Translations under genes and position numbers: made by a program
Shown: positions 1 through 64,000 of the stretch, piece after piece
Position numbering within the stretch: the stretch's first letter is position 1
Layout: each line of letters opens with the position of its first letter
Notes under the pieces: generated by a model
Told to the model about the DNA's origin: nothing
The model's database searches: none
Seen by the model: only the letters and a program-made list of their open reading frames with translations
IMG/VR virus record: IMGVR_UViG_3300022744_000022
Span: 1-64,000 of that record
Strand: one strand, 5' to 3'
Length of the DNA stretch: 64,000 nucleotides

Positions 1-1053
1 GCGGACAAGCTCAAGCAGCCCTACCGTATCAAAATTATCAGCTCTGCCCGTGGTGATACTCGTAAGGGCGAGTGGATGTACGGTAAGCGTGTAGATGAAC
101 TGGCGGACAACCTTAAGGGTATGGCCAAGAATCTGCGGGATTTGTCCGCGTTTGTGGCGGCTGGTGATAACAGCACGGACAAGCTGCTCAACTACATCTT
201 GGACAACATGACCAGTGTGGTTGCGGGTTGGGATCCTGTGGCTCGCCGAGCTACAACCACGACCAGCACGTTGCGTGAGCAGATCACGCACGACACCGCC
301 ATTTTTGCCGATGACGACGGGGATGGTGACGAGACTGAGACAGAAGAAGCGGTGCCGGAAGTGGGCGACGATGGTTCGCTAGGGGTTACCAAGAAGGACA
401 ACAACGACGAGTTGCCTAAGGGTCTTGGCGCGGTGCAGTTTTTGTACCAAATGGCGGTACCTAACGCTAACGATCAAGAGTACAACACGGATCCTTCTAC
501 GGCCCAAGGGTTCGTAGCAAAGATTGCTCGGTACTCGAAGTTGTCTGAGACCCTGCGCATTGATCCCGAGAAGTGGGAGCGAGATCAGAACAAGATCGCG
601 GATCCTGGGCAGCGTAGGGCGAAGCCTCCAGCTATCACGCTTTCTACGGTACACTCGGTCAAGGGTCTTGAGTGGCCTAACGTTTCGGTGTTGATGCCTG
701 CGGGTAAGTTCCCGCCTGTGCGTAAGCCTCGTCCCGATGAGCCCCCACCTGATCCGGTAGAAGAGGCGGAGAAGCTGAAGGCTGAGCGCAACTTGGCGTA
801 TGTGGCTTTGACCCGCGCTGCCGTGAATCTTGAAGTGTTGTGCCCTATGATGTCGGGTTCGATGCAGGCAGGAATCAGCCCCTTTGTTATTGAGGCTGGC
901 CTCAAGGTTGGGGAGAACGTTCCGAAGGGCGAGGTGTTCGAGTCTGGGGAGAAGACCGCTGCTGTTGAGGCTATGGATCCCCATGTGTTGGAGACCTTAG
1001 AGCGGTTCGCAGATGAGCTGCCTGCCCCGTCGTACGATCGGAGGGGGTCATGA
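1..1053 (+). CDS. UvrD/Rep/PcrA-family (SF1A) DNA helicase, C-terminal part (5' truncated by window edge)
   Basis: Frame is open from base 1 (ADKLKQPYRIK...). Contains ITLSTVHSVKGLEWPNV (motif V) and ERNLAYVALTRA...SPF (motif VI), typical of the UvrD C-terminal domain. Confidence 0.9.
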   Translation, partial: ADKLKQPYRIKIISSARGDTRKGEWMYGKRVDELADNLKGMAKNLRDLSAFVAAGDNSTDKLLNYILDNMTSVVAGWDPVARRATTTTSTLREQITHDTAIFADDDGDGDETETEEAVPEVGDDGSLGVTKKDNNDELPKGLGAVQFLYQMAVPNANDQEYNTDPSTAQGFVAKIARYSKLSETLRIDPEKWERDQNKIADPGQRRAKPPAITLSTVHSVKGLEWPNVSVLMPAGKFPPVRKPRPDEPPPDPVEEAEKLKAERNLAYVALTRAAVNLEVLCPMMSGSMQAGISPFVIEAGLKVGENVPKGEVFESGEKTAAVEAMDPHVLETLERFADELPAPSYDRRGS

Positions 1054-1448
1054 AGAAGCAGGCCATGGCGGCGACTTACACAGCGATCTCGCTTGAAGAC
1101 ATGGAGACGTTCCTCAAGCGAGCGTTCCGTGCGCTCAAACCTGTCAAGGGGGCGCAAAAAGGTGAGCTGGTGTTCGATCTGTATCTTAGCCCTACGACGG
1201 GTGTCCGCGTTTGGACCTCGATCGCACAGCACGGCACTACGGGTGCTGGGGTTGGGGATGATGCGATTCGGGTGCAGCTCTACAGCTTCGCAAAGAACCG
1301 TCCCTTGATGCCGGGGAAGGCTCCGATTGTGAAGCGTACGCAAGGCTGGCGGGACAACCTAAAGGACCGCATCGAGGACTACATGGAGAAGTACGACTCG
1401 AAAGAGGCTGAGATCGAGGCGGGCAAGTTCATCAACTGGAATGAGTAA
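1050..1448 (+). CDS. hypothetical protein (132 aa)
   Basis: ATGA overlap with the helicase stop, GAGGGG SD upstream, plausible globular composition. Confidence 0.8.
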   Translation: MKKQAMAATYTAISLEDMETFLKRAFRALKPVKGAQKGELVFDLYLSPTTGVRVWTSIAQHGTTGAGVGDDAIRVQLYSFAKNRPLMPGKAPIVKRTQGWRDNLKDRIEDYMEKYDSKEAEIEAGKFINWNE

Positions 1449-1496
1449 CATTCCCGCGAACTGTGATTCATTTGTAGGTTACACTACGTAACTGTA

Positions 1497-1847
1497 GTGC
1501 AAAACCAAGCTTGTTCTATATGCGCTGGGCGAGGCCGAGTTCATCTTCCAAGGTGTAGGATCTTTGCCGATCCCGACGCCACGTGTACTTGTGGCCACCG
1601 TCCCTGTCCTTCGTGTGTAGGCCCTGGTGCCCAGCATGGGGGTGCGGGGGACCGCGCTCTTTTGGAAGAACGCTGTGAGGAACTGCTGCGTTACCCTTTG
1701 ACGGATTTGGAGCGGGCTTACGTGCGGGACCTGCGGGCTCGGTTGGGTGCGGGCCATGCCCCTATTTTGGTGGACTGGTTTCGTTCCCGAGAGTTGCTGG
1801 AGAAGTACGCAGGCCCGTCCTTGAACGGGTCCCGCAGACGGCATTGA
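1497..1847 (+). CDS. hypothetical Cys-rich (possible Zn-finger) protein, GTG start
   Basis: Fills the gap between + strand genes. CSIC, CTCGH and CPSC motifs. No clear SD. Confidence 0.5.
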   Translation: MQNQACSICAGRGRVHLPRCRIFADPDATCTCGHRPCPSCVGPGAQHGGAGDRALLEERCEELLRYPLTDLERAYVRDLRARLGAGHAPILVDWFRSRELLEKYAGPSLNGSRRRH

Positions 1848-1849
1848 TG

Positions 1850-1859
1850 TTCTTCTAGT
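1850..1859 (+). promoter_or_regulatory. candidate phage late-promoter motif TTCTTCTAGT
   Basis: One of about 6 similar intergenic motifs (consensus TTCTYYTRDK), 16 nt upstream of ATG 1876. Confidence 0.4.
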
Positions 1860-1875
1860 GGGTTCCCTGTAGGGG

Positions 1876-2508
1876 ATGCCACCGCTCAAGAAGACACAGC
1901 AGCCGCGTCGCGTGGCTATGGTGACGTTTGGGACCGACGGGTTTGTGGACTACGTGCAGGTCCCGGACGGCCAGCGGTACATGCTGGGTCCGGTTTCGGT
2001 GCTCAAGTTGATCACCGGCTTGGTTCCCACGCGAACCGCTAGGGTGGCGCTCAAAGAATTCGTGTCTTCGCAGCAGGTGATGCTGCCTGTGGACCTCGAC
2101 CGGATGTGGGCAATGCTGCCCTTTCGGCGGGCTCGGTTTTCGTCCACTACTAACCCTCTTATGAGGGGCCCTGATCGTCAGGCTCAGATTGCTCGCTGTG
2201 GCGAGACGGAGAAACAAGCCGCCATGCTCAAGACCGCTTCCTACGATACGTTCACCGCCAATGTGGAACTCGCCGAAGACATCGTAGCCAAGGTTGCGGC
2301 GACGGATGAGGCGATTGAGCGTCTTAAGACCGCTGGTAAGCGGTTTGATTCGGTTCGTGCCAAGGCGGACCTTCACAAGATCGCGTCTCGGGTTGCTGAG
2401 ATTGCTCAGAACGTGGATCTCGCGCAACCGTGGGTTGGCAACGACCTGGCGGATCTCTCTAAGCAGGCGACTGAAATCCATGGGCTGTTCGAGCCTAAGG
2501 AAGTCTGA
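1876..2508 (+). CDS. hypothetical protein (210 aa), helical C-terminal half rich in K-x-A motifs
   Basis: ORF with AGGGG SD; codon usage like neighbouring genes. Confidence 0.85.
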   Translation: MPPLKKTQQPRRVAMVTFGTDGFVDYVQVPDGQRYMLGPVSVLKLITGLVPTRTARVALKEFVSSQQVMLPVDLDRMWAMLPFRRARFSSTTNPLMRGPDRQAQIARCGETEKQAAMLKTASYDTFTANVELAEDIVAKVAATDEAIERLKTAGKRFDSVRAKADLHKIASRVAEIAQNVDLAQPWVGNDLADLSKQATEIHGLFEPKEV

Positions 2509-2545
2509 AACCCGCCTCCCCTCTGACCGCTGAAGGAGTCCTGAA

Positions 2546-3256
2546 ATGGCGAACGTATCAACTTCCAACTACATCTACCGGATGGGCACGGCTCCGAATA
2601 CTCGGGCCGCTGTATCCCAGAAGAACAAGATCTACGGCTACACAGTCGGTGTGGGCGGCTTTCAGCAGCTTGGGGTGATCTCGGAGTTCGGCTTCGATGA
2701 GTCGCGTACCATCGATCCGATCCGTGGCGTCGGCTTTGGTGACCAGATCGCTGAGTTGGTGCCGTCAGTCACCGACCCGATGACCCTGACTTTGAACAAG
2801 ACGCTGCTCTACACGGCGAACTTGTATCAGATCCTGGGGTACAAGGGCGGCATCGATGGTTTGGCGCGTTCTCTGCGTCACCACCGTTGGCCCTTTGACA
2901 TCAAGCAGGAGTTGGTGTTCTCGGAGCTGGCGTCGCTCCAAGACCCTAATGGCGTTTCGGTCCAAGCGACGGTCACAACGGGTCCCACGAGTGCGGACAA
3001 CCCGATCGTTACCCCGCGTGCGCTGCTGACGTTCTACGAGGGTTGCTGGATGAACAGCTACTCGGCGAGCTTCACCAGTGACTCGGCGATGGTGGCTGAG
3101 AACTCGTCTGTGACGGTCACAGACATCATCGACGGCGTGAGCCAGTACGGTGAGTTCATCGATACGGGTCTTGCGCCGGTATCGGCGAATGGCGGTCCGG
3201 GCAAGGGCTTCTCCCTGAGGTTCGCCAACAACAGCAATTCGGTCGTTCCGGTCTGA
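2546..3256 (+). CDS. tail tube protein (contractile tail, gp19-like)
   Basis: AAGGAG SD, 236 aa. Beta-rich pattern GVISEFGFDESRTIDPIRGVGFGDQIAELVP...LTLNKTLLY and terminal FYEGCWMNSYSASF...VAENSSVTVTD resemble tube proteins. Lies upstream of chaperone-like genes and the tape measure. Confidence 0.75.
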   Translation: MANVSTSNYIYRMGTAPNTRAAVSQKNKIYGYTVGVGGFQQLGVISEFGFDESRTIDPIRGVGFGDQIAELVPSVTDPMTLTLNKTLLYTANLYQILGYKGGIDGLARSLRHHRWPFDIKQELVFSELASLQDPNGVSVQATVTTGPTSADNPIVTPRALLTFYEGCWMNSYSASFTSDSAMVAENSSVTVTDIIDGVSQYGEFIDTGLAPVSANGGPGKGFSLRFANNSNSVVPV

Positions 3257-3261
3257 CCAGG

Positions 3262-3283
3262 TAGCCGCCCTTTAGGGCGGCTA
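3262..3283 (+). terminator. GC-rich hairpin after the tube gene (terminator or mRNA-stabilising stem)
   Basis: TAGCCGCCC-TTTA-GGGCGGCTA, a perfect 9-bp stem 5 nt after the stop. No strong U-tract. Confidence 0.55.
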
Positions 3284-3291
3284 GTTCATGG

Positions 3292-3437
3292 GTGACAGCG
3301 GTTGAGCTAGATGTACATCAAACCAGATCAAACCAGATGTGAATTTTAGGTCGTAGGTAGTCGCACTAGACCCAGATGTAGATCCCGTTCGATTTAATTC
3401 AGCGCTGTCATCCTCACCAAACAAGATGAGGATGAGA
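3292..3437 (+). promoter_or_regulatory. structured 5' leader with competing stems, one occluding the SD of gene 3437
   Basis: GTGACAGCG(3292-3300) pairs with CGCTGTCAT(3403-3411). TCATCCTCA(3408-3416) pairs with TGAGGATGA(3427-3435, contains the SD). Internal ATCAAACCAG tandem repeat and AGATGT x3. Confidence 0.5.
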
Positions 3438-4498
3438 TGAGCACGTTATCAGCAAAGAAACTCAATGAGGCCCTATCCAAGGCCAAAAATGTTGGCCTTG
3501 TCGAAGAGAGCTTCACGATTGAGGACTGCGAGCTAACGCTTCGCAATCTGCGCCCAGCCGAGTACGCGGACGTTCTTCAAGACTGCTCGGGTCTTGAGAG
3601 TGTGGAGTATCTGAACGCCTATCAACGAGGGCATCTGGCTCGTTCGATAGTGGCGATCAATGGGATTGATCTGCACTCAACGGACTTCGTAGAGGTCGAA
3701 GAAGACGACCCTAAAAAGCCCGGGCAAGTCCGAACGGTGAAGCTAGAGCTTCATACGTACTTGAACAAGCACGTGCTCCGCACGTGGAGCAAAGAGGCCG
3801 TCTACACGGCTATGCGTAAATTTGGGGATGTGGTCGCAGCGGCTGAGCGCAAAGCTAAGGATGGGATCACTTTCGTGGTCGCTGACGAGACTCCGGAAGA
3901 GAAGTACCGTCGTTTATTGCTAGAGGCCAAAGAGTGCGAGGACGAGATCCCCGCCACTATGTTGGACAGCATTCTTGACGACATGGGCTTCATGCGGAAG
4001 TCCACTGCTGACGAGATCAAAGCGGCGATGGCCAGAACGGATGCTTTGGCTCGCGAGCAGGAAGTCCAAGCCCCTACCCCGGAGCCCGTTCCAGTCGCTC
4101 CTGAGCCGGTGGTATCGAGGCCCATTGAGCCCGAGCCCGAAGCCCCACAGGCGGCTAGGCGGCCTTCTGTGGCAGACCCGCATGTAACGCTCCAGCAGGC
4201 GATTGCAGCCCGTCAGGCCCCTGTCCCAGCCCCAGCTACGCCAGTCGTTCAAGCAGCTCAAGGCGAAAGCCCTGCCGTAAGCCGTACCTCCGAAATTGCT
4301 GCCCTAGAGGCCGACTTGCCGACCTCTTTACCAGGTAGTCATGGGCCGATTGAGGTGTACCGTCCGGAACAACGTCCGGAGCCTGTAGAGCTGCGCCAGC
4401 GGCAGCAACCGTTTGATGCTTCTGCGGCATCTGCGATTCTTGACAAGCCCCCCGCAGCCGGGATCAACCCGAGGTTCCGTCCTCCGCCCAAGGTCTAA
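3437..4498 (+). CDS. putative tail assembly chaperone 1 (globular N-terminus, Pro/Ala-rich disordered C-terminus)
   Basis: Lies between tube and tape measure. ELTLRNLRPAEY...LARSIVAING pattern. Confidence 0.6.
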   Translation: MSTLSAKKLNEALSKAKNVGLVEESFTIEDCELTLRNLRPAEYADVLQDCSGLESVEYLNAYQRGHLARSIVAINGIDLHSTDFVEVEEDDPKKPGQVRTVKLELHTYLNKHVLRTWSKEAVYTAMRKFGDVVAAAERKAKDGITFVVADETPEEKYRRLLLEAKECEDEIPATMLDSILDDMGFMRKSTADEIKAAMARTDALAREQEVQAPTPEPVPVAPEPVVSRPIEPEPEAPQAARRPSVADPHVTLQQAIAARQAPVPAPATPVVQAAQGESPAVSRTSEIAALEADLPTSLPGSHGPIEVYRPEQRPEPVELRQRQQPFDASAASAILDKPPAAGINPRFRPPPKV

Positions 4499-4501
4499 AG
4501 T

Positions 4502-5785
4502 ATGTCTGGTGCAGCTCAGACATACGAGGCAGAGCAGAAGAAGCTCCAGGCTGAGTACAGTGGGCAGCCTCAGGGGGACATCCACATCACGGTTCCGAAA
4601 GAACCGGAGGTCAATCCTGAGGTCTACAAGGACGTGGAACCCATGCTGTACCGTGGGTTCCTTACGGTACAGGCCGAGATCAACGGGGTCTACTTCGTAT
4701 TCAAAAGCTTGAACCACCACGAGCTGGAGCTACTCCGTTTCAGTGGTGGCTTTCGTGGGGATCGCGTCACCGCCAAGTTCTGGGACATTTTCCTGGCCTA
4801 CGGTGTGTTCATGGTCGATGGGGTCAACATCCTCGCTGAGCGAGACAGGTGGATCCCTAAGTTAGCCGAGACGTTTGGGGGCCTGCCTAAGGAAGCACGT
4901 TCAATGATCGTCCGGCATGTGGGCGAGGTGAACAGGCGGTCTTCTAACGCGGTGGCTCTCACGGAAGCGTATGCAATGGAGGCGATGTCTCGTTACCGTT
5001 GGATGCAGCTCAAGGGTCTGGATTTGTCTTCGCCTGCGGTGACTGGGATCGAGGGAACGCAGCGGTTGGGCCTCAACTGGGCGCAGCATCTTTGGCGGGC
5101 TCTAAACCATGCCGAGGATCGAAATGAGCAGCACGAACGGGAGTGGGAGAACGCCAAGTTCGTAGGGTCTTGCTTCGCGGGTAAGGGTATCTCGAAGGTC
5201 TACAACCAGGACAATGATCGTCGGCGTAAGGACAAGGAGGAGCGTCTTTCGCGTAAAGACAAGGTGCTTCGCGAGATCGTCCTGGGGGAGAAAACGGAAG
5301 CCCACACTCTTACGATTCCTGGGGCTGTGATCACAGCTCCGAGGACGGTCGAGGAGCTTGCGTCGCAGTTGGAGAAGGATCTCCGGGGCGACAAGGATTG
5401 GCACGACAAGGTGATCGAAGCCCATGAGACGAAGATCCGGAATCAATACGGTGAACGTCAGGCTCAGCTTGAGGTCGTGGCAAAGGAGAACGCGGTTCAA
5501 TTCGGCGACCGCAGTGTAGTGGGTGGTTCCGACGTACAGGGTCTGACGCCCGAAGAAGTTGCTGCGCGAGTGGAGAGGCGTAAGCAGCTTCAAGCGCAGG
5601 AAGCGGCTCGGAGACAGGTCCATCCCGAAATCCAGGATGAGAAGACGCAGAACTTCCTGAATAAGTGGGGCGTTCTCGGGCCTGAGGTTGCGACCGAAAT
5701 TTCTACTACAGATCAGGATATATCAGGGGCTGTTCCTTTACCGACAGTGCGGGCTCCGGCTACCCCGTTCCGAAGAAAGACGTGA
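4502..5785 (+). CDS. putative tail assembly chaperone 2 / pre-tape-measure protein
   Basis: Immediately before the tape measure. FVFKSLNHHEL...LAYGVFMVDG resembles the previous gene's N-terminal domain. Confidence 0.55.
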   Translation: MSGAAQTYEAEQKKLQAEYSGQPQGDIHITVPKEPEVNPEVYKDVEPMLYRGFLTVQAEINGVYFVFKSLNHHELELLRFSGGFRGDRVTAKFWDIFLAYGVFMVDGVNILAERDRWIPKLAETFGGLPKEARSMIVRHVGEVNRRSSNAVALTEAYAMEAMSRYRWMQLKGLDLSSPAVTGIEGTQRLGLNWAQHLWRALNHAEDRNEQHEREWENAKFVGSCFAGKGISKVYNQDNDRRRKDKEERLSRKDKVLREIVLGEKTEAHTLTIPGAVITAPRTVEELASQLEKDLRGDKDWHDKVIEAHETKIRNQYGERQAQLEVVAKENAVQFGDRSVVGGSDVQGLTPEEVAARVERRKQLQAQEAARRQVHPEIQDEKTQNFLNKWGVLGPEVATEISTTDQDISGAVPLPTVRAPATPFRRKT

Positions 5786-5788
5786 TCC

Positions 5789-8700
5789 GTGGCTTCTGAA
5801 AAACCCGAAGTAGTCAATTTCAAGTTTGCGGTTGAGTCCAAGACTGCAATCGCGGAAGCGACTCGTTTTCAGAAGGAGCTGACCAAGCGGCTCAAGTTGG
5901 TTGAGAAGACCGAGAAGGACCTGAACAACGGACTCACGAAGTACCTCTACAAGATGGGCCGGGCCAAGCAAGTGGTGGGCCCCACTTTGCAGAAGGAATT
6001 GAAGTCTCGCAAAGCGATCCGGGATACGATCAAGAACACCGCTTCTTCGCTCACGCAAGTCACGGCGGTGGCGACCAAGACTTCGGCAGTCGTTGAAGAA
6101 CTCAAGTCGCGACAGCTCAACGCTGAGAAGGAATTGGCTGCCCTCCAAAAGGAGGCCGATGCCGCCAGTAGGCAGCTTGTTGAGGACAAGCGGAAGGGGT
6201 TGGCGGTTGACGCTGCCGCTGTAGATGCTGCAAAGAGTAAGGTAGCTGCGGCTAAGGAAGGTCTTGCAGACATCAAGGCGGTGGTAAAGGAGCAAGAGGC
6301 TGCTCTGAAAGGGGCTCAAGACATTGTTGGGGTCAAGAAGGAGGAACTGGCAGCCCTCAAGGAGCAGCAGAAGGCGTCCCGAGCCTCTGGGATGAAAGAG
6401 AGTGCAGGGGCTCGTGCTGATTCGAGCCTAGAGGGTATCGTCAAGAACCTCTCCACGGCCGTGCGTGAGTCTGGCGAGGATTTGGTCAAGCCCTTCGAGG
6501 CGTTTGCCCGCAAAGATCTGGCGGGTGTCATGGAAGAGGGTGGGACGCTTGCCGGTAAGGCGTTCCGTAAGACCTTGGTGATGGCCCAGATGGGTAAGGC
6601 CATGAAGAAGGACCCCTCGAAGGCTGAGGGGATGGGGACGGTTCTCAAGGGGGTGGCCACGATGGCGGGCAAGATGGCCCCCGTCTTGGACATCCTTGGC
6701 AAGATGGCTCCGGCCATTAGCCTAATGGGCACCGCGATGATGAGCCTCGTCAAGATGTTCATCGACGCTGAGGCATCGGCGACCGAGTTCAACAAGGAAA
6801 TCTTGGCCTCCAGCAGCTCATCCGGCTTCATGATCGACAACATGCATGACGTTGGGGCTGCCGCTGCGGATGCCTCTAAGTTCTTGCGTGCTTCGATGCC
6901 GGACATAGAGGATTGGCGAAACGTCCAGCGGGGCGTCACCAAGGATATGGTGGCGTCAACCACGGCGGCTCTGGGTGCTGAGGGTGTAAGTGTTACGATG
7001 CTGCGCAAGCAGCTCGACGGCCTTGCTTCGTCTACGGTGGACGGCGCTAAGGACATGCAGAATCTGAATGACGTGACGTGGATGTCCACGGCCTTCTCTC
7101 GGCAGTTCGGCGTAAGTCTCAGCGAGGTCACTCAGCTTCAAGGCGAGATGATGACCGAGATGGGCGCGAATCTTACGAGTGTCGAGACTCAGTTTCAGAA
7201 CATGGATCGCTCAGCGGAGCAGGCGGGCGTTGCGTCCAACAAGTTCTTCGGAATTATCCGCAGCTTCTCGTCTGACATGTCCTTGTTCACGCTCCGTATG
7301 GAGGACCTGACCAAGGTCATGATGGTGCTCGGTAAGACGATGAGCCCTCGTAACGCTCAGAAGTTCTTGCAGACGGTGACCCAACAGTTCAAGGGGGCCA
7401 GTCTCATGGATCGTACCCGCTCAGTCCTTCTTGGGGGTAAGGAGGAAATGAAGGGGATTGCGCAAGAAGGGGCAAAAGGACGAACGGCAGCGTTGGGTGT
7501 TGACTTGAGTAGGACCGTAGGACGGGACATCTCTGAGGAAATCAAAACGTTGGTTGCTGGGGGTAGTTCGGAGTCGAACACGAGAGAGATTACAGCGTTC
7601 CTGGCACAGTTCGGGGACAAGCTGACTGGGGCACAGCGGGAGGCTGTTCTAGATGCTGCTCGTATGCAGGGTAAGCTCAACTCCGATGATACAGTAGATA
7701 TCGCTTCGGCCATCAAGGATGCGAGCCCTATCGATGCTATCAAGATGTTGCAGCAGATCTCCGAGCGGAGATTTGGCAAACCTCTTGAGGAGTTGACGGG
7801 GATCCAGAGGTTAGCCATTGAACAGATGGCCAACATCAATGATGAGCAGATCGATCAGATGTACAAGATGAAGGCGGGTCTTATGCAGACCCAAGAGGAT
7901 CTGATCGCTAAGATTGGTAAGTACCAAGCGGCTATCGCAGGCGGCGCTACTCCTGCTGATGCTAAGAAAGCCGCTGGGTTCACCGACGCTGAACTCACGA
8001 GTCTGACCAACTTGGGTACGTCGATCGATGACCAGGGTGCCGCTGCGACAGTTCGTGCCAAGTCCGCAGAAGATATCTGGAATAGCATGGACGCCACACA
8101 GCAAGAGCTGCTGAAAGGCGTGGACGAAACCAAAGCATTCCAAACGCAGATGGGTTCCCTACAGACGAGCATCGCCGACAAGATGGCGATCGTCGTGGAC
8201 TTGCTCACTACGTCTATCTACAAGGCCCTGATGGCCATGTACGACGCCCTTATTGGTTTGTGGGACGGCTTCATGGGTCTCTGGGGTGATTTAGGTAGTG
8301 GTAAGATTGGTGCAATGCTCGGTCTTAGTGGGCCCGGTGAGAAAGAGAAGCAGAGGAAAGCTAACCGTTTTGGTGCCGACATTGACCCTGCGGCGGAGGC
8401 AGCTCGTGTGGCGGCTAAGGGGCAGCAGACCTCAGCGGCGGAGTCTACTGCGTTAATGTCGGTAGACCCCGGTGACGCCTCGTCTCAACCTATCGTAGAG
8501 CAACAGAGCGCCACTACCGAGTCCGTAGATACCGTCAACAAGACGTTGAAGAGGGGCATCGTTCAAGGTCGTCCGACGCAGGCGTATAACGCTGCCACCG
8601 AGGACGCCACTCTCAAGGCGATCCGTCAGGGACTCTTTGAGTATTACCTCTACTCCCAGTTGAACCCTGCCGATGTGATGTCTGCCATGGGCCAGGGTAT

Positions 8701-9040
8701 GGACCCCATGAGCATGGTCAGCGGTATGTCGGCAGGGGTCTCGCAAACGGGCAGCACCGATGCAGCGTTTCAACTGCTGCGACCCCACGCCACAGGCGGC
8801 GTGGTGACGGGTATGTCCGGGAACATGGCGAAGGTCAACAGCTTCCCCCCAGCCCCTCCTGGTGAAGGTTGGACTTCTGTGGGTCGTGGGGAAACGATCA
8901 CCCCCGCTGGGGGTCGTGGCGGCGGTGGTGGGGGTGGCGTCAAGGTTGAGCTGGAGTTGAAGGGCGACTTACGGCGCTTCATTGACGCTCGTGTGGTTGA
9001 TGGTGCTGCACAGTTCGAGCGCAATAAGCGCCTTCGCTGA
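5789..9040 (+). CDS. tape measure protein (1083 aa, GTG start)
   Basis: Long Ala/Lys/Met-rich helical protein, hydrophobic stretch (APAISLMGTAMMSLVKMF), C-terminal HATGGVV...GEG...GETITP pattern common in tape measures, and the expected position. Confidence 0.85.
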   Translation: MASEKPEVVNFKFAVESKTAIAEATRFQKELTKRLKLVEKTEKDLNNGLTKYLYKMGRAKQVVGPTLQKELKSRKAIRDTIKNTASSLTQVTAVATKTSAVVEELKSRQLNAEKELAALQKEADAASRQLVEDKRKGLAVDAAAVDAAKSKVAAAKEGLADIKAVVKEQEAALKGAQDIVGVKKEELAALKEQQKASRASGMKESAGARADSSLEGIVKNLSTAVRESGEDLVKPFEAFARKDLAGVMEEGGTLAGKAFRKTLVMAQMGKAMKKDPSKAEGMGTVLKGVATMAGKMAPVLDILGKMAPAISLMGTAMMSLVKMFIDAEASATEFNKEILASSSSSGFMIDNMHDVGAAAADASKFLRASMPDIEDWRNVQRGVTKDMVASTTAALGAEGVSVTMLRKQLDGLASSTVDGAKDMQNLNDVTWMSTAFSRQFGVSLSEVTQLQGEMMTEMGANLTSVETQFQNMDRSAEQAGVASNKFFGIIRSFSSDMSLFTLRMEDLTKVMMVLGKTMSPRNAQKFLQTVTQQFKGASLMDRTRSVLLGGKEEMKGIAQEGAKGRTAALGVDLSRTVGRDISEEIKTLVAGGSSESNTREITAFLAQFGDKLTGAQREAVLDAARMQGKLNSDDTVDIASAIKDASPIDAIKMLQQISERRFGKPLEELTGIQRLAIEQMANINDEQIDQMYKMKAGLMQTQEDLIAKIGKYQAAIAGGATPADAKKAAGFTDAELTSLTNLGTSIDDQGAAATVRAKSAEDIWNSMDATQQELLKGVDETKAFQTQMGSLQTSIADKMAIVVDLLTTSIYKALMAMYDALIGLWDGFMGLWGDLGSGKIGAMLGLSGPGEKEKQRKANRFGADIDPAAEAARVAAKGQQTSAAESTALMSVDPGDASSQPIVEQQSATTESVDTVNKTLKRGIVQGRPTQAYNAATEDATLKAIRQGLFEYYLYSQLNPADVMSAMGQGMDPMSMVSGMSAGVSQTGSTDAAFQLLRPHATGGVVTGMSGNMAKVNSFPPAPPGEGWTSVGRGETITPAGGRGGGGGGGVKVELELKGDLRRFIDARVVDGAAQFERNKRLR

Positions 9041-9047
9041 GATCTAA

Positions 9048-9725
9048 ATGCCTCACATCCCTTCCGCCAATCCTGATTCTGACTTGTTGCAGGTTCCGTC
9101 CACGAACCCCAACTATCAGCACGGTCTTGAGCAGAGGAAGTCGTTCATTCCGATGGCCTTCCAGGTCACGAGCCCCTTCAACAGTCGTCGCGTCCTACTT
9201 CCTCATGCGTTGGTGATGCACATCAACCCTCAGAACTACTCGGAGAACCACACGAAGAAGGTTGAGCGCATTCAGACCCGGGGCGGTTTCGTAGAGCAGC
9301 ACTGGGGTGACGACCTGACCGAGATCACGGCCGATGGCTCCACCGGCGCGTTCATGAACATCTACACGGGGCTGTCCTCGGTGATGCGGCACAAGACTAT
9401 CGCGTGGGATCGTTACCGAGACCTGCACGACCTTTACCGCAACAACGGGAGCGTCTACGACCCTTACGGTAACATTGTGCTGCAAGGCAATGTGATGCTC
9501 ATGTACGATCGGGGCACGTACATCGGGTACTTCCGGAGTTTGGAGATCGAAGAAACGGATGACCAACCGTTTGCTTTTCGTGTGTCTTGGACCTTCAAGG
9601 TAGAGGAAGAGATCATGAAGATCCCGGGTATGAGCATCAACCCGGAGTCTCGCGGTAAGTCTAACTACCTAAATGTCCCTAACTTCCAGAAGCAGAACAA
9701 TACGCCTGGGGGCCCGCAGGTCTGA
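9048..9725 (+). CDS. baseplate/tube-initiator-like structural protein
   Basis: Directly after the tape measure. MHINPQNYSENHTKKVERIQTRGGFVEQHWGDDLTEITADG...FRVSWTFKV is a tube-fold-like pattern. Confidence 0.6.
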   Translation: MPHIPSANPDSDLLQVPSTNPNYQHGLEQRKSFIPMAFQVTSPFNSRRVLLPHALVMHINPQNYSENHTKKVERIQTRGGFVEQHWGDDLTEITADGSTGAFMNIYTGLSSVMRHKTIAWDRYRDLHDLYRNNGSVYDPYGNIVLQGNVMLMYDRGTYIGYFRSLEIEETDDQPFAFRVSWTFKVEEEIMKIPGMSINPESRGKSNYLNVPNFQKQNNTPGGPQV

Positions 9726-9727
9726 AT

Positions 9728-11536
9728 ATGGCGAACGAGAATTCAGACTCCAGGATCTACGAGCAGATTGAGAAGTCGGCGGACTTCTACCAGCCTGCTG
9801 TCTATGAATTGCTGTCGTTCTACCACTCGTTGGAGAACCAGGAAGAACCTCTCGATGGGCAGTTCATCCCGCTCACAACGGTTCAGTCCCGTAGCGCGCA
9901 AGAGACGAAGATCTTTGCCGTTGGGTTGATCCCACCGTCCTCTAATGTGACAGGGCGGTTACTGGATCGGTCGGCCTCGGTGCAGGCTCTTGAGGGTAGT
10001 AACGACACCCTGCTCGAAGAGAATCCAGATGTCGGATCCTCATCCACGGGTGACCTCCCAGGGGAAACGGGTGGTATTGCAACGAGCACTACGCAACCCA
10101 TAGGCCCCACGCAGTCGGACAACCCGGATTTCTGGGTGCAATACGTTACGATGTGCAATCGCTTAGGGTGTCAACCTGAAGAACTTGCTCGTGTGATTCA
10201 GTCGGAAAGTGACTTCAACCCAGCCGCAGGGGCAAAGAACAAGGCGGGTGTGGTCACTGCCAAGGGTCTCATTCAGTTGGTGCATGGGACAGCCATAGGC
10301 ATCGGTATGACCGAGGATGAGTACGCCAACTTGCAGAGCATGAGCGCCACAGATCAGCTCAAGTGGGTCGAGCGTTTCTACCAGAACCGATCAAAGGGTC
10401 GGAATGCCTTTCAACTCAAGGCCATCACGTTAGGTGGGTACAACAACCCAGATGGTTCGGTTTACAACAGCCTAGCTACGCCTCCGGAGTTTAGGCAGCC
10501 CGAACGTCAACGGCAGGCGTACCTTCGTAATGCTCAACTGGATGGCCCACCACCTAAAGGCTACATAACCCCAGAAGACCTTGCTGCGAGGCTGGCTCGA
10601 CGCCCTTTGAGTAGGGCCACTAAGGCTCAGATTGATCGGGCCCGTAGAGCCCTAGGGATGTCTACGAACTACACCCCTTTTCAACCCGACGGGTCAGCGA
10701 CGCCCCGGTGGGCCAAGGGTGGGGCGGCAAATGCCAACCAGGCGTCTCGGACAGCCAGCTTGGTTGCCAACAAAGACCTGAACCAGACCAACCTGGGGAA
10801 GGAGTTCCAGGCTCAACAACTGGCCACGATCAAGGCGATACAAGCGGCCTTAGATCAGATGGCCAAGACTCCGCCTCTACGGATGCTGGTCAACCCGCAG
10901 TCTTTCAGAGTCTCGGCTGAGAAGATCATCTCGGATGGGAACTGGGGACGTAGCGGACCCATCATTGAACACTGGGGTGAGTCCCAAGACAAGATTGAGG
11001 GTTCCGGGAAGATCGCGGCGTTCTACTCAATGGACGCTCAGAACGCTAACGGGCCAGGGCTGACTCGTACTGCCAGGCAGTTCTCGGTGAGCTACCAGAA
11101 CTTCTTGGCTTTGTGGCTCATTTACAAGAACAATGGTGGCGTTTGGTTGCCCGACCCGATTGTGACCTCAGGTTCTCGGGCCAAGAACCTGTCCGTGGTG
11201 GGGTCAGTATACATCTATTACGACGGGATCCTGTATGTGGGGTCGTTTGACAACTTCAGTCTGACCGAGGCGGAAACGGCCCCCTACTCACTAGAGTACA
11301 GCTTCTCGTTCACAGTCCGGTCTTGGTATCTTTTGGATCATCAAGATGATCCTCAGTACATGTACGGCAGACCTGGAGCGCCCGCTCCGACGATTCCGAC
11401 GGGTACAGGGAACAGTCCGACTACCGGGGGTAACAACCCTCAACCGAGCCCGGAGGTTGCGCTGCCTCCTGCCGCCACTATCGCGAACGACTCACTAGGG
11501 GATTTGAACGACCCCAACAACCTCTTGGGGATCTGA
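9728..11536 (+). CDS. baseplate protein with internal lytic transglycosylase (SLT-like) domain and C-terminal tube-initiator-like domain
   Basis: ELARVIQSESDFNPAA...AKGLIQLV (catalytic E-S and GLxQ motifs). C-terminal MLVNPQSF...IEHWGESQDKIEGSG...YSFSFTV is paralogous to 9048..9725. Confidence 0.75.
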   Translation: MANENSDSRIYEQIEKSADFYQPAVYELLSFYHSLENQEEPLDGQFIPLTTVQSRSAQETKIFAVGLIPPSSNVTGRLLDRSASVQALEGSNDTLLEENPDVGSSSTGDLPGETGGIATSTTQPIGPTQSDNPDFWVQYVTMCNRLGCQPEELARVIQSESDFNPAAGAKNKAGVVTAKGLIQLVHGTAIGIGMTEDEYANLQSMSATDQLKWVERFYQNRSKGRNAFQLKAITLGGYNNPDGSVYNSLATPPEFRQPERQRQAYLRNAQLDGPPPKGYITPEDLAARLARRPLSRATKAQIDRARRALGMSTNYTPFQPDGSATPRWAKGGAANANQASRTASLVANKDLNQTNLGKEFQAQQLATIKAIQAALDQMAKTPPLRMLVNPQSFRVSAEKIISDGNWGRSGPIIEHWGESQDKIEGSGKIAAFYSMDAQNANGPGLTRTARQFSVSYQNFLALWLIYKNNGGVWLPDPIVTSGSRAKNLSVVGSVYIYYDGILYVGSFDNFSLTEAETAPYSLEYSFSFTVRSWYLLDHQDDPQYMYGRPGAPAPTIPTGTGNSPTTGGNNPQPSPEVALPPAATIANDSLGDLNDPNNLLGI

Positions 11537-14500
11537 TGGCACGCGGACCTTTTCAAGGCACTTTCAATCCGAACGTCCGGCCCACTGTGGTTACGGCTCC
11601 GGATGCCATTGTCTACATCAACGGTGAGCAAGAAGTCCTTGGTTGCCCGCAGTGCTCTCGCTCGTTCGATTTTAACAAGTACATCACGGCGGTGCAGACA
11701 GACCTAAGTGTGGATTCGGCCCCAGGCAGCGCGTCCGTTACGTTGTCCATCCCTCGGCACACTATTGATGACTTCTACTTCGATGGTAACGCGGTCATTA
11801 CCCCGATGATGGAGATCGAGATCTACGCCAAGGGTTACTACTTGGTGGAGGGTCTGGCTCAATACTACCCGATTTTCTGGGGCCTTGTGACCGAGGTGTC
11901 CGACAACTACTCGGGTGGGGAGCACACAGTCAGCATTCACTGCGCAGACATTCTCAAATGGTGGGAACTGTGCAAGATGAACATCAACCCTGCCTACACG
12001 GTCCCGTCGGGGCAGCAGGGACGCAACATTCAGGGCAACGTATTTGCGCAAACGAACCCTTACGACATGATCTTCACGCTCGCCTTACAATCGTTTGGCG
12101 ATGTCGTCGTAGGAACTGGCAGTCTTCAAAACCTGGTTCGGGAATCAGGACAAAAGGCCACGTTCAATGCGGCTCTGACCGATTTGATGGCGTACTGGGA
12201 GAAGCGCTTCTCTCGTATGCGCAGCAACCTTGTGCTGTATGGCACGCAAGGGGTTGCCGTACGCGGGGACACCCTGTATCGAACGTATTCTCGGGACAAC
12301 CCCTCGGGTACGGTACCTAAGAAAGCCTTCGCTTCACAGGCCGTAAGTCAAGCTAATGGGGGTTCAGAGGGCGGCCAGATGGTGTTCGACCCTGCATCCC
12401 CTAACGTAGCGGCTTTCCGCTTCGTTATGTCCAATGCGGGTCAAATTGACCTGTGGCAGTCAGAGTTCCAAACGAAGCTAGAATTGGCGAACGCCGCCAA
12501 GGAGGCCGTTGGGTTCGAGTTCTACATGGATGTCACGGGCGACATCGTGTTCAAGCCGCCCTTCTACAACTTGGACACGTTGGGCAACAAGCCTGTCTCG
12601 TGGATCCAGGACATCGATATCATTGACTGGGACTTCTCCGAGTCGGAGGCAGAGGTCGTTACGCAGATCGTGTTGCAGGGGTCTTTTGGAGGGACCACGG
12701 ATTACGGTACCCCAGCAGACATCTCCCCTTTCACTTCGGTCACCGACTACCACTTGCTACGAAAGTACGGGTGGCGTTCACAGAACTCGAATTCTGAGTT
12801 CCTGTCGAGCCCGCAGCTCATGTTCTACCATGGGCTCGACACCCTGGACCGCATCAACTCAAAGCGTCATCGGGGTAGCGTAACGATTCCGATGCGTCCC
12901 GAGTTACGTCTAGGTTTCCCCATCTACGTCGCCCCTAAGGACCAGATGTGGTACGTCTCTGGGATCAGCCACAGTATCTCGTTCGGTAGTCGGGCCACGA
13001 CCTCTTTGACGCTGACTGCTAAGCGCTCGAAGTTCATTGCCCCTAAGGGCATCGGGGATCTCAAACTTACGAGCTACAACAAAATACCGGAGAGCACGAC
13101 TGACGGGATGCCGCGTTCGTTTCGATACAGCTCTCGGCAGCTCTCCACACACGGTCAGTTTGAGTTGAAGGTTGGATCAGCCGCTTCATTACCCCCCGCC
13201 CAGGAAGCCTTTACAGCACAAGCGGGTGCAGACAATCCGTATGAACCCCTAATCCTGCGTCACCCGAAGACAGGCCGCATCGTCGGGTATCCGAATGTCG
13301 TGATGGCGTACACGCGACCGTTTGCACCGGCGGATATCAGCGCTCAAGCGGGACAGAAGTCACCTACGCAGGTCAATCCTAACGTCGCCCAGGCTCAACA
13401 AGCTAGGGCGCAAGCAGTGCTGGCTGAGACACTCACTACTGCACAAGCTAGAAACCAGGCTAACGCGGAAGACGCTATGGTCGATAAGTATACGACCAAC
13501 CGCTACCAGTATGGTTTGAACTCGGCAGGGGTTTACGTCTACGCCCGGGACTCATCTAATGGGGGCGGCGTAATCAGCGAGATTCTCACACTACCGTCAA
13601 AGAGCGTTCACGTCACTCCTGCGGATTCCGCCTTGGATAACTTACGAGGCAAGACGGCAATGATCCGTCCGGTGAGTGACGAACGGGGCTTCGAGGTGAT
13701 CGGGCACTTTCAGTACGGGCGTCGTCTGTTCTTGAAGGATGGGCGTCTGATTACCAATGATGCTGGGAATCAGACACGGGCAAAGGTTGACCTCCAACTT
13801 GCGTTGTCCGGTGGTTTGAGCGAGATGCTCACGGCGCAGTCTCAGGGGCTAACGACCACTTCTGCGGGGTATTCGGATCCGGCGGTAACGTTAGCGACCC
13901 TAACTCCAGAGGATCGCCAGACCGCTGCTGTTCTGAGTCCCGACACCGGCACCCCTGAGTTCATTGACGTGGGCGACAACTTTGTGGACGCCGCCCCTTT
14001 GGGCTCCCCGCAACAGACAGGCTCACCTGAAGTAGAGGCGTCTCAATTATCCAGAGCATTGACGTTGGCGGAGATGTCCGTGAAGGATTCACAGACACGT
14101 AATGATGAGAACTGTGTGTGTCTGACGGGGCGACAAGATCTCGCGTTCATTAACGCGGGGTACCAGATCGAGATCCTGACCTCTACCTCTGCGAGTGCAA
14201 ACGACAGGTCCGGACTCTTTTCTTCGTTGGATGCGATTGGGGTTACGGGTGGGCCCATTACGGGTGGGGCGCTTGAGACTGCTCAGGCGGAGGCTGATCG
14301 TTTACTGGCCCAACTGCAAGAAGCCTACGTGCAGTTGGCCGAACTACAGGCCGAGGCGGTGGCTGAGTCCGCTGGTGAGCCCACATGGTTCGCGAAGCAC
14401 CAAGCTGTAACTGATCAGGAAGGGGTTGTTCGGGCCCTTGAAGAACAGGAAGAAGCGGCTCGTTCTGTGGTTGAAGTGATGCAGATGGAGTACAACGCGG

Positions 14501-15045
14501 GGTCGGCGGGCAACGTCCCATCCTCATCCAAACCTAACCAAGAGCTGATCTCGAAAGTGGACCAGTTTTTGGTTGGTCTGTACCAAACCCTCGATACGCC
14601 ACATCAGGAATTGGAGCAGGCGCTTCGTGGGGATCTCTTGCCGGGCCAGGCGGCGGACACCTCCGGCCTTAACGCGAACAAGACCAACCCACCCTCGGAG
14701 TTTGCTCCACCCTTCTCGGCACCCAATCGTTTCATGCTTGGCGACCCGAAGGCTGATGTGGGGGCTGTTCAGACCAATGCTGAGGGCATTTCTCAAGCGT
14801 GGAGCAGCTTCGGCAAGAACCTCAAGGCTAACGCTGAGAAGACCAAGTTGAGTAAAGAGATCAGCCAGGATCAGGCGAGTATCGCCCGCTTGACCGCTAC
14901 ACGAACTCAGCTTGTGCAGCAACAGAACTCGTCGGCTGTTGTGATTGGTGTAAACCTACAGAATTCTATCGACACCATTGACAAAGAGATCGAGAAGCTT
15001 CGGCGCGAGATCTCTAGGAACCAGCTCAAGCTCAACGAACTTTGA
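11536..15045 (+). CDS. baseplate hub protein (gp27/gpD-like) with long C-terminal extension
   Basis: ITAVQTDLSVDSAPGSASVTL, FWGLVTEV, AKEAVGFEFYMDVTGDIVFKPPFY and RPELRLGFPIYV...WYVSGISHSIS...TSLTL follow the hub/VgrG-head pattern. Confidence 0.7.
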   Translation: MARGPFQGTFNPNVRPTVVTAPDAIVYINGEQEVLGCPQCSRSFDFNKYITAVQTDLSVDSAPGSASVTLSIPRHTIDDFYFDGNAVITPMMEIEIYAKGYYLVEGLAQYYPIFWGLVTEVSDNYSGGEHTVSIHCADILKWWELCKMNINPAYTVPSGQQGRNIQGNVFAQTNPYDMIFTLALQSFGDVVVGTGSLQNLVRESGQKATFNAALTDLMAYWEKRFSRMRSNLVLYGTQGVAVRGDTLYRTYSRDNPSGTVPKKAFASQAVSQANGGSEGGQMVFDPASPNVAAFRFVMSNAGQIDLWQSEFQTKLELANAAKEAVGFEFYMDVTGDIVFKPPFYNLDTLGNKPVSWIQDIDIIDWDFSESEAEVVTQIVLQGSFGGTTDYGTPADISPFTSVTDYHLLRKYGWRSQNSNSEFLSSPQLMFYHGLDTLDRINSKRHRGSVTIPMRPELRLGFPIYVAPKDQMWYVSGISHSISFGSRATTSLTLTAKRSKFIAPKGIGDLKLTSYNKIPESTTDGMPRSFRYSSRQLSTHGQFELKVGSAASLPPAQEAFTAQAGADNPYEPLILRHPKTGRIVGYPNVVMAYTRPFAPADISAQAGQKSPTQVNPNVAQAQQARAQAVLAETLTTAQARNQANAEDAMVDKYTTNRYQYGLNSAGVYVYARDSSNGGGVISEILTLPSKSVHVTPADSALDNLRGKTAMIRPVSDERGFEVIGHFQYGRRLFLKDGRLITNDAGNQTRAKVDLQLALSGGLSEMLTAQSQGLTTTSAGYSDPAVTLATLTPEDRQTAAVLSPDTGTPEFIDVGDNFVDAAPLGSPQQTGSPEVEASQLSRALTLAEMSVKDSQTRNDENCVCLTGRQDLAFINAGYQIEILTSTSASANDRSGLFSSLDAIGVTGGPITGGALETAQAEADRLLAQLQEAYVQLAELQAEAVAESAGEPTWFAKHQAVTDQEGVVRALEEQEEAARSVVEVMQMEYNAGSAGNVPSSSKPNQELISKVDQFLVGLYQTLDTPHQELEQALRGDLLPGQAADTSGLNANKTNPPSEFAPPFSAPNRFMLGDPKADVGAVQTNAEGISQAWSSFGKNLKANAEKTKLSKEISQDQASIARLTATRTQLVQQQNSSAVVIGVNLQNSIDTIDKEIEKLRREISRNQLKLNEL

Positions 15046-15051
15046 TGCCCT

Positions 15052-17205
15052 ATGTCTGACTTCCGACCAAAGAACCCCTCGGGGTATGTTCCGGGGAAAG
15101 AGTTTACCGACACAGGTGAGCCCTATGGGCTTAAGGTCGGGATCATTACTCGCGTCGATGAGTTGGAGTTGAAGTGCGATATCAAGGTGCTCACGGGTGG
15201 TGGTGAGCGCTTTGAGGTTGATCTGACTCAAGGACTGGCCGGGCCGCGAAGCTTCTGGGGCGGTGTCCCCGAAGTGAACTCGATGGTGATCATTGGGTAC
15301 CGTCGTCGGCATAAGCAGCTCTACGAGGCAATGATCCTCGGGTATCTTCCGACGGGTAAACGATCGGCCATGCGGTTCGATCCTTTGTCCTCGTCAGATC
15401 CTTCGGAAGTTACCCCCGAGGATGCTGAGCTTTACAGTAAGATTTTCTCTCCACAGACTCGCTACAAGCGCCTCATGCTCAGTCCTGGGGACGTGGGCGG
15501 TATGTCGTCTTCGGGCGCAGAGTTCGCGTTGACCAAAGACGTGAAGATGGTCAATCGGGCGGGGGATCTGTTCGAGCTGCGGGATTCTGATCGCACGCTT
15601 GTCGCCCAATCGATCCACCGGGTCGAAAACGAAGCTGGCGTCCTCAGGATGTCGGGGCCAGCTCGCCGCAGCGGCTTCTACCTGCCGCAGGACATCTTCT
15701 CGTCTGGTAAGACGCTCAAGACTTCGGAAGACCGCTACTTCGGGGACACAATTCTCAAACGCTTCACCGTGAGTGAGAACACGGTCTTCGATGTAATCAA
15801 CAACGCGGCGCAGTTCCCGCCGGTCACATACTCAAACGGGCGGCAAGCGCACTACCCTGTGACCTTCCCTGGCGTTGACTTTGAGAGCCCCGATGGGGCC
15901 GGGGCAGAGCCCTATACAGAAGACCGCTTGGAGATGACGCACACCACGGATTTGACTCAAGAGGTCCGGGAGGAAATCGACGGTTTCCAGATGTACCGGC
16001 AGCCGCTCTACATCGAGCGCGTCTTGGGGACCTTGGTGGGTAACGACACGTCATCCGACACAGGGATGCAGCAGTACGGGCAGTTGCTGCGCCCCAAGAT
16101 TTTCGATGAGTTCAGGTCTACGGGTCCCGGCAACTTCACTACCGAGGTCGTGCCCCGGTCTGCACTTGATGACAGCGAGGCATACACGACAGCGGGTGCC
16201 TATCTGCTTCGGATCATTCCGCCCCCGAGTCCAGCGGGCCGCAATGAGACGATCAGTGCGTTCGCGATGGCGGTGTCCAAGCAGGGCAAGCTGTTCGTGA
16301 ACATTCCGGGATCTCGGGTTGAGGAGTACCCGTCTGGGGCCAAGAACGTCTCGGCTGAGGTCAACATGGACGGTGCCCTTAAGATGCGGTTGGGGGCCAG
16401 CACCCCGGACAACATCTCGCTCTACCTGTCGATGGAGGGCGGGGCGGTCTTTGACTTTCGTGGTGGGGCCTCAGGGGCGGGTCTGACGTTCAAGACGCAC
16501 TCGTCCTACGTGGTTGAGGCCCAAGGAGTCCCGGACAACAACAACGTTGCGTACTCGGAGAGCCTGCAAGGCAACCGTGAAGCGTTCACGTCTGCCGATA
16601 GCACTGAGAACGTGTTGGGTGCCAAGATCACGACCGTCAATGGCGGGTACTCGATAGGGGCGGATCGTTTCAGTGTGCAGGCTCAGTCGGGCTTCGGGTT
16701 GAATGCCGGGGGTATCGATGTCCTCAGCTCGGGCAAGAGCCAGTACCAGTACGCGCAACAGGTCTTGGAGACCATCGTGACTGGCGGCAAAGTGTCCACA
16801 ATCCTTGCGGGCGGGCTCATCGAGAACCTGGTGGTGGGGGCTCGTGCGATCAACGTACTGGGTGGTGCCATGACCACCAACATTCCGGCAGGTGCCTATT
16901 CGGTGACCGTGGGCTCAGGGGCCATCAGCCTCGCTACCGCAGCAGGTGCGCTGTCCTTGTCGGCGGCAGCGGGTGCGGTGTCGATCACGGCTGGGCTTGC
17001 AGTGGCCATTACGGCCGGACTCGCAATGAACTTGACGGCCCCCACGCTGATTGCTCTCACGTCGGCTCAGGTGCTTGTTGGGGCACCTGTGGCCCCTCTT
17101 GGGGTATGTCGTGGTGCTCCTATGATGCCCCCAGGAAGCCCGTCGTTAGATTGGATAACCGGCCTGCCCTTGCAAGGGGCTGCCTTGTTTAGGTCGGCGC
17201 TCTAG
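15052..17205 (+). CDS. baseplate central spike protein (gp5/gpV-like: N-terminal OB-fold, C-terminal beta-repeat needle)
   Basis: LKVGIITRVDELELKCDIKV...GGVPEVNSMVIIGY OB-fold pattern. C-terminal Gly/Ala/Val repeats (GAISLATAAGALSLSAAAGAVSITAG). Confidence 0.7.
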   Translation: MSDFRPKNPSGYVPGKEFTDTGEPYGLKVGIITRVDELELKCDIKVLTGGGERFEVDLTQGLAGPRSFWGGVPEVNSMVIIGYRRRHKQLYEAMILGYLPTGKRSAMRFDPLSSSDPSEVTPEDAELYSKIFSPQTRYKRLMLSPGDVGGMSSSGAEFALTKDVKMVNRAGDLFELRDSDRTLVAQSIHRVENEAGVLRMSGPARRSGFYLPQDIFSSGKTLKTSEDRYFGDTILKRFTVSENTVFDVINNAAQFPPVTYSNGRQAHYPVTFPGVDFESPDGAGAEPYTEDRLEMTHTTDLTQEVREEIDGFQMYRQPLYIERVLGTLVGNDTSSDTGMQQYGQLLRPKIFDEFRSTGPGNFTTEVVPRSALDDSEAYTTAGAYLLRIIPPPSPAGRNETISAFAMAVSKQGKLFVNIPGSRVEEYPSGAKNVSAEVNMDGALKMRLGASTPDNISLYLSMEGGAVFDFRGGASGAGLTFKTHSSYVVEAQGVPDNNNVAYSESLQGNREAFTSADSTENVLGAKITTVNGGYSIGADRFSVQAQSGFGLNAGGIDVLSSGKSQYQYAQQVLETIVTGGKVSTILAGGLIENLVVGARAINVLGGAMTTNIPAGAYSVTVGSGAISLATAAGALSLSAAAGAVSITAGLAVAITAGLAMNLTAPTLIALTSAQVLVGAPVAPLGVCRGAPMMPPGSPSLDWITGLPLQGAALFRSAL

Positions 17206-17784
17206 ATGCCCTTGAATCCGCCAGCACTTGCGGCAGCGTTCCTCACCCCAAACCTGCTTTCCACAGGGAACATCGGGATGGGTGTGCCTAAATTCGCAAT
17301 GGGCGTTGCGGTGGGGGTGTGCCAGTACCTTACGGTACAAGCCAAGGTTGCGACGGTGGACGCTGGGGTCCTTGGTGTAGGGACCTCAATCATGCCGCTG
17401 CTTGTGGTCCCTACGTTGCTTCAAGGCGGTCTTTACGCTGGCTTTTCCTCCATGGGGATCTTGGGCCCCCTGTCCCCCTTGCTGATCACGGGTCTCACGA
17501 ACGGGCTTGTGACTGGTTGGACCGCCCTTGCGCTCTTGCAGACAAACCACCCGGGGATCGGTGTGGGGGCTGGGGTGGCGCGTATCACGGGCCCTTCTGC
17601 GGTTCCTGCGATGCTTGCTGGGTTTGCTTCAATGGGAATGACTGGTGATGGGCCGGTCAAGACTGCTACGGCGATCGGGATTGCCCTGGACATCACGTTT
17701 GCGGCTTTTGTGGAACCGATCCCAATCGTGGGCACGCCTTCCATTGTGGGTGGTGCAGGGGTTGGCTTCGGGTCGGTGATCTAA
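17206..17784 (+). CDS. hydrophobic Gly/Ala-rich virion protein (192 aa)
   Basis: Abuts the spike stop codon (TAG-ATG). Almost no charged residues. Confidence 0.75.
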   Translation: MPLNPPALAAAFLTPNLLSTGNIGMGVPKFAMGVAVGVCQYLTVQAKVATVDAGVLGVGTSIMPLLVVPTLLQGGLYAGFSSMGILGPLSPLLITGLTNGLVTGWTALALLQTNHPGIGVGAGVARITGPSAVPAMLAGFASMGMTGDGPVKTATAIGIALDITFAAFVEPIPIVGTPSIVGGAGVGFGSVI

Positions 17785-17786
17785 AG

Positions 17787-20700
17787 ATGGCTTTCGAGAT
17801 TTCAGGTTACGTTCTTGAGCCCATTCGCGTGGGGCAGGCCAATTCGCCCTTCACGCAGACCCCTGACAACCTGATCTCGGATCAGGGTACGTTCGATGCC
17901 GCGTACCCTTCTGCTGAGACGGTCTCCAGGACAGACTACTTGGTCGTGGTGACTTCTGAGGGAACCCCGCACGCTGGGTTCCTTGTGGATGCTCAGTTTG
18001 GTTGGACCAAGAACGAAGGCACGAGCAACCTTGGGCCTGTCGTCCAACGGTTTGCCTACGCGGCTCAGCAAGGGCGTTTCAAGCCTCTGCCCGGGGCTGC
18101 CATCACGGTCGTTGGTAACCTCGCGGCGGACTCCAACACGAATCGGTTGAAGGTTCGGGCACCTGTTCAGGTTGCCGTGGTTCCGGATGCCCCGTACCGC
18201 CTCTCTGTGGGCTCTACGGGCTCCGGTGTGGACTGGGCCGTTACGGTCGTGGCTCTTGACGTGGACTTTGGGTCCCCGCCCCCTGGGACCGCTGAGCTGT
18301 CTCTAGAGACAGGTAACCTGAATTGGAATGCCAGTGACCTGACCACGGAAGCGGGCAAGATTGTTCGGTTCCAACAGCAGCAGTTTTTCGACTTCACTGA
18401 ATCCACGGGAAACGTGGGGCACGCCCCCGTCAGCTTGACGGACCCGCTCATCTTGTTGAACCCCAAGCCTGGCACCGGGCAGTTTCCGTTGCTCCGCTTT
18501 GGCTTTGGTTTCTACCTCCAGACCATCGAGGTTGCGACGGATGCGGGGTTGACCCCTGCTCCGGCGTCCGGTTTCGTGAAGTGGTCTTTGGCAACTGGCC
18601 GTCTGGCGTTCAACGCAGGGGATGCTGCCGTTAACGCTGGGATCCCGGTTTACTACGACGGGGTGCTGTTCGCGACGGGTCTGACGTTGCCTCGTCAAGT
18701 GCTGGGGGACATCGCGACCCCGGCGGCCATCGTGGGTTTGCCCCCTGTGGGCGTGGACCTGATCTTCTCGCTGCCCTCAGCCCCCACGTACTACCAGTTC
18801 CCTCGCTTCAAATACCTGCCCAGCGCTTCGTTTTCGCCGTCCGGAAAGGTGGGGGAGGTCCAGGTAGACCCTTTGACGGGTGTCGTGAAGTTCTCGACCT
18901 CGGATCAGGGTACCTACGCGGGTGAGTCGGTCACTCTGGTGTTCGGGGACTTGCCGATCGAGCGCGGTATCTCGATGCGGCTCTTACGGACCCCGGTGAA
19001 CCTTGACGGCAGCCAAGCGTTCAAGGATGTGACGGCGATCTACGAGGTAGAGGGGGCCACTTGGGCCGACCCCATCATCGGGTCCCCGCAAGTCTTCTTG
19101 CCCTCGACTCCGATTCAAGACCCTGTGTACCCGTTGACGGTCAAGGTGTTTCAGGGGCAGGGGTCGTTCACCAGCAACGACTTCCCGGACCTTTCTTTGG
19201 TTGTGGCTGGCACGAGTACGACGTTCACAGGTCCGACTCTCACGGATCCGTTGGCTAGCTTTATCACGGCTGGGGTCACTACTGGATCTCTGTTGCAAAT
19301 TCACACGACTGTGGCCAAAGGGCTCTACACAGTTGTCACCGTCACCCCAACGACCTTGACAACTAACCCTCCGGCACCTTCGGCTGTCGTGGGGGCCACC
19401 TACAGCATCTACCCGGCGAGCAACCTTGGGTATTACATCGACTTCGATGCGGGGACGTTGTTCTACGCCCAACGTAAGAACCTGACGATCGTCCCGATCA
19501 CACAGCGCACATCCGATGTGCTGCTTCCCGACCCCTTGGTACTTTCGGGTAATGCCCTACTGGAGCTTGAGACGGGGCCGGGCACAGGGCTTTACGACCC
19601 GCTTGTCTTGGGTACCGATGCCTTGTTCGATTCGACCTCGGGCGTTGTGTCTCTCACGACGAATGCGGGGCAGATTGTTGCACAGGGAACCGCAGCCTCG
19701 TTCTCGGGCACAGCCTTCACGGATCTGACGGCGGACTTCCTTACGGCGGGGGTGCAGCCAGGGTATCTGATTGAGATCGACACGACCGCTGCCAAGGGGG
19801 TTTATACGGTTCAGGCTGTGGTGTCGGCTACAGCTCTCACTACGGATGTACCGTCGCCCTCGCCTGTTTCGGGTGCCCAGTACAGTGTTCGGGTCAATCG
19901 TGAGGTGCTCGCGGATCGCTACTTTGATGAAGTGCAGTTGGTGGACCCCTCCACCAAGGTCGAGCGTATCCGAGAGTTAGGCGTGGCCTCGAACGGCCCA
20001 CGTCTCAACATCCCAATCGCCTACGTGAACAGCTCGGGGTTTCGTTTTGGACCGGCTTCAGGCGGGCAGTTCGCTACGGTCGTGGTGGTGCCTAACAACG
20101 GCGCTTTCACGGCACCCCCGACGGGTACCGTGCAGGTGAGTGCAGCTTCCGGCGACTTGAACTTTGCAGCCGCCGACCTTGGGACCACCGTGTACTGGGC
20201 CAAAGCTCTGGTCCCTGACGTGGACTACATCATGTCCCCTGGGTTGGGTTTGATCCAATTCACGGACCGCATGCTGACTCAGGAAGAAGTCCTGATCACG
20301 TACACGACGCAGCCGCCTTCTACGGATCCTCCGACGCCAGCCGGACCCCCTGTCACCGAGTACGCTCGGTTTCTGATCCGCAAGGAAGTCACGCAAGACC
20401 ACCCTACCCCGACCTCTACGTTGACGTTCAACGTCGCTAGTCCGGGTAGGCCCGTTCTTCCGGTTGCTTCCGATCCACCCCCAGCCGTCTTTCGTGGTGG
20501 GCGACCGCAGAAGCTCGGGATTCAATGCGTGGTGGATACGGTTGCCTCCACCATCACATTCCTGGCCGACTCGATCATCTCGGATGCTCTCCCCCACGGG
20601 GCGATCATCAATCCTAGCGAACGAGTCTACATTGACTACTACGTGACGCAGGCTGTCGGCGGTGAAAAGACCACGACGGTCCTGCACCCGCCGATCCAAA

Positions 20701-23700
20701 CGGCTACCGTCAACATTCAAGAGACGGATCAGAACGGTAACCCCAACAACAAGTTCACGATCACGGGTGGGGACTACACAGCGAGCTTTCCAACCGGGTA
20801 CTTGCTGCGTATCGAGAAGGAGCAAGTCTACCTGATCGGCAGCTCGACCTATGCCAGCGGCATCACGACGGTCACGTTGGAGGGCACTCAGGTCTTCCAG
20901 GACACGTTCAACGATCCCAAGCTCTACGTGTCGTCAGGGCCTACCCCCATCACGAGTGCTCCGCTGGTACCCGCGTACTTCACCTCGGAGATCCAGGCGT
21001 TCGAGGCCATCGCTCGGGGCAGCAACACGCTCTTGATCGCGGGGGATCGAACCCTCTCGTACCGTACCGGCACAGTGCTTTTGTTCACGGATGGCGGGGC
21101 AACCTTCACGGACTTCCTGCAAGTCTCGGGGGCGAGCTACGATCCTGATACGGACCGTACGACGGTCATGTTGTCGGCGAACGCTTTGCGCCAGTACGTG
21201 CAGGGGACGCAACTTCTGCTCTACTCGGTTCGGCCGATCTTCGAGCCCCCAACTCTTGAAGTCCAGACCAGCCAGATCCCGGTTCTGACCCAAACCACTA
21301 TTGTGTATCGCAGGGTTACGGGCCAACCGGGCGTTCTCCTGAATTCGCCCACGGACTACAAGATCGATGACACAGGGCGCGTGGTGTTCACGACGGCTCT
21401 CGCCCCGTTGGAGGAGTTCTCGATCTTCTACACGGGGCTCAGGGTAGTCTCGCCCGGAATCAACCTGCGGGCCTCCTACACGAGCCAGATTGCCCCCAAT
21501 GCTAACAACGGGCTTCTCGGCCAGGTTTTGTTGGCGGACTACTTCATCCAGTCTCCCGATACGTTTTACTACCGTGTCGAGACGATGACGAACTTCCGAG
21601 GCGAGTATGCCAAGGAACTTGAGTCCGAAGCGAGCAGCGGCTCATCGGGACCACAGACCTCGAACGCTTCTCAGCCGCAGCTCTTTGAGCAGGGTCGTAA
21701 GTCCCTGTACTTCGATGAGAAGCACTTGGCGAACCAGGACATCATCGCCAGGTCTAGCCTGCTGTTCTACAACAACTCGGTCAACCTTCTTGAGGCCTAT
21801 CTGAGGGCGCTTGATGGTCGGGTCATCGGCAACAACGATGGGCCTCTCTTGTTCGATGGGACCACAGGTGCTGTACATCCCCCGGGCCCTGTGACAAATC
21901 AGATCGATGACGTGATCCAGGTGTCACCGGCACCGTACTCAATCACGTTCCCGCCCTTCGCCGTGACTTCGATTGGGACGTTCCGGAAATACTACATTCC
22001 GGGGTCGTTGAGTCGGTTCTACCCGACCTCGAAGAATTTCTTCGCTGTCTCTGCCGTGACCCCTACTTCAGAGACGGGGGACGAAGTTTTCGATACCCGG
22101 GCCACGAACGTCACCCTCGTGTCCGACCTGCATACGCGGCTAGCTTGGGGCGTTCTCACCGAGTCTACGGCTTTCTCAGGAAACTCAATCCTCAAGGTTG
22201 ACTTTGCGCTAGGTACGGAACCCGGGTTTTCGGACCAGGCTGAGAAGTATGCCCGTCCGCCGTTCAAGAACGGTATGAAGTGTGTGGTCCAACGGCGGGA
22301 TGGGACGTTCATCAACACGGCGGCGAGCCCCGTCACAGTCACTGCTGTGGCGGCCAATCAGTTGACGGTCTCGAATCTAGCGGGCGTTGCTGACGTTGGG
22401 ACCACTGTATACCGCTCCCCCATCGATGACTCGGCGCAGACGAATGAGAACGAGCTGATCTACTATGTGCTGAGCCGCGACTACTCCTTCAACGGGGACA
22501 GCGGTCAAGGCATCTACATCGCGGAGTTTACGCCTTTGGCGAACACCCCGCTTGTGGAGGCACAGGCTCTCTCGGGCAAGATCAATCTCGTCAACACCCT
22601 AACCTCGCCCCTTCAGTTTCCAGCGCTCTACGGGGGCATTGAGGACGACGACGGGGATCTGAGCTTCCCGATCCAAACTCCGGATCCCAACAGCGAGTTG
22701 AATGGCTACCTCTATACCGAGGACAAGCTCATTCATGCCGTGACGGGGTTCATTCGGACCGCTACGACTCCGCCTTATGTGGCGACGGGCGACTGCACTG
22801 CAAGCATCATCACGAATGTGGGTGGTCCTTGGCCTGCCCCAGCGCCACAGGTCAACGATTTGGTTCGTATTTTGACAGGGCCCAATGGACCCTCGACTTT
22901 CCGTCGCATTACTGTAGTGGGTGCGAGCACCATTACAGTAGCAGGCACGCCCTATACGCCGGACGTGGGGTTCACATTCGAGGTGACAGTGAGTCCGGTA
23001 CTAGCCGGTACTGTGGCGGGTACGAGCACAGTTACTCAGCTTGATGCGCTCACCGGGTCTTTTGCGACGGCTGCCGTAGGGCAGACGGTAATCTTTGGTA
23101 CGGTCCCAGGACAGGCGGAGCGTCGGCAGATCTCTGAGATTTTGAGTGGCACATCACTCACGTTCACACCTGCGTTGACTCTGGCACCTCTGCTTGGTTC
23201 AGCTTGGAGAATCAGCGATTCGTTGGCGACCTACGGCGGCACCTCGGGCGATCACATGACCGAGTTGAGTGCAGCGCTGGCTGGGGAGATCTTGCTCTAC
23301 CCGGATGAGCAGCAGTACATCGAGGACTTCCTCGATCAAGTCTTCACGAACGTGACGACCGGAACAGGCTCCACTAGTGCAGCGGTGCTCACGGACCTAC
23401 TTGCTACGTTCCTAGACGATGGGGTATCGGCGGTCAATTACGTCTACATCGAGACAGGGTTGAACGCGGGCATCTACCCCGTGCAAGCAGTGACGCAGAC
23501 GCAGATCACAGTGACAGCACCCTTCCCAGTGGTGTTGGGTGGCGTCGCTTACCGGATTGTCTCCCTGTTTGGGGCCTCGGAAGCTTCGGTGCAAGCGCTC
23601 TTTACACTCCATCAGAGCATCGCGGCTTTGCTCAGTAGTGCAACGGCTTTCCAGACCTTGATCTCGACTCCTGTGTCAGTGACCCGGACCCCGACGGCGG

Positions 23701-23984
23701 ACACCACATCGTTTGCTAGAGCGACGTTGACCACGGATTTGGATGCTCGGGACTGGGATGTGGACGCTCGTCTTGCAGCGATCCCCACGGATATTGAGAC
23801 GGTCCAGAATGTGTTGGCCAACACGGATAGGTTGTACGACACGCGGTACACGTGGGTTGACGCGAGAATCAACTTGGAAAGTGGCTTGGTTGTGCAACAG
23901 GCCACCGCCACCGCGAATCGGGTCAAAGAACAGGCCAACATCTACAAGCAGTTGATCAAGTTGCTGGCTGTGGAGGCCCCATGA
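17787..23984 (+). CDS. giant beta-rich virion structural protein (2065 aa) with repeated modules
   Basis: Thr/Val/Gly/Pro-rich, repeated ~65-aa modules, helical C-terminus, inside the baseplate operon. Confidence 0.85.
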   Translation: MAFEISGYVLEPIRVGQANSPFTQTPDNLISDQGTFDAAYPSAETVSRTDYLVVVTSEGTPHAGFLVDAQFGWTKNEGTSNLGPVVQRFAYAAQQGRFKPLPGAAITVVGNLAADSNTNRLKVRAPVQVAVVPDAPYRLSVGSTGSGVDWAVTVVALDVDFGSPPPGTAELSLETGNLNWNASDLTTEAGKIVRFQQQQFFDFTESTGNVGHAPVSLTDPLILLNPKPGTGQFPLLRFGFGFYLQTIEVATDAGLTPAPASGFVKWSLATGRLAFNAGDAAVNAGIPVYYDGVLFATGLTLPRQVLGDIATPAAIVGLPPVGVDLIFSLPSAPTYYQFPRFKYLPSASFSPSGKVGEVQVDPLTGVVKFSTSDQGTYAGESVTLVFGDLPIERGISMRLLRTPVNLDGSQAFKDVTAIYEVEGATWADPIIGSPQVFLPSTPIQDPVYPLTVKVFQGQGSFTSNDFPDLSLVVAGTSTTFTGPTLTDPLASFITAGVTTGSLLQIHTTVAKGLYTVVTVTPTTLTTNPPAPSAVVGATYSIYPASNLGYYIDFDAGTLFYAQRKNLTIVPITQRTSDVLLPDPLVLSGNALLELETGPGTGLYDPLVLGTDALFDSTSGVVSLTTNAGQIVAQGTAASFSGTAFTDLTADFLTAGVQPGYLIEIDTTAAKGVYTVQAVVSATALTTDVPSPSPVSGAQYSVRVNREVLADRYFDEVQLVDPSTKVERIRELGVASNGPRLNIPIAYVNSSGFRFGPASGGQFATVVVVPNNGAFTAPPTGTVQVSAASGDLNFAAADLGTTVYWAKALVPDVDYIMSPGLGLIQFTDRMLTQEEVLITYTTQPPSTDPPTPAGPPVTEYARFLIRKEVTQDHPTPTSTLTFNVASPGRPVLPVASDPPPAVFRGGRPQKLGIQCVVDTVASTITFLADSIISDALPHGAIINPSERVYIDYYVTQAVGGEKTTTVLHPPIQTATVNIQETDQNGNPNNKFTITGGDYTASFPTGYLLRIEKEQVYLIGSSTYASGITTVTLEGTQVFQDTFNDPKLYVSSGPTPITSAPLVPAYFTSEIQAFEAIARGSNTLLIAGDRTLSYRTGTVLLFTDGGATFTDFLQVSGASYDPDTDRTTVMLSANALRQYVQGTQLLLYSVRPIFEPPTLEVQTSQIPVLTQTTIVYRRVTGQPGVLLNSPTDYKIDDTGRVVFTTALAPLEEFSIFYTGLRVVSPGINLRASYTSQIAPNANNGLLGQVLLADYFIQSPDTFYYRVETMTNFRGEYAKELESEASSGSSGPQTSNASQPQLFEQGRKSLYFDEKHLANQDIIARSSLLFYNNSVNLLEAYLRALDGRVIGNNDGPLLFDGTTGAVHPPGPVTNQIDDVIQVSPAPYSITFPPFAVTSIGTFRKYYIPGSLSRFYPTSKNFFAVSAVTPTSETGDEVFDTRATNVTLVSDLHTRLAWGVLTESTAFSGNSILKVDFALGTEPGFSDQAEKYARPPFKNGMKCVVQRRDGTFINTAASPVTVTAVAANQLTVSNLAGVADVGTTVYRSPIDDSAQTNENELIYYVLSRDYSFNGDSGQGIYIAEFTPLANTPLVEAQALSGKINLVNTLTSPLQFPALYGGIEDDDGDLSFPIQTPDPNSELNGYLYTEDKLIHAVTGFIRTATTPPYVATGDCTASIITNVGGPWPAPAPQVNDLVRILTGPNGPSTFRRITVVGASTITVAGTPYTPDVGFTFEVTVSPVLAGTVAGTSTVTQLDALTGSFATAAVGQTVIFGTVPGQAERRQISEILSGTSLTFTPALTLAPLLGSAWRISDSLATYGGTSGDHMTELSAALAGEILLYPDEQQYIEDFLDQVFTNVTTGTGSTSAAVLTDLLATFLDDGVSAVNYVYIETGLNAGIYPVQAVTQTQITVTAPFPVVLGGVAYRIVSLFGASEASVQALFTLHQSIAALLSSATAFQTLISTPVSVTRTPTADTTSFARATLTTDLDARDWDVDARLAAIPTDIETVQNVLANTDRLYDTRYTWVDARINLESGLVVQQATATANRVKEQANIYKQLIKLLAVEAP

Positions 23985-24172
23985 GCGACGAAACCCCGCC
24001 CGAAGAAACCCCCAAGGACGAGACGCCTCCTAAGCCTAAGGGCGCTTGGGAAAAGCGTGAGTTCGCGATCAATGGGCGTATGAAAGAGATCTGTCGCCTG
24101 AGTGCGGCGGCCACAGAGGCTGAGATTGCAGGCCTCAAGCGCAAGCTAGCTAAATTGCAGTACGGAAGCTGA
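23981..24172 (+). CDS. small hypothetical protein (63 aa), DETPP repeats and coiled-coil C-terminus
   Basis: ATGA overlap, GGAGG SD, fills the gap. Confidence 0.7.
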   Translation: MSDETPPEETPKDETPPKPKGAWEKREFAINGRMKEICRLSAAATEAEIAGLKRKLAKLQYGS

Positions 24173-24178
24173 ATCTGA

Positions 24179-26344
24179 ATGGCCACCACCGCAAATTGGG
24201 AGTCGCTTTCAATCCAGATCCCTGGGCAGGATCTTCTGGAGAAGGCGAGGAACGTCCTAGAGACCTTGATGGTCTACCTGGAGGTTCTCAAGGCTATCCT
24301 CGAAACCGTAAAGGTCTTCCTGGTTGACTTCGGCAACCCGATCAAGGCGTTGGTCGAAGCGCTCATCCAGTTAATTATAGACCTGTTTGAGTCTCTCAAG
24401 CGCACGGGCATCTACGGTTGGTTTGACATCCCCAACCCGTTGGTCGATCCCAACTTCAATTTGCATGTCGGCGGGTACCAGGCGTTCACGACGCGCTTCA
24501 AGGCGGGGCTCTACGATTCTAGGGATCCGAACCGTCCGCAGCCGATCTCAGGCCTCACCAACAGCGGGTTCACTATCATTGTGGCTGACGCAGAGAGCCC
24601 CATGGCTCTGCTTAAGTTCATTCAGGTCTTGCTTCGCTTCCTGGGTAAGGAGTTCTTGACGCCGCAGTACGCGGCCCCCGCCAACTTCAAAGTGCTGCCT
24701 CTGGGTTCCAGCGGGGATCCCATCTTATCTGTTGTCAAGCTGTTCCAGGACCAACCTAAGTCAGTTGTGGTCGAGTGGTCACTACCTCCGGCTAAGAACC
24801 CCGGTGATCCAGGGTTCTCGGACCTGATCCAAGCCTTCTCAACGGACTTCATCCCCCCTCGGTTCCTGATCGAGAAGAGTGAGATCAACCCGGCTGTCGG
24901 CGAAGTCAGCGCGCAAGACATGGGCGACCCGGAAGCTGCGGGTCAGGTCGTTGAGACGCTGCCCACAGAGTTCAGGGCCCGAGGGCTTGGTGACAACATT
25001 GAGCGTAAGGTCAGGTTGAACGACCAGTACGGCGACCCGTTTCTCAAGTTCCAGAAGTACATCATCATCGATACCTCGAACAACACCTCAACGTTCTTGT
25101 TGGGGCAGCTCGGCACGTTCCGCTACATTGACAATGATGTAGAGCTGAACAAGACGTACTACTACCGAGTTCGTGCGTACAGCGGTGACTTGAAGGTTTC
25201 AGGCACGTCCCTGGCTTTCGAGACTGCCCCTAAGTTTGATTCGGTAAGCGGCAACTTTTTTATCGAGTGGCCTGGGGACGATCCTATCATGGGCAAGGCT
25301 TCCCCTGTTGCCCCCATCATGATTCCGGAGTACCCGGACAAGTTCGATGTGATCGAGAACTTGAGGCGTCTATTCCAGACGGCGTTCTCGCTCAACTTCC
25401 ACTTGCCGCTTCCGATTGATCCCGACACAGGGAAGCTGTTTGACCCTTTGCTTGATCAGTGGATCGGTGAGGGCTCTCTTACGTCGATGGCAGGGCCCCT
25501 CACGTCGTTTCAGGCGGTGCCCTTGGTGGGGGACGCCGTATCTAGCGTCACGGATGTGACGGCTCAGTTCCAGCCTTCCCCGGTAACGGGGAAGCTTCCT
25601 GTGCCCCCGTGGTGCGAGGCAGGTGTCCAACGGAACGCCTCTAGACTCGCAACTATTGTGGCGGGTGCGATGCTTGAGGCGAACTCAGCGGTAGCGTTCA
25701 AAGCGTTGATGGAAGGGCCTTACCCTAAAGGCACACCGAGTGTTCCTAAGTTGACCGCCACTACGATCTCGGAGCTGGTGTTCGAGATCACCAAGGTCCA
25801 GGATCCTCAGTTAGCGGGTCAAGGGGCGGTCCAGGCGGCTGGTGTGTTGTACGGGGGCGCGTTCCCCAACAAGCAGGTCCGCGAAAACGTGCTGGCGGCT
25901 GTGGAATTCTGCAAGTCGTTCACACTCGGAGGCACGCCTCCGGACTGGATCCAGGTCAGCTTCTTGCGGGACATCGTGCCCTGGTCGGGACAGTTGCTTT
26001 ACGACCTGTTGGCTAAGATGCAGGCGCTTTTGGATGCCTACAAGGGTGTGATTGACGAGATCAAGGCGTTCATCGACCTGATCATCCGGAAGATCGATAC
26101 GCTTGAACGCTTCTTGGAGTACCTGATCTCCATCCTGGACTTCATCGAGAGCTTGTCTCTTGGGTTCTACATCCTCTCGGTGCCGTCCACTGGCGGGGAC
26201 GTGAACGAGTGGGTGTCTATCATCGACAGTGCAGGGGGGACTAAGCCACCCAGCGGTCCGGGTGGGTACACGGCGGGTGTTGCGTTTGCTTACGTGGCTC
26301 CCGATGTGACCGCGTTTGCGGAGGCGTTTGGGCTGATCTTCTGA
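24179..26344 (+). CDS. virion protein with amphipathic helical termini and a central FN3/Ig-like domain
   Basis: YIDNDVELNKTYYYRVRAY is an FN3-like pattern. Long amphipathic helices at both ends. Confidence 0.75.
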   Translation: MATTANWESLSIQIPGQDLLEKARNVLETLMVYLEVLKAILETVKVFLVDFGNPIKALVEALIQLIIDLFESLKRTGIYGWFDIPNPLVDPNFNLHVGGYQAFTTRFKAGLYDSRDPNRPQPISGLTNSGFTIIVADAESPMALLKFIQVLLRFLGKEFLTPQYAAPANFKVLPLGSSGDPILSVVKLFQDQPKSVVVEWSLPPAKNPGDPGFSDLIQAFSTDFIPPRFLIEKSEINPAVGEVSAQDMGDPEAAGQVVETLPTEFRARGLGDNIERKVRLNDQYGDPFLKFQKYIIIDTSNNTSTFLLGQLGTFRYIDNDVELNKTYYYRVRAYSGDLKVSGTSLAFETAPKFDSVSGNFFIEWPGDDPIMGKASPVAPIMIPEYPDKFDVIENLRRLFQTAFSLNFHLPLPIDPDTGKLFDPLLDQWIGEGSLTSMAGPLTSFQAVPLVGDAVSSVTDVTAQFQPSPVTGKLPVPPWCEAGVQRNASRLATIVAGAMLEANSAVAFKALMEGPYPKGTPSVPKLTATTISELVFEITKVQDPQLAGQGAVQAAGVLYGGAFPNKQVRENVLAAVEFCKSFTLGGTPPDWIQVSFLRDIVPWSGQLLYDLLAKMQALLDAYKGVIDEIKAFIDLIIRKIDTLERFLEYLISILDFIESLSLGFYILSVPSTGGDVNEWVSIIDSAGGTKPPSGPGGYTAGVAFAYVAPDVTAFAEAFGLIF

Positions 26345-26352
26345 ACGCACTT

Positions 26353-26362
26353 TTCTCTTGTG
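26353..26362 (+). promoter_or_regulatory. candidate late-promoter motif TTCTCTTGTG
   Basis: Intergenic copy of TTCTYYTRDK, 22 nt before ATG 26385. Confidence 0.35.
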
Positions 26363-26384
26363 AAAGTGCCAGATCGGGCCAGTC

Positions 26385-27116
26385 ATGAGCTTCGACTTCC
26401 AAGGCACATTCACAGCCAGCCAGTTCGCCCGGTTCAAGACTTACGTCCAGAACCAGGTGCAGCTTATCGATGCCCGAATCGCGCATCTTAAGGCGGAGCG
26501 GGCTCGGGTGGGCGACTTGGCGTTTGCCTACGATTCCGGGGGTGCCCCCACAGGTTTGGAGAACGATCCGCCCGACACGTACTGTGGCAGGCTTTTCGGG
26601 GCCTATGAAGCCCTGGGTGGGGATGCGGAGTTTGACCTTCAGGTCCGAAGCACGAGCCAGCCCGTGTTTCGTTTAGCCGGGGATGAAACGCAGGCGGCAC
26701 AGCTCATGAGCAACGGTGAGGTGCTGAGTGTGTTGGGCCTTTCCGACGCGGAATCCTCCCTTGCAATGCAGAGTCTACGGGGGTGGGTCTCCGAGGACCT
26801 TCAACGGAGACGCAATTCACTAGAGCGCAAAATCCGACGCGCTTTGGACTATGCGGAGCAGCTCGATGCCGAGATCTCTACCTTAGAGAGGATGAAAGGT
26901 AGTGTTGATACCAACGGATCACTGGCCTTCTTGTTGAACAGCATCGCCAATCTTACTGCGGACGGGCAGTACACTGCCATTACGCAGGACAACGCGGCCG
27001 ATCCTCACGGTAAATTCGCACGTGCTCCTGTGGCCGGTTACATGCCGGGTCCCGAGGGGGCGGCGGCAACTACGTACGAGAGAACAACCAACGGCCTTGT
27101 GAAGCCAACAGAGTAA
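26385..27116 (+). CDS. hypothetical structural protein (243 aa)
   Basis: ORF in operon, coiled-coil segments. Confidence 0.8.
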   Translation: MSFDFQGTFTASQFARFKTYVQNQVQLIDARIAHLKAERARVGDLAFAYDSGGAPTGLENDPPDTYCGRLFGAYEALGGDAEFDLQVRSTSQPVFRLAGDETQAAQLMSNGEVLSVLGLSDAESSLAMQSLRGWVSEDLQRRRNSLERKIRRALDYAEQLDAEISTLERMKGSVDTNGSLAFLLNSIANLTADGQYTAITQDNAADPHGKFARAPVAGYMPGPEGAAATTYERTTNGLVKPTE

Positions 27117-27120
27117 AGTC

Positions 27121-28251
27121 TTGTCCTTCGATCGCCAAATTGACCAGTTGTGCCCGCATGCCGTTTCCGAGGAAGCGCTCTTTGTCGCGTCCGATCGGCT
27201 AACTGTGCGCCCCTTGCGTCCAATTTCGTCGGCGGCTTCGGTACAGGTCTACCTCAACAACGCCATCCCAGTACCGTCCCAAGGGGTCTTCCTGCCCGCC
27301 AAGTCCTCTGGGACTCGCAGGGGTCCCTTCACAGTGACAGCGGGGGTCAACGATACCCTACAGCTCACCGTGAATCAGGGGGCGGTGCAGACCGTGGTGC
27401 TGCCTGCTTCACGGAACACCCCCGCCACGAGGGTTGCTGCGACGTTGAACCAGCAGTTTCAAGGCGTGGTGTTCTCGGTGGTGAACGACCGTCTTGCTTT
27501 CACCTCAAGGGAAACGGGACCAGCCGTCAGCATCTTCTTGAAGGGCACTAGCACAGCCGCCAGTCTCTTTGGGTTCACAGCCAATCACGAGTACCGGGGA
27601 CAACAGAACGTGCCTGGGTGGACGCTTGTGAGCGATCCCACGACGCTGGAGGACCGTCCAGCCCGACTCATCGTTTTTGATGAGCCCCTTCGGAGTGGCT
27701 CAGACTTCGTGGAGATCTCGTACGTCACGCTCCGTGAGGAATGTCGGCGGTGCGGGGGTACGGGTGTCGAACACGACTGGCGTTACGACATCAACGGTAA
27801 GCTCATCGAGATCAGGGATGAGGGGCTACTCATCCAAGAGCTTCAGAAGGACTTCTACACAATCCGGGGCACCAACCCATTCCACACTTGGTATGGCACG
27901 GGACTCATTGAGGCCATCGGTAAGAAGCTGGTTGCGGGTGGTTTCGCTCAAAACCTTATCGTGGCGGATATCTACCAAGCGTTCAATCGTTGGCAATCCG
28001 TCAAGCGGCAGCAAGAGGATGACGTGGGGCAGGTCGTGACGGACCGCGAGTACCCTTTCCGGTTGCTCTCGGTGAACTTGCAGCAAAGCTCCCAGGATCC
28101 CACCGTTATTTTCGTGACAGTGACCGTACAAAACAGGTCGAACGATCCTATTCAGCTCACTCGTGGGCTCAAACTTCCGCAGTCGCTAGAGCTGGTTAGC
28201 TCAACGGGTACGATCAGGCAGTCTCTTAGCAGCTCGGTTCTCTCGGGTTGA
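27121..28251 (+). CDS. baseplate wedge gp25/gpW-like protein with N-terminal extra domains (TTG start)
   Basis: C-terminal LIQELQKDFYTIRGTNPFHTWYGTGL...VIFVTVTVQN matches the gp25 pattern. Precedes baseplate-J. Confidence 0.65.
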   Translation: MSFDRQIDQLCPHAVSEEALFVASDRLTVRPLRPISSAASVQVYLNNAIPVPSQGVFLPAKSSGTRRGPFTVTAGVNDTLQLTVNQGAVQTVVLPASRNTPATRVAATLNQQFQGVVFSVVNDRLAFTSRETGPAVSIFLKGTSTAASLFGFTANHEYRGQQNVPGWTLVSDPTTLEDRPARLIVFDEPLRSGSDFVEISYVTLREECRRCGGTGVEHDWRYDINGKLIEIRDEGLLIQELQKDFYTIRGTNPFHTWYGTGLIEAIGKKLVAGGFAQNLIVADIYQAFNRWQSVKRQQEDDVGQVVTDREYPFRLLSVNLQQSSQDPTVIFVTVTVQNRSNDPIQLTRGLKLPQSLELVSSTGTIRQSLSSSVLSG

Positions 28252-28262
28252 GGTCCTTCTGA

Positions 28263-31200
28263 ATGGCGCAAGCTCCCCAAATAGCTCTTCGTGACGGTAG
28301 CGGGTTCACTACGAACCTCGTGTTCACTACGAACGAGGAAGCGATCTACATCACGGGCACCGTGGACGTGAACACGGTTTCGGTGCAGCTCTCGGTGAAT
28401 GGTGGGGCATTCGTCTCGGACCCTAACCTCGTCAGCTTCGTCCTACAAACGTTCACGATCCCCAACCTATCGGTCTACCCCACGGGGCTGCCTCTAGAGT
28501 TCGGGGTCAATACGATCCTCATTCGTACGATCGATATCGTCGGCGGTGTGTCTGCTACCTCGTCTGTGCTCGTGACTCGTGTGAGTGACGTGGATATGAC
28601 GGGGACACAGATCCCAACGGGTATCCGTGTCCGGCGTTACCGCAACTTCATAGAGATCCTGGCAGCTAAGCCGCAGCCCATCACGAACGTTGTGCAAACC
28701 GACTCGGGAGAGTCGGTTTTGGTTACGATCGACACCTCGACCTTCATGGGCTTCAACGTCTATGCTTCGGTAGAGCCCGCAGGCGTCTCCGGGTACTATA
28801 GGGTTAATGAAAAGCCCATCACCAGTCCGGCTGAGTTTGAAGAAGACGACATCACATCGTATGACGATCTAGCGGTTTGGGATGTCAGCTCGGCCAAGAC
28901 ACTTCGTGTTCGTGTCACTGAGGAAGACGAATTCGGTAACGAGGTAGCGGTTCGCTTGGACTCGTTCCACTCGAATTCAACGTTGGGTGGCAAGATCCGC
29001 CTCAACAGCACCCTCCAGAACTACGAGTTCAACGAGTTCCTGGTCTTCCCGCACACACGTTCGGGGGGCTCTGGGATCATCAACTCAGACCAGTTCATCA
29101 ACGTTCCGGATTCGGATCCTCTCTACTACGTCGTGACGGGCGTGTACTACGACCCGATCACAAACGTTGAGATCGAGACGCCCTATTCGCAAGAGGTCTT
29201 GGGATCTCCGCTCATCCTTGACACTACGATCCGAGATCTACCGGGTCGGACGCAAACGCAAATCGTCACCAGCTACATGCAGGCGGTTGGGCGTGTCAAC
29301 ACCGAGATCTCGCTGCTACCGGGCTCGGTGACTCGTGACGTGGACATCGATCCGTTCGCCTCTGAGGCAGAGCGTATCTGGTTTTTGCTCGATTTCGTGC
29401 ATCGCAGCCAGAGCTTTCTCACGTTGCTCGCAATCGACAACGTGAGCGGGAATGGCACTTCTGATCCTGTGGCGGGTAGCGCCTACAAACAGGCTTTGAA
29501 GGCGGCCCTTGGGTACACGAACGACTCATCGGTTCAAGCTCTCATTGACCAGCAGTTCGACAAGCTGGCGGCTAACGTCAACAAGACTCGTCTGGCTGGG
29601 CGTCAGTCTGTGGGTAACCTCACCCTTTACACGACGACCAAGCCCACGAAGGACTTGCAGGTCCCGGCAGGATCTTTCGCGGCCTCTACGGCAGATTCTT
29701 CGACCGGCACCACGGCCCAACGGTTCCGTATCGGGGGTTCGTATGTGCTTCCCGCAACCAACGCAGAGGCGTACTACAACTTCAACGAGAAGCGTTACGA
29801 GCTGAGGGTTGCTCTCGTTGCTGAATTGGCAGGGGCTGCGGGCAACGTCCCAGCCGGATCCATCAAGACGCTGATCGGCATCAGCGGGTTTCAGGCTATC
29901 AACGAGGCCGCTACCGTCTTCGGCGATGACGTGGAGTCCAACGCGGACTTGGCCTCCAGGGCAATGCTGGGGTTTGCCTCAGTCGATACAGGCACCGAGA
30001 CAGGGTACGCCTCCACCGCCGCTGCTAAGATCGGGGTCATCAAGACCGAGATCGTCAAGAGTGGTGACGCTCTCATGATGCGGGACTACGATGATGTCCG
30101 TAAGAAGCACATCGGCGGCAAGGTTGACGTTTGGATTCAAGGTGTGCAGGAACGTCAGGCCCAGGATAAGTTTGCCTTCTCGTTCGAGATCGCTCGCGAC
30201 ACCCGCTGCCAGATCATCGACCCAATCACCAACCTGATCTTCCGAGTCCTTGACTCTCGCGTTACCCCGACGACCCCGATCATCGAGATCTTGAACAACC
30301 CTTCCCAGGGGTTGGGCGTTCGCAACGCTACCCTTGGCCTTGATTATGATCTGACGGGCGTCTCGATTCTGGACTACCAGACGTTTCAGCTCAACAACAG
30401 TATTGCTCAGCCCCCGACGGCAATTGATGACACCATTCTGGCCGACTACCGTTTCCGTGTCGTGAACCAGTTCTTCATGACGCTGCAACCTGTGCGTCGC
30501 GTCGTCTCTGTGGTGGGCGAGGTGTCGGGTGCCCTTGACCCTTCCACGCATTACGAGTTGTTCAAGACCGACGATCCCTTGCTCGATGGTGAGAGCACGA
30601 TTGCCCGGGACTACGTGGCCATCACGCCCTCGGGGGGCACCCCCAGTGGCGATACGATCACGGTCAACAACGAACTGCACGTCATGATCGGGTTCGAGCA
30701 AGAGCCCTTGGATTCAATCGGCATCAACACCGCTACGATTCGGGTGTTCAACGAACAGCGCACCATTGAGTTCGAGCCTCCGGGATCTTTGGCCCCCGAT
30801 TACGACATCATTCAGGGCACGCCGACAACCCCCGTGCGTATCGTCCTGACGACCGCTTCTCAAATCGCCAGTGGTCAGGAAGTCTCGGTGGACTACGTTC
30901 ACGATGAGAACTTCACGGTCACCTATGTGATCAATGAACTCTTGCAGCAGTTGCAGGCCATCTTGGACAACAAGCGGCACGTGACTGCCGACGTGCTGGC
31001 CAAGCAAGCGATCCAGAACGACATCGACATCGAGACCACGGTGCAGCTCAAGAAGGGCTCTACCAAGGCCAAGACTGATCCGGTGATCCGCAACAACGTT
31101 TCGCTGGACCTCAACAAGAAGGTGATCGGCGAAGGTGTGGCGCAGTCCAACGTGGACGCTGCGATCAACGATTCGACGGGTGTTCAGTTCAACGTCTTGC

Positions 31201-31742
31201 CGATGGCCAAGATGGCGTACGCGGATGGTTCGCAGAAGTTGCGTGAGTCCGTGCTCTCGACGTACCAACACCTAAGCTCTCTCGATGTCGGCGGCAACAT
31301 CGTGTACATCCTGACCAACGCTCTGGAGTACCCGACCACCGATGGTGGCGGTCTCGCTACGGAGCACAAGGGCGTCTTCCAGGACGATGAGTCCATGGCT
31401 CTTGCCGCCGACCTCACCTTGGTTGGCTTTGTCACCAACCAGGCGTTCATCATCGGATCCGGCGGTGCGATCATTGCAGGGTACTCGGACGACGCTACCT
31501 TGGCGGGTGAGGGATTCCTTCCCAACGAGTATGCGCAGGAGCGCCTCCGCAGAACAGCCAACCACATCGTGGTGTCGTTGCTAGGTACCGGACTGCCTCC
31601 AGACAACCCGGAGAACCACTCGTACGCGGTCAGTTATATCGTGCGTGGGGACTCGGGCTCTCACGACATTACAGTGGCGCAGATGGAAGTGATTGACCTC
31701 GGGGTCTTCACGGTCACGTACCGCGAGTTCACGGAGGGCTGA
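28263..31742 (+). CDS. baseplate J-like (gp6/gp47-like) wedge protein
   Basis: GAAGNVPAGSIKTL...INEAATVFGDDVESNADLASRA is the Baseplate_J signature. GKVDVWI. Confidence 0.85.
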   Translation: MAQAPQIALRDGSGFTTNLVFTTNEEAIYITGTVDVNTVSVQLSVNGGAFVSDPNLVSFVLQTFTIPNLSVYPTGLPLEFGVNTILIRTIDIVGGVSATSSVLVTRVSDVDMTGTQIPTGIRVRRYRNFIEILAAKPQPITNVVQTDSGESVLVTIDTSTFMGFNVYASVEPAGVSGYYRVNEKPITSPAEFEEDDITSYDDLAVWDVSSAKTLRVRVTEEDEFGNEVAVRLDSFHSNSTLGGKIRLNSTLQNYEFNEFLVFPHTRSGGSGIINSDQFINVPDSDPLYYVVTGVYYDPITNVEIETPYSQEVLGSPLILDTTIRDLPGRTQTQIVTSYMQAVGRVNTEISLLPGSVTRDVDIDPFASEAERIWFLLDFVHRSQSFLTLLAIDNVSGNGTSDPVAGSAYKQALKAALGYTNDSSVQALIDQQFDKLAANVNKTRLAGRQSVGNLTLYTTTKPTKDLQVPAGSFAASTADSSTGTTAQRFRIGGSYVLPATNAEAYYNFNEKRYELRVALVAELAGAAGNVPAGSIKTLIGISGFQAINEAATVFGDDVESNADLASRAMLGFASVDTGTETGYASTAAAKIGVIKTEIVKSGDALMMRDYDDVRKKHIGGKVDVWIQGVQERQAQDKFAFSFEIARDTRCQIIDPITNLIFRVLDSRVTPTTPIIEILNNPSQGLGVRNATLGLDYDLTGVSILDYQTFQLNNSIAQPPTAIDDTILADYRFRVVNQFFMTLQPVRRVVSVVGEVSGALDPSTHYELFKTDDPLLDGESTIARDYVAITPSGGTPSGDTITVNNELHVMIGFEQEPLDSIGINTATIRVFNEQRTIEFEPPGSLAPDYDIIQGTPTTPVRIVLTTASQIASGQEVSVDYVHDENFTVTYVINELLQQLQAILDNKRHVTADVLAKQAIQNDIDIETTVQLKKGSTKAKTDPVIRNNVSLDLNKKVIGEGVAQSNVDAAINDSTGVQFNVLPMAKMAYADGSQKLRESVLSTYQHLSSLDVGGNIVYILTNALEYPTTDGGGLATEHKGVFQDDESMALAADLTLVGFVTNQAFIIGSGGAIIAGYSDDATLAGEGFLPNEYAQERLRRTANHIVVSLLGTGLPPDNPENHSYAVSYIVRGDSGSHDITVAQMEVIDLGVFTVTYREFTEG

Positions 31743-32557
31743 TGGCACGTTTTGTCTTCGGCTCTAATCGTCTCAACTCCACCATCGAGCAGCGGGGTAA
31801 AGAGTATAATTTAAGGTTGATGCAGAGGGCGCAGACCATCTTCTCAACCCTCTTGAACTTGATGCCGTCGAACTACGTGTCGGCGATCCAGGGTCCCAAC
31901 TATACGCAAGCCCTCAAGGCAGTGGCGGTGGAGTTGGCTCGCCTGGAACTTGCGCTTGAGGACGTGGACCGGGACCGTGCGTTCGCCACCACACGGTCGG
32001 ATTTTTTGTGGTCTATCGTAGGTTACCTGGTGCTGGTGAACAGCAAGATCCCCGACCTAGGTTTCTCGGACGAGGAGTTCCGCAGCTTCTTCCTCAACCT
32101 GGTCCGCATCTACTTCCAAGGGTCTGTGCCCGAGTCAATGTCGGACGTGGTGAAGCTGTTCATCTCGGGAGACGTGCAGGTCACCGAGCAGTTCTTGCTC
32201 GTCCGTAAGGGCGCGAGCGGCCTCGACATCTCAGACGAGTTCGGCTTCACCATCGATTACCTGGTACCGCCCGGGGGCGGCTTTCCGCCCAACTTGTTCG
32301 AGTCAGACTCCGCGATCAGGCAATTGCTTGATCTGGTGCGTCCGGCCCACACGCTCTATCGCATCAGGTACATCTTTAACGATCGCTACATACCTAATGA
32401 CACAATCGGGAAAATTTTAGACGCCATGCGCTGGAGACTGGGGATCTACCACTACGATGATTTGAGATCTTACTGGACGGGTATTCGGGATCGCGATCGT
32501 TTGGGTAAGAAGGTCAATCAGCAAGAGGTTGGGGAAGTTCACAGCGACGATTTCTGA
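31742..32557 (+). CDS. baseplate wedge protein (gpI/gp48-like)
   Basis: Follows baseplate-J. LLDLVRPAHT motif. Confidence 0.7.
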   Translation: MARFVFGSNRLNSTIEQRGKEYNLRLMQRAQTIFSTLLNLMPSNYVSAIQGPNYTQALKAVAVELARLELALEDVDRDRAFATTRSDFLWSIVGYLVLVNSKIPDLGFSDEEFRSFFLNLVRIYFQGSVPESMSDVVKLFISGDVQVTEQFLLVRKGASGLDISDEFGFTIDYLVPPGGGFPPNLFESDSAIRQLLDLVRPAHTLYRIRYIFNDRYIPNDTIGKILDAMRWRLGIYHYDDLRSYWTGIRDRDRLGKKVNQQEVGEVHSDDF

Positions 32558-33201
32558 CTGTGCGGGCATGTCCCATAGAAGCCTTTAGCCAAGTTGCAGT
32601 TGTGACACAGCACTTGGAACCCTGCCGGGTAATTATTGCGTCTAACCCAGTAGTAAACGTTAGAGGCCTTGATTTCTTGGAGGTGCCGCTTGCCGCCTCC
32701 GTTGATATGATCAATAGCTAAGAACTTGACCTCTCGTTCCCCGCAACAGCGGCATTGAGGGTCGCCGTCGCTGTACGCTTCTAGTGCTTGCTGTCGGAGT
32801 GCTCGATGGCGTTCTATAGAGCGTAGTTTCGCCTTCTCTGCATTATTGGCGTACCATTCTTTCGATTTTTGACTCTGGTACTCCTTTGTTCCGAAGTAGT
32901 GCCCCTTCTTGTACTCCGTTACACAGTGCTTGCACCACGCACATAGCCCGTCAGCGCTGCTTCTATCTTTGCTGAATGCTGCGGCAGCCTTCTGCTCATT
33001 GCACTTTTGGCAGTTCTTCCTAAAGTCGTCTGGCGGTGGGGTGTAGGCTTCAATTCTCTCGTCCCGCAAACGAGCCACCACTTTGGCGTGACAAGTCTTG
33101 CAACGTCCGAGGTAGCCATCCTTGGAGCGACTGTTCCTGTAGAACTGCGTAAGGTCTTTTCGCTCATTGCATGCGCTGCACACCTTGTTCTGAATCGGCA
33201 T
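32539..33201 (-). CDS. free-standing HNH homing endonuclease with two N-terminal Zn-finger repeats
   Basis: CRCCG...LAIDHINGGG...QVLCHNCNLAKG HNH core. CSAC...CKTC and CQKC...CKHC repeats. Visibly more AT-rich than the flanks. Confidence 0.9.
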   Translation of the reverse strand: MPIQNKVCSACNERKDLTQFYRNSRSKDGYLGRCKTCHAKVVARLRDERIEAYTPPPDDFRKNCQKCNEQKAAAAFSKDRSSADGLCAWCKHCVTEYKKGHYFGTKEYQSQKSKEWYANNAEKAKLRSIERHRALRQQALEAYSDGDPQCRCCGEREVKFLAIDHINGGGKRHLQEIKASNVYYWVRRNNYPAGFQVLCHNCNLAKGFYGTCPHSQKSSL

Positions 33202-33220
33202 ATAGCCATAATAGCATATA

Positions 33221-33230
33221 AGTAGAAGAA
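33221..33230 (-). promoter_or_regulatory. candidate late-promoter motif TTCTTCTACT (minus strand) upstream of HNH
   Basis: Reverse complement of AGTAGAAGAA, 19 nt before the HNH ATG. Same consensus. Confidence 0.4.
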
Positions 33231-33254
33231 AGCTTCGTTAACTCGACATGTGCG

Positions 33255-34721
33255 GTGACTTCTGAGCACTACACATACCGGCGGGCCGCAGCGTCATCCT
33301 GGGATGCAGCGAAGCAGGCGCTCGACCAATTCAACGAGCTGTATCAGGAAGCACAGAAGCGCTTCAAGTCTGGTATAGGCCCTGACGACCCGGATGCGGA
33401 CGACGCCCTTCTGAAACGGTTTGCGTTCGTGCCAAGTCCGGCGGCCCCCAGCTTCCCTGGTTCCCCCTTCTATGAGTGGCTGTGGTCGGCGTTCTCTGCG
33501 GGAGACGTGCCAGATCCAGAGCAGGTTCGTCCTAAGGGGCGCATGATCGTGCAGATCATCGACGGGCAACGGGACATTCAGGACTTTCTCACTGCTCTAG
33601 ACGAATACCGAGATGCCTTGCAGACAGTGGTTGAGGCGGTTGCACCGGAGCACTTCAGCTACCAGGGGTTCAAGATCTCGAACCCCGACCGCCTCGGGGA
33701 CAAGCAGTGTCGCCGAGTTCTTGAAGGGGTGGACTACCTTGTTGCGCTGTTCAAGAAGCGTGGGGTCCAACCCCTGCTGCACGTCGGGGTGACAGAGGTG
33801 GCTATCGTCACGCAGGCGACCCTAGAAAGGTCTGGAGGTTCTGCTAACTCGGGCCTTGGTCTGTACTTCCCGAACACCCAGAGCATCATGCTGTCCGTGA
33901 GGGCCGTAGGGCTAGGAGTTGGCCGCTTCATGAAGTGGGTCAACGAGATCTTCTTGCATGAGTTCGGTCACTATGTACATCTGCATTACCTTCCGCGTGC
34001 AGCACGGGAAGCTTGGGATGCTTCGTGGGGCGGTGTGAAGGAACGGCAGGAGGCCTTGGAACAAGCTTTCAAGGCTATCTCCGCGACGGATCGGGCTAAG
34101 TTTTTTGACGCCCTGCACTTCGCCAAGTTCGATCCATCGCGGGCTGCCAAACGTTTGGATCCTGTGTCTAGGGTGAAATTTGGGGTTTGGCTCCGAAACC
34201 CGCTTGTTGGGGATCCGCTAATTACGGACAAGCAGTTCCGCTTGACCAAGGCGGGTCAGTACCTGGCCCTGTTCTACTCGGATCGTGAGCGGTTCATGCG
34301 TGAGAACTACGATTGGATGCCCGTCGGATCCGATGAGTACAACCGGCAGGTTGAGGTATCCAGCAAGCGTTTTCAAGACAAGCTGGGCCTTCTGTGGGAC
34401 GGCAAGCAGCCCATCCCGGCCGCAGCCGTTGAGGAGCTGACCAAGGCGGACCCTTCGATGCAGAAGGCGGTGGAGGAAGCACTGGATCAGCTCGAAATTG
34501 TCTCCGACTACGGCCGTAAGGACGAGAAGGAAGACTTTGCTGAGAGCTTCGTGGCGTTCGTTGGCGCACCTGAGAAGCTCACGTCTACGGCGAAGTACCG
34601 GATGCAGCGGACGCTATGGCTGTCCGATTTCTACAGCAAACCCGTGATGCGGCTTGCCGGTGAGAAAGATTCTCTAACCCAGCATGTTGTGAGCCGCTAC
34701 CTCCATGCTCGTCAACAGTAA
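33255..34721 (+). CDS. zinc metallopeptidase (HEXXH + distal EDFAESF; lethal-factor-like gluzincin)
   Basis: GLYFPNTQSIML...IFLHEFGHYVH (about 33957-33971) and SDYGRKDEKEDFAESF (about 34530). Confidence 0.75.
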   Translation: MTSEHYTYRRAAASSWDAAKQALDQFNELYQEAQKRFKSGIGPDDPDADDALLKRFAFVPSPAAPSFPGSPFYEWLWSAFSAGDVPDPEQVRPKGRMIVQIIDGQRDIQDFLTALDEYRDALQTVVEAVAPEHFSYQGFKISNPDRLGDKQCRRVLEGVDYLVALFKKRGVQPLLHVGVTEVAIVTQATLERSGGSANSGLGLYFPNTQSIMLSVRAVGLGVGRFMKWVNEIFLHEFGHYVHLHYLPRAAREAWDASWGGVKERQEALEQAFKAISATDRAKFFDALHFAKFDPSRAAKRLDPVSRVKFGVWLRNPLVGDPLITDKQFRLTKAGQYLALFYSDRERFMRENYDWMPVGSDEYNRQVEVSSKRFQDKLGLLWDGKQPIPAAAVEELTKADPSMQKAVEEALDQLEIVSDYGRKDEKEDFAESFVAFVGAPEKLTSTAKYRMQRTLWLSDFYSKPVMRLAGEKDSLTQHVVSRYLHARQQ

Positions 34722-37700
34722 CGGAACCACGCTCGAAGTCCTGTTCGGGAGCCCCCTGGGTTTCCAGGGCAGCACCGTTCCGTCCAACTACCGGGTGTTT
34801 GCGGGGCCTGGGGCTGTCCCTGTGGGGGTTCAGGCAGTCACGCCGCTCTACACGGAGTACCAGTCCGGAGTTGGCTTCGTAGGGCATGCGGATGATGGGG
34901 CCCTACGGGGTTCGGCAACCTTTCGGGCTGAGGCGGACTACTTGACGCCTGGTCCCCAAGCAAGGGTTGCCATGCGGGGTTCAGCAACCCTTGTGGCGTC
35001 TCCTGCCTACGTGCAGACGGTCCTGACCCGAAGGTTCACACCAACGGGTGTTTACGCCCCCATCGGTGTGGGCGACTACATTTCCCTCCAGAGTGCCGCC
35101 AACAGCGTTTCATTCGCCCGGGTGCTGGATGTTCACCCTGACGGCACCTTGATCTTAGATCGGGATCTCTTTGCCGTGGATCCCGACAACGGGGCCATCG
35201 CTTGGACCCACACCTCAGCGCTTGAGGGCGTCTCGCTAGAGATCAACAAGCCCACCAACGACGGCGAGTACACCCTTGAAGTTCACGGGCTCCAGGACAC
35301 CTCTGGGGCACCCTACCGGGACACCCAGGACTTCACGGCAGTGTCGGCCAAGCCTCAAGTGGTCGGGGCTGTACAGCTCCCGGAGGGGCAGATCGTCATC
35401 ACGTTCTCGGACACGATGCGGGTGGACTTCGCCCTGCTGAGTCCGAACGAGTATGAAGTCACGGGCCCGTCGCTGGTTCTCGTGAAGACGGTTCAGACTG
35501 TCGCACCCCACCAAGTCATGCTCACCACCGTGGGGATGGCCACGGGGGCCTACCAAGTCACTGTGAACGCGGCGGGGACGCCTCACGACATCGCGGGCAA
35601 CCCAATGGACCCGGTGTTCAACCAGGCCGTTTTCACGGGCTCCCCAGCGCTCGCTTCACGCTCAGTCTACGTGAACAAAGGGCCCATTACGAAGCCCACG
35701 TTGGTGCTCCAGACGGGTGCCACCGCCACGATCAATAGCCCTACGCAGTTGACACTGCCCACTGCCAACATCACGGCGGCTCATGTGGGGCTCTACATCG
35801 CGTTGACCGGATCTACCATCAACGCTGGCACCTTCAAGATCACCCAACGGGTCTCGGCCACGGTGGTCAAGGTGGCGGCCAGTTTCTCGCTTCCTGATCC
35901 CGTGAACGGCACCATCGGTTGGCAGCTCCAAGACCCTCGGAATGGCGAGATCGCCGATAACCCTACGGATGTGGTGGTCCGGGTCAACAGCTTGCCTGTG
36001 GTCCCAGAGGCCGTCATCGGGCTTCTCGGGCAAATCGTGCTTCCTACGGTCCCGTCTCCCACCGACACCGTGGACGTGGACTACTGCTGGGTCTGCAACC
36101 CCGTGGTGGATTTCCGGCGGCTCAATTCGCAAGAGTTCCGGCTCAACAATTGGAACCGTGACAACGGCCGACCTGCTGATTCGTCCAGACACAAGTACCG
36201 CTACAACAACACGTTGATCCAGCCTGACACCTTCTTGAGCCTCAGCCCAGAAGAGCTGACGGGCACCGCTACGTTCCCTACGAGCACAACACTCAATGAC
36301 GTGGGTGGGCAGTTTCTAACGACCATCCAAACAGCGTCGTTTGTGACGATCACCAGTGGTCCCAACAGTGGGGTACGTAGGCAAATTGTCACCGTGTTCA
36401 GCAACACGTTGTTGATTCTGGACGCCCCGCTCTTGAGTTTGATTGGGGGGACCTACCGGATTGATCCTGTGGATCTTCGAGCTGAGGTTGCCCAGCCGCA
36501 GCAACGAGACCTCAAGTACCGAGCCTACGAGCGAGCCTACTCGGTCGCCCTCAACGACCCGAACCTTTTGCTTCTGAATTCACCGAACCACAAGATCGCC
36601 TTCCCGCCGATGGCTCGGCAGCTCCAGAGCACGTTCGTCAACTACCAAGCTACCGTGCTCCCAGAAGCGGATCCCGTGGCTCCGTGGGAACGACACGGCT
36701 CCGGTACAGCCGTCATCGCGGGCACTGACCTCGTGGTGATCGATGCTTCGTCGGGGCCCTCCCCCACGGGCAACCCCATCTTCTGGTCCAGGCCCATTGA
36801 CCTCACGTTCGACCATGTGTTCGCCATCGCGTGGCGGATGATGATCGATGCGGTGCCTTTGGCACAGGGCGTCTGGACGGGCATCGCAGCGGGTTACTCC
36901 GACGACGAGAAGGCTGTGGTGATCGGCTTCTTGGAGGACGCCGGGGTCAAGAAGATCGGTGTCCTGAAAGCGGGCGCTGGGAACGACCCCTCGGACATCA
37001 CGGCATGGACAGGGGGCCTTGACGGCTCGGGTAACCCCACGGGCGTCCCAATGGACCTCGACTGGTCCATCCTGCACAGCTACCGGGTGTTCAGGTCCAG
37101 AACGGGGATCATTACCTTCTACGTGGATGGATCGATCACGCCCTCGCTCCAGGTGGTCCCGGACGACCTTCCGTACCTTGAGGAGTTGAACGCTCCGTTC
37201 AATGAGCTGCAAGGGGCTTTCTTTGGTTCCTTGTCTCGTGAGGCCGAGAACACCTCGACGTGGAGCTTCGTTCGCTACACAGCGATCCCGATCAATCCGA
37301 AGCAGACTGCTCCTTCGATCTACGTCTCGTATGAAGGTACGACGCCTCCGGAGTCAGCCTCTCAGCCTTGGACCCCTGTGGGCTTCCACGGTACCGAAAC
37401 CATCATCGCGTCTGACTTCTTGCTCCTGGACTCAACGAGTGCCACGGACTTGCCCTCATCAAGTGCTGCTGGCTTGATCAGCGGCGATTTCAAAGGCTTT
37501 GCTCGGATCGAGCCTTTGTTGGCCGAGTCTTACGACACGGTTCTGGATGTGAATGTCGCGTTGCGGACGTTCACTCACGGCATCACGCCCAACGCCGTGA
37601 TGGCTGCGGTGGATGACGGATCGCGGCTCATCCAACTGAGCCTGTTCCCGGACAAGGCGTCCCCCAAGTTCAGCTACGGCGGTCGATCCCTGCCCAACCA

Positions 37701-39786
37701 ATTCGCCCCCTACCTGTGGAATCAATCGGGTGGCGAAACCTCAACGATGGTTGGGCAGTACCTGCGGATCGATGATACCTCAGCCCTAGATGGCCTCGTG
37801 TATTACCTGGACGACCTGGAGTTGGTCTCGTCCCCGAACCGTGTCGTGGGATCGCTCACGGACTACGCCATAGAGTTCCGTACGCAGGTCCAGAGCTACA
37901 CGCCGGACATGGTTGGCTACTGCGGCGTCATGACCTCGGTCTATGACAGCTCACGATCCGTAGGGATCATGCTGGAGGACGTGGCAGGCACCCGGTACGT
38001 CACGCTTCACTCGGATGGCACCCCGGTTGTGGGCGGCCAGTTTGCCTTCGACTGGTTCGACGGCAAGTTCCACACGTACCGTGCAGTCAAGGCTACGGTT
38101 GGAAACCTCGTAAGTCTATTCATTGATGGGGCCTTTGTGGGGTCCACGTCCTACGGCAACTTTACGGTCCCCACCCCTTCTCTGACGGGTCTTGTGTCGT
38201 TCGGCTCAGCTACCCCGCTCAGCGTTCAAGCTCGGTCTTCTGCGTTGTGGGCTTACGCTAACTTCTGGCGCATCAACCCAGACTACGCCACGGACCCTGT
38301 GACAGGCTACAGGCGGTACTGCGGCCTTTGGAAGGGCTATGATTCGGATTCGTTGACGGGCTACCACTTGCCGCTTCGTACGGCGGGCCGAATGGCTCAA
38401 GTCGCTGGCAACGTTCTTACGGATCTCAACGCGGACTTTGTGACCAGCGGCGTTGTGGTTGGAGATCGCGTTGTGATCGACAATGGCCCCAACAAGGGCG
38501 TCTACGATGTGGCCTCGGTGGCCCCGACCATCTTGACTGTTTTGGGTGCCTTCCCAGTGCAGCCCGCAGGCGTGGACTACCGGGTAGTGTTAGAGACCGA
38601 TTGGTCTGTGCCGCACCAGTACCGCATCGTGAAGGACCCTGGAGGCGGCGTCTCGGTCTTCCTGGACACGAACACTGCACCGCTCATTCATGCGGACTAC
38701 AGTGCCGTGGACCTGCCCCCGAGCACCGCAGGCGTTGCCTGGACGGTATCGGGTGCGCTGCCTTCGATCTTGTGGGGCGCTTTCGATCCCACCAACATCT
38801 CTCAGACTTCGTGGGATTACGTGCGGCTTGGGGCAGTCCGGTCGGTTTCCGAACTCGGGATCGTCCCGCATCACCAGGTCTTGAACCAGCGCAACGTGAT
38901 GGCTTCGTTCGAGCACCACAGGACGAGCATCCCGCACGCCCACACGGATTTCTGGTCGGAGTCTGAGGGGATCCCGCCGCAGACGGAGCCTGATCTGCTT
39001 CGAGACCCCAATCTCGTGGCGTACACGCTGCTCAACGACTCGACCCCGTTGGTCCCCTCAACGCAGACCTACGAGGTTCGCAGCCCGACTCCTGTGTTGG
39101 TTTCGACCGTAGGGCTCAATCGGCCTGAGGACGTGTTGGGTAGCCAAGCCTTCTTGCTGAACAACGCATCGCAGACGATCCAAATTTTGGTTCCCGACGA
39201 CGTGCTCTACAACTCGCTGCAAGTCATCGAGAGTGCTATCGGGGACCCCGACCTGATCTTCCCGTTCGATGACGAGTGCCAGCCCAGCTTCGGCCCACTG
39301 TTCTTCCAGAAGGAAGTGTGTCTCACCTACGATGGCTCGGTGCTGCCCGAGAATGACCTGACAGCCATCACACCGTGGACCCGAGTCAGTGACGACGACT
39401 CGCACCAGTTCGCCTCTGCCTTCTCGGGCGTCTTGACCTACGGCACCGATGCCACCGGCACCCGGACCACGTACCGGAACAACTCCCCGTTGCCCGACTC
39501 CATCGGGCTCGAAACTGAGGTCAAATTCCGCCTCAAGCTGCTCCTGGACTCAACGGGCGGTCTCGGGGACTCCCAAGTCCGCGTCGGCTTCTCCAGCCCA
39601 GGTGTAACGGTGGGCTTGGCTTTCGTCACGACACCGCTGGGTGAACGTTATGTCCTGGCTGTGGACCTCAACAACGGGCAGACGTTGGGCGGTATCCCCT
39701 TCGATTTCTACGATGGCGCATATCACGACTACCGCTTGGTGCGTACCCCTGGGTTGGACAACATCCGAATCTTCATTGATGGCTGA
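34705..39786 (+). CDS. large tail fibre/adhesin-like protein (1693 aa): Ig-like domains plus about 4 ConA/LamG-like lectin domains
   Basis: N-terminal SbsA/Big-like PQVVGA...IVITFSDTM...NEYEV. Repeated (F)DW...H.YR......FIDG and Y.G...PE.....W motifs. Confidence 0.75.
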   Translation: MLVNSNGTTLEVLFGSPLGFQGSTVPSNYRVFAGPGAVPVGVQAVTPLYTEYQSGVGFVGHADDGALRGSATFRAEADYLTPGPQARVAMRGSATLVASPAYVQTVLTRRFTPTGVYAPIGVGDYISLQSAANSVSFARVLDVHPDGTLILDRDLFAVDPDNGAIAWTHTSALEGVSLEINKPTNDGEYTLEVHGLQDTSGAPYRDTQDFTAVSAKPQVVGAVQLPEGQIVITFSDTMRVDFALLSPNEYEVTGPSLVLVKTVQTVAPHQVMLTTVGMATGAYQVTVNAAGTPHDIAGNPMDPVFNQAVFTGSPALASRSVYVNKGPITKPTLVLQTGATATINSPTQLTLPTANITAAHVGLYIALTGSTINAGTFKITQRVSATVVKVAASFSLPDPVNGTIGWQLQDPRNGEIADNPTDVVVRVNSLPVVPEAVIGLLGQIVLPTVPSPTDTVDVDYCWVCNPVVDFRRLNSQEFRLNNWNRDNGRPADSSRHKYRYNNTLIQPDTFLSLSPEELTGTATFPTSTTLNDVGGQFLTTIQTASFVTITSGPNSGVRRQIVTVFSNTLLILDAPLLSLIGGTYRIDPVDLRAEVAQPQQRDLKYRAYERAYSVALNDPNLLLLNSPNHKIAFPPMARQLQSTFVNYQATVLPEADPVAPWERHGSGTAVIAGTDLVVIDASSGPSPTGNPIFWSRPIDLTFDHVFAIAWRMMIDAVPLAQGVWTGIAAGYSDDEKAVVIGFLEDAGVKKIGVLKAGAGNDPSDITAWTGGLDGSGNPTGVPMDLDWSILHSYRVFRSRTGIITFYVDGSITPSLQVVPDDLPYLEELNAPFNELQGAFFGSLSREAENTSTWSFVRYTAIPINPKQTAPSIYVSYEGTTPPESASQPWTPVGFHGTETIIASDFLLLDSTSATDLPSSSAAGLISGDFKGFARIEPLLAESYDTVLDVNVALRTFTHGITPNAVMAAVDDGSRLIQLSLFPDKASPKFSYGGRSLPNQFAPYLWNQSGGETSTMVGQYLRIDDTSALDGLVYYLDDLELVSSPNRVVGSLTDYAIEFRTQVQSYTPDMVGYCGVMTSVYDSSRSVGIMLEDVAGTRYVTLHSDGTPVVGGQFAFDWFDGKFHTYRAVKATVGNLVSLFIDGAFVGSTSYGNFTVPTPSLTGLVSFGSATPLSVQARSSALWAYANFWRINPDYATDPVTGYRRYCGLWKGYDSDSLTGYHLPLRTAGRMAQVAGNVLTDLNADFVTSGVVVGDRVVIDNGPNKGVYDVASVAPTILTVLGAFPVQPAGVDYRVVLETDWSVPHQYRIVKDPGGGVSVFLDTNTAPLIHADYSAVDLPPSTAGVAWTVSGALPSILWGAFDPTNISQTSWDYVRLGAVRSVSELGIVPHHQVLNQRNVMASFEHHRTSIPHAHTDFWSESEGIPPQTEPDLLRDPNLVAYTLLNDSTPLVPSTQTYEVRSPTPVLVSTVGLNRPEDVLGSQAFLLNNASQTIQILVPDDVLYNSLQVIESAIGDPDLIFPFDDECQPSFGPLFFQKEVCLTYDGSVLPENDLTAITPWTRVSDDDSHQFASAFSGVLTYGTDATGTRTTYRNNSPLPDSIGLETEVKFRLKLLLDSTGGLGDSQVRVGFSSPGVTVGLAFVTTPLGERYVLAVDLNNGQTLGGIPFDFYDGAYHDYRLVRTPGLDNIRIFIDG

Positions 39787-39794
39787 GGTAAGCT

Positions 39795-40298
39795 GTGAGC
39801 ACCTATACGTACAAACGGGCCGGACGTTACCTGGAGCTTGACAAGCTTGAAGATGCGTTGAGCGCCCTGGAGATGTTGCAGCGTCAGGCGCAGTACGCCA
39901 AGGCCCCCTCGGAAGCTAGGGATCTGGCTCAGGCCATCGCGCTAGTGAAGAAGACGCAGCCCTTCTTCGAGCAGCAGTCCAAAGGTTTGGAAGGGGCTGC
40001 TCAAGAGCTGGTTATCAAGCTCTCCGAAGCGTTGGAGCGCACAGGTCGAAAGCTGAATCATTCCTGGGTTGAGTACCCGAAGATCACAATCTCGTATGCG
40101 GTCTCGGATATGCCCCGAAACCCGCCGGATGATGATGGACCAGGTGACGCGGCTTTCTGGAATCAAGTCCTGCAAGAACAGAAGGAAGCACTTGCTGTGG
40201 TCAAGAAGGTGACGGACCACGCACGCAATGTCGTGGACGTGGATGTCCGGCGTGCGGACAAAAACATCTTCCACGTTGAAGTTAAGATGGCTGGCTAA
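39795..40298 (+). CDS. hypothetical protein (167 aa, GTG start)
   Basis: GAGG SD. N-terminus MSTYTYKRA resembles the protease N-terminus. Confidence 0.75.
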   Translation: MSTYTYKRAGRYLELDKLEDALSALEMLQRQAQYAKAPSEARDLAQAIALVKKTQPFFEQQSKGLEGAAQELVIKLSEALERTGRKLNHSWVEYPKITISYAVSDMPRNPPDDDGPGDAAFWNQVLQEQKEALAVVKKVTDHARNVVDVDVRRADKNIFHVEVKMAG

Positions 40299-41527
40299 TG
40301 GTTGACTTGATCGGACCTTACGGTAGTGGCGAGTACGGGGCAGGACCGTATGGTTCTGCGTACCCTCCGTACGGTATCGAGTCGGCGACTGCGCTCTCTC
40401 CAACCCTGGTTCGAGTCAGGTACACAGCGCTCTTTGACGCGGCTTTCCTGCCGCTAGTGTCCCCTGCCAACTACTCGATCTTTCCGGCGCTGACCATCCA
40501 CTCGGTCATCATTGAGAGTGCGCAGACCGTTCTGTTGATCACGGATCCGCAGGACGAGATCGTCTATACGGTTACGATCTCAGAAGCCAAGGGGTACTTC
40601 GGTCAACCCCTGGATCCGAACCTAGACGAAGCGAACTTTCTAGGTGTCCCGGAATCGCCTACATTTTTCGCAGTTGCGACTCGTAAGAACCGCGTCCGTG
40701 CTGTGTTCACGGAAGCGATGCTCCAGAATTCGTTCCTGACTGATCCGTCGCAGTACGTCCTCACAGATCTAGACAACAACCCTATCCCGATTTTGACTGT
40801 AGAGGCGGAGCAGGCCTCGAACGTCCGTTCTACGGTCTTGACGCTCGGAACGGATCTTACGGATGAGCGGCATTACCGTCTCACCACCTTAGGCGGGATC
40901 GTCACAGCTACGCTCAAGATCCTGGTGCCCGATACTTCGGTGTTCCAGTTCGTAGCGAACCCGCAAACTACGGCCATCCCGGTAGGCCAGTTCTCGGGTG
41001 AGGTGCAGAACGGGCTTTACGGGATCCACGGCGGGCTCGTGTTCTTCTCGCCCGCATTGGTCAACTCGGCAGCCAACTCCATCATTCAGGTGGAAGAAGT
41101 CGATGTCTGCACCCGGGCCTACGATGAGTATCACCCGCCGCAGCCCTTGGATCCGCCGGTGCTCTACACGTTCGGGGGCGGCCTTGTTCCGGTACCGGCC
41201 ACGACTCTCAACGCCCCAGCGGTTCTTTGGGCGGCCTTTCCACGGCTTGTGGACGCCACCTTCGAGCTGCGGGACGTGCAGGAAGACACGCTGCCCACCC
41301 CGTTGGACGGGTCCTGCGAACTGACGCTACAGGAGCCTTGGGACCCCACCTATGTGGCGTTGCTCAACAACACGAACTGGAAGCTGTTCGACAACCTGGG
41401 CAACCCTCCTGCGTACTTCATCACGGCGGCAAACCTGGCCCCGATCCCGCCAGGCGGCACGACCTACCACATTCTCAAGATGACATTCCCGGGAGAAGCC
41501 AGCGTTAGCGCCACCGCTACCCCGTGA
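40298..41527 (+). CDS. virion protein with tandem Ig-like (SbsA/Big-type) domains
   Basis: Two repeats (VRVRYTALFD...PANYSI; VRAVFTEAML...PSQYVL) similar to the N-terminus of 34705..39786. Confidence 0.7.
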   Translation: MVDLIGPYGSGEYGAGPYGSAYPPYGIESATALSPTLVRVRYTALFDAAFLPLVSPANYSIFPALTIHSVIIESAQTVLLITDPQDEIVYTVTISEAKGYFGQPLDPNLDEANFLGVPESPTFFAVATRKNRVRAVFTEAMLQNSFLTDPSQYVLTDLDNNPIPILTVEAEQASNVRSTVLTLGTDLTDERHYRLTTLGGIVTATLKILVPDTSVFQFVANPQTTAIPVGQFSGEVQNGLYGIHGGLVFFSPALVNSAANSIIQVEEVDVCTRAYDEYHPPQPLDPPVLYTFGGGLVPVPATTLNAPAVLWAAFPRLVDATFELRDVQEDTLPTPLDGSCELTLQEPWDPTYVALLNNTNWKLFDNLGNPPAYFITAANLAPIPPGGTTYHILKMTFPGEASVSATATP

Positions 41528-41538
41528 TCGCTGTGGTT

Positions 41539-41548
41539 TTCTCTTATG
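41539..41548 (+). promoter_or_regulatory. candidate late-promoter motif TTCTCTTATG followed by hairpin 41560-41584
   Basis: Intergenic consensus copy. TTGGCAAGGG...CCCTT-C-GCCAA stem ends in the AAGGAG SD. Confidence 0.4.
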
Positions 41549-41588
41549 GGCTGACTAGTTTGGCAAGGGGCTGCCCTTCGCCAAGGAG

Positions 41589-42239
41589 ATGAAGATGAAA
41601 GGGATCGAATCATTCGGGAAGGCTGGCGAGAAAGCCCCCGCGTTTGCTGTACGTAGCGTGAATCAAGAAGACTTCGGCTACTACATTCGCGGCGACGTTT
41701 TCTTTACCCTTCGCGATGGCCAGACCGGCGAGATCCAAGAGGAGCGTGAGCTTCGGAATCTTGTGGTCATGGATGCCTCGATCCTGATCGCCCGGCTCAT
41801 GAAGGACCCGGCGGAACCCCCGCACGGCATCTATGCTCTTGCGGTTGGTACGGGTGACGTGGGTTGGAACCCGATGGCCCCTCCGGCCCCGACGGTGACA
41901 CAGCGGTCGCTCTACTCGGAGTTGGCTCGCAAGACGTTTGCGAATACGCAGTTCATTGATGGGGCTGGCGTCCCCACCGCGATTCCCACGAAGGTCGTGG
42001 ACTTTACCACCACGTTCGCTGAGTCCGAGGCGGTTGGACCGCTCGTGGAGATGGGGCTGCTTGGCGGCAACATCAGCACGAACATGAGCGTGAAGAACCC
42101 GGTGCTTCCTCCGAACGGGCCGTACAACCCAGCGGTGGACCTGACGCTCTACGATACCGAGGTTAACTACCTCACGTTCCCGGTGATCAACAAACCCCCT
42201 ACATCCACCCTCACGATCGTGTGGCGTCTCACGTTCTGA
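41589..42239 (+). CDS. tail-collar / fibre-attachment-like baseplate protein
   Basis: NLVV...ALAVGTGD...LYSELARK...FTTTFAESEAVGPLVEMGLLGG resembles phage tail-collar fibre N-terminal domains. AAGGAG SD. Confidence 0.6.
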   Translation: MKMKGIESFGKAGEKAPAFAVRSVNQEDFGYYIRGDVFFTLRDGQTGEIQEERELRNLVVMDASILIARLMKDPAEPPHGIYALAVGTGDVGWNPMAPPAPTVTQRSLYSELARKTFANTQFIDGAGVPTAIPTKVVDFTTTFAESEAVGPLVEMGLLGGNISTNMSVKNPVLPPNGPYNPAVDLTLYDTEVNYLTFPVINKPPTSTLTIVWRLTF

Positions 42240-42260
42240 AAATTAGGGTGAGGGCTAGGC

Positions 42261-44831
42261 ATGACTAAGAACTTCGGTCCCGCAGTTAGTGGTTACGATG
42301 TCCCGGAAGGTCGGGCTTGGGAGACGGTTGTCTTCGAGTCTGGGAAGCCGGTTCTCGACCGCGAGCTGAATCTCAGCCAGGACGTGGACGGGGGTTCGGC
42401 ACAGGCCGTCTTGCGGCGTTCCACGCCTTCGGGCTGGATCTCCGACGATTTCGTGGGGACCTCTAGTGCGGTGGGGGCTATCTTCTCGCCTTCGGCTGTA
42501 GCGGACACGCTTGAGATCCCCAATGCGTTGGTGGCTCACGTCAACGGTTGGCTACTCAAGATCCAACACACGAACATCACGGGCTCCAATCAAGTCACGT
42601 TGGGTCCAGGTCCTGTGGGGCTCGGGGCACAGCGTACCGACATGGTTGTGCTTGAGGTCTGGCGTCGCCTGATCTCTGCTGCCCCGAGCACCGTGGGCAA
42701 GTCGGCTACGGCGCGTATCTGGCAGCAAGGTAACGTAGCGACCGACCCCGCCAATGACTTGGTGCTGAACTACCCGGATGACCTTCTGGACACGAACGTT
42801 GGCGCAGAGACGACCAAGCGAGTTCAGATCCAATACCGGCTTCGGTGCATTCAGAACGTCAACGTCATCGCGTTTCCCTATGGGCTCAACGACCCGGCAG
42901 TTGTGGCGAACTCCGTGCCTCCGAGTGCAGCTTTTCCGGACGGCACTGCCACGGTTTTCCCCTACGTGAACCAGTCGGCCTCGGGGGATCCGGGCCTCTG
43001 GATCGCCGGTGACGGTAACCCGGCCAACACGCTCGGAACCGTCGATGGGTACATGTACTGCATCCCGCTCTTGGCTGTGTTTCGTCGCAACCAAACGGGC
43101 TTTGACCGTCGGCTCAATCAGAACGGTGGCGTAGCTTCGCCCGGCCCCTCGGACCGCCCGGATGGCCTCTTTCAAGACATCATCGTGGCTGAGGACATCT
43201 TGGATCTTCGGTCGGGTGTATCGCCCTCGGGTTGGTCCCTTCCGGAGCTGCTTGAGAAGAACGTCAATTTCCTGCTCGACAACACGTTGCGCACGGAGAT
43301 CACCGATACCTCACCGGACGGCGGCGGCTGCCGTGGCACCACTGTGTTCGTTGCGAACGAAGTTGGTGTGCTCCCAGGTAACGGCGTCACCACGGGTGAC
43401 ACAGGGGCGGGTCCGTTTTTTGGGCAGTTTGACTCGGTTCGTCGGCGCTTTTCGGATCGTTCGATCTTCGAGACCGTGACGGTGGTGGTTCCGGCTCCTG
43501 GTGGTGGTTGGCTGCCTGGTTCGGTGGTCACCATAGATCCCACGGCACTCGCGCCCTACCCTTACCCAGCGTTCAACTGGTCAGCCTATGCACCAGCCGA
43601 TGTTCGCTTTCTCGATGTGCTGCGCGCTCAGTACGTGGGGGCTGCACCCCCTCTCAAGACTCACGATGCCTTGAATGACATCGATTCGATCGAGAACTTG
43701 GGGGCGGGACCTATCCTGCCTCTGGTCATCACCATGGACACCCCGTCGGGCGGCGTCACAACAGAGCCCCTGCATGTGACCCTAGTGATCGGGTACCCGA
43801 CTGGCGTTGGGTTGGCCACGACTCCAGTGGCGGACTACGGAGCCAATAGCTTCGCGTTCACGACTGCTCCGCCGTCCGCGTTGCTGCCCACCTCTTTCAG
43901 TGCCGTGGCGAACCAGGCTTTTGATTACGCACACCGTGAAGTCCAGCTTGAGTACACGACGGTTTCGATTTCGTTTGCGGGTTCTGCGGACACAAGCGGG
44001 CCCACCACAACGCTCTACTTGCCCGAGCGGGCACAGACCGTAACTTCGATCCTGATCAACGCGGTCCCGGTATTCGGTTCCACATTGGATGTGACAGGTC
44101 GGATCATCACGTTGGCGGCCCCCACGGCACCTGGCGATGACTTTGCGGTCACCTACACGGCTGTGCGTCCGATGCCCCAGGCCAACGTGCAGATGAATGT
44201 GTACTACCGGACCGCTGCCCCGCAGACAGCCCGCAACGCCCTTCTGACCGGCAGTCTGACGGTCGTGCCCAAGGTCACGAGCCCCTTGATGTACGCGCTC
44301 ACGACGGGCTCTGGGTCGCAAGACGAGGGGTATCCGCTGCCCTACGCTTACGTGCAATCCGGCGGCATTTTCCCGAGCAACCTGGCGACGTACTCGGGAG
44401 AATCGGAGCTGTCGGGTCGTGCGGAGATCTCGGTCGCGGATTTCAACGCGGATACCGGCTTGTTGAAGCTCCCGGTCTATGTGCCGATGGTTGCCAACCC
44501 TGAGTCCTTGGTGTTCACCCGGGGTTTGGGTGACGTGGACGTTGAGGGTCGAACGTACTTCAAGACGGTTCCACCCGGGTACGTGCCCAACGCCTACTCG
44601 CAGGACTTGAGCAATTCGGATCGTCACAAGGACATCTACCCGCTTTTAGCGGAGTTGGCGGCGGACGGTCCCCTGGGTTTCAAGGGGCAGCTCGTTCTCA
44701 TCCTACTCATTCGATATGCCGCCTTTGATGAAACCAACGGCGTCTATTTCGATGCTGACTTGAACGCCAACACGACGACTGCAAGCGTCTTCCGCATCAA
44801 GGGCAACTTGCTCAGCAAGAGAGCTTCGTAA
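42261..44831 (+). CDS. tail fibre anchor protein A (856 aa)
   Basis: VVFESGKPVLDRELNLSQD N-terminus typical of baseplate-proximal fibre proteins. Paralogous to 54590..58936. Confidence 0.7.
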   Translation: MTKNFGPAVSGYDVPEGRAWETVVFESGKPVLDRELNLSQDVDGGSAQAVLRRSTPSGWISDDFVGTSSAVGAIFSPSAVADTLEIPNALVAHVNGWLLKIQHTNITGSNQVTLGPGPVGLGAQRTDMVVLEVWRRLISAAPSTVGKSATARIWQQGNVATDPANDLVLNYPDDLLDTNVGAETTKRVQIQYRLRCIQNVNVIAFPYGLNDPAVVANSVPPSAAFPDGTATVFPYVNQSASGDPGLWIAGDGNPANTLGTVDGYMYCIPLLAVFRRNQTGFDRRLNQNGGVASPGPSDRPDGLFQDIIVAEDILDLRSGVSPSGWSLPELLEKNVNFLLDNTLRTEITDTSPDGGGCRGTTVFVANEVGVLPGNGVTTGDTGAGPFFGQFDSVRRRFSDRSIFETVTVVVPAPGGGWLPGSVVTIDPTALAPYPYPAFNWSAYAPADVRFLDVLRAQYVGAAPPLKTHDALNDIDSIENLGAGPILPLVITMDTPSGGVTTEPLHVTLVIGYPTGVGLATTPVADYGANSFAFTTAPPSALLPTSFSAVANQAFDYAHREVQLEYTTVSISFAGSADTSGPTTTLYLPERAQTVTSILINAVPVFGSTLDVTGRIITLAAPTAPGDDFAVTYTAVRPMPQANVQMNVYYRTAAPQTARNALLTGSLTVVPKVTSPLMYALTTGSGSQDEGYPLPYAYVQSGGIFPSNLATYSGESELSGRAEISVADFNADTGLLKLPVYVPMVANPESLVFTRGLGDVDVEGRTYFKTVPPGYVPNAYSQDLSNSDRHKDIYPLLAELAADGPLGFKGQLVLILLIRYAAFDETNGVYFDADLNANTTTASVFRIKGNLLSKRAS

Positions 44832-47800
44832 TGCCATCTACAAGAGACCCCGTAGCAGTTGTTCAGCCCGGTCCTGGTCGTCTACCGGCCAATACGGTTC
44901 CGGCCAACGCTTTGATCTTCCCGCCCGGCGGGGGGTCGAGTGCTGCCTTGACGGCGCACATCACGGACCCCGTGGGTGCTCATGCTGCTACCGCGATCTC
45001 GACCACGGCGGGTCCTGCGTGGCTCGATGGTAACCCGAACGCTGCGATCACGGCACAAGCTCGTATCGATGAGATCATCGCTGATCTCATCGCAAATCAG
45101 GGCTCAAACCGTACGGGCCAACCGGGCTTTGCCGGTAACACCTGGAACGTTGCAGCCGGGGCTCTCTCGACAGCGCTCACGGAACTCTTTGAGAGTGCCA
45201 ATGCTCGTCCTGCTTGGGTTCTTGATGCGAACCCGGCAGCAAAGGGTGACTTCGTTGGGCCCAACGCTTTGATCAGTGCGGTGGCTGCTGGCTTCTATCT
45301 GACGGAGCGCCCCACGTTGTTCTTGCGCCCAGGTACCTACAACTGGACCGATCCATCCGCCACTGCGCTTGATGCTGTTACGATCATTGGCGGGAACAAC
45401 GTCACCATTCAGAATCTCGCAGGCAACATGCGCTGTGGTATTCTGACCCGAATCTCTAATGTTCAGATCCAGTTGTCGGGTAACCTCGTGTTCGGCGGGG
45501 CGGGCTTCTGTGAACTACGGAACGTCAATCTACTCGTAGGGGGTGAGGTTCAGGTCAACCCCTCTAGTGTCTTGAACTCTTTTGAGCACGTGTACGGGAA
45601 CTCGCCGCAGTTCTTCAAAGTCGAAGCTCCGCGAACCATGATTCGCGACTACTCGAACTGTCAGGTTCGGCTCCTTCCAACGGCTACGGATTGCGTGGTG
45701 GGCACGGGTTCTGTAGTGGCCGCAGGCCTCAAGTACAACAACCTCCCGGCTCTTTCAGTTGAAAGCGCGCGTAACAGCATCCAAAGCGTGGCGCTATCCG
45801 GCAACCTTATTGCGGGTATGCTCGCAAACTGGGTTGAGATTTCTGGAGACAGCAACACTGTCTCGCAGCTCTCCTTGTTGAATGTGCCTGCGGCGGCGGG
45901 TGGTAATAACGCGATTTGGGTGTCGGGCCACAATAACACCCTAGACGCGGTATCGCTCTCAACGATGAGCGGCTACATCTTCCCGTTGTTCCAGGTGGGT
46001 GGTGGTGTCTCAACGGCAAGCGGTAACGTTGTAACGAACCTGAAACTAGACGCGGTTTCAGGGGCACTCGACGATATCATTCGCTTGGACGGTACTAGTA
46101 ATTCGATTGACGGAATTGAGATCGCCACTGTCACAACCCCAGCGGCGAACCAGCATGCGCTGTTGGTTGTGGGTACCTCGAATAAGGCGACCCAGGTTCG
46201 CTGCACCGCCTTCACAAGCTTCAATGGCGCTCTGGTCAAGATGTCCGGAGTCAACGGTGTGGTGGAAGGCGTCACTGCCTCGTCGATGACGACCCCCGCT
46301 GCGAACTTCTCGGCGGTGGATATCTCTGGGGAAGGCTGCACCGTACGTGACGTGCGGGTGCAGGGGCTCACGTCTCTGCCGTCAACCTCAACGCTATTCA
46401 ACGTGGGCAGTCTTTGTGAAGACTGCCGCCTTGAGAACGTACTGATCTCGTCTTCGATCACCCCCTCTGGCAAGTACCTGGTGCTGGCCGGGGAAGCGAA
46501 CGTCGTAAAAGACTTCAAGGTGTCTTCGCTCGACATCATGCAGGTTGGTTTTGAGTTGATCGCTATGTACGGCGTCAACTGCCAGCTCAGCGGCGTGCAG
46601 ATCGATTCATTCTCGAACAACGCCGGGGCCACCGCTGCGTTCATGACCCTCAACGGTCAGAACATGATGGTCGAAGGTGTGTTCTTCTCAGGCCTGGGGA
46701 CTGCTGCAAGTCTCACTCTGCCTTTGGTGCGTTTGACCGCAAACTCCTCGGGGACTTTGCGTAACGTGCGAGCGGATGGTGGCACGTCTGTGCTGAGGAC
46801 TGCGGAGTTCTTGACCATCGCTCCTGCGGTAACGGTTGGACAATGGTCAATCGAAGACTGCTACGCAGACATGACCGACAATTCTTCCAACGCCATCACG
46901 ATGGTGGGGGCGTCGGCATTTTTCATGGCCATCAAGGACTCTACTTTTAGAGCCCGTGGTGATGGGGCGGTAGGGTCTAGCGCCACGGTCTTCATGCAAG
47001 ACATGGGGTTCGTGGAGTTCCGAAACGTCTATATTGAAGCTACTGAGGGGCATGCCACAGCTTTCCCCAACTGTGCAGTCACCCTGGATAAGGTCGCGAT
47101 CAGTGGCGGTAACGGTGCCCCCAATGCAGGTCGGCAGTTGTTCCACGGGTCTGGTTACGCTGTGACTAACATGGCCGGTACGACAACCAGCCTACCGTTA
47201 GTGTTGCGGGACGTGGTTTTTTCTGTGGGTACGTCAAATGTTAACACTCTGAGTTTGGGTGATCCCACCCTCTTTTTTGGCGGGCAGGGTTCAGCAGCGC
47301 TGTCCAACCACGGGCCTATTGAGGCGACCGGGTTGCAGGTCATGTCAGGGGGTCTCTCGAACTGGAATCGTAGCTCTATCGTTGCTGTTGATCTGGCTTC
47401 TGTTGCTGCGGGTACGGCACCGAGCGCGTTCCAGAACGTGACGATCAATCTGGGCAATCTCAGTTGGGTGGCCTCTGGCACCCACACAGGGGCGTCCACG
47501 GGCAACATCACTGCCTACGCTTTTCCGAACCAGACGATTACTGGGTTGACGGGGATGACCGCTTCCATGGTGGGGCGCTATTTGACCGTCAGCGGGGCGG
47601 CTACGGCGGGTAACAACGGTCAGTTCCTGATCAATAGCTTCACCAATGCTACGACTGTTGTGGTGACGAACAACTCAGGTTCGGGCTCGGACGCCAATGA
47701 CGGCGCTCTTGCGTGGTCTGTAGCTGGATCTCCTTTCCCAGACTCCGCCCCAGCCTTCTTGGGTTCGGCTGCCGCAGTCTTGGATGTTGAAGGTCCTAAC

Positions 47801-49330
47801 GACGCGGGAGATCCAAACCCTGCTTACACAGCTTTCCGTGGCGTCTCCATTCTCAACGTGATTAATGGTGCGATTGCCGATGAACGCAACATTGTGCGGT
47901 TGAAGGGCTGTGCAATTGACGGTCTTCTCGTTGAAGGCCCGTCTGTGGCCACGGGTGCTGGAACGTTTACAATGCCTGTGGTCAATGCTGTGGCGAGTAG
48001 CGTTCAGCACCTCGATATGTACCCTACTACGCAGTCCCTGCGGTTAGGGCCCTCCACAGCCCACGTGCAAGGCGGATTAACGTACTTCCGAGACGGCCTT
48101 TTTCGTAACCCGCGTTTCGGTAACGTGCCTTGGGCGTATTTGCGGGGCTACTTCGCAGTCTTTGACAACTTCAACATTCTGATCGAGTCCTCAGTGGATG
48201 TTGGGGGTGCGGTTGTTGACCTCTTCGGGTACAGCAAGTTCAATAACGGTACGTTGTCTAACGCTTCTTCTCTGATTCCCTACGGTGTCAGTCTTGGTGG
48301 CTTTGGTGGCAATGAGTGCCTCAATAATCGCTTGACCTCAACTGTCACTGTGTCCACTTATTGGCCGGTGTTGGTTGCTGGCGCAGGGAGCACAGGCCGC
48401 AACCGGGTCAGCGGCAACTTCCTGGACAACACCGGATCGCCTACCGGGCAGTACACAGACACGGGTTGGTCGGGAATCGTTGTCTTGGACTCAGATGACA
48501 ATGTGATTACGGACAACCGTATTCACATGTTGGACAACGCCGATCCGTTGGCCGGACACATCGCAGTCATTGGCGGCAACCTAAACGTCGTCAACAGTAA
48601 TGTGATCCACAACGAGCGTTTCCTTTCCGATTCAGATGGCTCGATAACCCCTCCGTTTTTCTCCCCCAACGTGATCTTTAGTATCACGGGACAATTCCCG
48701 AACAACGGTTTGGTGGGTAAGACTATCACAATCACGGGGGCGGCCACTGCGGCAAACAACGGTACATTCCCGATCACATCACGAGCCACCTCGCAGGTCG
48801 TTTACACGAACGCAGCGGCTGTCGTGCCCGACGCTAATAACGGGAGCATTACGTGGGCGCTTAATGACGGGTTCGCTCGCATTAAGTTTACAGCAGGTGG
48901 CGTGGATGCACGATACTGTGCCGCTACAGGCAACACCTTACGTGCCTCTAACCGAGGTCAGGCGGGAGCGGAAATCGTTATAGACGAGGACGACTGCACG
49001 GCCACAGGGAACGTACTGCTCAATGGTTCTACCGCTAGTGGTGCGGTGCTTTGGACTGACTTCAACGGTACAAGTGCCGATATCCTTGCCCCCTCGATCA
49101 CTGGCTTCCTGTGTGAGCTAAGTGGTGCGTCGGGCTTCACCTCAGAAGATGTCGGGGCTACTGTTTATATCGAGAACTCTATCGGAAATAACAACGGCAC
49201 TCACCTCATCATGGCAGTGCTCGATTCTACGACCGTGCAGCTCTACAACGGTAACGCAGGGGTCTTCTCAGCAGACACCAACATGAGTTGGGTGCGTACT
49301 AAGGGTTCCGGTACCAACGTTACGAGGTAA
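44831..49330 (+). CDS. tailspike/tail fibre with parallel beta-helix (pectate-lyase-like) repeats (1499 aa)
   Basis: PTLFLRPGTY entry motif followed by N/G/V/I-rich beta-helix repeats (ISGDSNTVSQL, VSGHNNTLDAV, ...SDDNVITDNRI). Confidence 0.75.
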   Translation: MPSTRDPVAVVQPGPGRLPANTVPANALIFPPGGGSSAALTAHITDPVGAHAATAISTTAGPAWLDGNPNAAITAQARIDEIIADLIANQGSNRTGQPGFAGNTWNVAAGALSTALTELFESANARPAWVLDANPAAKGDFVGPNALISAVAAGFYLTERPTLFLRPGTYNWTDPSATALDAVTIIGGNNVTIQNLAGNMRCGILTRISNVQIQLSGNLVFGGAGFCELRNVNLLVGGEVQVNPSSVLNSFEHVYGNSPQFFKVEAPRTMIRDYSNCQVRLLPTATDCVVGTGSVVAAGLKYNNLPALSVESARNSIQSVALSGNLIAGMLANWVEISGDSNTVSQLSLLNVPAAAGGNNAIWVSGHNNTLDAVSLSTMSGYIFPLFQVGGGVSTASGNVVTNLKLDAVSGALDDIIRLDGTSNSIDGIEIATVTTPAANQHALLVVGTSNKATQVRCTAFTSFNGALVKMSGVNGVVEGVTASSMTTPAANFSAVDISGEGCTVRDVRVQGLTSLPSTSTLFNVGSLCEDCRLENVLISSSITPSGKYLVLAGEANVVKDFKVSSLDIMQVGFELIAMYGVNCQLSGVQIDSFSNNAGATAAFMTLNGQNMMVEGVFFSGLGTAASLTLPLVRLTANSSGTLRNVRADGGTSVLRTAEFLTIAPAVTVGQWSIEDCYADMTDNSSNAITMVGASAFFMAIKDSTFRARGDGAVGSSATVFMQDMGFVEFRNVYIEATEGHATAFPNCAVTLDKVAISGGNGAPNAGRQLFHGSGYAVTNMAGTTTSLPLVLRDVVFSVGTSNVNTLSLGDPTLFFGGQGSAALSNHGPIEATGLQVMSGGLSNWNRSSIVAVDLASVAAGTAPSAFQNVTINLGNLSWVASGTHTGASTGNITAYAFPNQTITGLTGMTASMVGRYLTVSGAATAGNNGQFLINSFTNATTVVVTNNSGSGSDANDGALAWSVAGSPFPDSAPAFLGSAAAVLDVEGPNDAGDPNPAYTAFRGVSILNVINGAIADERNIVRLKGCAIDGLLVEGPSVATGAGTFTMPVVNAVASSVQHLDMYPTTQSLRLGPSTAHVQGGLTYFRDGLFRNPRFGNVPWAYLRGYFAVFDNFNILIESSVDVGGAVVDLFGYSKFNNGTLSNASSLIPYGVSLGGFGGNECLNNRLTSTVTVSTYWPVLVAGAGSTGRNRVSGNFLDNTGSPTGQYTDTGWSGIVVLDSDDNVITDNRIHMLDNADPLAGHIAVIGGNLNVVNSNVIHNERFLSDSDGSITPPFFSPNVIFSITGQFPNNGLVGKTITITGAATAANNGTFPITSRATSQVVYTNAAAVVPDANNGSITWALNDGFARIKFTAGGVDARYCAATGNTLRASNRGQAGAEIVIDEDDCTATGNVLLNGSTASGAVLWTDFNGTSADILAPSITGFLCELSGASGFTSEDVGATVYIENSIGNNNGTHLIMAVLDSTTVQLYNGNAGVFSADTNMSWVRTKGSGTNVTR

Positions 49331-49335
49331 GCACT

Positions 49336-49554
49336 GTGACCGTACGTAATCTAAAAGTGCAAATCAGTCTTGATGCCTCGGGTGTCCCGCAGTCAGCGGT
49401 CGCTTCGTACTTGGTTGTTGGCCCTTCAGAGATCCAACAGAAGACGCTACCTATAGCTAACCCGGATTGGACGCTCCCTGCCAAGATCTTTTGGCAAAAC
49501 GCAGCAACATCGGTAGCAGCAATCGAAGCGGTTCCTACTCAAGAAGAGGTTTGA
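49336..49554 (+). CDS. small protein after the fibre (possible fibre assembly chaperone)
   Basis: GTG start with GAGG SD, 72 aa, typical chaperone position. Confidence 0.55.
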   Translation: MTVRNLKVQISLDASGVPQSAVASYLVVGPSEIQQKTLPIANPDWTLPAKIFWQNAATSVAAIEAVPTQEEV

Positions 49555-49556
49555 TC

Positions 49557-49757
49557 ATGGGGCAACTTCACTACAAAGAGGTGCTGCTTCAGGGTGCGCC
49601 CCATGTTTTGGTCACCGCCACCTTGGTGTACACGTCAACACCTCAGCCAGAAGCTTCTGCTAAACTAGTGATCTCCCATCCGGGGGAAGATCAAAGCGTT
49701 GCCGCTCTCTGTGCCGCCTTGGTGTCTCAAGCTAAGGCAAAAGAGGGCAGCGAGTAA
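49557..49757 (+). CDS. small protein (66 aa), possible fibre chaperone
   Basis: ATG at 49557 with GAGG SD, preferred over the TTG at 49467 in the ORF track. Confidence 0.55.
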   Translation: MGQLHYKEVLLQGAPHVLVTATLVYTSTPQPEASAKLVISHPGEDQSVAALCAALVSQAKAKEGSE

Positions 49758-49759
49758 CT

Positions 49760-50377
49760 ATGTCCACCCACTACCTCATCGATCCTTTCACGACCAATGG
49801 AGACATCATCGATGTCTCCACCTCCTTGTTGGGCCAAGTTGACGCCACAGGTGCCACGGTCATCCGGGTTCCCGATGGGGTCGCGATCAACAACTCGCCC
49901 TCAAACCTTGCGGCGTTGCTGACCGAGAAGTATGACAGCCTCTTGGCGAGCTACGCAGGGTTCACCGAGATCGTGGCTGACGCTTGTATGGACCAACTCA
50001 CGGTGGACCTAGCGTTCAGTGAGAAGATCCAGGCGGGTGCGGGGTTCGTCCATCACGGGGTGCAGCCCTCAGGGGCCTTGGTGTCCACGCTCGTGCCGCT
50101 GGCCTTTGCCCCAACTCAATGCGTGCTGGTCTGGGAAGAGTTCTCGTTCACGGACCAGGACGACAAGACGGGACGAATGCAGCGGACCTTCGTTGAGGAG
50201 TCCGGGAACAACTGCTCTTGTGTCGTGAGCTTCGACGGGGGCGGGACGTTCAACTTTGCAGGCAATGGGCAGGTGCTAAACATCCCGGTGCCGAACCAAG
50301 GTAGCTCGTTCGCAATCGGCCTCACAAACCTCTCTGGATCCAGGATCCGCATTGGGTCCTGGGCACTGATCTACTGA
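49760..50377 (+). CDS. hypothetical virion protein (205 aa), beta-sandwich-like C-terminus
   Basis: In operon, typical codon usage. CVVSFDGGGTF pattern. Confidence 0.75.
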   Translation: MSTHYLIDPFTTNGDIIDVSTSLLGQVDATGATVIRVPDGVAINNSPSNLAALLTEKYDSLLASYAGFTEIVADACMDQLTVDLAFSEKIQAGAGFVHHGVQPSGALVSTLVPLAFAPTQCVLVWEEFSFTDQDDKTGRMQRTFVEESGNNCSCVVSFDGGGTFNFAGNGQVLNIPVPNQGSSFAIGLTNLSGSRIRIGSWALIY

Positions 50378-50434
50378 GCAAGTTTTTATAGACTCTCTGC
50401 GGGTACTGCAACATTGCTTGGGAGGGTCTGTGAA

Positions 50435-50905
50435 TTGAACACGCACGGTCGGCATCTTCTCGTTGAGTACCTGGGTTGCGACCCCGAGGCGCTCAATAAC
50501 GTGGACCAGATTCAAGCGTTGATGGAAATGGCAGCGATAGCGGCCAAGACCAACATCGTTTTCTCGAAGTTCAAACCCTTCGTCCCGCAAGGCGTCTCAG
50601 GGGTTGTGGTGGTCGAGGAATCGCATCTGTCCATCCATACCTGGCCTGAGTGTGGCTACGCCGCTGTGGACTTCTACACGTGTGGTGAAGGGGATCCGAA
50701 CGAAGCCCATGAGGTGCTTCGGGGTGGCCTTCAAGCTGCAAGCTTCGAGATGCTCTACGTTGAACGCGGTCGTGGTATCGAGGGTCATGGCCCCTGCATG
50801 AATCTCCAGAGCCACACCCGGGATACGTTGCCCCCGCCTACCGTGTCGGTTGAGATGACTGTCGAGTACCCGCTCGGACCGCAGAACGCTCGGGCTGACG
50901 CCTAA
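50435..50905 (+). CDS. speD: pyruvoyl-dependent S-adenosylmethionine decarboxylase proenzyme family (class 1b)
   Basis: GRHLLVEYLGC...GVSGVVVVEESHLSIHTWPECGYAAVDFYTCG, with the E|S autocleavage site. TTG start 9 nt after GGAGG. Confidence 0.92.
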   Translation: MNTHGRHLLVEYLGCDPEALNNVDQIQALMEMAAIAAKTNIVFSKFKPFVPQGVSGVVVVEESHLSIHTWPECGYAAVDFYTCGEGDPNEAHEVLRGGLQAASFEMLYVERGRGIEGHGPCMNLQSHTRDTLPPPTVSVEMTVEYPLGPQNARADA

Positions 50906-50908
50906 CGT

Positions 50909-53260
50909 TCACGGGTTCACCGCAATCGCGTGGATTGAGGTGCCCACCCAGTACAGGCACTCGTTCACAACCTGCATGGAGTTGAACGAGTAGGAACCCG
51001 AGCCAGTGAAGGTGTAGAGCGGAGTCACAGTGCCGCCGTTGACTGAGACCTTACGGACCTGCTTAGCGTTAGCATCCGCGAAGTAAACCGAGGTACCGTC
51101 GGTCGCGGTGGTGCTTGAGAACCCGTTGCCTGTCCCCACGAGCTTCTGCGCAGAACCGCCTGCCAAGGGCTTCTTCCACACGCCGCTGTTGGCAGGCTCG
51201 ATCCCAACGTAGAGGATGTAGTAGAGGTTGGTGCCATCCGTGGAGAGCGCTGTCATGGTGGTGGCAGCCGTGGGGAAGCTTGCCGAGACATAGCTCTCAA
51301 ACACCGTGGGGGTTCCGCCGTGGATCGGAACCCTAACGATGGGCTTTTGATTGACAGCGCCGTAGTTGATGTAGGTGGCGTAAAGGTACTGGCCATCCGT
51401 GACGAACGGTGCTCCGTACGTGTAAGAACCACCGAGCACGATGTCCGTAGTGGTGGTTGCCCGCCCCCAGTACGAGATGGTCGCGTTATCTTGGCGGCGA
51501 AAGAAGATGTCGGTTGCCGTGACGAGTAAGGCCCGGCCGTTGGCATTTCCGTAGGTGGTCAGGGTCCCGCCGCCGATGGGCTTCGAGAAAACCCCGGGGA
51601 ATGCTGGGATTTGAGCGTCACCGTCCGTGGTCCAGAACACATTGGAGCCCTGCACCGCGACACCACCGATGAACCCGGGCTGATTGGTGGCCAGCGAGAT
51701 GGTTGCACCGCCTGTGCGGGGCTGTTGATTCAGATTTCCGCCTTGGCTCCAGTAGATATTGTTGGCATCCACCGCGTAGTTGTTGGCCAGGATCCCCGAG
51801 TCGTAGACTCCACAAGTGCCTGACCCGCAGGCACCGCCGCAGCAACTGTGGCCGCACTGACCGCAGTTCGCTGAGTCCGAGGTGAGGTCAACCTCACAGC
51901 CGTTGGCCGGGTTGTTGTCGCAGTCATCGTGGTCAAGCTGACAGTCAAACGTGCAGGCACCTGCTTGGCAGTACGAGTCAGCACCCTGCACTGAGGGGCA
52001 GCCTTGAGCCGCTTGCCACTGACCGTTGCTTCCGCAGGTCTGGATCTGTTGCCCCGAGCACTGCTGAGTCCCGGGTTCGCAAACTCCCGTGCAAGCGCCC
52101 GCACTACACACGTACTGACAAGCCGAACCCGAGACCCACTGACCCGAACCATTGCAAGTTCGGGGGGTGTCCCCTTGGCAGCTCGTAGAATTCGGCGTGC
52201 AGCTTCCCGAGCAAACCCCTTCGCCACCGCACACGAAGCTACAAGCCGTCTCCGAGACCCACTGGCCCTGGGCATTGCAGCTCCGAGGCGTGAGCCCCTG
52301 GCAGTCCCGGTCCCCAGGGGTGCAGACACCTGAGCAGGTTCCGGCCCCGCATACGTACTGACAAGCCGAACCCGAGGTCCAGCTACCGCTGGAGTCGCAA
52401 GTCTGAGGAACCAGACCCGAGCACTGCTTGGCACTGGGGCTACACGACCCCGAGCACACCCCCTCTCCGCCGCAAACGTAAGGGCAAGCCGTTTCCGTGA
52501 CCCACTGAGCGGTCGCGTCACAGTGGCGAGGCACCAAGCCCGAGCAATCCCGGTCACCAGGGGTACAGACACCCGAGCACACGCCTTCACCGCCGCAGTA
52601 CAGCGAGCAGGCGGTTTCCTGTACCCACTGACCCGAGCTATCGCAGCTACGGGGGGTCAAGCCTTGGCAGTCCCGGTCGCCCGGTACGCATGCGCCCGTG
52701 CAGTCACCGGCACTGCAAACGAACGAGCAAGCGAGCCCTTGGACCCACTGGCCATTTGAGTTGCAGCTTCTCGGGTTAAGCCCCTGGCAATCCTTGTCTC
52801 CTGGATCGCAGACGCCCACGCATGCACCGGCTTGGCACACGTGGTCGCACACTTCCTGAGCTTCCCACTGCCCTGACACACAGGCGAACCTTTGAAGGCC
52901 CTCACACTTAGTACCGGGGCCTGAACCGGGGCACTCCGGGATCGTGGCATCCGATCCTGAGTCCGTGCCCGAGTCTACGGGGACGGTAGCATCGACCATC
53001 GCGGCGTCTTGACTACCCGCGTCCGTGATGCTGCCTGCGTCCACGCTGGCGGTCATGGCGTCCGCTTGGCTGCCGTCCTGGGGCGCTGCGTCCGAGACCG
53101 GCAGGCTGCCATCCTGAGGGCTCATCCCGTCCACGACGATTGAGTTACCGCCGTCCGTGAAGACACCCGGCATCGAATCCGTGCGGTCCACGATAGGGCT
53201 TCTATCCATCGAACACGCGGCCAAAAGCACGGCGAACACAACAACGAATTGCTTTTCCAT
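50909..53260 (-). CDS. myxobacterial-style lipoprotein: lipobox, D/A/S linker, 8 Cys-rich repeats, beta-propeller
   Basis: VLLAA|C lipobox. DAG/DSG linker. Repeats C.PG...C.G..P..C...GQW.....C...C..G.C. DCDNNPANGCEVDLTSDSANCGQCG. C-terminal AVDANNIYW / ATDGTSVYF propeller blades. Confidence 0.85.
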   Translation of the reverse strand: MEKQFVVVFAVLLAACSMDRSPIVDRTDSMPGVFTDGGNSIVVDGMSPQDGSLPVSDAAPQDGSQADAMTASVDAGSITDAGSQDAAMVDATVPVDSGTDSGSDATIPECPGSGPGTKCEGLQRFACVSGQWEAQEVCDHVCQAGACVGVCDPGDKDCQGLNPRSCNSNGQWVQGLACSFVCSAGDCTGACVPGDRDCQGLTPRSCDSSGQWVQETACSLYCGGEGVCSGVCTPGDRDCSGLVPRHCDATAQWVTETACPYVCGGEGVCSGSCSPSAKQCSGLVPQTCDSSGSWTSGSACQYVCGAGTCSGVCTPGDRDCQGLTPRSCNAQGQWVSETACSFVCGGEGVCSGSCTPNSTSCQGDTPRTCNGSGQWVSGSACQYVCSAGACTGVCEPGTQQCSGQQIQTCGSNGQWQAAQGCPSVQGADSYCQAGACTFDCQLDHDDCDNNPANGCEVDLTSDSANCGQCGHSCCGGACGSGTCGVYDSGILANNYAVDANNIYWSQGGNLNQQPRTGGATISLATNQPGFIGGVAVQGSNVFWTTDGDAQIPAFPGVFSKPIGGGTLTTYGNANGRALLVTATDIFFRRQDNATISYWGRATTTTDIVLGGSYTYGAPFVTDGQYLYATYINYGAVNQKPIVRVPIHGGTPTVFESYVSASFPTAATTMTALSTDGTNLYYILYVGIEPANSGVWKKPLAGGSAQKLVGTGNGFSSTTATDGTSVYFADANAKQVRKVSVNGGTVTPLYTFTGSGSYSFNSMQVVNECLYWVGTSIHAIAVNP
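51940..52933 (-). repeat. 8 tandem intragenic Cys-rich repeats (about 120-123 bp, 40-46 aa, 6 Cys each)
   Basis: Counted in the translation, e.g. CTPGDRDCQGLTPRSCNAQGQWVSETACSFVCGGEGVCSGS. Coordinates approximate. Confidence 0.85.
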
Positions 53261-53384
53261 GCAGGTACTACAAGTGGACGGCAGAAAACTCTAGTCGTCA
53301 AGCCGGTGTAACAGTGCTTTTTGGCGGTGGTGTAGGTGCGGGGTGGGGCCCGCTAAAGGCTTTGTACACTTCCCTTAGCAAGGG

Positions 53385-53654
53385 ATGCCGAAAGCCGAAA
53401 CTACCGGGGGACTCTTGAAGGGTTTTCGCTTGTCAGCGGGACTCACTCAAAAGGAGCTTGCCCTCAAGCTGGGGGTCAAGGCCGCCCACCTGTCCGAAGT
53501 CGAGAGTGGCCTGCGTAGGGTCAGTGTAGGGAGGGCGGTGCGCTGGGCTCAACTACTTGAGAGACCTGAACTGGAGTTCGTTCGCCTAGCTCTCCAGGAA
53601 GAACTGGACGCTGTTGGGGTCAGGATGACGGTGGAGGTCAAGGATGGGCGCTGA
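53385..53654 (+). CDS. XRE-family helix-turn-helix regulator
   Basis: LKGFRLSAGLTQKELALKLGVKAAHLSEVESGLRR. Confidence 0.9.
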   Translation: MPKAETTGGLLKGFRLSAGLTQKELALKLGVKAAHLSEVESGLRRVSVGRAVRWAQLLERPELEFVRLALQEELDAVGVRMTVEVKDGR

Positions 53655-54531
53655 TGGTGCGGGGCTGCCTAAAGGCTTCGTGTACAAGATTCAGAATACA
53701 TTGAACGGTAAAGTCTATATAGGCCAAACGACCCGAGGCATAGACGACCGTTGGCGGGAACATGTACGGAACAGCTACCGGGGTAAGTCTTCCCCACTTT
53801 GTGACGCTATTCGCGAATTCGGCCCGGCAACTTTTACGGTCCAAGAGTTGCCTCACACCAAGTCATTGCGCAGCGGAGAGTACGAGTGGATTAGGTACTA
53901 TAACAGTATGGATCCACGTTTTGGTTACAATGTTGCAGGCAGCGGATCAGAGCACTCCGAAGAGCGCCGACGGAAGATGTCCGTAGCCATGAAAAGAGTC
54001 TGGGCTGACCCTGAAACGCGAAACAAAATTACCAAGGCTATTCGTGGTGCGAACACCTCTGATGCAGTAAAAAAGAGGCGAACTAGGGGGCAACTTGTTC
54101 GGATGTCGCAGCAAGCTGAGAGATCAAAAATCGCTCTGTCTGTGACCGAATCATGGGCTGATCCTTTGACGGCACAACGTCACCGTTTGGCCATCGAAAA
54201 AATTAAGCCAGATCAATCCGATCGGATGCGGCAACGGATGTCAGATCCCGTTACGAAGGCTCAACTCGTGGCCGCCAGTAAACTGGCTTTAGCACACGCA
54301 GATGTGAAGGTTCGGCAGTCGGAACGGATGCGTCGTCGCATGGCAGATCCGAAGGTGAAGTTAGAACACGCCGCAAAGATGAAACTCGCTTGGGTAGACC
54401 CGGAGTCTCGATCCAAAAGGATTGCGGCTATGAAAGACGCACAGTCTGATCCAGCGCTGCGGGCACGTAAATCAGAGGCCATGAAGCGCACTTGGGCCAA
54501 GAAGAACGCTAAGTCGAGAAACTCCCTATAA
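53644..54531 (+). CDS. GIY-YIG homing endonuclease with C-terminal NUMOD3-like helical repeats
   Basis: FVYKIQNTLNGKVYIGQT...RWREH...EYEWI...GYNV. Repeated W/M-ADP helices (RKMSVAMKRVWADPE). Confidence 0.9.
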   Translation: MGADGAGLPKGFVYKIQNTLNGKVYIGQTTRGIDDRWREHVRNSYRGKSSPLCDAIREFGPATFTVQELPHTKSLRSGEYEWIRYYNSMDPRFGYNVAGSGSEHSEERRRKMSVAMKRVWADPETRNKITKAIRGANTSDAVKKRRTRGQLVRMSQQAERSKIALSVTESWADPLTAQRHRLAIEKIKPDQSDRMRQRMSDPVTKAQLVAASKLALAHADVKVRQSERMRRRMADPKVKLEHAAKMKLAWVDPESRSKRIAAMKDAQSDPALRARKSEAMKRTWAKKNAKSRNSL

Positions 54532-54589
54532 GCCCGCCCATTTGAACGGGGCCGTAGCCCCCTCGAAATCGGATCAGAGGGCAATAGCG

Positions 54590-57500
54590 ATGACTTCAAA
54601 CTTCGGGCCGGGCGTGTCGCGTGTTTTGGAAGCTGCGGGCACGCAGTACACAACGGCGATTTGGCAGCAGGGTAAGCCGCCGACGGATTCTGCGCTGAAT
54701 TTGATGCAGCAGTTGGCGACTGGCGCTGTGCAGTCCGCCGTGCTCCGGGGGATGCCGAGCGGGTTCTTGGGTAACGAGTCCAACCCACAGGCGTCTTTTT
54801 TAACTGATAGCCGCTGGTCGAATTTCTTCCAGTTCGGGCCTCAGCGTACCGGCGAGCAACAGGCCATCATGTGGGCCAACGTAGCAGGTTTCCTTATACC
54901 CGTGACGGGCACTCGAACCGGAACCCCGCCTGGAAGCCCCGACAACGTTCGGACCACGAACATCATCGCGCTGGATCCTCCGCCCGCGAACTCAGGTGAC
55001 TTCCGAATCGACTTTGCCTTCCTGGAAGTCTGGCAAGCTCGTGTTCAACCCAACCCCTCGACCACGAACAAGCCCGCAGCGAGTGCCATCTACAAATACG
55101 GCAACGTAGAAGGTGGCGCGAGCTTCTTGGCTGACGATTTGATCGATCCGAGTCTTGGATTCGAGACTGAGCAGCGCGTCCAGCTCCAGTACCGAATCCG
55201 TGTCGTGAAGGGCCTCGTGGGGCTCACCTCGAACCCCGATGGCTTCGACCCAGTGGTGGTCAAGGCGCAGGGTGCTGCCGCTGCTCCGACCGCCTACACG
55301 TTCACGAACATGCGTCAGGCTTTGGGCGACCCGGGCTTGTGGCGTGCCGGTGATGGGACTCAGAATGCCCTTGGGACCGTGGACGGCTACACGTACGCGA
55401 TTCCGATCTCGGCCATCTTCCGCCGCAACTCGGTGGTGTGGGGTGGTAACCCCAGTCAGAACCTCAACGGTGGTTTCAACCGTAACCCCACGGCAGTGGA
55501 TCGCCTTGGGATCAAGACGTTTTCTACGGTTCCTACGCTGGCCGCCGATCTCTCGGCTGCTGCCACGTCGGCAACCCTAGTATCGGCCACCAACTTGCCG
55601 ATGCCCTTGACTCCCGCGACTCCCGTCACGATTCAAATCGGTGACGAGATCATGACCTATAGTTCGATCACGGGCACTACCGTGAACGGCTTGGTCCGGG
55701 GTCAAAATGGCACGCTCGCAGAGGCGCACAAATCGGGCCTCACCATCAAGGTTTTGTCGGGTCGTCCTGATGGCCTGTACTCGGATCAGATTGCGAACTC
55801 CGACATCCTTGACCTGCGGCACCTAGTTAATCCGAACGGGATGGACTTCGACGCGCTGCTCAAGTCGAACCTAGACAAGCTTCTGCGTGGGCAACTTCGC
55901 GCCAACTGGAAGCGTTCCGGCGGCGGCCCCCAGGGCAGCTTCGTCCACTACCAGGATGCCATCCAGTCCGCTGCGGTTTCCTTGGGTGTCACGCAGCTCG
56001 ATGCTCCCGACAACATTCGCATGGTGTTCTCGGATGCCGCTACGATTCAGCCCGTAGAGTTGGTGGCTCAACCCTTCGGCAGCCCCTACGCCGGTCCTGG
56101 TCAAGCCATCAACGCCACTTGGTCCTTGAGTCTTACGGTCAACACAACTCTTCAAACCGTGGGACAACAGTTCACGGCTGGGGACACGATCGTAATCCCT
56201 GTGAACCAGCTCAAGAACGGGCTGCAAGCCGGTGCCACGGATCAGGTTCGTTGGCTCAACGACGGTGTGGTGGGTGCCATCCAGTTGCGCCTGGAAGGCG
56301 AGACGGGCGATCTTCCTTCAAGCATGTACACGGTAACTCCAGCGGTCCCGGGGCCCAATGAGGATCTCACGATTACGTTGGGTGGCACCTTCCCAGCGCA
56401 GCTTTCAACAACAGCCTCTCCGCGTTTGCTGCACATCCGAGCCCACATCGTCTACGGTGCAGGTCGGGGCCTTTCGCGTCGGCCGGACTCGCTGCATTCG
56501 ATCAGTTACCTGAATCCTTCGGCGGATCTGTTGGTTCAGCAGGCTGGTGTCCCCTTGAGCAATAAGGGTTCGAGAGTCTCGTGGGCTCCTTTGTGGAGCA
56601 AGTACCGCAGCAGCGTCTTCAACAACGCTCTGCCGTCTACCGCTGAGATGTACGCGGATCTCGGAAGCAAGACCGTGATCGCCACGCCTTTCCGGCGGGT
56701 CAACTTCACGCAGGGCTTGCTCACGATCGACGGTGACGCAGCTAACCCTCACCCCGACGCGATCGTTGGTGCCCCGACTTCGGGTACAATCGCTGCCGTA
56801 AATTCCCCGACGATCAACGTAGCTTCCACGCTCAACACTGCCGTTGGAAACGCCCTGGTGATCGCCAGCGGTCCGGGAACTGGGCGCTACACCATCACAG
56901 GTCTTGTCGCTAACACCTCCATCACGGTGGATCGCCCGATTCGGGCTAACGCTGTGGCGGTCACCTTCACCATCCATACGGCACAAGGCTGCATGCCCGC
57001 GTTCACCAAGACGGGTGCCGCTAAGTGGGGCACTACAGATCCGTTAGGCATGTTCTGCGGTCAAGGTGCCGGTGGCCCCGCGTACAACAGCATCTACGTA
57101 ACTCTGCCGAGACACTTGGTGCCTGGTTGGGGCGAGCTTCACGTCCCTCTGCTCCACACGGATACGGCAGCTTTCGCCCAAGGCCTCAACTACATTACGA
57201 ACAGTGGGACAGGTTCAAGCTTTTCAGACTCAGACAAGAATTTCGTAAACTACAACCCAAATACGGGTTACACGTATGCAGGGTTCTCAACTCTGAATCT
57301 GAACACCTCCCTTCCCTCCGTTTACAACAACGCCTTCAACTATGTGGGCAACAATTACGCGGGGATGCGCTTCTTCACGGATACCCGGGGACTTGGCCGT
57401 CAAGGTCTGGAGTTGCCTCCTTTCTATGGTGTTGCTCGTTTGTTCGCTGTCTATGAAGTGGCGGACTACCTTGGGGCAGGCGGGTCTGGGTTTGATCCCA

Positions 57501-58936
57501 CAACCCGCATCCCGACTGGCGGTGGGGCAACGAATCTGCTTCGTCAAGCGATGCCTCAAGGATCGGGACCATCCTTCTGGGTTGAGATCGACTCCGACGG
57601 GGACTCCACGTTCATCCTGAACGCCAACGCGATCGACATCACCAAGTCTCCGAACCCGATCGCAAACTTCGGGGCGGGTAACTACGTGATCGAGGCTTCT
57701 GTGTTCGGGTTTGATCGCGGCACTTTCGACCTTGGGTCGGAAGCCCGTCTGGTTTTGACTAACCCTTTTGGTATCGGTGGTAACCCCGGGACTGGGGATA
57801 GTTGGACCAACGTAGGCACGGGGTCTGTGAGCCTAGTGACCCGTTCCAACAACATCAACAAGCTGGTCGCAGGGCCTTCAGCGATCATCCCTGGCCCGGC
57901 CGAACCGTCGGATCAGATCCTCGTCAACTACTCCCGCACTGTCTACCAGGGCGATGCGTGGGGCAGTCAGACCAACTACGCAGACATCCCGTACGCCCCG
58001 GGTCCCCTGACCTCGGGAACCGCGTACCAGATCGATTCCACGGATCTGGATCCCAACGCTTTGACCCGTCCCAACCAGAAGGTTTTGGAGGTGCTCGCCA
58101 GCACGAGCTTCTCCACGGACCTCGGAACGGGCCGTTACTCGGCTGACGCCACTACCACGACCCTGGACTTCAAGGACGTGGGGTACGAGGATCCGACGGT
58201 CTATCCGCCGACCTCGGGTATTGCCGATCGTCCCAAGGTGTTGCCCAACAACTACTCGGCTCAGGATGTGACGAACATCGGAACCGAGTACCTGGGCTGC
58301 ACGGAGCGCTTGCCGTTGGGTGCCTTGTTCCGCGACAAGGACTTCCGAGGGCAGGTCTTCACGTACCTCCCGTCCCCGTTGGTCTACTCGGATCAGGTTG
58401 GTGCAGGTCCCTCTACAAGCCTTGCTCCGAGTCACTCGGGTGATCAGGACGAAGTGTTGCTCACCACCGCATCTTCGGGCGTGGGCTCGCCGGGCGACCT
58501 TCTGGTTCATGTAGATGGTGAGCAGGGCAACTACAACTTGCTCACCAACTTCCGTGTGACTCGTGGCGGCTCTGTGTTCACGGCCTCCGGGGCGAACCCC
58601 GGTGGAACCGTGGCGTTGCAGAACCAGGCGTCGTTGGCTCAAACCAACCACGTCAACGTGCTGCAAGGCCGGGCCATGCTGGTCCGTAACACGGTCACGA
58701 ACGTGGGGGCTACGGAAGTCTCAGCGGGTGATGAGCTGATGCTGCTCATCCTGACGACGGTCCAGCGTCCTGCGGTTGGTACGGTGGACCCCTCAGTGGT
58801 TCTCATCGGCACCAACGGTACCGGCGAAGGCTACTCGGCCGCCGACCTCTACCGTATCGAGGGTCACCCCTTGGTCCGTAACAACGTTCGAGTAAACCTG
58901 GATCCGGCGACCATCCCGCTGGCCAAGAGGGGTTGA
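54590..58936 (+). CDS. tail fibre anchor protein B (about 1448 aa)
   Basis: ATG 54590 (MTSNFGPGVS) with GAGG SD. Strongly paralogous to 42261..44831 in its N-terminal ~450 aa. Confidence 0.8.
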   Translation: MTSNFGPGVSRVLEAAGTQYTTAIWQQGKPPTDSALNLMQQLATGAVQSAVLRGMPSGFLGNESNPQASFLTDSRWSNFFQFGPQRTGEQQAIMWANVAGFLIPVTGTRTGTPPGSPDNVRTTNIIALDPPPANSGDFRIDFAFLEVWQARVQPNPSTTNKPAASAIYKYGNVEGGASFLADDLIDPSLGFETEQRVQLQYRIRVVKGLVGLTSNPDGFDPVVVKAQGAAAAPTAYTFTNMRQALGDPGLWRAGDGTQNALGTVDGYTYAIPISAIFRRNSVVWGGNPSQNLNGGFNRNPTAVDRLGIKTFSTVPTLAADLSAAATSATLVSATNLPMPLTPATPVTIQIGDEIMTYSSITGTTVNGLVRGQNGTLAEAHKSGLTIKVLSGRPDGLYSDQIANSDILDLRHLVNPNGMDFDALLKSNLDKLLRGQLRANWKRSGGGPQGSFVHYQDAIQSAAVSLGVTQLDAPDNIRMVFSDAATIQPVELVAQPFGSPYAGPGQAINATWSLSLTVNTTLQTVGQQFTAGDTIVIPVNQLKNGLQAGATDQVRWLNDGVVGAIQLRLEGETGDLPSSMYTVTPAVPGPNEDLTITLGGTFPAQLSTTASPRLLHIRAHIVYGAGRGLSRRPDSLHSISYLNPSADLLVQQAGVPLSNKGSRVSWAPLWSKYRSSVFNNALPSTAEMYADLGSKTVIATPFRRVNFTQGLLTIDGDAANPHPDAIVGAPTSGTIAAVNSPTINVASTLNTAVGNALVIASGPGTGRYTITGLVANTSITVDRPIRANAVAVTFTIHTAQGCMPAFTKTGAAKWGTTDPLGMFCGQGAGGPAYNSIYVTLPRHLVPGWGELHVPLLHTDTAAFAQGLNYITNSGTGSSFSDSDKNFVNYNPNTGYTYAGFSTLNLNTSLPSVYNNAFNYVGNNYAGMRFFTDTRGLGRQGLELPPFYGVARLFAVYEVADYLGAGGSGFDPTTRIPTGGGATNLLRQAMPQGSGPSFWVEIDSDGDSTFILNANAIDITKSPNPIANFGAGNYVIEASVFGFDRGTFDLGSEARLVLTNPFGIGGNPGTGDSWTNVGTGSVSLVTRSNNINKLVAGPSAIIPGPAEPSDQILVNYSRTVYQGDAWGSQTNYADIPYAPGPLTSGTAYQIDSTDLDPNALTRPNQKVLEVLASTSFSTDLGTGRYSADATTTTLDFKDVGYEDPTVYPPTSGIADRPKVLPNNYSAQDVTNIGTEYLGCTERLPLGALFRDKDFRGQVFTYLPSPLVYSDQVGAGPSTSLAPSHSGDQDEVLLTTASSGVGSPGDLLVHVDGEQGNYNLLTNFRVTRGGSVFTASGANPGGTVALQNQASLAQTNHVNVLQGRAMLVRNTVTNVGATEVSAGDELMLLILTTVQRPAVGTVDPSVVLIGTNGTGEGYSAADLYRIEGHPLVRNNVRVNLDPATIPLAKRG

Positions 58937-58939
58937 TCC

Positions 58940-59185
58940 ATGCCGCTCATTCGTCGCAGCTACCTAGACCTCTCTCCTGAACAACGTCGTGAAGGTGCAA
59001 AGGTTGTGAGGGCTCGAATCACGGCTGCCTTGGGTAGCCCTGGTTTGGCACCTGATCAAATCCGTCAGCTCCAAGAGCAGATGCACAAGATCTCGATGTG
59101 GGAAGCCGGGACTGTAGGCCAAGCCTCACAGTCCGTAGATCAAGAATTGCTGACGAGTTTCGTGCGACGCTTTTCAGCGAACTAA
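58940..59185 (+). CDS. hypothetical protein (81 aa)
   Basis: GAGGGG SD, follows the previous stop by 3 nt. Confidence 0.6.
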   Translation: MPLIRRSYLDLSPEQRREGAKVVRARITAALGSPGLAPDQIRQLQEQMHKISMWEAGTVGQASQSVDQELLTSFVRRFSAN

Positions 59186-59838
59186 CTTTTCTTGGGCGTA
59201 GGGTCCGTGTTGGACGGGAGCTGCTTGGCGATCTTGTCGGCGATGAGCGTGAAGCGTTTGTGCCAAGCAATCAGCTCTTTGTTGGCAGGGGTCTCGCTGA
59301 CTTCATCAACGTTGAACAAGGCATCGATCTCCTGTTTGGTGCGCAGTGATGCCTCGACCTTTTTGTTCTGTTGGATAGCCAACGGAAGAAAATCGTCAGC
59401 GTCCACTGTGGCACGGACAGCAGCTTCCTCTTTGTAATACAAGAGGTCGCGGTCGTACTTCTCGCGCAGGCTTTTGCGTTGACGGGGGATGGCCTTGCGG
59501 GTCTCCAGCACCTTTTGCCCATCTGCACGCGGCACCGCCGTAAGGGCGTGCAAAATCATCGTGATGTAAGTGTACGGGACTACGACTTTCGGGTAGTGAA
59601 CGGCGAGTTCGTTGAGAACCCAACACACTCGTTCACCGTGACTCTTCAAAGGCGGCGGGACGAATTTCTTCTGGTCCTTGATATCCTTGAGCAGCCTCAT
59701 TTGGGCGGACTTATCCCCCATGAAAACCACAGGTTTCACCTTAGCTTTTGAGGGCTTCGATGCCCGAGGGCTCTCGGCTTTGATCGTCGTCTTAGGGGTT
59801 TCGCGCAAGCGTCGGATGAGTTGTTCTTGTTTCGTCAC
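59182..59838 (-). CDS. hypothetical basic protein (218 aa)
   Basis: GTGA overlap with the upstream J-domain gene stop, GGAGG upstream. K/R-rich N-terminus. Confidence 0.75.
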   Translation of the reverse strand: MTKQEQLIRRLRETPKTTIKAESPRASKPSKAKVKPVVFMGDKSAQMRLLKDIKDQKKFVPPPLKSHGERVCWVLNELAVHYPKVVVPYTYITMILHALTAVPRADGQKVLETRKAIPRQRKSLREKYDRDLLYYKEEAAVRATVDADDFLPLAIQQNKKVEASLRTKQEIDALFNVDEVSETPANKELIAWHKRFTLIADKIAKQLPSNTDPTPKKS

Positions 59839-60932
59839 GGTAAGGTTCCTCCATGTCTTTCGTGCAGAGCTTTGATGAGAACGAAGGCATCGGAGACGGC
59901 GATATACTTCTCGCTATCACCTCCGCGATCGGGGTGGTGCATGGCCGCGAGGCGCTTCCAGCGGGCCTTGACTAACGGGAGATCAATTATTTCGTCCGAT
60001 TTAGGTGTGATCAGATCGAGGGCTCGGAAAGCGGCACTGACCTCCCGTCGTTCGACAACTGAAATTCCGATTTGGTAACGCTGTACGGCACGTCGAAATG
60101 TGGCGACGAGATTCTTGAACTGCTGTTGGTAGTCTTGACGTAGAGTGATGGCATCAATCTCAGATACGCCTTGGATCTCAGCGTCCATCCATTTGAAGAA
60201 GTTCAGGCGGATCTCAGCTAGCACAGCGTCTTCACCCGGCACGGGTGATGTCTTTGGGGCTCGCTTTCGCGTCGTGTGGGCAGCCTGCGGCTCGGGGCCC
60301 CTGGTTGCGCTACGCACACCTACTTCGCGAGGCTCGGGCTTCTCAGGGTTAGCAGCTTGCGACTTCATACCGATAGCAGCGTTCTCCAGTTCCAGCTTGA
60401 ACTCATCGGACCAACCCCCGGTGCCGTGTCCTTTCTGATGGCGATCAAGGGTGCGCTCCAACACGTACTGAAGGCTAGAGTCCCAACTCATACCCGAGAG
60501 GGTATGGAATCTTTTGGCGTGTTCCAGAATGGCGCATGCCGTTGAAAGACCGTGGGCGGATTTGGTGGGCAAGATCTTCTCATCCAACGCTTGCCACACA
60601 ACGCTGATGTCACGCTCGCCCTTGAGGCGTCCCCGACCTGATCCGCAGTTACCGATAGTGAGCAGGTAATTGTAATCGTGCGAGGTGAGGGACGGGTCAT
60701 AATACCCGCAGATGACATGCGGGAATTTAGTCAGTGACGCCCCCGCCGCCAATGTGCTGGCAAAGTCCTTCCAGCGGTTCAAAAACTTAACTGCCAGATG
60801 ATAGCGGGTTTCGTAGTTGGCTTGAGGTGCTCTCTCTTGGAACTCCTGCACATAAGCCTGCACCTCAGGGGGTAAGAATTTCGGGATAGCGCTAAGGGTT
60901 GATGTTTTGGTGATCTTGCCAGGAGGTATCAT
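59835..60932 (-). CDS. protein with C-terminal J-domain (DnaJ-like)
   Basis: VKARWKRLAAMHHPDRGGDSEKYIAVSDAF (HPD motif). ATG 60932 with GGAGG SD overlaps the upstream stop. Confidence 0.85.
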   Translation of the reverse strand: MIPPGKITKTSTLSAIPKFLPPEVQAYVQEFQERAPQANYETRYHLAVKFLNRWKDFASTLAAGASLTKFPHVICGYYDPSLTSHDYNYLLTIGNCGSGRGRLKGERDISVVWQALDEKILPTKSAHGLSTACAILEHAKRFHTLSGMSWDSSLQYVLERTLDRHQKGHGTGGWSDEFKLELENAAIGMKSQAANPEKPEPREVGVRSATRGPEPQAAHTTRKRAPKTSPVPGEDAVLAEIRLNFFKWMDAEIQGVSEIDAITLRQDYQQQFKNLVATFRRAVQRYQIGISVVERREVSAAFRALDLITPKSDEIIDLPLVKARWKRLAAMHHPDRGGDSEKYIAVSDAFVLIKALHERHGGTLP

Positions 60933-61870
60933 GCGCCCTCCTCGAACCAAGCGAACCACCCGAGTTTAAGCAAACGAGACGCTTCCTCCTGCACAACTTC
61001 CCAAGTTCCGTTGTTGCGGGTTTTTAGAATTAACCCCCGTCGAGCCAGAGAGGCGAGAGAGCTAGAGAGGCTGATACCTGGTTTTTGAAGGGCTGCTGCC
61101 AGTTCACTAGTAGTAAACGTGCTAGACTTCACGTTGAGGATGTACAGCACAATTCGCGGGTCTTGTTTGGTGCGCGGGATGGGGTCCGGTGTTCCCGTCT
61201 TAGTTGTCCTAACCCAACGGTTGTCGATGCGGGTCACCCAACCCCAACGGTGGAGATTGGTCAGAGAGCTGCTGATTTTACCTACACCCACTCCCAGGTG
61301 CCCCGCCAGAGACTGACGGTCGATGCCTTCCGGGAAGGTGTCGAGCGCACTAAGGATGCGATCGGTAAAAGGGGATTCGCGGGTCTCCGACCGTATGCCG
61401 ATTGTGTCGGCAGAAATGGGCTTTGGGGCCTCCAGCAGACCCATCTCTGCCAGTAGACGCCCGGCTGGGCTTTCCAGCAGCCCCAGCTCTTCCAGCAGCT
61501 TCTCGGCAACTTGCATCGGGCAGGAAGGGTCGTTCGGTGGTGGGACCGCAGGGTCGTTCGGTGGTGGGACCGCAGCGTCGTTCGGTGGTGGGACCGCAGC
61601 GTCGTTCAAGATCTCAAGAGCGAGGGCCAAGCCGTCCGCTTCTCGCAGAGCTTCGGAGATGTCCAGTAAAAGATCTGAGGGGGCCGAGGGGAGGAAGCGG
61701 CGCAGCTTCAGCTCTGCTTCGACAGCCATTTCACAAGCGGTGTAATAGTTGCTGCCTGCTGCCAGCAGCTCTTTTGCGAGTGCAAGGAGGGCAGGGTTAG
61801 GCGTGGCTCCAAGGGACATGCAAGTACAGAGGTACACCAGGTAACGTCGTCGCGACAAGTCCAATGGCAC
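60929..61870 (-). CDS. protein with two C-terminal winged-helix-like domains and a PPPND repeat linker (start 61870 or 61819)
   Basis: IDRQSLAGHLGVGVGKISSSLTNLHRWGWV and FTTSELAAALQKPGISLSSSLASLARRGLI wHTH patterns. Confidence 0.7.
   Translation of the reverse strand: MPLDLSRRRYLVYLCTCMSLGATPNPALLALAKELLAAGSNYYTACEMAVEAELKLRRFLPSAPSDLLLDISEALREADGLALALEILNDAAVPPPNDAAVPPPNDPAVPPPNDPSCPMQVAEKLLEELGLLESPAGRLLAEMGLLEAPKPISADTIGIRSETRESPFTDRILSALDTFPEGIDRQSLAGHLGVGVGKISSSLTNLHRWGWVTRIDNRWVRTTKTGTPDPIPRTKQDPRIVLYILNVKSSTFTTSELAAALQKPGISLSSSLASLARRGLILKTRNNGTWEVVQEEASRLLKLGWFAWFEEGA
61527..61607. repeat. 24-bp tandem repeat, about 3.4 copies (encodes [A/P]AVPPPND on the minus strand)
   Basis: G[G/C]GTCGTTCGGTGGTGGGACCGCA repeated head-to-tail with no spacers. 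Confidence 0.95.
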
Positions 61871-61888
61871 TCAGGAGTCTGTTTTTAC

Positions 61889-61921
61889 GCGGAAAGTTTC
61901 CGCAGTTTCCGCAGTTTGCGT
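61889..61921. promoter_or_regulatory. candidate operator: palindrome GCGGAAA-G-TTTCCGC plus 9-bp direct repeats AGTTTCCGC
   Basis: Read directly. Lies between divergently oriented genes. Confidence 0.45.
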
Positions 61922-62000
61922 GGTCTAGGCACTTATCAAGTCTGTGCCAGGCGTCTCTCAGAGTTTTTGGAGGGGGTTTCGGCGGGTGTAGCTCAGGGGC

Positions 62001-62543
62001 ATGTGCCCGGGATCGTACCGTGTAGTGGTGAGTCGAGATCTCTTACGACAGACGGATGAACCGTGGTCTGGTTTGGAGCTTCGCGACACGCTGCTGATCT
62101 TGACTTCGAGCAGAGTGCTGTATGGCTTTTTGTTTCGGGTGCCTCTCCGCGAGGACACTGTTGCCGATCAAATCGCAAAGACGGGCAGCGGTGCTTTGGC
62201 GATCGATGCTTGTCGCGTGCTGGGGTCGGGACGCTGGCCGCCAAACCTTTTGCTGGTGCATCACACAACTTGTGGGTCTCAACCTGAGCAATGCCACCCG
62301 ACTTGTCCGGTTCGTAAGCTTGACGCTCAAAGCGGCGTCATAACGAGCGGAAAGGTCGCACCCCACCATCGCCGTAATAACACTATGAACCCAGCAGACG
62401 GCGGGTATCACGGCCACTTTGGGGACTCGCAACTCATCGGGTATGGTGACTCCGGGGGTGCGTCACGGTTTTACCCTCAGTTTAGATCTTTGGTTGAGTG
62501 TGTGACCTGGTTGCAAACTTTGGTGGCTACGCCGCGCGTCTAG
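62001..62543 (+). pseudogene. DNA methyltransferase-like remnant lacking catalytic and SAM-binding motifs
   Basis: LELRD..., PLREDTVADQIAKTGSGALAIDACRV, GRWPPNLLL, CPV..LDAQSG and GDSGGASRFY match the middle of phage N4/N6 MTases. No DPPY or FxGxG. Confidence 0.55.
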
Positions 62544-62546
62544 GCT

Positions 62547-62582
62547 TCACTTTCTCCTAATCAAATGTGGTTAGGGAGGTGT
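62547..62582 (+). promoter_or_regulatory. late-promoter-like motif TTCTCCTAAT forming the 5' arm of a hairpin that occludes the SD of the holin-like gene
   Basis: CTCC-TAATC pairs with GGTTA-G-GGAG, and CAC with GTG. Confidence 0.5.
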
Positions 62583-62585
62583 CGC

Positions 62586-64000: not shown

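What the first reader, a model, noticed from the sequence alone, without database searches (positions are those of the whole stretch)
1850..62561. Recurring intergenic motif TTCTYYTRDK: candidate phage late promoter
Seen: TTCTTCTAGT (1850), TTCTCTTGTG (26353), TTCTTCTACT (33221-33230, minus strand), TTCTCTTATG (41539), TTCTCCTAAT (62552), and weaker ACTCCCTATA (54521) and TTCCCTTAGC (53370). Each lies in or beside a short intergenic gap and ends within about 60 nt of a start codon, with no obvious sigma70 -35. Established: T4-type late promoters are single short boxes read by a phage sigma factor. Caveat: a pyrimidine run could instead be an anti-SD, but the HNH copy has no SD to pair with.
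Basis: partly seen in the sequence, partly recalled or inferred. Interest (0 to 1): 0.6.

Follow-up and report, generated by a model that had tools for sequence, protein, structure and literature searches.

The report
Pyrimidine box and GGTGTA phage promoters

Summary
All seven sequences are at the stated coordinates. Only four fit the stated consensus, and over the whole window that consensus is at chance (6 hits vs 4.06 expected).

On the sense strand of intergenic gaps, the core TTCTYYT is over-represented in the window: 5 of 16 gap-strands vs 0.31 expected (a post hoc pattern). It is not over-represented in the other 144 kb of the contig (2 of 93 vs 1.57).

Four of the five core sites are kept at orthologous junctions in related phages:
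- 41539: many relatives
- 26353: three relatives
- 1850 and 62552: the closest relative only

The box is therefore real, rare and limited to the structural module. A late-promoter role is possible but cannot be separated here from an RNA-level role such as a cis anti-SD.

The dominant promoter-like signal of this phage clade is YGGTGTAR. It lies 8-9 nt before ATG, a leaderless geometry, and in a subset AGAGTTT sits at a rigid spacing upstream. It is enriched about 12-15-fold upstream of genes in this contig and in G001, its spacing pattern is enriched in three further relatives, and it precedes non-structural genes. In the window it occurs only at 53261-53294(-), 53305, 53329 and 61985.

I found no phage RNA polymerase and no clear sigma factor in this 44%-complete fragment. 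No RNA-seq run holds the contig.

The parts
41537..41548 (+). Pyrimidine box TTTTCTCTTATG. It starts 9 nt after the stop codon of the 409-aa gene and lies about 46 nt before the probable true start (ATG 41595) of the 216-aa gene, which has its own AAGGAG SD.
   Evidence: Kept at the orthologous junction in G001, G003, G004, L049, L050, L051, L052 and L057. The core CTTAT is invariant among diverged flanks. No consensus RNA structure was found.
26351..26362 (+). Pyrimidine box TTTTCTCTTGTG. It starts 6 nt after the stop codon of the 721-aa gene and ends 22 nt before ATG 26385 (243-aa gene).
   Evidence: The identical 12-mer is present in L001/L002, and TTCTCTTGTC in G004. It is absent from G001-G003, which have short SD-type gaps instead. 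A weak hairpin at 26324-26348 precedes it, but terminator-like hits in this region are at chance level.
1850..1859 (+). Pyrimidine box TTCTTCTAGT in the 28-nt gap before the 210-aa gene (ATG 1876).
   Evidence: The closest relative G005 has CTTCTACTAGTG at the same place. In G001 the two genes overlap and there is no gap.
62551..62561 (+). Pyrimidine box TTTCTCCTAAT, about 25 nt before the probable true start (ATG 62586), which is preceded by the SD GGGAGGTG.
   Evidence: G005 has TTTCCTCCTATAT at the orthologous place, followed by GAGAGGTG and a GTG start. There is no ortholog in G001.
33221..33230 (-). TTCTTCTACT in the 53-nt gap before the HNH endonuclease gene (32539-33201, minus strand).
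   Evidence: The HNH identity comes from PHROG matches. The HNH gene and the 488-aa ORF form an insertion absent from G001-G004, so conservation cannot be tested.
54523..54531 (+). TCCCTATAA, a separate conserved element about 59 nt before the probable true start (ATG 54590) of the 1464-aa tail-fibre-like gene. It overlaps the stop codon of the inserted GIY-YIG gene.
   Evidence: G001 has TCCCTATAAT about 57 nt before its ortholog's ATG. It does not recur elsewhere.
53370..53379 (+). TTCCCTTAGC before the 89-aa ORF of the GIY-YIG insertion. There is no support for it as a box.
   Evidence: There is no ortholog in G001. The same gap carries two GGTGTAR boxes upstream, at 53305 and 53329.
53261..53294 (-). 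Bipartite promoter-like site with CTAGAGTTTT upstream of TTGTAGTA (AGAGTT-N13-TGTAG), followed by 5 nt and then ATG 53260 of the 783-aa gene. This is leaderless geometry.
   Evidence: G001 has the same architecture before its ortholog. It is one of 11 such sites in the contig with a rigid 25-nt AGAGTT..TGTAR span, vs 0 in the reversed control.
53305..53335 (+). Two GGTGTAR boxes (53305-53311 and 53329-53335) on the plus strand of the divergent gap, 50-74 nt before ATG 53385.
   Evidence: GGTGTA on sense gap-strands in the window: 3 observed vs 0.38 expected.
61984..62003 (+). GGGTGTAG box, then 9 nt, then ATG 62001 (180-aa gene). This is the single-box type with leaderless geometry.

Best explanation
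The window is the tail/baseplate end of a 208-kb fragment, about 44% complete, of a 400-500-kb uncultured freshwater phage. Two different upstream signals are present.

(1) The clade's main promoter-like element is YGGTGTAR. It resembles a -10 box (TGTART, or TA-R). It ends 8-9 nt before ATG in the single-box type and 7 nt before ATG in a bipartite type that also carries (CT)AGAGTTT at a rigid 13-nt spacing upstream. Transcripts would therefore start at, or within 1-2 nt of, the start codon, that is, leaderless or with very short leaders. It precedes non-structural genes (helicase, AAA/ClpX, NUDIX and others) and is almost absent from the structural block.

It occupies both native gaps of 40 nt or more inside the co-directional structural block, plus two shorter gaps, and sits just after the upstream stop codon. 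In most copies a short leader with its own GGAG-type SD follows.

My preferred reading is that the box marks internal transcript starts of a separate late class, with the TA acting as the start of a -10-like element and the pyrimidine run as its class-specific upstream part.

What is shown: where the motifs are, their spacing, their strand bias and their conservation.
What is inferred: that either motif is a promoter, that the mRNAs are leaderless, and the temporal classes.

My separate odds:
- GGTGTAR is a promoter element: about 0.85
- Leaderless starts: about 0.6
- The pyrimidine box is a promoter: about 0.35-0.4
The overall confidence given is for the whole two-part statement.
For: GGTGTAR:
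- GGTGTA is the top k-mer in positions -40 to -1 of genes: 40 observed vs 2.6 expected in this contig, and 66 vs 5.5 in the complete relative G001, which has 48% GC.
- An ATG lies 8-9 nt after GGTGTAR in 25 of 81 copies here and 34 of 149 in G001. Five permuted control motifs give 0-4.
- The pattern with that spacing: 34 vs 7 control hits in G002, 31 vs 3 in G003, 40 vs 1 in G004, and 0 in the distant Tunturi_5.
- On sense gap-strands: 31 of 93 vs 2.5 expected in the rest of the contig, and 72 of 243 vs 6.6 in G001.
- The bipartite AGAGTT-N13-TGTAR form occurs 11 times here and 15 times in G001, vs 0 and 4 in controls. In G001 it is often followed by SD-led short leaders, so it acts on DNA and is not a ribosome signal.
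- Back-to-back divergent copies and tandem copies exist.
- Genes behind it are non-structural.
- Only 3 of 58 sites fall in the window (Fisher P 0.008).
- A promoter box about 10 nt from the start codon is the published signature of leaderless transcription (PMC6028130).

Pyrimidine box:
- Sense-strand enrichment occurs in the window only.
- It is conserved at four junctions.
- No consensus RNA structure was found.
- The invariant CTTAT includes bases that SD pairing does not explain.
- A box lies in the gap before the antisense HNH gene, which cannot be read from the plus-strand operon and so needs a promoter of its own.
Against: - There are no TSS data of any kind.
- No sigma factor or RNA polymerase was found that could read either motif in this fragment.
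- The sigma-like family in relatives rests on weak Pfam region-2 hits, and its model was unusable at pLDDT 45.
- GGTGTAR lacks the A at -11 if aligned as TGTART.
- The pyrimidine box has only about five copies and its sequence varies between junctions.
- It is missing from the 180-nt regulatory gap that heads the structural block and from the same junction in G001-G003.
- It keeps no fixed distance to the start codon.
- Its window enrichment is post hoc.
- It is complementary to the SDs that follow it.
Confidence: 0.4

Rival explanations
1. The pyrimidine box acts in the mRNA as a cis anti-SD. It pairs with the GGAG-type SD or start region of the next gene and keeps it closed. A ribosome terminating at the upstream stop codon, 0-14 nt before the box, would open the pairing. 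This would give translational coupling across an unusually long spacer, or timed repression.
For: - The box resembles the CCUCCU end of 16S rRNA in several copies: 62552, its G005 ortholog, and L004.
- It is followed by a GGAG-type SD in all eight members of the 41539 family, in 62552 and its G005 ortholog, and at the 26385-type junction in L001 and L004.
- 85% of cells can pair with that SD.
- RNAfold pairs the box with the SD in G001 and L049.
- The box always starts 0-14 nt after the upstream stop codon.
- The same genome has an SD/AUG-burying hairpin before gene 3437 that is kept in four genomes.
Against: - There is no covariation, and slid controls pair nearly as well at 56-83%.
- RNAalifold finds no consensus pair.
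- The copy at 26353 has at most a weak G-rich stretch downstream and the copy at 33221 has no SD to pair with.
- The invariant TAT of CTTAT is not complementary to the SD.
- The HNH copy has no upstream co-directional gene.
Confidence: 0.27
2. There is no common function. The seven sites are a post hoc grouping of unrelated pyrimidine-rich stretches. The conservation seen reflects one or two specific local elements plus shared ancestry with close relatives.
For: - The full pattern is at chance in the window, the whole contig and G001.
- The core is not enriched in the other 144 kb.
- After allowing for the number of patterns a reader could have chosen, the window enrichment is borderline.
- The sites split into sub-types (TTTTCTCTTRT; TTCTYCTA; TCCCTATAA).
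- 1850 and 62552 are conserved only in the single closest relative.
Against: - The exact box is kept at the 41539 junction across relatives with only 65-84% protein identity, while the flanks are unalignable.
- Strand bias is 5 to 0 in the window and 15 to 7 in G001.
- Both native gaps of 40 nt or more inside the structural block carry the box, as do the 28-nt gap at 1848 and the 21-nt gap at 62544. The 37-nt gap at 2509, the 21-nt gap at 42240 and the 36-nt gap at 50378 do not.
Confidence: 0.2
3. The box is a transcription termination or antitermination signal. It would be either the U-tract of an intrinsic terminator ending the upstream unit, or a BoxA-like site (lambda boxA CGCTCTTA, recalled from memory) that loads host Nus factors for read-through of very long operons.
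For: - The best terminator-like hit of region 24-43 kb is a hairpin at 26324-26348 directly followed by the box.
- L050 reads GCTCTTA and the others CTCTTA.
- Hairpins follow the box in several relatives.
Against: - Terminator-like hits are at chance level (20 vs 16.8 expected, and 18 vs 18.4).
- The upstream hairpin is not conserved; G001 has none next to the box.
- The downstream hairpins differ in sequence and position.
- The BoxA resemblance covers only 6-7 nt and comes from memory.
- The sites lie 23 and 38 kb into the block, not near a promoter.
Confidence: 0.08

Closest known systems
T4-type late promoters (TATAAATA read by gp55 with gp33 and the sliding clamp; own knowledge)
   Same: A single short box with no -35 element, placed in front of structural genes, inside otherwise gap-free late gene arrays, sometimes before homing-endonuclease genes.
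   Different: The sequence is unrelated (a pyrimidine run plus TA or TG, not TATAAATA). There are about five copies rather than dozens. No gp55-like sigma was found in the fragment. No TSS is known. The distance to start codons is variable.
Leaderless-mRNA promoters of Actinobacteria and Deinococcus (GeneMarkS-2 group C, PMC6028130) and of Thermus phage phiYS40 (own knowledge)
   Same: GGTGTAR sits at a fixed distance of about 10 nt from ATG, with no SD in between. This is the described signature of leaderless transcription. It is used for the first genes of units and at divergent gaps.
   Different: The box is YGGTGTAR, not TANNNT. The conserved part lies upstream of and over the TA. It is shared by a phage clade with 48-57% GC rather than defined for a host. 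Transcript starts have not been mapped.
Bipartite phage middle or alternative-sigma promoters (T4 MotA-box promoters; sigma-B/F type GTTT-N12-14-GGGTAT; own knowledge)
   Same: The AGAGTTT-N13-TGTARTA sites have two boxes at a rigid, shorter-than-17-nt spacing. They precede clusters of small ORFs of unknown function.
   Different: Neither box matches those consensus sequences. No activator or sigma has been identified. The resemblance is recalled from memory, not tested.
SD-sequestering leader hairpins and translational coupling (for example the MS2 coat-replicase pair; own knowledge)
   Same: A pyrimidine run lies upstream of a purine-rich SD, close behind the stop codon of the preceding gene. 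A clear example of this kind lies at 3408-3434 in the same window.

Membership tests
T4-type late promoter | Box TATAAATA (or a near variant) centred at -10 | tested here: not met
   The boxes read TTTTCTCTTRTG, TTCTYCTA.. and TCCCTATAA. Only the single 54523 element, with its G001 form TCCCTATAAT, is TATAA-like.
T4-type late promoter | No -35 element; present before most late transcription units | tested here: inconclusive
   No sigma70-type -35/-10 pairs are found near the sites. However, the box is absent from the 180-nt gap heading the structural block and has only about five copies.
T4-type late promoter | Phage-encoded late sigma factor (gp55-like) | tested here: not met
   There is no Sigma70_r2 match, and only sub-threshold r4 matches, in the 208-kb fragment. 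The fragment is 44% complete. Relatives carry a weak sigma-like family whose model was unusable.
T4-type late promoter | Transcripts start a fixed 6-7 nt downstream of the box, late in infection | not testable with these tools
   No RNA run holds the contig, and neither the phage nor its host is cultured.
Leaderless-type promoter (GeneMarkS-2 group C signature) | Conserved box at a fixed distance of about 10 nt from the start codon, with no SD between | tested here: met
This holds for GGTGTAR. ATG lies at 8-9 nt in 25 of 81 copies here and 34 of 149 in G001, vs 0-4 for permuted motifs, and the pattern is enriched in G002-G004. The reference is PMC6028130.
Leaderless-type promoter (GeneMarkS-2 group C signature) | Primary 5' end at the A of the start codon | not testable with these tools
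   No RNA data.
Sigma70-family -10 element | T at -12, A at -11, T at -7 | tested here: inconclusive
   Aligned as TA-R-N-N-N, T-12 and A-11 are invariant but T-7 is weak. Aligned as TGTART, T-7 is 40 of 65 in G001 but -11 is G. The bipartite sites give TGTART plus 6 nt plus ATG, the canonical geometry for the second alignment.
Cis anti-SD hairpin | Complementarity to the downstream SD that is better than in shifted registers | tested here: not met
   85% of cells pair, vs 56-83% when the partner is slid by 1-3 columns.
Cis anti-SD hairpin | Compensatory changes that keep the pairing | tested here: not met
   0 pairs have changes on both sides. RNAalifold predicts no pair.
Intrinsic terminator | Stable GC-rich hairpin directly followed by a U-tract, conserved | tested here: not met
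   One hairpin lies at 26324-26348, but hits are at chance level, and G001 has no adjacent hairpin at the 41539-type site.
phiKZ-like promoters of phage multisubunit RNA polymerase (TATG type, own knowledge) | Phage-encoded beta/beta-prime-like subunits | tested here: not met
   There are no PF00562 or PF00623 matches in the contig or in three complete relatives, and no DFDGD-type motif. The PF00940 search was uninformative because its control was silent.

The most novel reading that the evidence does not exclude
A clade of 400-500-kb freshwater phages carries its own two-class transcription code. Early and middle genes would be read from YGGTGTAR boxes, with or without AGAGTTT at a rigid spacing, as mostly leaderless mRNAs. 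The tail module would use a separate pyrimidine-TA box. Both would be read by host core polymerase with phage-encoded, highly divergent sigma-like proteins, one family of which has an HNH-like insertion.
Probability: 0.2. Interest if true: 0.65.

Novelty: new variant of a known kind. Interest (0 to 1): 0.45.

Why it matters
Huge phages are known almost only from metagenomes, and how they time their gene expression is largely unknown.

A clade-wide promoter-like motif with leaderless geometry gives three practical things:
- A way to correct start codons. Three starts in this window are probably miscalled.
- A way to split these genomes into temporal modules.
- A concrete DNA target to test against the clade's candidate sigma-like proteins.

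The rarer pyrimidine box marks the only two gaps of 40 nt or more inside a 47-kb tail operon, so it is the natural place to look for late-gene control. Neither motif is shown to work; both are computational inferences.

Tried and rejected
- Near-identity DNA search in the phage collection: no match.
- tRNA scan of the window: none found.
- RNA evidence: only two DNA metagenome runs hold the stretch and no RNA run does.
- Host clue from the ClpX-like gene: 43-50% identity to many phyla, so uninformative.
- Phage RNA polymerase: none found by Pfam beta or beta-prime domains or by a catalytic-motif regex. The T7-type family search had a silent control and proves nothing.
- Sigma factor: nothing in the fragment. 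A candidate family in relatives gave only an HNH-like match in the PDB sequence search. Its fold model had pLDDT 45, so no fold search was run.
- Terminator reading of the box: not conserved and at chance level.
- Mini-ORF reading (the ATG or GTG inside the box as a start codon): rejected, because G003, L052 and G004 have ATA or ATC there.
- TCCCTATAA as a recurring late box: it does not recur.
- A GTARGG box directly in front of ATG: three copies only, at control level.
- Literature searches found no description of a GGTGTA promoter or of leaderless mRNAs in huge phages.

Full report
**What the window is**

The window is the first 64 kb of a single 208,486-bp IMG/VR virus contig with no end repeats, estimated to be 44% complete. 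It holds a long co-directional block of very large genes. PHROG and Pfam matches include baseplate hub, hub-lysozyme, Baseplate_J and tail fibre.

Only 940 nt of the window (1.5%) are intergenic.

Related contigs include complete 398-512-kb genomes with direct terminal repeats (G001-G003). They are collinear with the window and share 44-77% protein identity. The DNA is held only by freshwater metagenome runs, and no RNA run holds it.

**Checking the observation**

The written consensus TTCTYYTRDK fits four of them. Its counts are at chance:
- Window: 6 hits vs 4.06 expected.
- Whole contig: 15 vs 13 in the reversed control.
- G001: 61 vs 74.

I then looked only at the sense strand of intergenic gaps. 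The core TTCTYYT occurs in 5 of 16 gap-strands of the window, vs 0.31 expected from shuffling each gap, and in none of the antisense strands. This number is inflated because the pattern was drawn from these sites.

An independent test on the remaining 144 kb of the contig fails (2 of 93 vs 1.57 expected). G001 shows a two-fold excess on the sense strand only (15 of 243 vs 7.35 expected; antisense 7 vs 7.19).

**Conservation of the box**

The stronger evidence is comparative.

- **41539.** The box TTTTCTCTTATG is kept at the orthologous junction in G001, G003, G004 and five further contigs whose downstream protein is 65-84% identical. The flanks are unalignable and the core CTTAT is invariant.
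- **26353.** The identical 12-mer is present in L001/L002, and TTCTCTTGTC in G004. Other relatives have CT-rich-plus-TA strings at that junction (L004, L011, L014, L015). G001-G003 have short SD-type gaps without it.
- **1850 and 62552.** Both are kept, with one change or one indel, in the closest relative G005.
- **33221.** This site lies before an HNH endonuclease gene that is part of an insertion absent from the relatives, so it cannot be tested.
- **54521.** This is a different element, TCCCTATAA. G001 has it at the same distance from the true start of the 1464-aa gene, and it does not recur elsewhere.
- **53370.** No support.

The box always begins 0-14 nt after the upstream stop codon. 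It lies roughly 10-50 nt before the next start codon, which in most copies has its own GGAG-type SD.

Inside the 47-kb co-directional block from 3437 to 50905, the only two native gaps of 40 nt or more (at 26345 and 41528) are the two that carry the strong copies of the box. The 21-nt gap at 42240 and the 36-nt gap at 50378 carry no copy.

**The contig's dominant upstream signal**

An unbiased k-mer count of positions -40 to -1 of all called genes puts GGTGTA far ahead of everything else: 40 observed vs 2.6 expected. TTCT-type words do not appear among the top k-mers. The same holds in G001, whose GC content is 48% rather than 57%: 66 vs 5.5.

The motif keeps a fixed distance to start codons:
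- An ATG follows GGTGTAR after 8-9 nt in 25 of 81 copies here and 34 of 149 in G001. Five permuted motifs give 0-4.
- With that spacing the pattern gives 34, 31 and 40 hits in G002, G003 and G004, vs 7, 3 and 1 for the backwards control. It is absent from the distant Acidobacteria phage Tunturi_5.
- On sense gap-strands it occurs in 31 of 93 (2.5 expected) in the rest of the contig, and in 72 of 243 (6.6 expected) in G001.

A subset has (CT)AGAGTTT upstream, with a rigid 25-nt span from AGAGTT to TGTAR. There are 11 such sites here and 15 in G001, vs 0 and 4 in reversed controls.

In that subset the ATG usually follows TGTART after exactly 6 nt, which is the canonical distance from a -10 hexamer to +1. 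In G001 many of these sites are instead followed by an SD and a short leader. The element therefore works on DNA and is not a ribosome-binding signal. Divergent back-to-back pairs and tandem copies point the same way.

A promoter box about 10 nt from the start codon is the published signature of leaderless transcription (PMC6028130).

Genes behind the motif are non-structural: SNF2 helicase, AAA ATPase, ClpX-like, DUF1848, NUDIX/NrtR and RlaP. Only 3 of 58 sites fall in the window, and two of those three lie inside genes.

In the window the motif marks the two divergent regulatory gaps:
- 53261-53294(-), which G001 also has before its ortholog
- 53305 and 53329 (+)
- 61985 (+)

**Who reads these motifs**

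Consensus sigma70 promoters are depleted in the window.

I found no multisubunit RNA polymerase in the contig or in three complete relatives. The T7-type search was uninformative.

The fragment has no Sigma70 region 2 match and only sub-threshold region 4 matches. Three things were found in relatives:
- One clear ECF-like sigma in G002.
- A conserved protein with two region-4-like helix-turn-helix units in G001, G003 and G004.
- A 330-420-aa family with a weak region-2 match and, in two members, an HNH-like insertion.

The fold model for the last family was too poor to use.

**What the pyrimidine box does**

Two readings survive.

*Promoter reading.* This fits the box's restriction to the structural module, its strand bias, its conservation as sequence rather than structure, the invariant TAT that SD pairing does not explain, and its presence before the antisense HNH gene, which cannot be read from the plus-strand operon. 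Under this reading the T-A would be the start of a -10-like element, as in GGTG-TA-R, and the pyrimidine run would be the class-specific part.

Against it: the low copy number, the varying sequence, the absence from the 180-nt gap that heads the block, the loss at the same junction in G001-G003, and the lack of any TSS or sigma.

It fits the box's likeness to the CCUCCU end of 16S rRNA, its position just behind the upstream stop codon, the GGAG-type SD that follows it in most copies, and the existence of a clear SD/AUG-burying hairpin at 3408-3434 that is kept in four genomes.

Against it: pairing is no better than in shifted registers, and nothing covaries. Two copies also have no clear SD partner.

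Terminator and BoxA-like readings are weak.

I put the promoter reading at about 0.35-0.4, the RNA reading at about 0.27, no common function at about 0.2, and the rest lower.

**Comparison with known systems**

The box works at most like a T4 late promoter. It is not a member of that family, because the T4 box sequence and the gp55-type sigma were tested and not met.

GGTGTAR meets the positional criterion of leaderless-type promoters but has a different box. Its A-11/T-7 status depends on the alignment chosen. Literature searches found no earlier description.

**Verdict**

- The late-promoter interpretation is partly supported but unproven.
- The more solid result is a different, clade-wide promoter-like motif with leaderless geometry.

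Noticed in passing
window 3257-3436: This 180-nt regulatory gap precedes the 353-aa gene that heads the structural block. It holds a GC hairpin at 3261-3284, three AGATGTRNAT boxes (3309, 3335, 3374; three of the four copies in the whole contig), and a hairpin at about 3408-3434 that buries the SD and the AUG. Similar box arrays and the same hairpin are present in G001-G003 (9 pairs, 1 compensatory).
   Followed up: partly
window 32539-34721: An HNH endonuclease gene (minus strand) and a 488-aa ORF sit between two baseplate/tail genes. They are absent from G001-G004, so this looks like a mobile insertion.
   Followed up: partly
window 53385-54531: An 89-aa ORF and a GIY-YIG homing-endonuclease gene are inserted in front of the 1464-aa tail-fibre-like gene and are absent from G001. 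The stop codon of the GIY-YIG gene overlaps the conserved TCCCTATAA element.
   Followed up: partly
window gene junctions, e.g. 5779-5788, 9039-9047, 17772-17786: Operon-internal start codons are preceded at 0-5 nt by GTGATCC, GAGATCT or GGTGATCT. These are complementary to the GAUCACC part of a 16S 3' end. This looks like a shifted SD used for coupled translation, while classical GGAGG is rare.
   Followed up: no
window 41589/41595, 54542/54590, 62565/62586: The longest-ORF starts are probably wrong. Relatives have a stop codon after the first ATG of the 216-aa gene. Alignments of the 1464-aa gene begin at residue 17. The 136-aa gene has a perfect SD before its second ATG, and its G005 ortholog starts there.
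   Followed up: partly
G000 87565-87579 and 110457-110471; window 1863-1878: TTCTCGTARGGC directly followed by ATG is nearly identical before two unrelated genes outside the window. A similar string (TTCCCTGTAGGGG plus ATG) precedes gene 1876. There are three copies only, and the meaning is unknown.
   Followed up: partly
window 76-1053 and L037 (G001 242039-246352): The window starts inside a UvrD-like helicase gene. The G001 ortholog (1437 aa) carries an intein (Intein_splicing and Hint matches).
   Followed up: no
L020, L021, L024 (G003, G001, G002): This is a conserved 330-420-aa family with a weak sigma region-2 match and a C-terminal helix-turn-helix. Two members carry an HNH-like insertion in the middle. 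It is a candidate phage sigma, and it is not present in the 208-kb fragment.
   Followed up: partly
window 50909-53260 (-): A 783-aa gene of unknown function lies on the opposite strand inside the structural block. It is driven by the early-type bipartite box. Both the gene and the box are kept in G001.
   Followed up: no

What the first reader, a model, noticed from the sequence alone, without database searches (positions are those of the whole stretch)
3292..3437. Switch-like RNA leader ahead of the chaperone/tape-measure operon
Seen: an imperfect ~19-bp outer stem (GTGACAGCG-G-TTGAG-C-TAGAT with ATTTA-A-TTCAG-CGCTGTCAT) competes for nt 3408-3411 with a perfect 9-bp stem (TCATCCTCA/TGAGGATGA) that buries the GAGGA SD of gene 3437. 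The enclosed loop holds a tandem ATCAAACCAG repeat, CCAGAT x3, AGATGT x3 and a GGTC...GACC hairpin. Inference: a protein- or processing-dependent translational switch that sets the chaperone and tape-measure level relative to the abundant tube protein, or an unannotated structured RNA.
Basis: partly seen in the sequence, partly recalled or inferred. Interest (0 to 1): 0.65.

Follow-up and report, generated by a model that had tools for sequence, protein, structure and literature searches.

The report
Conserved megaphage leader RNA gating chaperone
The 180-base gap between the tail-tube gene and the tail-assembly-chaperone gene of an uncultivated freshwater megaphage holds a structured RNA leader, conserved in dozens of related huge phages and absent from Rfam, whose two competing pairings hide or expose the chaperone's ribosome-binding site.

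Summary

The element is conserved at the same place, just 3' of the tube gene, in at least 33 related IMG/VR loci. There is one strong copy per genome. In 30 distinct sequences 10 of 12 modelled pairs show compensatory changes, and no shuffle in 500 reached the observed value on any of the five measures.

The long-range stem P1 (3290-3300 / 3403-3413) and the ribosome-site hairpin P3 (3408-3416 / 3427-3435) compete for 3408-3413. Both pairings are conserved, and the two states differ by only about 2-3 kcal/mol.

Inside P1, about ten R-A-Y triplets spaced 5-6 nt apart flank a variable hairpin. This resembles how TRAP recognises RNA, but the phage genomes searched hold no TRAP, CsrA or Hfq homologue.

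The downstream protein has a tail-assembly-chaperone fold (HK97 chaperone, Z 7.7). The upstream protein is probably the tube.

Rfam has no match. My best reading is a leader RNA that acts on its own mRNA and tunes chaperone translation, probably through a protein that binds the repeats. The switching and the factor are inferred, not shown. It is a new RNA family of a known mechanistic kind.

The parts
2546..3256 (+). Upstream gene, 236 aa, probable contractile-tail tube protein (context)
   Evidence: 75 homologous loci at 39-94% identity. Language-model features score 0.96 (187 of 256 shared) to clusters carrying PF26461 Phi812_tail_tube and PF09393. No Pfam, PHROG or PDB sequence hit. The AF2 model was poor, pLDDT 41.
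3262..3283 (+). Perfect 10-bp hairpin just after the tube stop codon, with no U tract
   Evidence: Inverted repeat I1. It does not meet the terminator consensus. It is present in only some relatives.
3290..3300 (+). P1 5' strand. Its first bases, GGGUG 3290-3294, can pair with the anti-SD (the strand that pairs with the ribosome-binding site) and so free that site
   Evidence: Inverted repeat I2. Compensatory changes. Extension pairs: 84% paired, with UA changing to CG.
3302..3312 (+). Inner continuation of P1, 5' side (TTGAG, TAGAT). Pairs with 3392-3402 in this sequence
   Evidence: Read directly from the sequence. Relatives form an irregular helix here, but in different registers.
3309..3344 (+). 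5' array of seven R-A-Y units spaced 6,5,5,5,5,6 nt. It includes boxes AGAUGUACAU and AGAUGUGAAU and the tandem AUCAAACCAG
   Evidence: A is invariant at 3311, 3317, 3322, 3327, 3332 and 3337 in 18 sequences, and 17 of 18 at 3343. GAT is enriched, 138 against 51 +/- 7, and spacings of 5, 6 or 10 occur 42 times against 2.2. Chains of 4-8 units against 1.7 in shuffles.
3349..3372 (+). P2, a central hairpin (GGUC...GACC) of variable sequence
   Evidence: Present in the MFE folds of the window and its relatives. The sequence is not conserved, and covariation was not established.
3369..3384 (+). 3' array GACCCAGAUGUAGAUC: three G-A-Y units spaced 6 and 6 nt
   Evidence: A3370, A3374, A3376 and T3377 are invariant; 3379-3383 are nearly invariant except 3381 (G 13, C 3, A 2 of 18). 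The AGACCCARAU core recurs in the leader of a second large gene in relatives.
3392..3402 (+). Inner continuation of P1, 3' side (ATTTA, TTCAG)
   Evidence: Read directly from the sequence. The register is not conserved.
3403..3413 (+). P1 3' strand. Bases 3408-3413 are shared with P3
3408..3435 (+). P3, a hairpin that sequesters the ribosome-binding site: anti-SD 3408-3416, loop 3417-3426, SD strand 3427-3435 (GAGGA 3428-3432)
   Evidence: Inverted repeat I4. -13.6 kcal/mol on its own. 92% paired, and 4 of 5 modelled pairs have compensatory changes.
3437..4498 (+). Regulated gene, 353 aa: tail assembly chaperone with a Pro-rich linker and a conserved C-terminal motif
   Evidence: AF2 pLDDT 79.7. 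Residues 5-142 match the HK97 tail assembly chaperone 2ob9 (Z 7.7, 100 of 104 residues) and YqbN 3klu (Z 6.5); the next hit is Z 4.7. Foldseek probability 0.89 to 2ob9. Weak TAC_1 and TAC_5 leads. Alignment A6.

Best explanation
Bases 3290-3439 are the structured 5' leader of the tail-assembly-chaperone gene, transcribed on the + strand together with the tube gene. It belongs to an RNA family shared by a clade of 300-530 kb phages.

The leader can adopt two pairings. In one, a local 9-bp hairpin (P3) buries the Shine-Dalgarno sequence. In the other, the long-range stem P1 lengthens by four to six pairs into the anti-SD strand (GGGUG 3290-3294 with CAUCC 3409-3413), so P3 cannot close fully and the ribosome site is freer. 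The two states are nearly equal in energy, so the leader sets a damped, adjustable rate of chaperone translation relative to the tube. By translational coupling it may also affect the tightly packed genes behind the chaperone.

Inside P1, single-stranded arrays of R-A-Y triplets at 5-6 nt spacing flank a variable hairpin. I infer that these arrays are the docking site of a multimeric RNA-binding factor, and that its binding remodels P1 and shifts the balance. This would work like TRAP at trpE, where protein binding to triplet repeats lets a hairpin that blocks the ribosome site form.

Shown: the structure, its conservation, both alternative pairings, the periodic repeats and the identity of the downstream gene.
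Inferred: that switching happens, its direction, and the factor.

The confidence given is for the whole statement. For the narrower claim, a conserved leader RNA that governs access to the ribosome-binding site of gene 3437, I would put it at about 0.8. For operation by a repeat-binding protein, about 0.35.
For: - Stability: z -4.8 and -5.1.
- Conservation: the element lies at the same position in 33 related loci at E < 0.02, with no hit elsewhere in their flanks. There is a single strong copy in the 208-kb contig and in two complete relatives of 398 and 411 kb. 715 kb of unrelated viral DNA gave no full-length hit.
- RNAalifold on a plain MAFFT alignment recovers P1 and P3.
- On 30 distinct sequences, 95.2% of cells are paired and 10 of 12 pairs have compensatory changes. 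No shuffle in 500 reached the observed value on any of the five measures. Controls with the partner strand slid by 1-3 columns pair only 32-78%.
- P1 has many sequence versions in different clades: GACAGCG, GGCGACG, GACGGCGACGA, GACGACGAUGAAG, GACGGCUUGG.
- The P1 extension was not part of the search model, yet it is 84% paired, with UA (18) changing to CG (8). Its 3' partners are the same columns that pair with the SD in P3.
- Energetics: opening the SD costs a median of about 2 kcal/mol across homologues, because P1 extends as P3 opens. In the window the states are -49.8, -48.1 and -46.6 kcal/mol, against -13.6 for P3 alone.
- Periodic invariant A's, GAT enrichment and spacing, and chains of units.
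- G.U pairs fit the + strand only.
- There is no terminator-like or promoter-like site in the gap.
- The TRAP precedent: 11 G/UAG repeats with 2-3 nt spacers wrapped round a ring (PMC3913778), and TRAP-promoted structural change that hides a ribosome-binding site (PMC4347634).
Against: - No expression or probing data exist. The public runs that hold this DNA are metagenomic DNA only.
- No candidate binding protein was found. TRAP, CsrA and Hfq families are absent from five genomes of the clade.
- The long R-A-Y chains are confined to the core clade. Minimal versions (L022, L046, L052, L054, L041) keep P1, one AGAUGNNNAU box, a hairpin and P3, with only 1-3 units. That fits poorly with a ring that needs about ten sites.
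- The near-equal energies could simply mean constitutive partial occlusion with no regulation.
- The folding energy of the -40 to +12 window around the start codon is unremarkable for this GC-rich genome (18th percentile).
- The inner part of P1 and P2 lack demonstrated covariation.
- The alignments used for one search were fitted to the model.
Confidence: 0.5

Rival explanations
1. A static element with no switch. P3 simply keeps chaperone translation low at all times. The long irregular P1 helix, with the hairpin at 3262-3283, serves as an RNase III-type processing site or a stability barrier that separates the abundant tube message from the distal tail message, as the intergenic R sites of T7 do.
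For: - In the window P1 plus its inner continuation is a 19-21 bp irregular duplex, about the size of an RNase III substrate.
- The element sits exactly between a gene needed in many copies and genes needed in few.
- A hairpin follows the tube stop codon.
- The gap has no terminator or promoter consensus, so the genes are probably co-transcribed and could be processed afterwards.
- Relative late-protein levels are set at translation initiation in phage lambda (from memory, Sampson and Hendrix 1988).
Against: - Only the outer 11 bp of P1 are conserved; the inner register varies.
- A processing site does not explain the invariant periodic A's and the AGAUGNNNAU boxes.
- It also does not explain why the P1 5' end keeps its complementarity to the anti-SD.
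- The upstream hairpin is missing in many relatives.
Confidence: 0.22
2. A signal at the level of transcription: a nut- or put-like RNA that modifies RNA polymerase for processive antitermination through the 46-kb tail operon that starts at 3437.
For: - The leader heads a 46-kb run of + strand genes with no gap of 110 nt or more.
- The layout, linear conserved boxes on both sides of a variable hairpin, recalls boxA-boxB.
- The same AGACCCAGAUC and RAUC repeat module, with a hairpin, lies after a terminator-like hairpin in the leader of a second very large gene in five relatives, where the SD is free.
Against: - No Rfam antitermination family matches.
- The covarying P1 and P3 tie the element to the ribosome-binding site, which an antiterminator does not need.
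- The hairpin sequence is not conserved, unlike boxB.
Confidence: 0.08
3. A riboswitch: the domain enclosed by P1 is an aptamer for a small molecule that stabilises P1 and opens the ribosome site.
For: - The architecture is typical of a translational riboswitch: a closing stem P1 whose 3' strand overlaps the anti-SD.
- The junction bases are highly conserved.
Against: - The conserved bases are short direct repeats whose number varies (1-8 units), rather than a fixed junction core.
- Minimal versions lose most of them.
- A tail-assembly gene has no obvious metabolite logic.
- There is no Rfam match.
Confidence: 0.05
4. The single-stranded arrays are a ribosome standby or enhancer platform. 30S subunits (for instance through protein S1) wait there for P3 to open transiently, and no dedicated regulator is involved.
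For: - The arrays are G-poor, rich in A, C and U, and predicted to be largely unpaired.
- A similar array precedes a free, strong SD in the leader of the giant gene of relatives.
Against: - Strict 5-nt periodicity with invariant A-Y is more specific than a generic unstructured platform.
- The arrays lie 60-120 nt from the start codon and are enclosed by P1.
Confidence: 0.1

Closest known systems
Bacillus subtilis trp leader with TRAP, including translational control of trpE
   Same: Many short triplets (here R-A-Y, about ten) separated by 2-3 spacer bases in a leader. There are alternative structures, one of which is a hairpin that hides the Shine-Dalgarno sequence. In TRAP's case, protein binding to the repeats decides which structure forms (PMC3913778, PMC4347634).
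   Different: The triplets are GAU, AAU, GAC or AAC, not GAG or UAG. No TRAP homologue was found in five genomes of the clade. The number of units varies from 1-3 to 8 between lineages. There is no terminator or antiterminator pair. The context is a phage tail gene. Binding is not shown.
Phage Mu Com activating mom translation; MS2 or PP7 coat protein with the replicase operator; T4 RegA, gp32 and gp43 operators
   Same: Phage mRNAs whose translation start lies in a hairpin and is controlled by a phage protein that binds the leader. This is from general knowledge, not tested here.
   Different: Those operators are single small hairpins or short linear sites. Here there is a 120-nt domain closed by a long-range stem, with repeated units. 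No homology was tested or expected.
Translational riboswitches (closing stem P1 coupled to an anti-SD)
   Same: The 3' strand of the closing stem overlaps the anti-SD, so the stability of P1 decides ribosome access.
   Different: The conserved core consists of direct repeats in variable number. No ligand logic is apparent. No Rfam family matches.
Intergenic RNase III sites of T7-like phages and the lambda N leader
   Same: An irregular duplex of about 20 bp between late genes with different abundance needs. Processing there could change access to the ribosome-binding site.
   Different: Only the outer 11 bp are conserved. The conserved single-stranded repeats have no counterpart in those sites. 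Cleavage was not tested.

Membership tests
Any Rfam 15 family | A covariance-model match at or near the gathering score | tested here: not met
   cmscan of 2500-4500 at E <= 10 gave one hit inside the finding (3292-3437): a 14-bit TMV pseudoknot hit on the minus strand (gathering score 34). It also gave a 20-bit local hit of the ryfA 3' end on the hairpin at 3257-3286 (gathering score 80).
TRAP-regulated leader | 9-11 GAG or UAG triplets separated by 2-3 nt | tested here: not met
   The spacing matches (5-6 nt), but the triplets are R-A-Y (GAU, AAU, GAC, AAC), not NAG.
TRAP-regulated leader | A TRAP (MtrB, PF02081) protein is available | tested here: not met
   No PF02081 match in G000, G001, G002, G004 or G005, while the control rings in B. 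subtilis. The host is unknown, so a host protein cannot be excluded.
TRAP-regulated leader | Alternative leader structures, one of which blocks the SD | tested here: met
   The extended P1 and P3 share 3408-3413. Both pairings are conserved, and their energies lie within 2-3 kcal/mol.
CsrA/Rsm-bound leader | GGA motifs, preferably in hairpin loops and over the SD, and a CsrA protein | tested here: not met
   The boxes read AGAUG or AAAUG, with the G variable. There is no PF02599 match in five genomes.
Hfq distal-face site | (A-R-N)n triplets with period 3, and an Hfq protein | tested here: not met
   The period is 5-6, not 3. There is no PF17209 match in five genomes.
Intrinsic terminator or attenuator | A GC-rich hairpin followed by a U tract | tested here: not met
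   No terminator-like site in 2400-3700. P3 is followed by GAUGAGCACG.
RNase III processing site | An irregular duplex of about 20 bp or more that is cleaved by RNase III | tested here: inconclusive
   A 19-21 bp duplex is possible in the window, but only 11 bp are conserved. Cleavage cannot be tested here.
Riboswitch | A fixed conserved aptamer core that binds a small ligand | not testable with these tools
   The conserved bases are repeats in variable number. Ligand binding cannot be tested here.
Upstream leader peptide (uORF) control | A conserved short ORF with its own ribosome site | tested here: not met
   The ATG at 3311 opens a 12-codon frame in the window only. In most relatives the same ATG is followed at once by TGA, TAA or TAG, or by a different short frame.
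Tail assembly chaperone (product of 3437-4498) | The TAC fold, and a gene placed between the tube and the tape measure | tested here: met
   HK97 TAC 2ob9 at Z 7.7 and YqbN 3klu at Z 6.5 stand above the next hit at 4.7. The gene order is tube, this gene, a 427-aa ORF, a 1083-aa ORF, a tube-initiator-like gene and a hub with an SLT domain.
Tail assembly chaperone (product of 3437-4498) | A programmed -1 frameshift giving a longer fusion protein (G/GT type) | not tested
   The next ORF starts with its own ATG at 4502, after the stop at 4498. No search for slippery sites was made.

The most novel reading that the evidence does not exclude
The R-A-Y arrays are wrapped by a ring-shaped or helical multimer encoded by the phage itself, possibly a tail-assembly component such as free tube or chaperone protein. 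Unassembled tail protein would then feed back on chaperone translation through the P1/P3 switch. That would be a TRAP-like mechanism, evolved independently, that couples virion assembly state to translation in huge phages.
Probability: 0.15. Interest if true: 0.85.

Novelty: new variant of a known kind. Interest (0 to 1): 0.62.

Why it matters
Huge phages are known almost only from metagenomes, and very little is known about how they regulate their genes.

This is a well-supported, family-wide regulatory RNA at a defined control point of tail assembly, the step from the many-copy tube to the few-copy chaperone and the genes behind it. It has a clear and testable architecture: two conserved competing helices plus a periodic repeat array that points to an unknown RNA-binding factor.

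If the factor exists, finding it would reveal a new RNA-recognition system. If it does not, the leader is still a clean example of stoichiometry control by RNA structure. It is also a useful marker for this phage clade and for locating its tail module.

Tried and rejected
- tRNA or tmRNA: none in the window.
- Known RNA families, including self-cleaving ribozymes: no Rfam hit.
- Close relatives among deposited phage genomes: none by megablast.
- Leader peptide: the frame is not conserved.
- Promoter or terminator consensus in the gap: none.
- A genome-wide regulon of the boxes:
  - AGATGTRNAT and the strict pentamer array occur in G000 essentially only here.
  - Paired boxes in five relatives are confined to this leader, apart from one other site in G001.
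  - Most other matches to the pentamer pattern in relatives fall inside coding sequence.
  - The 10-mer AGACCCARAT is not above its control genome-wide.
- A 14-mer scan of viral contigs returned chance matches only. I used them as a negative control for the model.
- A weak second model hit in G004 lies inside a gene.
- TRAP, CsrA and Hfq homologues in the phages: none.
- Fold of the tube protein: the AF2 model was too poor to search (pLDDT 41). Profile searches of PDB and Pfam gave nothing.
- Expression: no RNA run holds the sequence.
- The catalogue of 8,495 candidate structured RNAs from IMG/VR (PMC10690425) may already list this element under a number. Its supplementary files are not held, so I could not check.
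- The raw folding energy around the start codon is not exceptional in this GC-rich genome. I therefore do not use it as an argument.

Full report
**Setting**

The window is the first 64 kb of a 208,486-bp IMG/VR virus contig. CheckV rates the contig 44% complete. Its relatives are contigs of 300-530 kb, some with terminal repeats and rated 100% complete. This is therefore an uncultivated huge phage. The only public runs that hold the sequence are freshwater and wetland DNA metagenomes.

The finding lies in the 180-nt gap 3257-3436, between ORF 2546-3256 (236 aa) and ORF 3437-4498 (353 aa). It is the only gap of 110 nt or more until 49,331. Behind it lie 46 kb of closely packed + strand genes.

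**Check of the observation**

- The outer stem is 3292-3300 with 3403-3411. The repeat finder extends it to 3290-3300 with 3403-3413.
- The inner pairs TTGAG/TTCAG and TAGAT/ATTTA can form.
- The perfect 9-bp stem 3408-3416 with 3427-3435 covers GAGGA 3428-3432.
- The tandem ATCAAACCAG, three CCAGAT, three AGATGT and the GGTC...GACC hairpin are all there.

The fold is much more stable than dinucleotide shuffles (z -4.8 and -5.1, 0 of 200). The box AGATGT[AG]NAT occurs three times here and once in the remaining 208 kb.

**The flanking genes**

The 353-aa product folds with good confidence (pLDDT 79.7). Residues 5-142 match the HK97 tail assembly chaperone (2ob9, Z 7.7, 100 of 104 residues aligned) and the XkdN-type YqbN (3klu, Z 6.5). 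The next hit is at Z 4.7, and Foldseek gives probability 0.89 for 2ob9. After this domain come a Pro-rich linker and a conserved C-terminal motif.

The 236-aa protein is highly conserved. It has no Pfam, PHROG or PDB sequence match, and its model was too poor to use. Its language-model features do point to clusters that carry tail-tube families (0.96).

Further downstream lie a tube-initiator-like gene and a hub with a lytic transglycosylase domain. "Tape measure" for the 1083-aa ORF rests on position and size only.

**Conservation of the RNA element**

Using the tube protein as an anchor, I fetched 75 related loci. Most have a gap of 100-250 nt at the same place, with recognisably the same element.

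- A MAFFT alignment of 18 sequences, analysed with RNAalifold, recovers P1 and P3 with compensatory changes.
- A covariance model built from it finds the element at the same position in 33 loci at E < 0.02, and nowhere else in 480 kb of flanks.
- It finds a single strong copy in the window's contig and in five relatives, two of them complete genomes.
- It finds nothing full-length in 715 kb of unrelated viral DNA.

On 30 distinct sequences:
- 95.2% of cells are paired.
- 10 of the 12 modelled pairs carry compensatory changes.
- No shuffle in 500 reached the observed value on any of the five measures.
- Sliding the partner strand by 1-3 columns drops pairing to 32-78%.

P1 exists in many sequence versions in different clades. 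The frequent G.U pairs are compatible with the + strand only. More distant clades (for example L058, L033, L035, L042) show the same plan by eye, although the model scores them weakly. A few lineages (L039, L040, and the distant L071-L077) lack the element.

**The two competing pairings**

The 3' strand of P1 always abuts the strand that pairs with the Shine-Dalgarno sequence or the start codon. Four further pairs can form between the bases just 5' of P1 and the first bases of that anti-SD strand. These columns were unpaired in the search model, so the alignment was not fitted to them. They are nevertheless 84% paired, with U-A in 18 sequences and C-G in 8 at one position. Slid controls give 34-62%.

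The same 3' bases are the ones paired to the SD in P3. These bases thus keep two partners, which is the signature of alternative structures.

The energies agree with this. Across homologues, forcing the SD open costs a median of about 2 kcal/mol, because P1 extends as P3 opens. In the window:
- the extended-P1 state is -49.8 kcal/mol;
- the state with all of P3 enforced is -48.1;
- extended P1 with the SD and AUG fully free is -46.6;
- P3 alone is worth -13.6.

**The repeats**

Column statistics on the 18-sequence alignment show invariant A's at 3311, 3317, 3322, 3327, 3332 and 3337, and nearly invariant at 3343. Each is preceded mostly by a purine and followed by a pyrimidine. That makes seven R-A-Y units spaced 6,5,5,5,5,6 nt. 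Three more G-A-Y units lie at 3369-3383, spaced 6 and 6 nt, on the other side of the variable hairpin P2.

GAT is nearly three times over-represented inside P1 across the family. Spacings of 5, 6 or 10 occur 42 times, against 2.2 in shuffles. These sequences are related, so the counts overstate independence.

Chains of units reach 4-8 in the core clade but only 1-3 in the minimal versions, which keep P1, one AGAUGNNNAU box, a hairpin and P3.

This layout resembles RNA recognition by TRAP. TRAP binds 11 G/UAG triplets with 2-3 nt spacers wrapped round a ring (PMC3913778), and it can also promote a structural change that hides a ribosome-binding site (PMC4347634). It is not the same system: the triplets differ, and I found no TRAP, CsrA or Hfq family member in five genomes of the clade.

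**Interpretation**

Best reading: a leader RNA that acts on its own mRNA and controls access of ribosomes to the chaperone start through two conserved competing helices, probably operated by a multimeric factor that binds the repeats.

The structure, its conservation, the dual pairing and the periodicity are shown. Switching, its direction and the factor are inferred.

Rivals:
- A static occluding structure that doubles as an RNase III-type processing or stability site.
- A ribosome standby platform.
- A nut- or put-like antitermination signal at the head of the long operon.
- A riboswitch.

One observation bears on these. In five relatives, the leader of a second, very large gene 12-15 kb upstream of the tube carries the same AGACCCAGAUC and RAUC repeats around a hairpin, but with a free SD and no P1 or P3. 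The repeat-hairpin-repeat unit therefore looks like a module of its own, and P1/P3 is what couples it to the ribosome-binding site here.

**Novelty**

Rfam 15 has no match. I found no description in the searched literature. A large catalogue of candidate structured RNAs from IMG/VR (PMC10690425) may contain the element as an unnamed entry, but I could not check it.

The mechanism class, a leader with an SD-sequestering hairpin and a competing helix, is well known. The family, its periodic R-A-Y arrays and its place in tail assembly of huge phages are new as far as I can tell.

**Limits**

- There are no transcript or probing data.
- The host is unknown.
- The alignment for the main covariation count was fitted to the model, although the MAFFT-based result and the unmodelled extension pairs agree with it.
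- The inner part of P1 and P2 lack demonstrated covariation.

Noticed in passing
window 3262-3283: A perfect 10-bp GC-rich hairpin lies 6 nt after the tube stop codon, with no U tract. It could be a 3' stabiliser or a non-canonical terminator. It is present in only some relatives.
   Followed up: partly
L200, L202-L205 (relatives G001-G005), leaders of a 1430-1560 aa gene 12-15 kb upstream of the tube gene: After a terminator-like hairpin, these leaders carry the same AGACCCAGAUC and RAUC/AAUC repeats on both sides of a hairpin, with a free AAGGAG SD and no P1 or P3. The protein starts IGPFISYAPPGVY, which looks sheath-like from memory. Pfam gives only a weak DUF2460 hit. This part of the genome is missing from the window's contig.
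   Followed up: partly
G001:8528-8553 (- strand; locus L201): Three AAAUGUAAAU-type boxes in a row sit in the gap before an 84-aa ORF. This is the only place outside the tube leader with paired boxes in five relatives.
   Followed up: partly
window 76-1050: The ORF at the contig start has a UvrD-like helicase C-terminal domain. The tube gene is therefore preceded here by non-structural and small unknown genes, not by head genes.
   Followed up: no
window 3437-49330: 46 kb of + strand genes without a gap of 110 nt or more, including ORFs of 2065, 1693, 1499 and 1169 aa. The leader is the only long non-coding stretch at the head of this block.
   Followed up: partly
window 3437-4498: The chaperone has an unusual build: a chaperone-fold domain (about residues 5-142), helices to about residue 211, a Pro-rich linker of low model confidence, and a conserved C-terminal motif PPxAGINPRFRPP. 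The next ORF (4502-5785) has its own ATG, so the usual frameshifted G/GT arrangement is not evident.
   Followed up: partly
L055 about 3900-4360: In one relative a small Cys-rich ORF (KTCAKCGGPGPF...), possibly a mobile endonuclease-type gene, is inserted between the leader and the chaperone gene.
   Followed up: no
L043 / L078 3712-3963: In these relatives the gap after the tube gene is 252 nt of unrelated sequence without the element. It may hold a small gene on the opposite strand.
   Followed up: no
L212 (G004: about 32.5-32.9 kb, - strand): A non-coding stretch made of repeated CCGAACC, CCGUA and AAUCCUCA-type units. Its nature is unknown.
   Followed up: no

Follow-up and report, generated by a model that had tools for sequence, protein, structure and literature searches.

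Why does a huge phage carry, at the end of its baseplate and fibre genes, a gene for an 80-kDa cysteine-rich lipoprotein, and what might this protein do in an infected cell? The gene lies in a window of 64,000 nucleotides (the whole stretch analysed), corresponding to positions 1–64,000 of the IMG/VR viral contig IMGVR_UViG_3300022744_000022. An initial annotation had described a phage-encoded surface lipoprotein of myxobacterial type, with an LLAA lipobox before a cysteine, an acidic DAG/DSG segment, eight six-Cys repeats, an NCGQCG repeat and a propeller with AVDANNIYW-type blades. Each of these parts was recovered in our analysis, and the phage origin is borne out by the viral contig, the baseplate genes in the window and a relative, the published huge phage SR-VP_PHAGE_57_11. 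From N- to C-terminus, the protein comprises a type II signal peptide, an acidic tether, a six-Cys stalk, a nine-Cys neck and a beta-propeller, encoded as follows:

50909..53260, minus strand: lipoprotein ORF, ATG start, 783 aa, intact frame
53213..53260, minus strand: signal peptide II (residues 1–15) and lipobox Cys16 (L-A-A-C)
52934..53212, minus strand: acidic low-complexity disordered tether, residues 17–109 (93 aa), from composition and pLDDT
51944..52933, minus strand: stalk of eight tandem six-Cys modules, residues 110–439, from Cys pattern and AlphaFold2
51812..51943, minus strand: nine-Cys neck, residues 440–483, containing DCDNNPANGCEVDL..NCGQCGHSCCGGACGSGTC
50912..51811, minus strand: YWTD/TolB-type beta-propeller head, residues 484–783, from motifs, model and profiles

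The N-terminus has the layout of a signal peptidase II substrate (M-E-K, then QFVVVFAVLLAA, then L-A-A-C16): the n-region is positive, the h-region is hydrophobic and the lipobox has the form [LVI][ASTVI][GAS]C. The signal sequence reads MEKQFVVVFAVLLAA, followed by Cys16 directly after L-A-A. Cys16 and more than 50 other cysteines were invariant in a full-length alignment of 29 homologues, which indicates that the lipoprotein architecture is well beyond chance. In the 26 homologues whose lipobox was correctly located by motif scan, the +2 residue was S, G or A, and never K or D. Such +2 residues predict outer-membrane sorting under both the E. coli and the Myxococcus rule. Since Lys and Asp are absent at this position, the lipoprotein is predicted to be sorted to the outer membrane. 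The protein contains 59 cysteines, 58 of them in the mature form, which would need an oxidising periplasm. We therefore predict that it is exported and, given the lipobox, that it ends up in the envelope as a lipid-anchored protein rich in disulfides. A role as a virion component was considered and rejected, as the lipoprotein signal and the 58 cysteines argue for export. Among the ORFs of the 64-kb window, this was the only one with a convincing lipoprotein signal.

Behind the lipid anchor, the tether contains DAG/DSG runs, 17 D/E against 2 K/R, and 53% S/G/A/T/P, and AlphaFold2 returned pLDDT values below 50 over residues 13–107. Homologous tethers span 55–121 aa, their net charge has a median of −15, and they share only 22–29% identity between relatives. 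The stalk modules (residues 110–150, 151–190, 191–231, 232–272, 273–312, 313–353, 354–393 and 394–439) are 40–41 aa long, apart from the last of 46 aa, and form beta-hairpins in the AlphaFold2 model, with Cys positions that are invariant among homologues. The Pfam EGF, EGF_CA and cEGF models gave no match on the window lipoprotein. In one relative (P0039, locus L011), EGF_CA/EGF_3/cEGF modules replace the stalk and the head is retained. The neck, which includes DCDNNPANGCEVDLTSDSANCGQCGHSCCGGACGSGTC and follows the pattern DCDNNPANGCEVDL…NCGQCG, is the best-conserved part of the protein, with 50–75% identity between relatives.

The propeller fold of the head was supported by four lines of evidence. 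Seven YW-type blade motifs are present (AVDANNIYW, SNVFWT, TDIFFR, QYLYAT, TNLYYI, TSVYFA and ECLYWV), the AlphaFold2 model has a pLDDT of ∼90, a family profile matched the PDB chains of LRP6 (E = 4e-9), 3s25/DUF5050 (E = 4e-8), TolB (E = 3e-6) and LDLR (E = 5e-5), and Foldseek returned LRP2, LRP6, LRP4, ApoER2, LDLR, nidogen, TolB and BamB. The best fold matches belong to LDL-receptor family proteins and nidogen, in which small disulfide-knotted modules likewise precede a YWTD-type propeller, and the top profile match, LRP6, is of this family too. However, these eukaryotic proteins are of the type I membrane or matrix kind, whereas the phage protein is anchored by an N-terminal bacterial lipid; the LDL-receptor family has six YW motifs rather than the seven of the phage head, and identity is only ∼10–15%. 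Despite the profile match to DUF5050 (PF16472), a family for which we know of no function, the window lipoprotein itself falls below every Pfam threshold, including those of PF00058 and PF16472, and hmmscan returned 0 families at E ≤ 1. Faint precomputed PF16472 matches exist on three relatives (P0008, P0012 and P0019).

The head is also the fastest-diverging structured part of the protein. Mean pairwise identity was 29% for the head, while the stalk reached 42% and the neighbouring ∼1,450-aa protein 61%; against relatives of the window, head identity ranged from 20 to 56%, and that of the neighbouring gene product from 51 to 71%. In addition, the head tree conflicts with the neighbour tree, since L001 and L005 are sisters with 100% support in the latter and are placed apart in the former (AU p = 0.024).

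The lipoprotein gene sits at the end of a baseplate/fibre module, on the strand opposite to the baseplate and fibre genes, as the initial annotation had noted for the tail genes. Also encoded in the window are a Baseplate_J wedge, an SLT-domain baseplate hub and a product that matches tail fibres weakly; no tRNAs were found there. The features around the gene are:

44831..49330, plus strand: variable fibre- or spike-like protein, 1,499 aa, closing the baseplate module
50414..50905, plus strand: S-adenosylmethionine decarboxylase (AdoMet_dc) gene (PF02675, E = 2.7e-34; phrog_3125)
53265..53304, minus strand: promoter-like element 5′ of the lipoprotein gene, CTTGAC..TAGAGT-N17-TGTAGTA
53385..53654, plus strand: XRE/HTH_3 ORF (Pfam/PHROG), divergent from the lipoprotein gene
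53644..54531, plus strand: GIY-YIG homing endonuclease (Pfam/PHROG), overlapping the XRE ORF
54542..58936, plus strand: conserved structural protein, ∼1,450 aa (weak tail-fibre match, phrog_11439, E = 3.7e-4)

The 1,499-aa protein had no Pfam or PHROG match, and in tblastn against related loci it was conserved in its N-terminal 560–880 aa only (32–39% identity); it is a candidate distal receptor-binding fibre. The AdoMet_dc gene is convergent with the lipoprotein gene, with stop codons 3 nt apart. This arrangement is repeated in L004 and L011, and an AdoMet_dc match also lies downstream in L013. On the other side, the ∼1,450-aa protein was 67–72% identical in L001, L002, L004, L005, L011, L013, L014 and the gene fragment in L016, and about 42–55% identical in L007 and L010 (tblastn). 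Because its homologues begin MTDNFGxGVSRVL, its true start is probably the ATG at 54590. Between the lipoprotein gene and this ∼1,450-aa gene, the XRE and GIY-YIG ORFs form an inserted cassette (53385..54531) with no homologue of either ORF in any related locus searched, and the GIY-YIG gene has a GC3 of 0.53 compared with 0.63–0.77 in neighbouring genes. By its distribution, the XRE gene is part of a window-specific mobile homing-endonuclease cassette. The divergent XRE regulator described in the initial annotation is thus correctly placed, but we rejected it as a conserved regulator or partner of the lipoprotein, as it was absent from all relatives searched for XRE. In L001, L002 and L005, the lipoprotein gene adjoins a cluster of sugar-modifying enzymes, which would fit a surface-conversion locus.

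The lipoprotein gene appears to be transcribed on its own. The promoter-like element stops 4 nt short of the lipoprotein ATG and no Shine–Dalgarno sequence lies between them; for these reasons, the mRNA looks leaderless. The pattern TTGAA/TAGAGT-N17-TGTA(G/A)TA-N4-ATG was kept in six of nine relatives (alignment A3), and the composite motif was absent from every other gene start in the window. A canonical sigma-70 promoter and terminator scan called no promoter at the lipoprotein gene and gave nothing useful. We also considered TGTAGTA as a general phage promoter and rejected it, since none of its eight further copies in the window is near a listed ORF start; two fall within the lipoprotein ORF and the 42261–44831 ORF, on the opposite strand.

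Next to the ∼1,450-aa structural gene, the lipoprotein gene was found in every relative examined, ten distinct ones, on contigs of 37–433 kb from independent assemblies. The pair is usually divergent; once, both genes are on the same strand with the lipoprotein gene just downstream. The gene is therefore conserved in a clade of huge (about 280–430 kb) contractile-tail-type phages. This bears on whether it could be a functionless passenger, i.e. a chance-captured host gene fragment, or the product of a chimeric assembly, a case that the initial annotation had named as grounds for its own refutation. Although members of the stalk family are common in cellular genomes (5,118 matches at E ≤ 0.001), the equal placement of the gene in all ten relatives, from independent samples and assemblers, replicates the synteny and disposes of a chimera. 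Moreover, the frame is intact, the Cys framework and lipobox are invariant, and the GC3 of 0.73 is like that of neighbouring phage genes and above that of the mobile GIY-YIG gene. A recently captured host gene or one-off moron is ruled out by the clade-wide synteny and phage-like GC3, which mark the gene as an old one, and the passenger or artefact reading as a whole is effectively refuted.

Outside this clade, relatives were found for the stalk rather than for the whole protein. Neither tblastn nor megablast of the lipoprotein against 50,697 deposited phage records gave a match, and scans of Pfam, NCBIfam, PHROG (E ≤ 0.01) and PADLOC assigned no family. The stalk module family occurs in Myxococcota cellular proteins at 29–51% identity, many of which have a lipobox at the start, followed by a linker that is acidic or of low complexity. 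These proteins resemble the phage lipoprotein in repeat family, lipobox and linker but differ in their heads, which include FGE-sulfatase, RCC1, LamG, NHL and beta-helix domains. Among species-representative genomes, a first scan with the lipoprotein family found nothing and another gave two weak stalk/neck matches, both in Myxococcota MAGs. All organism-named stalk relatives (six named matches and both genome matches) were Myxococcota, which is also the commonest phylum in the top Atlas clusters matching the stalk. In contrast, the close neck-plus-propeller combination was confined to phage contexts among the matches found, and cellular proteins with Cys modules and a propeller were only about 20% identical to the phage lipoprotein. 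The Myxococcota-type architecture originally proposed is supported for the stalk repeats but not for the neck-plus-propeller.

What, then, would such a protein do? Our tentative preference, which may well prove wrong, is that it is a long-reach analogue of the receptor-masking lipoproteins T5 Llp and T1 Cor. On infection, the lipoprotein would be exported, lipidated and then sorted to the host outer membrane, where tether and stalk would hold the propeller some tens of nanometres off the anchor. The head would bind a host envelope or surface component and, in a form of lytic conversion, hide or tie up the receptor or co-receptor that the phage itself uses. Further virions would then no longer adsorb to infected cells or to the debris of lysis, so that superinfection would be excluded and progeny protected. 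The stalk would be a swappable spacer and the head the specificity module.

We favour receptor masking because the lipobox and Cys framework are invariant in the only lipoprotein ORF of the window, the model shows the tether as disordered, the modules as hairpins and the propeller with high confidence, and the fold and profile matches are YWTD/TolB propellers that bind ligands and follow Cys-rich modules. The genomic setting also argues for it, since synteny with the ∼1,450-aa gene holds across the relatives, the gene ends the baseplate/fibre module in convergent orientation with the variable fibre-like gene, and its own promoter-like element is conserved. Likewise, the head is variable with an incongruent tree, the stalk has been swapped for EGF modules in L011, and sugar-modifying clusters adjoin the gene in three loci. 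Finally, the block of variable fibre, 205-aa ORF, AdoMet_dc and head is closer to L011 than to L004, while the conserved genes are equidistant. Co-variation of the head with the variable fibre block is therefore possible, as a lead only, from two comparisons.

Llp and Cor are about 60–80 aa, and the cor genes of T1 and phi80 lie beside receptor-binding protein genes. The window protein is predicted to share its type with Llp of T5 and Cor of T1, phi80 and N15, outer-membrane lipoproteins that the phages encode and the infected cell makes. Llp is early-expressed, blocks FhuA and is encoded adjacent to the receptor-binding protein pb5 (PMC9586334), and this precedent of a lipoprotein beside a receptor-binding protein gene is a further reason for favouring masking. 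Here, the lipobox gene lies between the 1,499-aa fibre-like and ∼1,450-aa structural genes. In contrast, Llp is described as a small lipoprotein (PMC9586334); Llp and Cor are single-domain and act at the periplasmic face, whereas the phage protein has 783 aa with a tether, an eight-module stalk and a propeller. Against masking, no sequence or family similarity to Llp or Cor was found by the PHROG and tblastn searches above, nor any to PHROG, Pfam, NCBIfam or PADLOC families. In addition, the immediate neighbour, the ∼1,450-aa gene, is not variable but conserved, so the link to a receptor-binding protein depends on the farther 1,499-aa gene and on just the two comparisons. A rapidly evolving head would suit any role in an arms race or in ligand switching just as well, and the 80-kDa stalked lipoprotein may do something other than mask receptors. 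To our knowledge, all receptor-masking envelope lipoproteins known from phages are tiny and have a single domain. Should this one mask receptors too, phages would have a second, modular way to edit the host surface, with a specificity module evolving alongside fibre genes.

Several other roles were weighed. The displayed propeller might alter cell–cell, cell–prey or cell–substrate adhesion and, in a TraAB-bearing myxobacterial host, be passed on by outer membrane exchange (OME); we consider this unlikely, though it deserves a hearing. TraA is envelope-anchored and carries a variable recognition domain on Cys-rich tandem repeats, a proposed rigid stalk (PMC3325183), and the phage protein would similarly present its head on Cys-rich repeats. 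However, TraA carries its PA14 head at the N-terminus and a MYXO-CTERM tag at the C-terminus, whereas the phage protein lacks PA14 and has the reverse polarity and anchor. The TraA repeat model TIGR04201 did not match the stalk (NCBIfam scan, 0 families at E ≤ 1), nor did other NCBIfam or Pfam models. A rod estimated at 20 nm or more with a 5-nm head would fit poorly between outer membrane and peptidoglycan, which favours surface display, and the named stalk relatives are all Myxococcota, many of them lipoproteins; on the other hand, the relative's literature profile points to no host and the epimerase probe (below) leads to other phyla. Any outer-membrane type II signal sequence suffices for OME transfer, even of heterologous cargo (PMC3325183), and the phage lipobox is free of an inner-membrane retention residue. 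But transfer would then be generic to any outer-membrane lipoprotein and would not in itself point to a selected function, and it is not obvious what a presumably lytic huge phage would gain from host adhesion. The initial annotation had regarded phage control of host social behaviour as undescribed, yet a precedent exists in the SitA toxins of the Mx-alpha prophage, which reach neighbouring cells through TraAB OME and shape kin discrimination (PMC5562445). SitA proteins are also outer-membrane lipoproteins on a prophage-like element in myxobacteria; they differ in having C-terminal nuclease or other toxin domains and sitB and sitI partners, neither of which the phage lipoprotein has, and in that its element is a huge virulent-looking phage. 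A SitA-like toxin was rejected, as the C-terminus is a propeller with no toxin domain and there are no conserved or immunity-like partner genes.

The anchored propeller could also act as a decoy or shield, capturing or blocking other phages, bacteriocins or contact-dependent weapons that could kill the infected cell before a long huge-phage cycle has run its course, which we regard as improbable. The head is fast-evolving and exchanged between relatives, the long stand-off stalk in the model would keep ligands off the membrane, and the fold matches include PDB 2ivz, 4jml and 3iax. TolB-type propellers are binding targets of colicin peptides. However, PADLOC defence families gave no match, no ligand was identified by any match, and the conserved place beside the phage's own fibre genes speaks for self-related specificity rather than foreign agents. 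Even less probable is a role in envelope disruption or egress, in which the lipoprotein would reach the periplasm and its TolB-like propeller would engage Pal, peptidoglycan or inner-membrane partners, weakening or bridging the envelope at lysis like a spanin, or disturbing the Tol–Pal system. Like o-spanins it would be an outer-membrane lipoprotein, its propeller resembles TolB, and the tether and stalk in the AlphaFold2 model would be comparable in length to the width of the periplasm. Yet its neighbours are the AdoMet_dc, XRE, GIY-YIG and structural genes, with no lysis genes adjacent, no adjacent or embedded i-spanin-like partner and no holin/endolysin cassette nearby; with the partner gene absent and a protein more than 5 times o-spanin size, a spanin was rejected. 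Were Pal or peptidoglycan the partner, its conservation would make a hypervariable head surprising, and the best fold and profile matches are LDLR-family propellers, not TolB.

The host itself was approached through other genes and the literature. A sugar epimerase of L001 had its best named matches in Armatimonadota and Chloroflexota (∼70% identity). As an enzyme of wide conservation it is uninformative about the host, and certainly does not speak for Myxococcota. We know of no characterised huge phage of myxobacteria. For SR-VP_PHAGE_57_11, the supplement of Al-Shayeb 2020 lists 75% unknown, 7.7% Spirochaetes and 6.0% Proteobacteria, a profile in which no host phylum stands out, and neither these contigs nor lipoproteins come up in a 2026 preprint on myxophage CRISPR. 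A far-fetched extension of receptor masking is that these phages infect social Myxococcota and that TraAB OME passes the lipoprotein to uninfected kin, so that masking spreads through a swarm ahead of the phage. This would amount to community-level superinfection exclusion or phage-driven kin re-labelling, a viral phenotype propagating between cells without a viral genome. More immediately, a stalk family shared with lipoproteins named only from Myxococcota provides a testable host hypothesis for this huge-phage clade, and the conserved lipoprotein gene would be an easy metagenome marker for its members. The two sequencing runs listed were both of DNA, from freshwater and aquatic metagenomes.

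The initial annotation had proposed a lipoprotein gene on the minus strand, and an ORF with an ATG start was found at exactly those coordinates (50909..53260), encoding 783 aa. Its lipobox, acidic stalk, eight 6-Cys repeats, NCGQCG-type repeat and propeller, all described in that annotation, were confirmed by reading the translation directly. From the N to the C terminus, the parts are:

Signal peptide, ending before Cys16: MEKQFVVVFAVLLAA followed by C, the Cys16 of a canonical L-A-A-C lipobox
Tether, residues 17-109 (93 residues after Cys16): 17 D/E versus 2 K/R, with many DAG/DSG runs
Stalk, residues 110-439: eight tandem six-Cys modules of 40-41 aa each, the last of 46 aa
Neck, residues 440-483: 9 Cys, containing the DCDNNPANGCEVDL…NCGQCGHSCCGGACGSGTC motif
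Head, last 300 residues: seven YW-type blade motifs, the first being AVDANNIYW

The stalk modules belong to two alternating subtypes, which end in CSAGxCTG or CGGEGVCSG. Cys16 and >50 further cysteines are invariant in an alignment of 29 full-length homologues, and therefore the cysteine pattern is not due to chance. This cysteine framework needs an oxidising compartment. Among the ORFs of the 64-kb window, only this one carries a convincing lipoprotein signal. The feature is real and well defined. The propeller contains a single cysteine, Cys768, which is invariant in the 13 closest homologues and brings the nine neck cysteines to an even number, so that neck and propeller may be locked together by a disulfide.

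An AlphaFold2 model built on the 29-homologue alignment had a mean pLDDT of 77. The tether (residues 13-107) was disordered (pLDDT <50), the stalk formed a chain of small beta-hairpin modules and the propeller was modelled confidently (pLDDT about 90). When compared with solved structures, the family profile matched the LRP6 YWTD propellers (E=4e-9), 3s25 (DUF5050, '7-bladed'; E=4e-8), TolB (E=3e-6) and LDLR (E=5e-5), and nidogen weakly. Foldseek searches of the PDB returned LRP2/megalin, LRP6, LRP4, ApoER2, LDLR, nidogen, TolB and BamB. Based on these profile and Foldseek matches, we liken the layout to units of the LDL-receptor family, in which small Cys-rich modules are likewise combined with a YWTD propeller. 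No match to the protein was found in Pfam, NCBIfam (including its TraA repeat model), PHROGs or PADLOC.

The window comes from IMGVR_UViG_3300022744_000022, an IMG/VR viral contig of 208 kb, and the same protein is also recorded on a 291 kb contig. In agreement with the gene having been called phage-encoded, the plus strand of the window carries a contractile-tail-type baseplate module, which also holds several giant ORFs:

9728-11536, plus strand: baseplate hub with an SLT domain
15052-17205, plus strand: weak hub/lysozyme match
28263-31742, plus strand: Baseplate_J wedge
54542-58936, plus strand: 1,464-aa ORF with a weak tail-fibre match

The window had no match among the deposited phage genomes searched. 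Full-length homologues of the lipoprotein (32-72% identity) were traced to contigs L001/L015 (398 kb), L002 (116 kb), L004 (283,523 bp), L005/L006 (147 kb), L007 (also a 433 kb contig), L010 (71 kb), L011 (87 kb), L013 (37 kb), L014 (323 kb) and L016 (412 kb), and to one 9-kb Logan contig. L004 appears to correspond to SR-VP_PHAGE_57_11, a phage listed in the supplementary data of Al-Shayeb et al. 2020 (PMC7162821). On every traced contig, a homologue of the 1,464-aa ORF (the ∼1,450-aa gene) adjoins the lipoprotein gene or stands within about 6 kb of it. For this homologue the closer relatives share 67-72% identity with the window; for L007 and L010 the figure is about 42-55%. The two genes are usually divergent, except in L010, where the lipoprotein gene lies on the same strand directly downstream. 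Since this synteny recurs in relatives, a chimeric assembly is ruled out. The GC3 of the lipoprotein gene (0.73) matches that of its phage neighbours (0.63-0.77), and therefore the gene is an old resident of a huge-phage clade and not a fresh moron.

Upstream of the lipoprotein gene, the relevant features in the window are:

53258-53304, minus strand: conserved upstream element, TTGAA/TAGAGT-N17-TGTA(G/A)TA-N4-ATG
53385-53654: XRE/HTH_3 ORF, overlapping the GIY-YIG gene
53644-54531: GIY-YIG homing-endonuclease gene, foreign by its GC3 of 0.53

The XRE ORF had been presented as a divergent regulator. It is present, but the related loci searched contained no homologue of it or of the GIY-YIG gene, which excludes it as a conserved regulator of the lipoprotein gene. 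The gap between the lipoprotein and ∼1,450-aa genes is occupied by XRE and GIY-YIG genes in the window (53261-54589), LAGLIDADG_1 in L004 (8893-9753) and T5orf172/MUG113 in L007 (2450-3073), and is empty in L001 and L005. With homing endonucleases of three families filling one intergenic site in three phages, the gap looks like a recurrent landing site for these elements. The upstream element, kept in 6 of 9 relatives, stops 4 nt short of the ATG and is not accompanied by a Shine-Dalgarno sequence. This suggests that the lipoprotein gene has its own, non-canonical promoter and a predicted leaderless or near-leaderless mRNA. In the other three relatives the leader is longer and includes an SD-like GGAG. 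The composite motif was absent from other gene starts in the window.

To compare how the parts evolve, the window protein was set against seven syntenic relatives and identities were calculated part by part.

Identity of each part of the window lipoprotein, and of the neighbouring ∼1,450-aa gene, to seven syntenic relatives
Tether: 22-29%
Stalk: 25-52%
Neck: 50-75%
Propeller head: 20-56%
Neighbouring ∼1,450-aa gene: 51-71%

Averaged over all pairs, the head showed 29% identity, the stalk 42% and the neighbour 61%. The head is fast-diverging and of a ligand-binding type. In L011, the relative P0039 (8001-10190) keeps the lipobox, neck and propeller (head 56% identity) and has EGF_CA/EGF_3/cEGF modules where the six-Cys modules stand in the window. 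This clean natural domain swap, which is handy for experiments, argues that the stalk is an exchangeable spacer. The head and neighbour trees conflict: the neighbour tree makes L001 and L005 sisters (100% support), and the head tree places them on opposite sides. Joining them in the head tree was disfavoured by an AU test (p=0.024), for a group picked after seeing the tree and with long branches present. The 1,499-aa ORF at 44831-49330, whose conservation is limited to its N-terminal part (32-39%), is the variable fibre-like gene of the region. The block comprising this fibre gene, a 205-aa ORF, an S-adenosylmethionine decarboxylase gene (AdoMet_dc) and the head is nearer to L011 than to L004, while the conserved genes are equidistant; this possible co-variation of fibre gene and head is a lead from two comparisons only.

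Polyangiales homologues had been expected, with an architecture typical of Myxococcota. The stalk family has 5,118 representatives at E≤0.001, and its repeats are also fused to FGE-sulfatase, RCC1, LamG, NHL and other heads. All organism-named stalk matches are Myxococcota or carry the older 'Deltaproteobacteria' label, with Polyangiales, Polyangia, Myxococcales and Myxococcaceae among the names. Species-representative genomes gave only two matches, one Polyangiaceae MAG and one Myxococcales MAG. Among the top Atlas clusters for the stalk, and among all those listed for the head, Myxococcota was the commonest phylum, at weak scores. In the Polyangiaceae protein, a lipobox, a low-complexity linker and stalk repeats are combined with a different head, and by a crude pattern 123/206 matches begin with a lipobox-like motif. 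The layout of lipobox, linker, Cys stalk and variable head is thus of Myxococcota type, but the close neck-plus-propeller combination is not: down to 35% identity it occurs only in phage-context relatives, followed by unrelated proteins at 24-29%. Cellular proteins with Cys modules and a propeller do exist in AlphaFold DB clusters, at about 20% identity. A sugar epimerase from L001, used as a host probe, had named best matches in Armatimonadota and Chloroflexota and was uninformative at best. SR-VP_PHAGE_57_11 has a published profile that is 75% unknown, without a clear host phylum (PMC7162821). A Myxococcota host is likely, though unproven, and the lipoprotein offers a host lead for this orphan huge-phage clade.

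Tentatively, the best-supported role for the lipoprotein is lytic conversion by receptor masking. The protein would be exported, lipidated and sorted to the outer membrane, since residue +2 is S, G or A, never K or D, in homologues scored correctly. Its head would stand some tens of nanometres away from the anchor and could mask the phage receptor, as does Llp of phage T5. Llp is an early-expressed lipoprotein whose gene is adjacent to that of the receptor-binding protein pb5, and it blocks FhuA, so that superinfection is prevented and progeny are not lost on debris (PMC9586334). A surface-editing locus kept in step with the adsorption apparatus would fit the position of the gene beside fibre genes, at the fibre end of the structural module, the rapid, mosaic evolution of the head and a sugar-modifying cluster in three relatives. 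This cluster adjoins the lipoprotein gene in L001 (13116-22340), L002 (19619-22277) and L005 (12959-19756) and encodes sugar-nucleotide epimerases/dehydratases, a dTDP-sugar isomerase, glycosyltransferases, a sulfotransferase, GSCFA, radical-SAM/SPASM proteins and methyltransferases; it may be a glycan-modifying island for the surface or virion. At this position the window has a fibre-like/AdoMet_dc block instead. Against this role, no homology to Llp or the T1 protein Cor was found, and the lipoprotein is about ten times larger. Phage-encoded envelope lipoproteins are known; the size, modular stalk, LDL-receptor-like head and huge-phage-clade conservation are new. With its function inferred, the protein is a well-specified candidate, open to testing, for a new way of converting the host surface.

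Other readings were given less weight than receptor masking. That the protein serves as a surface adhesin or in social remodelling, and perhaps spreads between cells, is unlikely. Its spread by outer membrane exchange is a fair hypothesis, because a type II signal directing a protein to the outer membrane is enough by itself for TraAB-dependent transfer of a heterologous protein (PMC3325183). For the same reason such transfer would be generic and would not point to a selected function, and the host would need to bear the myxobacterial TraAB system. The initial annotation had also supposed that a phage lipoprotein shaping kin behaviour would be novel, but the SitA lipoprotein toxins of the Mx-alpha prophage, which reach other cells by outer membrane exchange and bring about kin discrimination, are a precedent (PMC5562445). 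The interpretation in that annotation is partly supported. A role as a decoy, or in shielding the cell from other phages or bacteriocins, seems improbable, and an envelope or lysis accessory acting through the TolB-like head even more so. That the gene is a mere passenger or an artefact is scarcely credible.

Several observations concern the surrounding genes. The mechanical TTG start of the 1,464-aa ORF at 54542 is probably wrong: homologues begin MTDNFGxGVSRVL, and the true start is probably the ATG at 54590 (MTSNFGPGVSRVL). Cross-matches to relatives' homologues of each protein revealed an N-terminal domain of about 300 aa (about 35% identity) shared by the 856-aa (42261-44831) and 1,464-aa (54542-58936) proteins, which suggests paralogous attachment domains of two different fibre or wedge proteins. 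Relatives have two divergent S-adenosylmethionine decarboxylase genes, one per structural-gene module flanking the lipoprotein gene (L004, 3114-3545 and 12532-12990; L011, 990-1463 and 10597-11049). The window copy (50414-50905) is convergent with the lipoprotein gene and ends 3 nt from its stop codon, leaving no space for a terminator. Finally, the SNF2-family helicase gene of L004 (1-1951) appears to contain an intein, because intein and LAGLIDADG_2 matches lie within the helicase domain.
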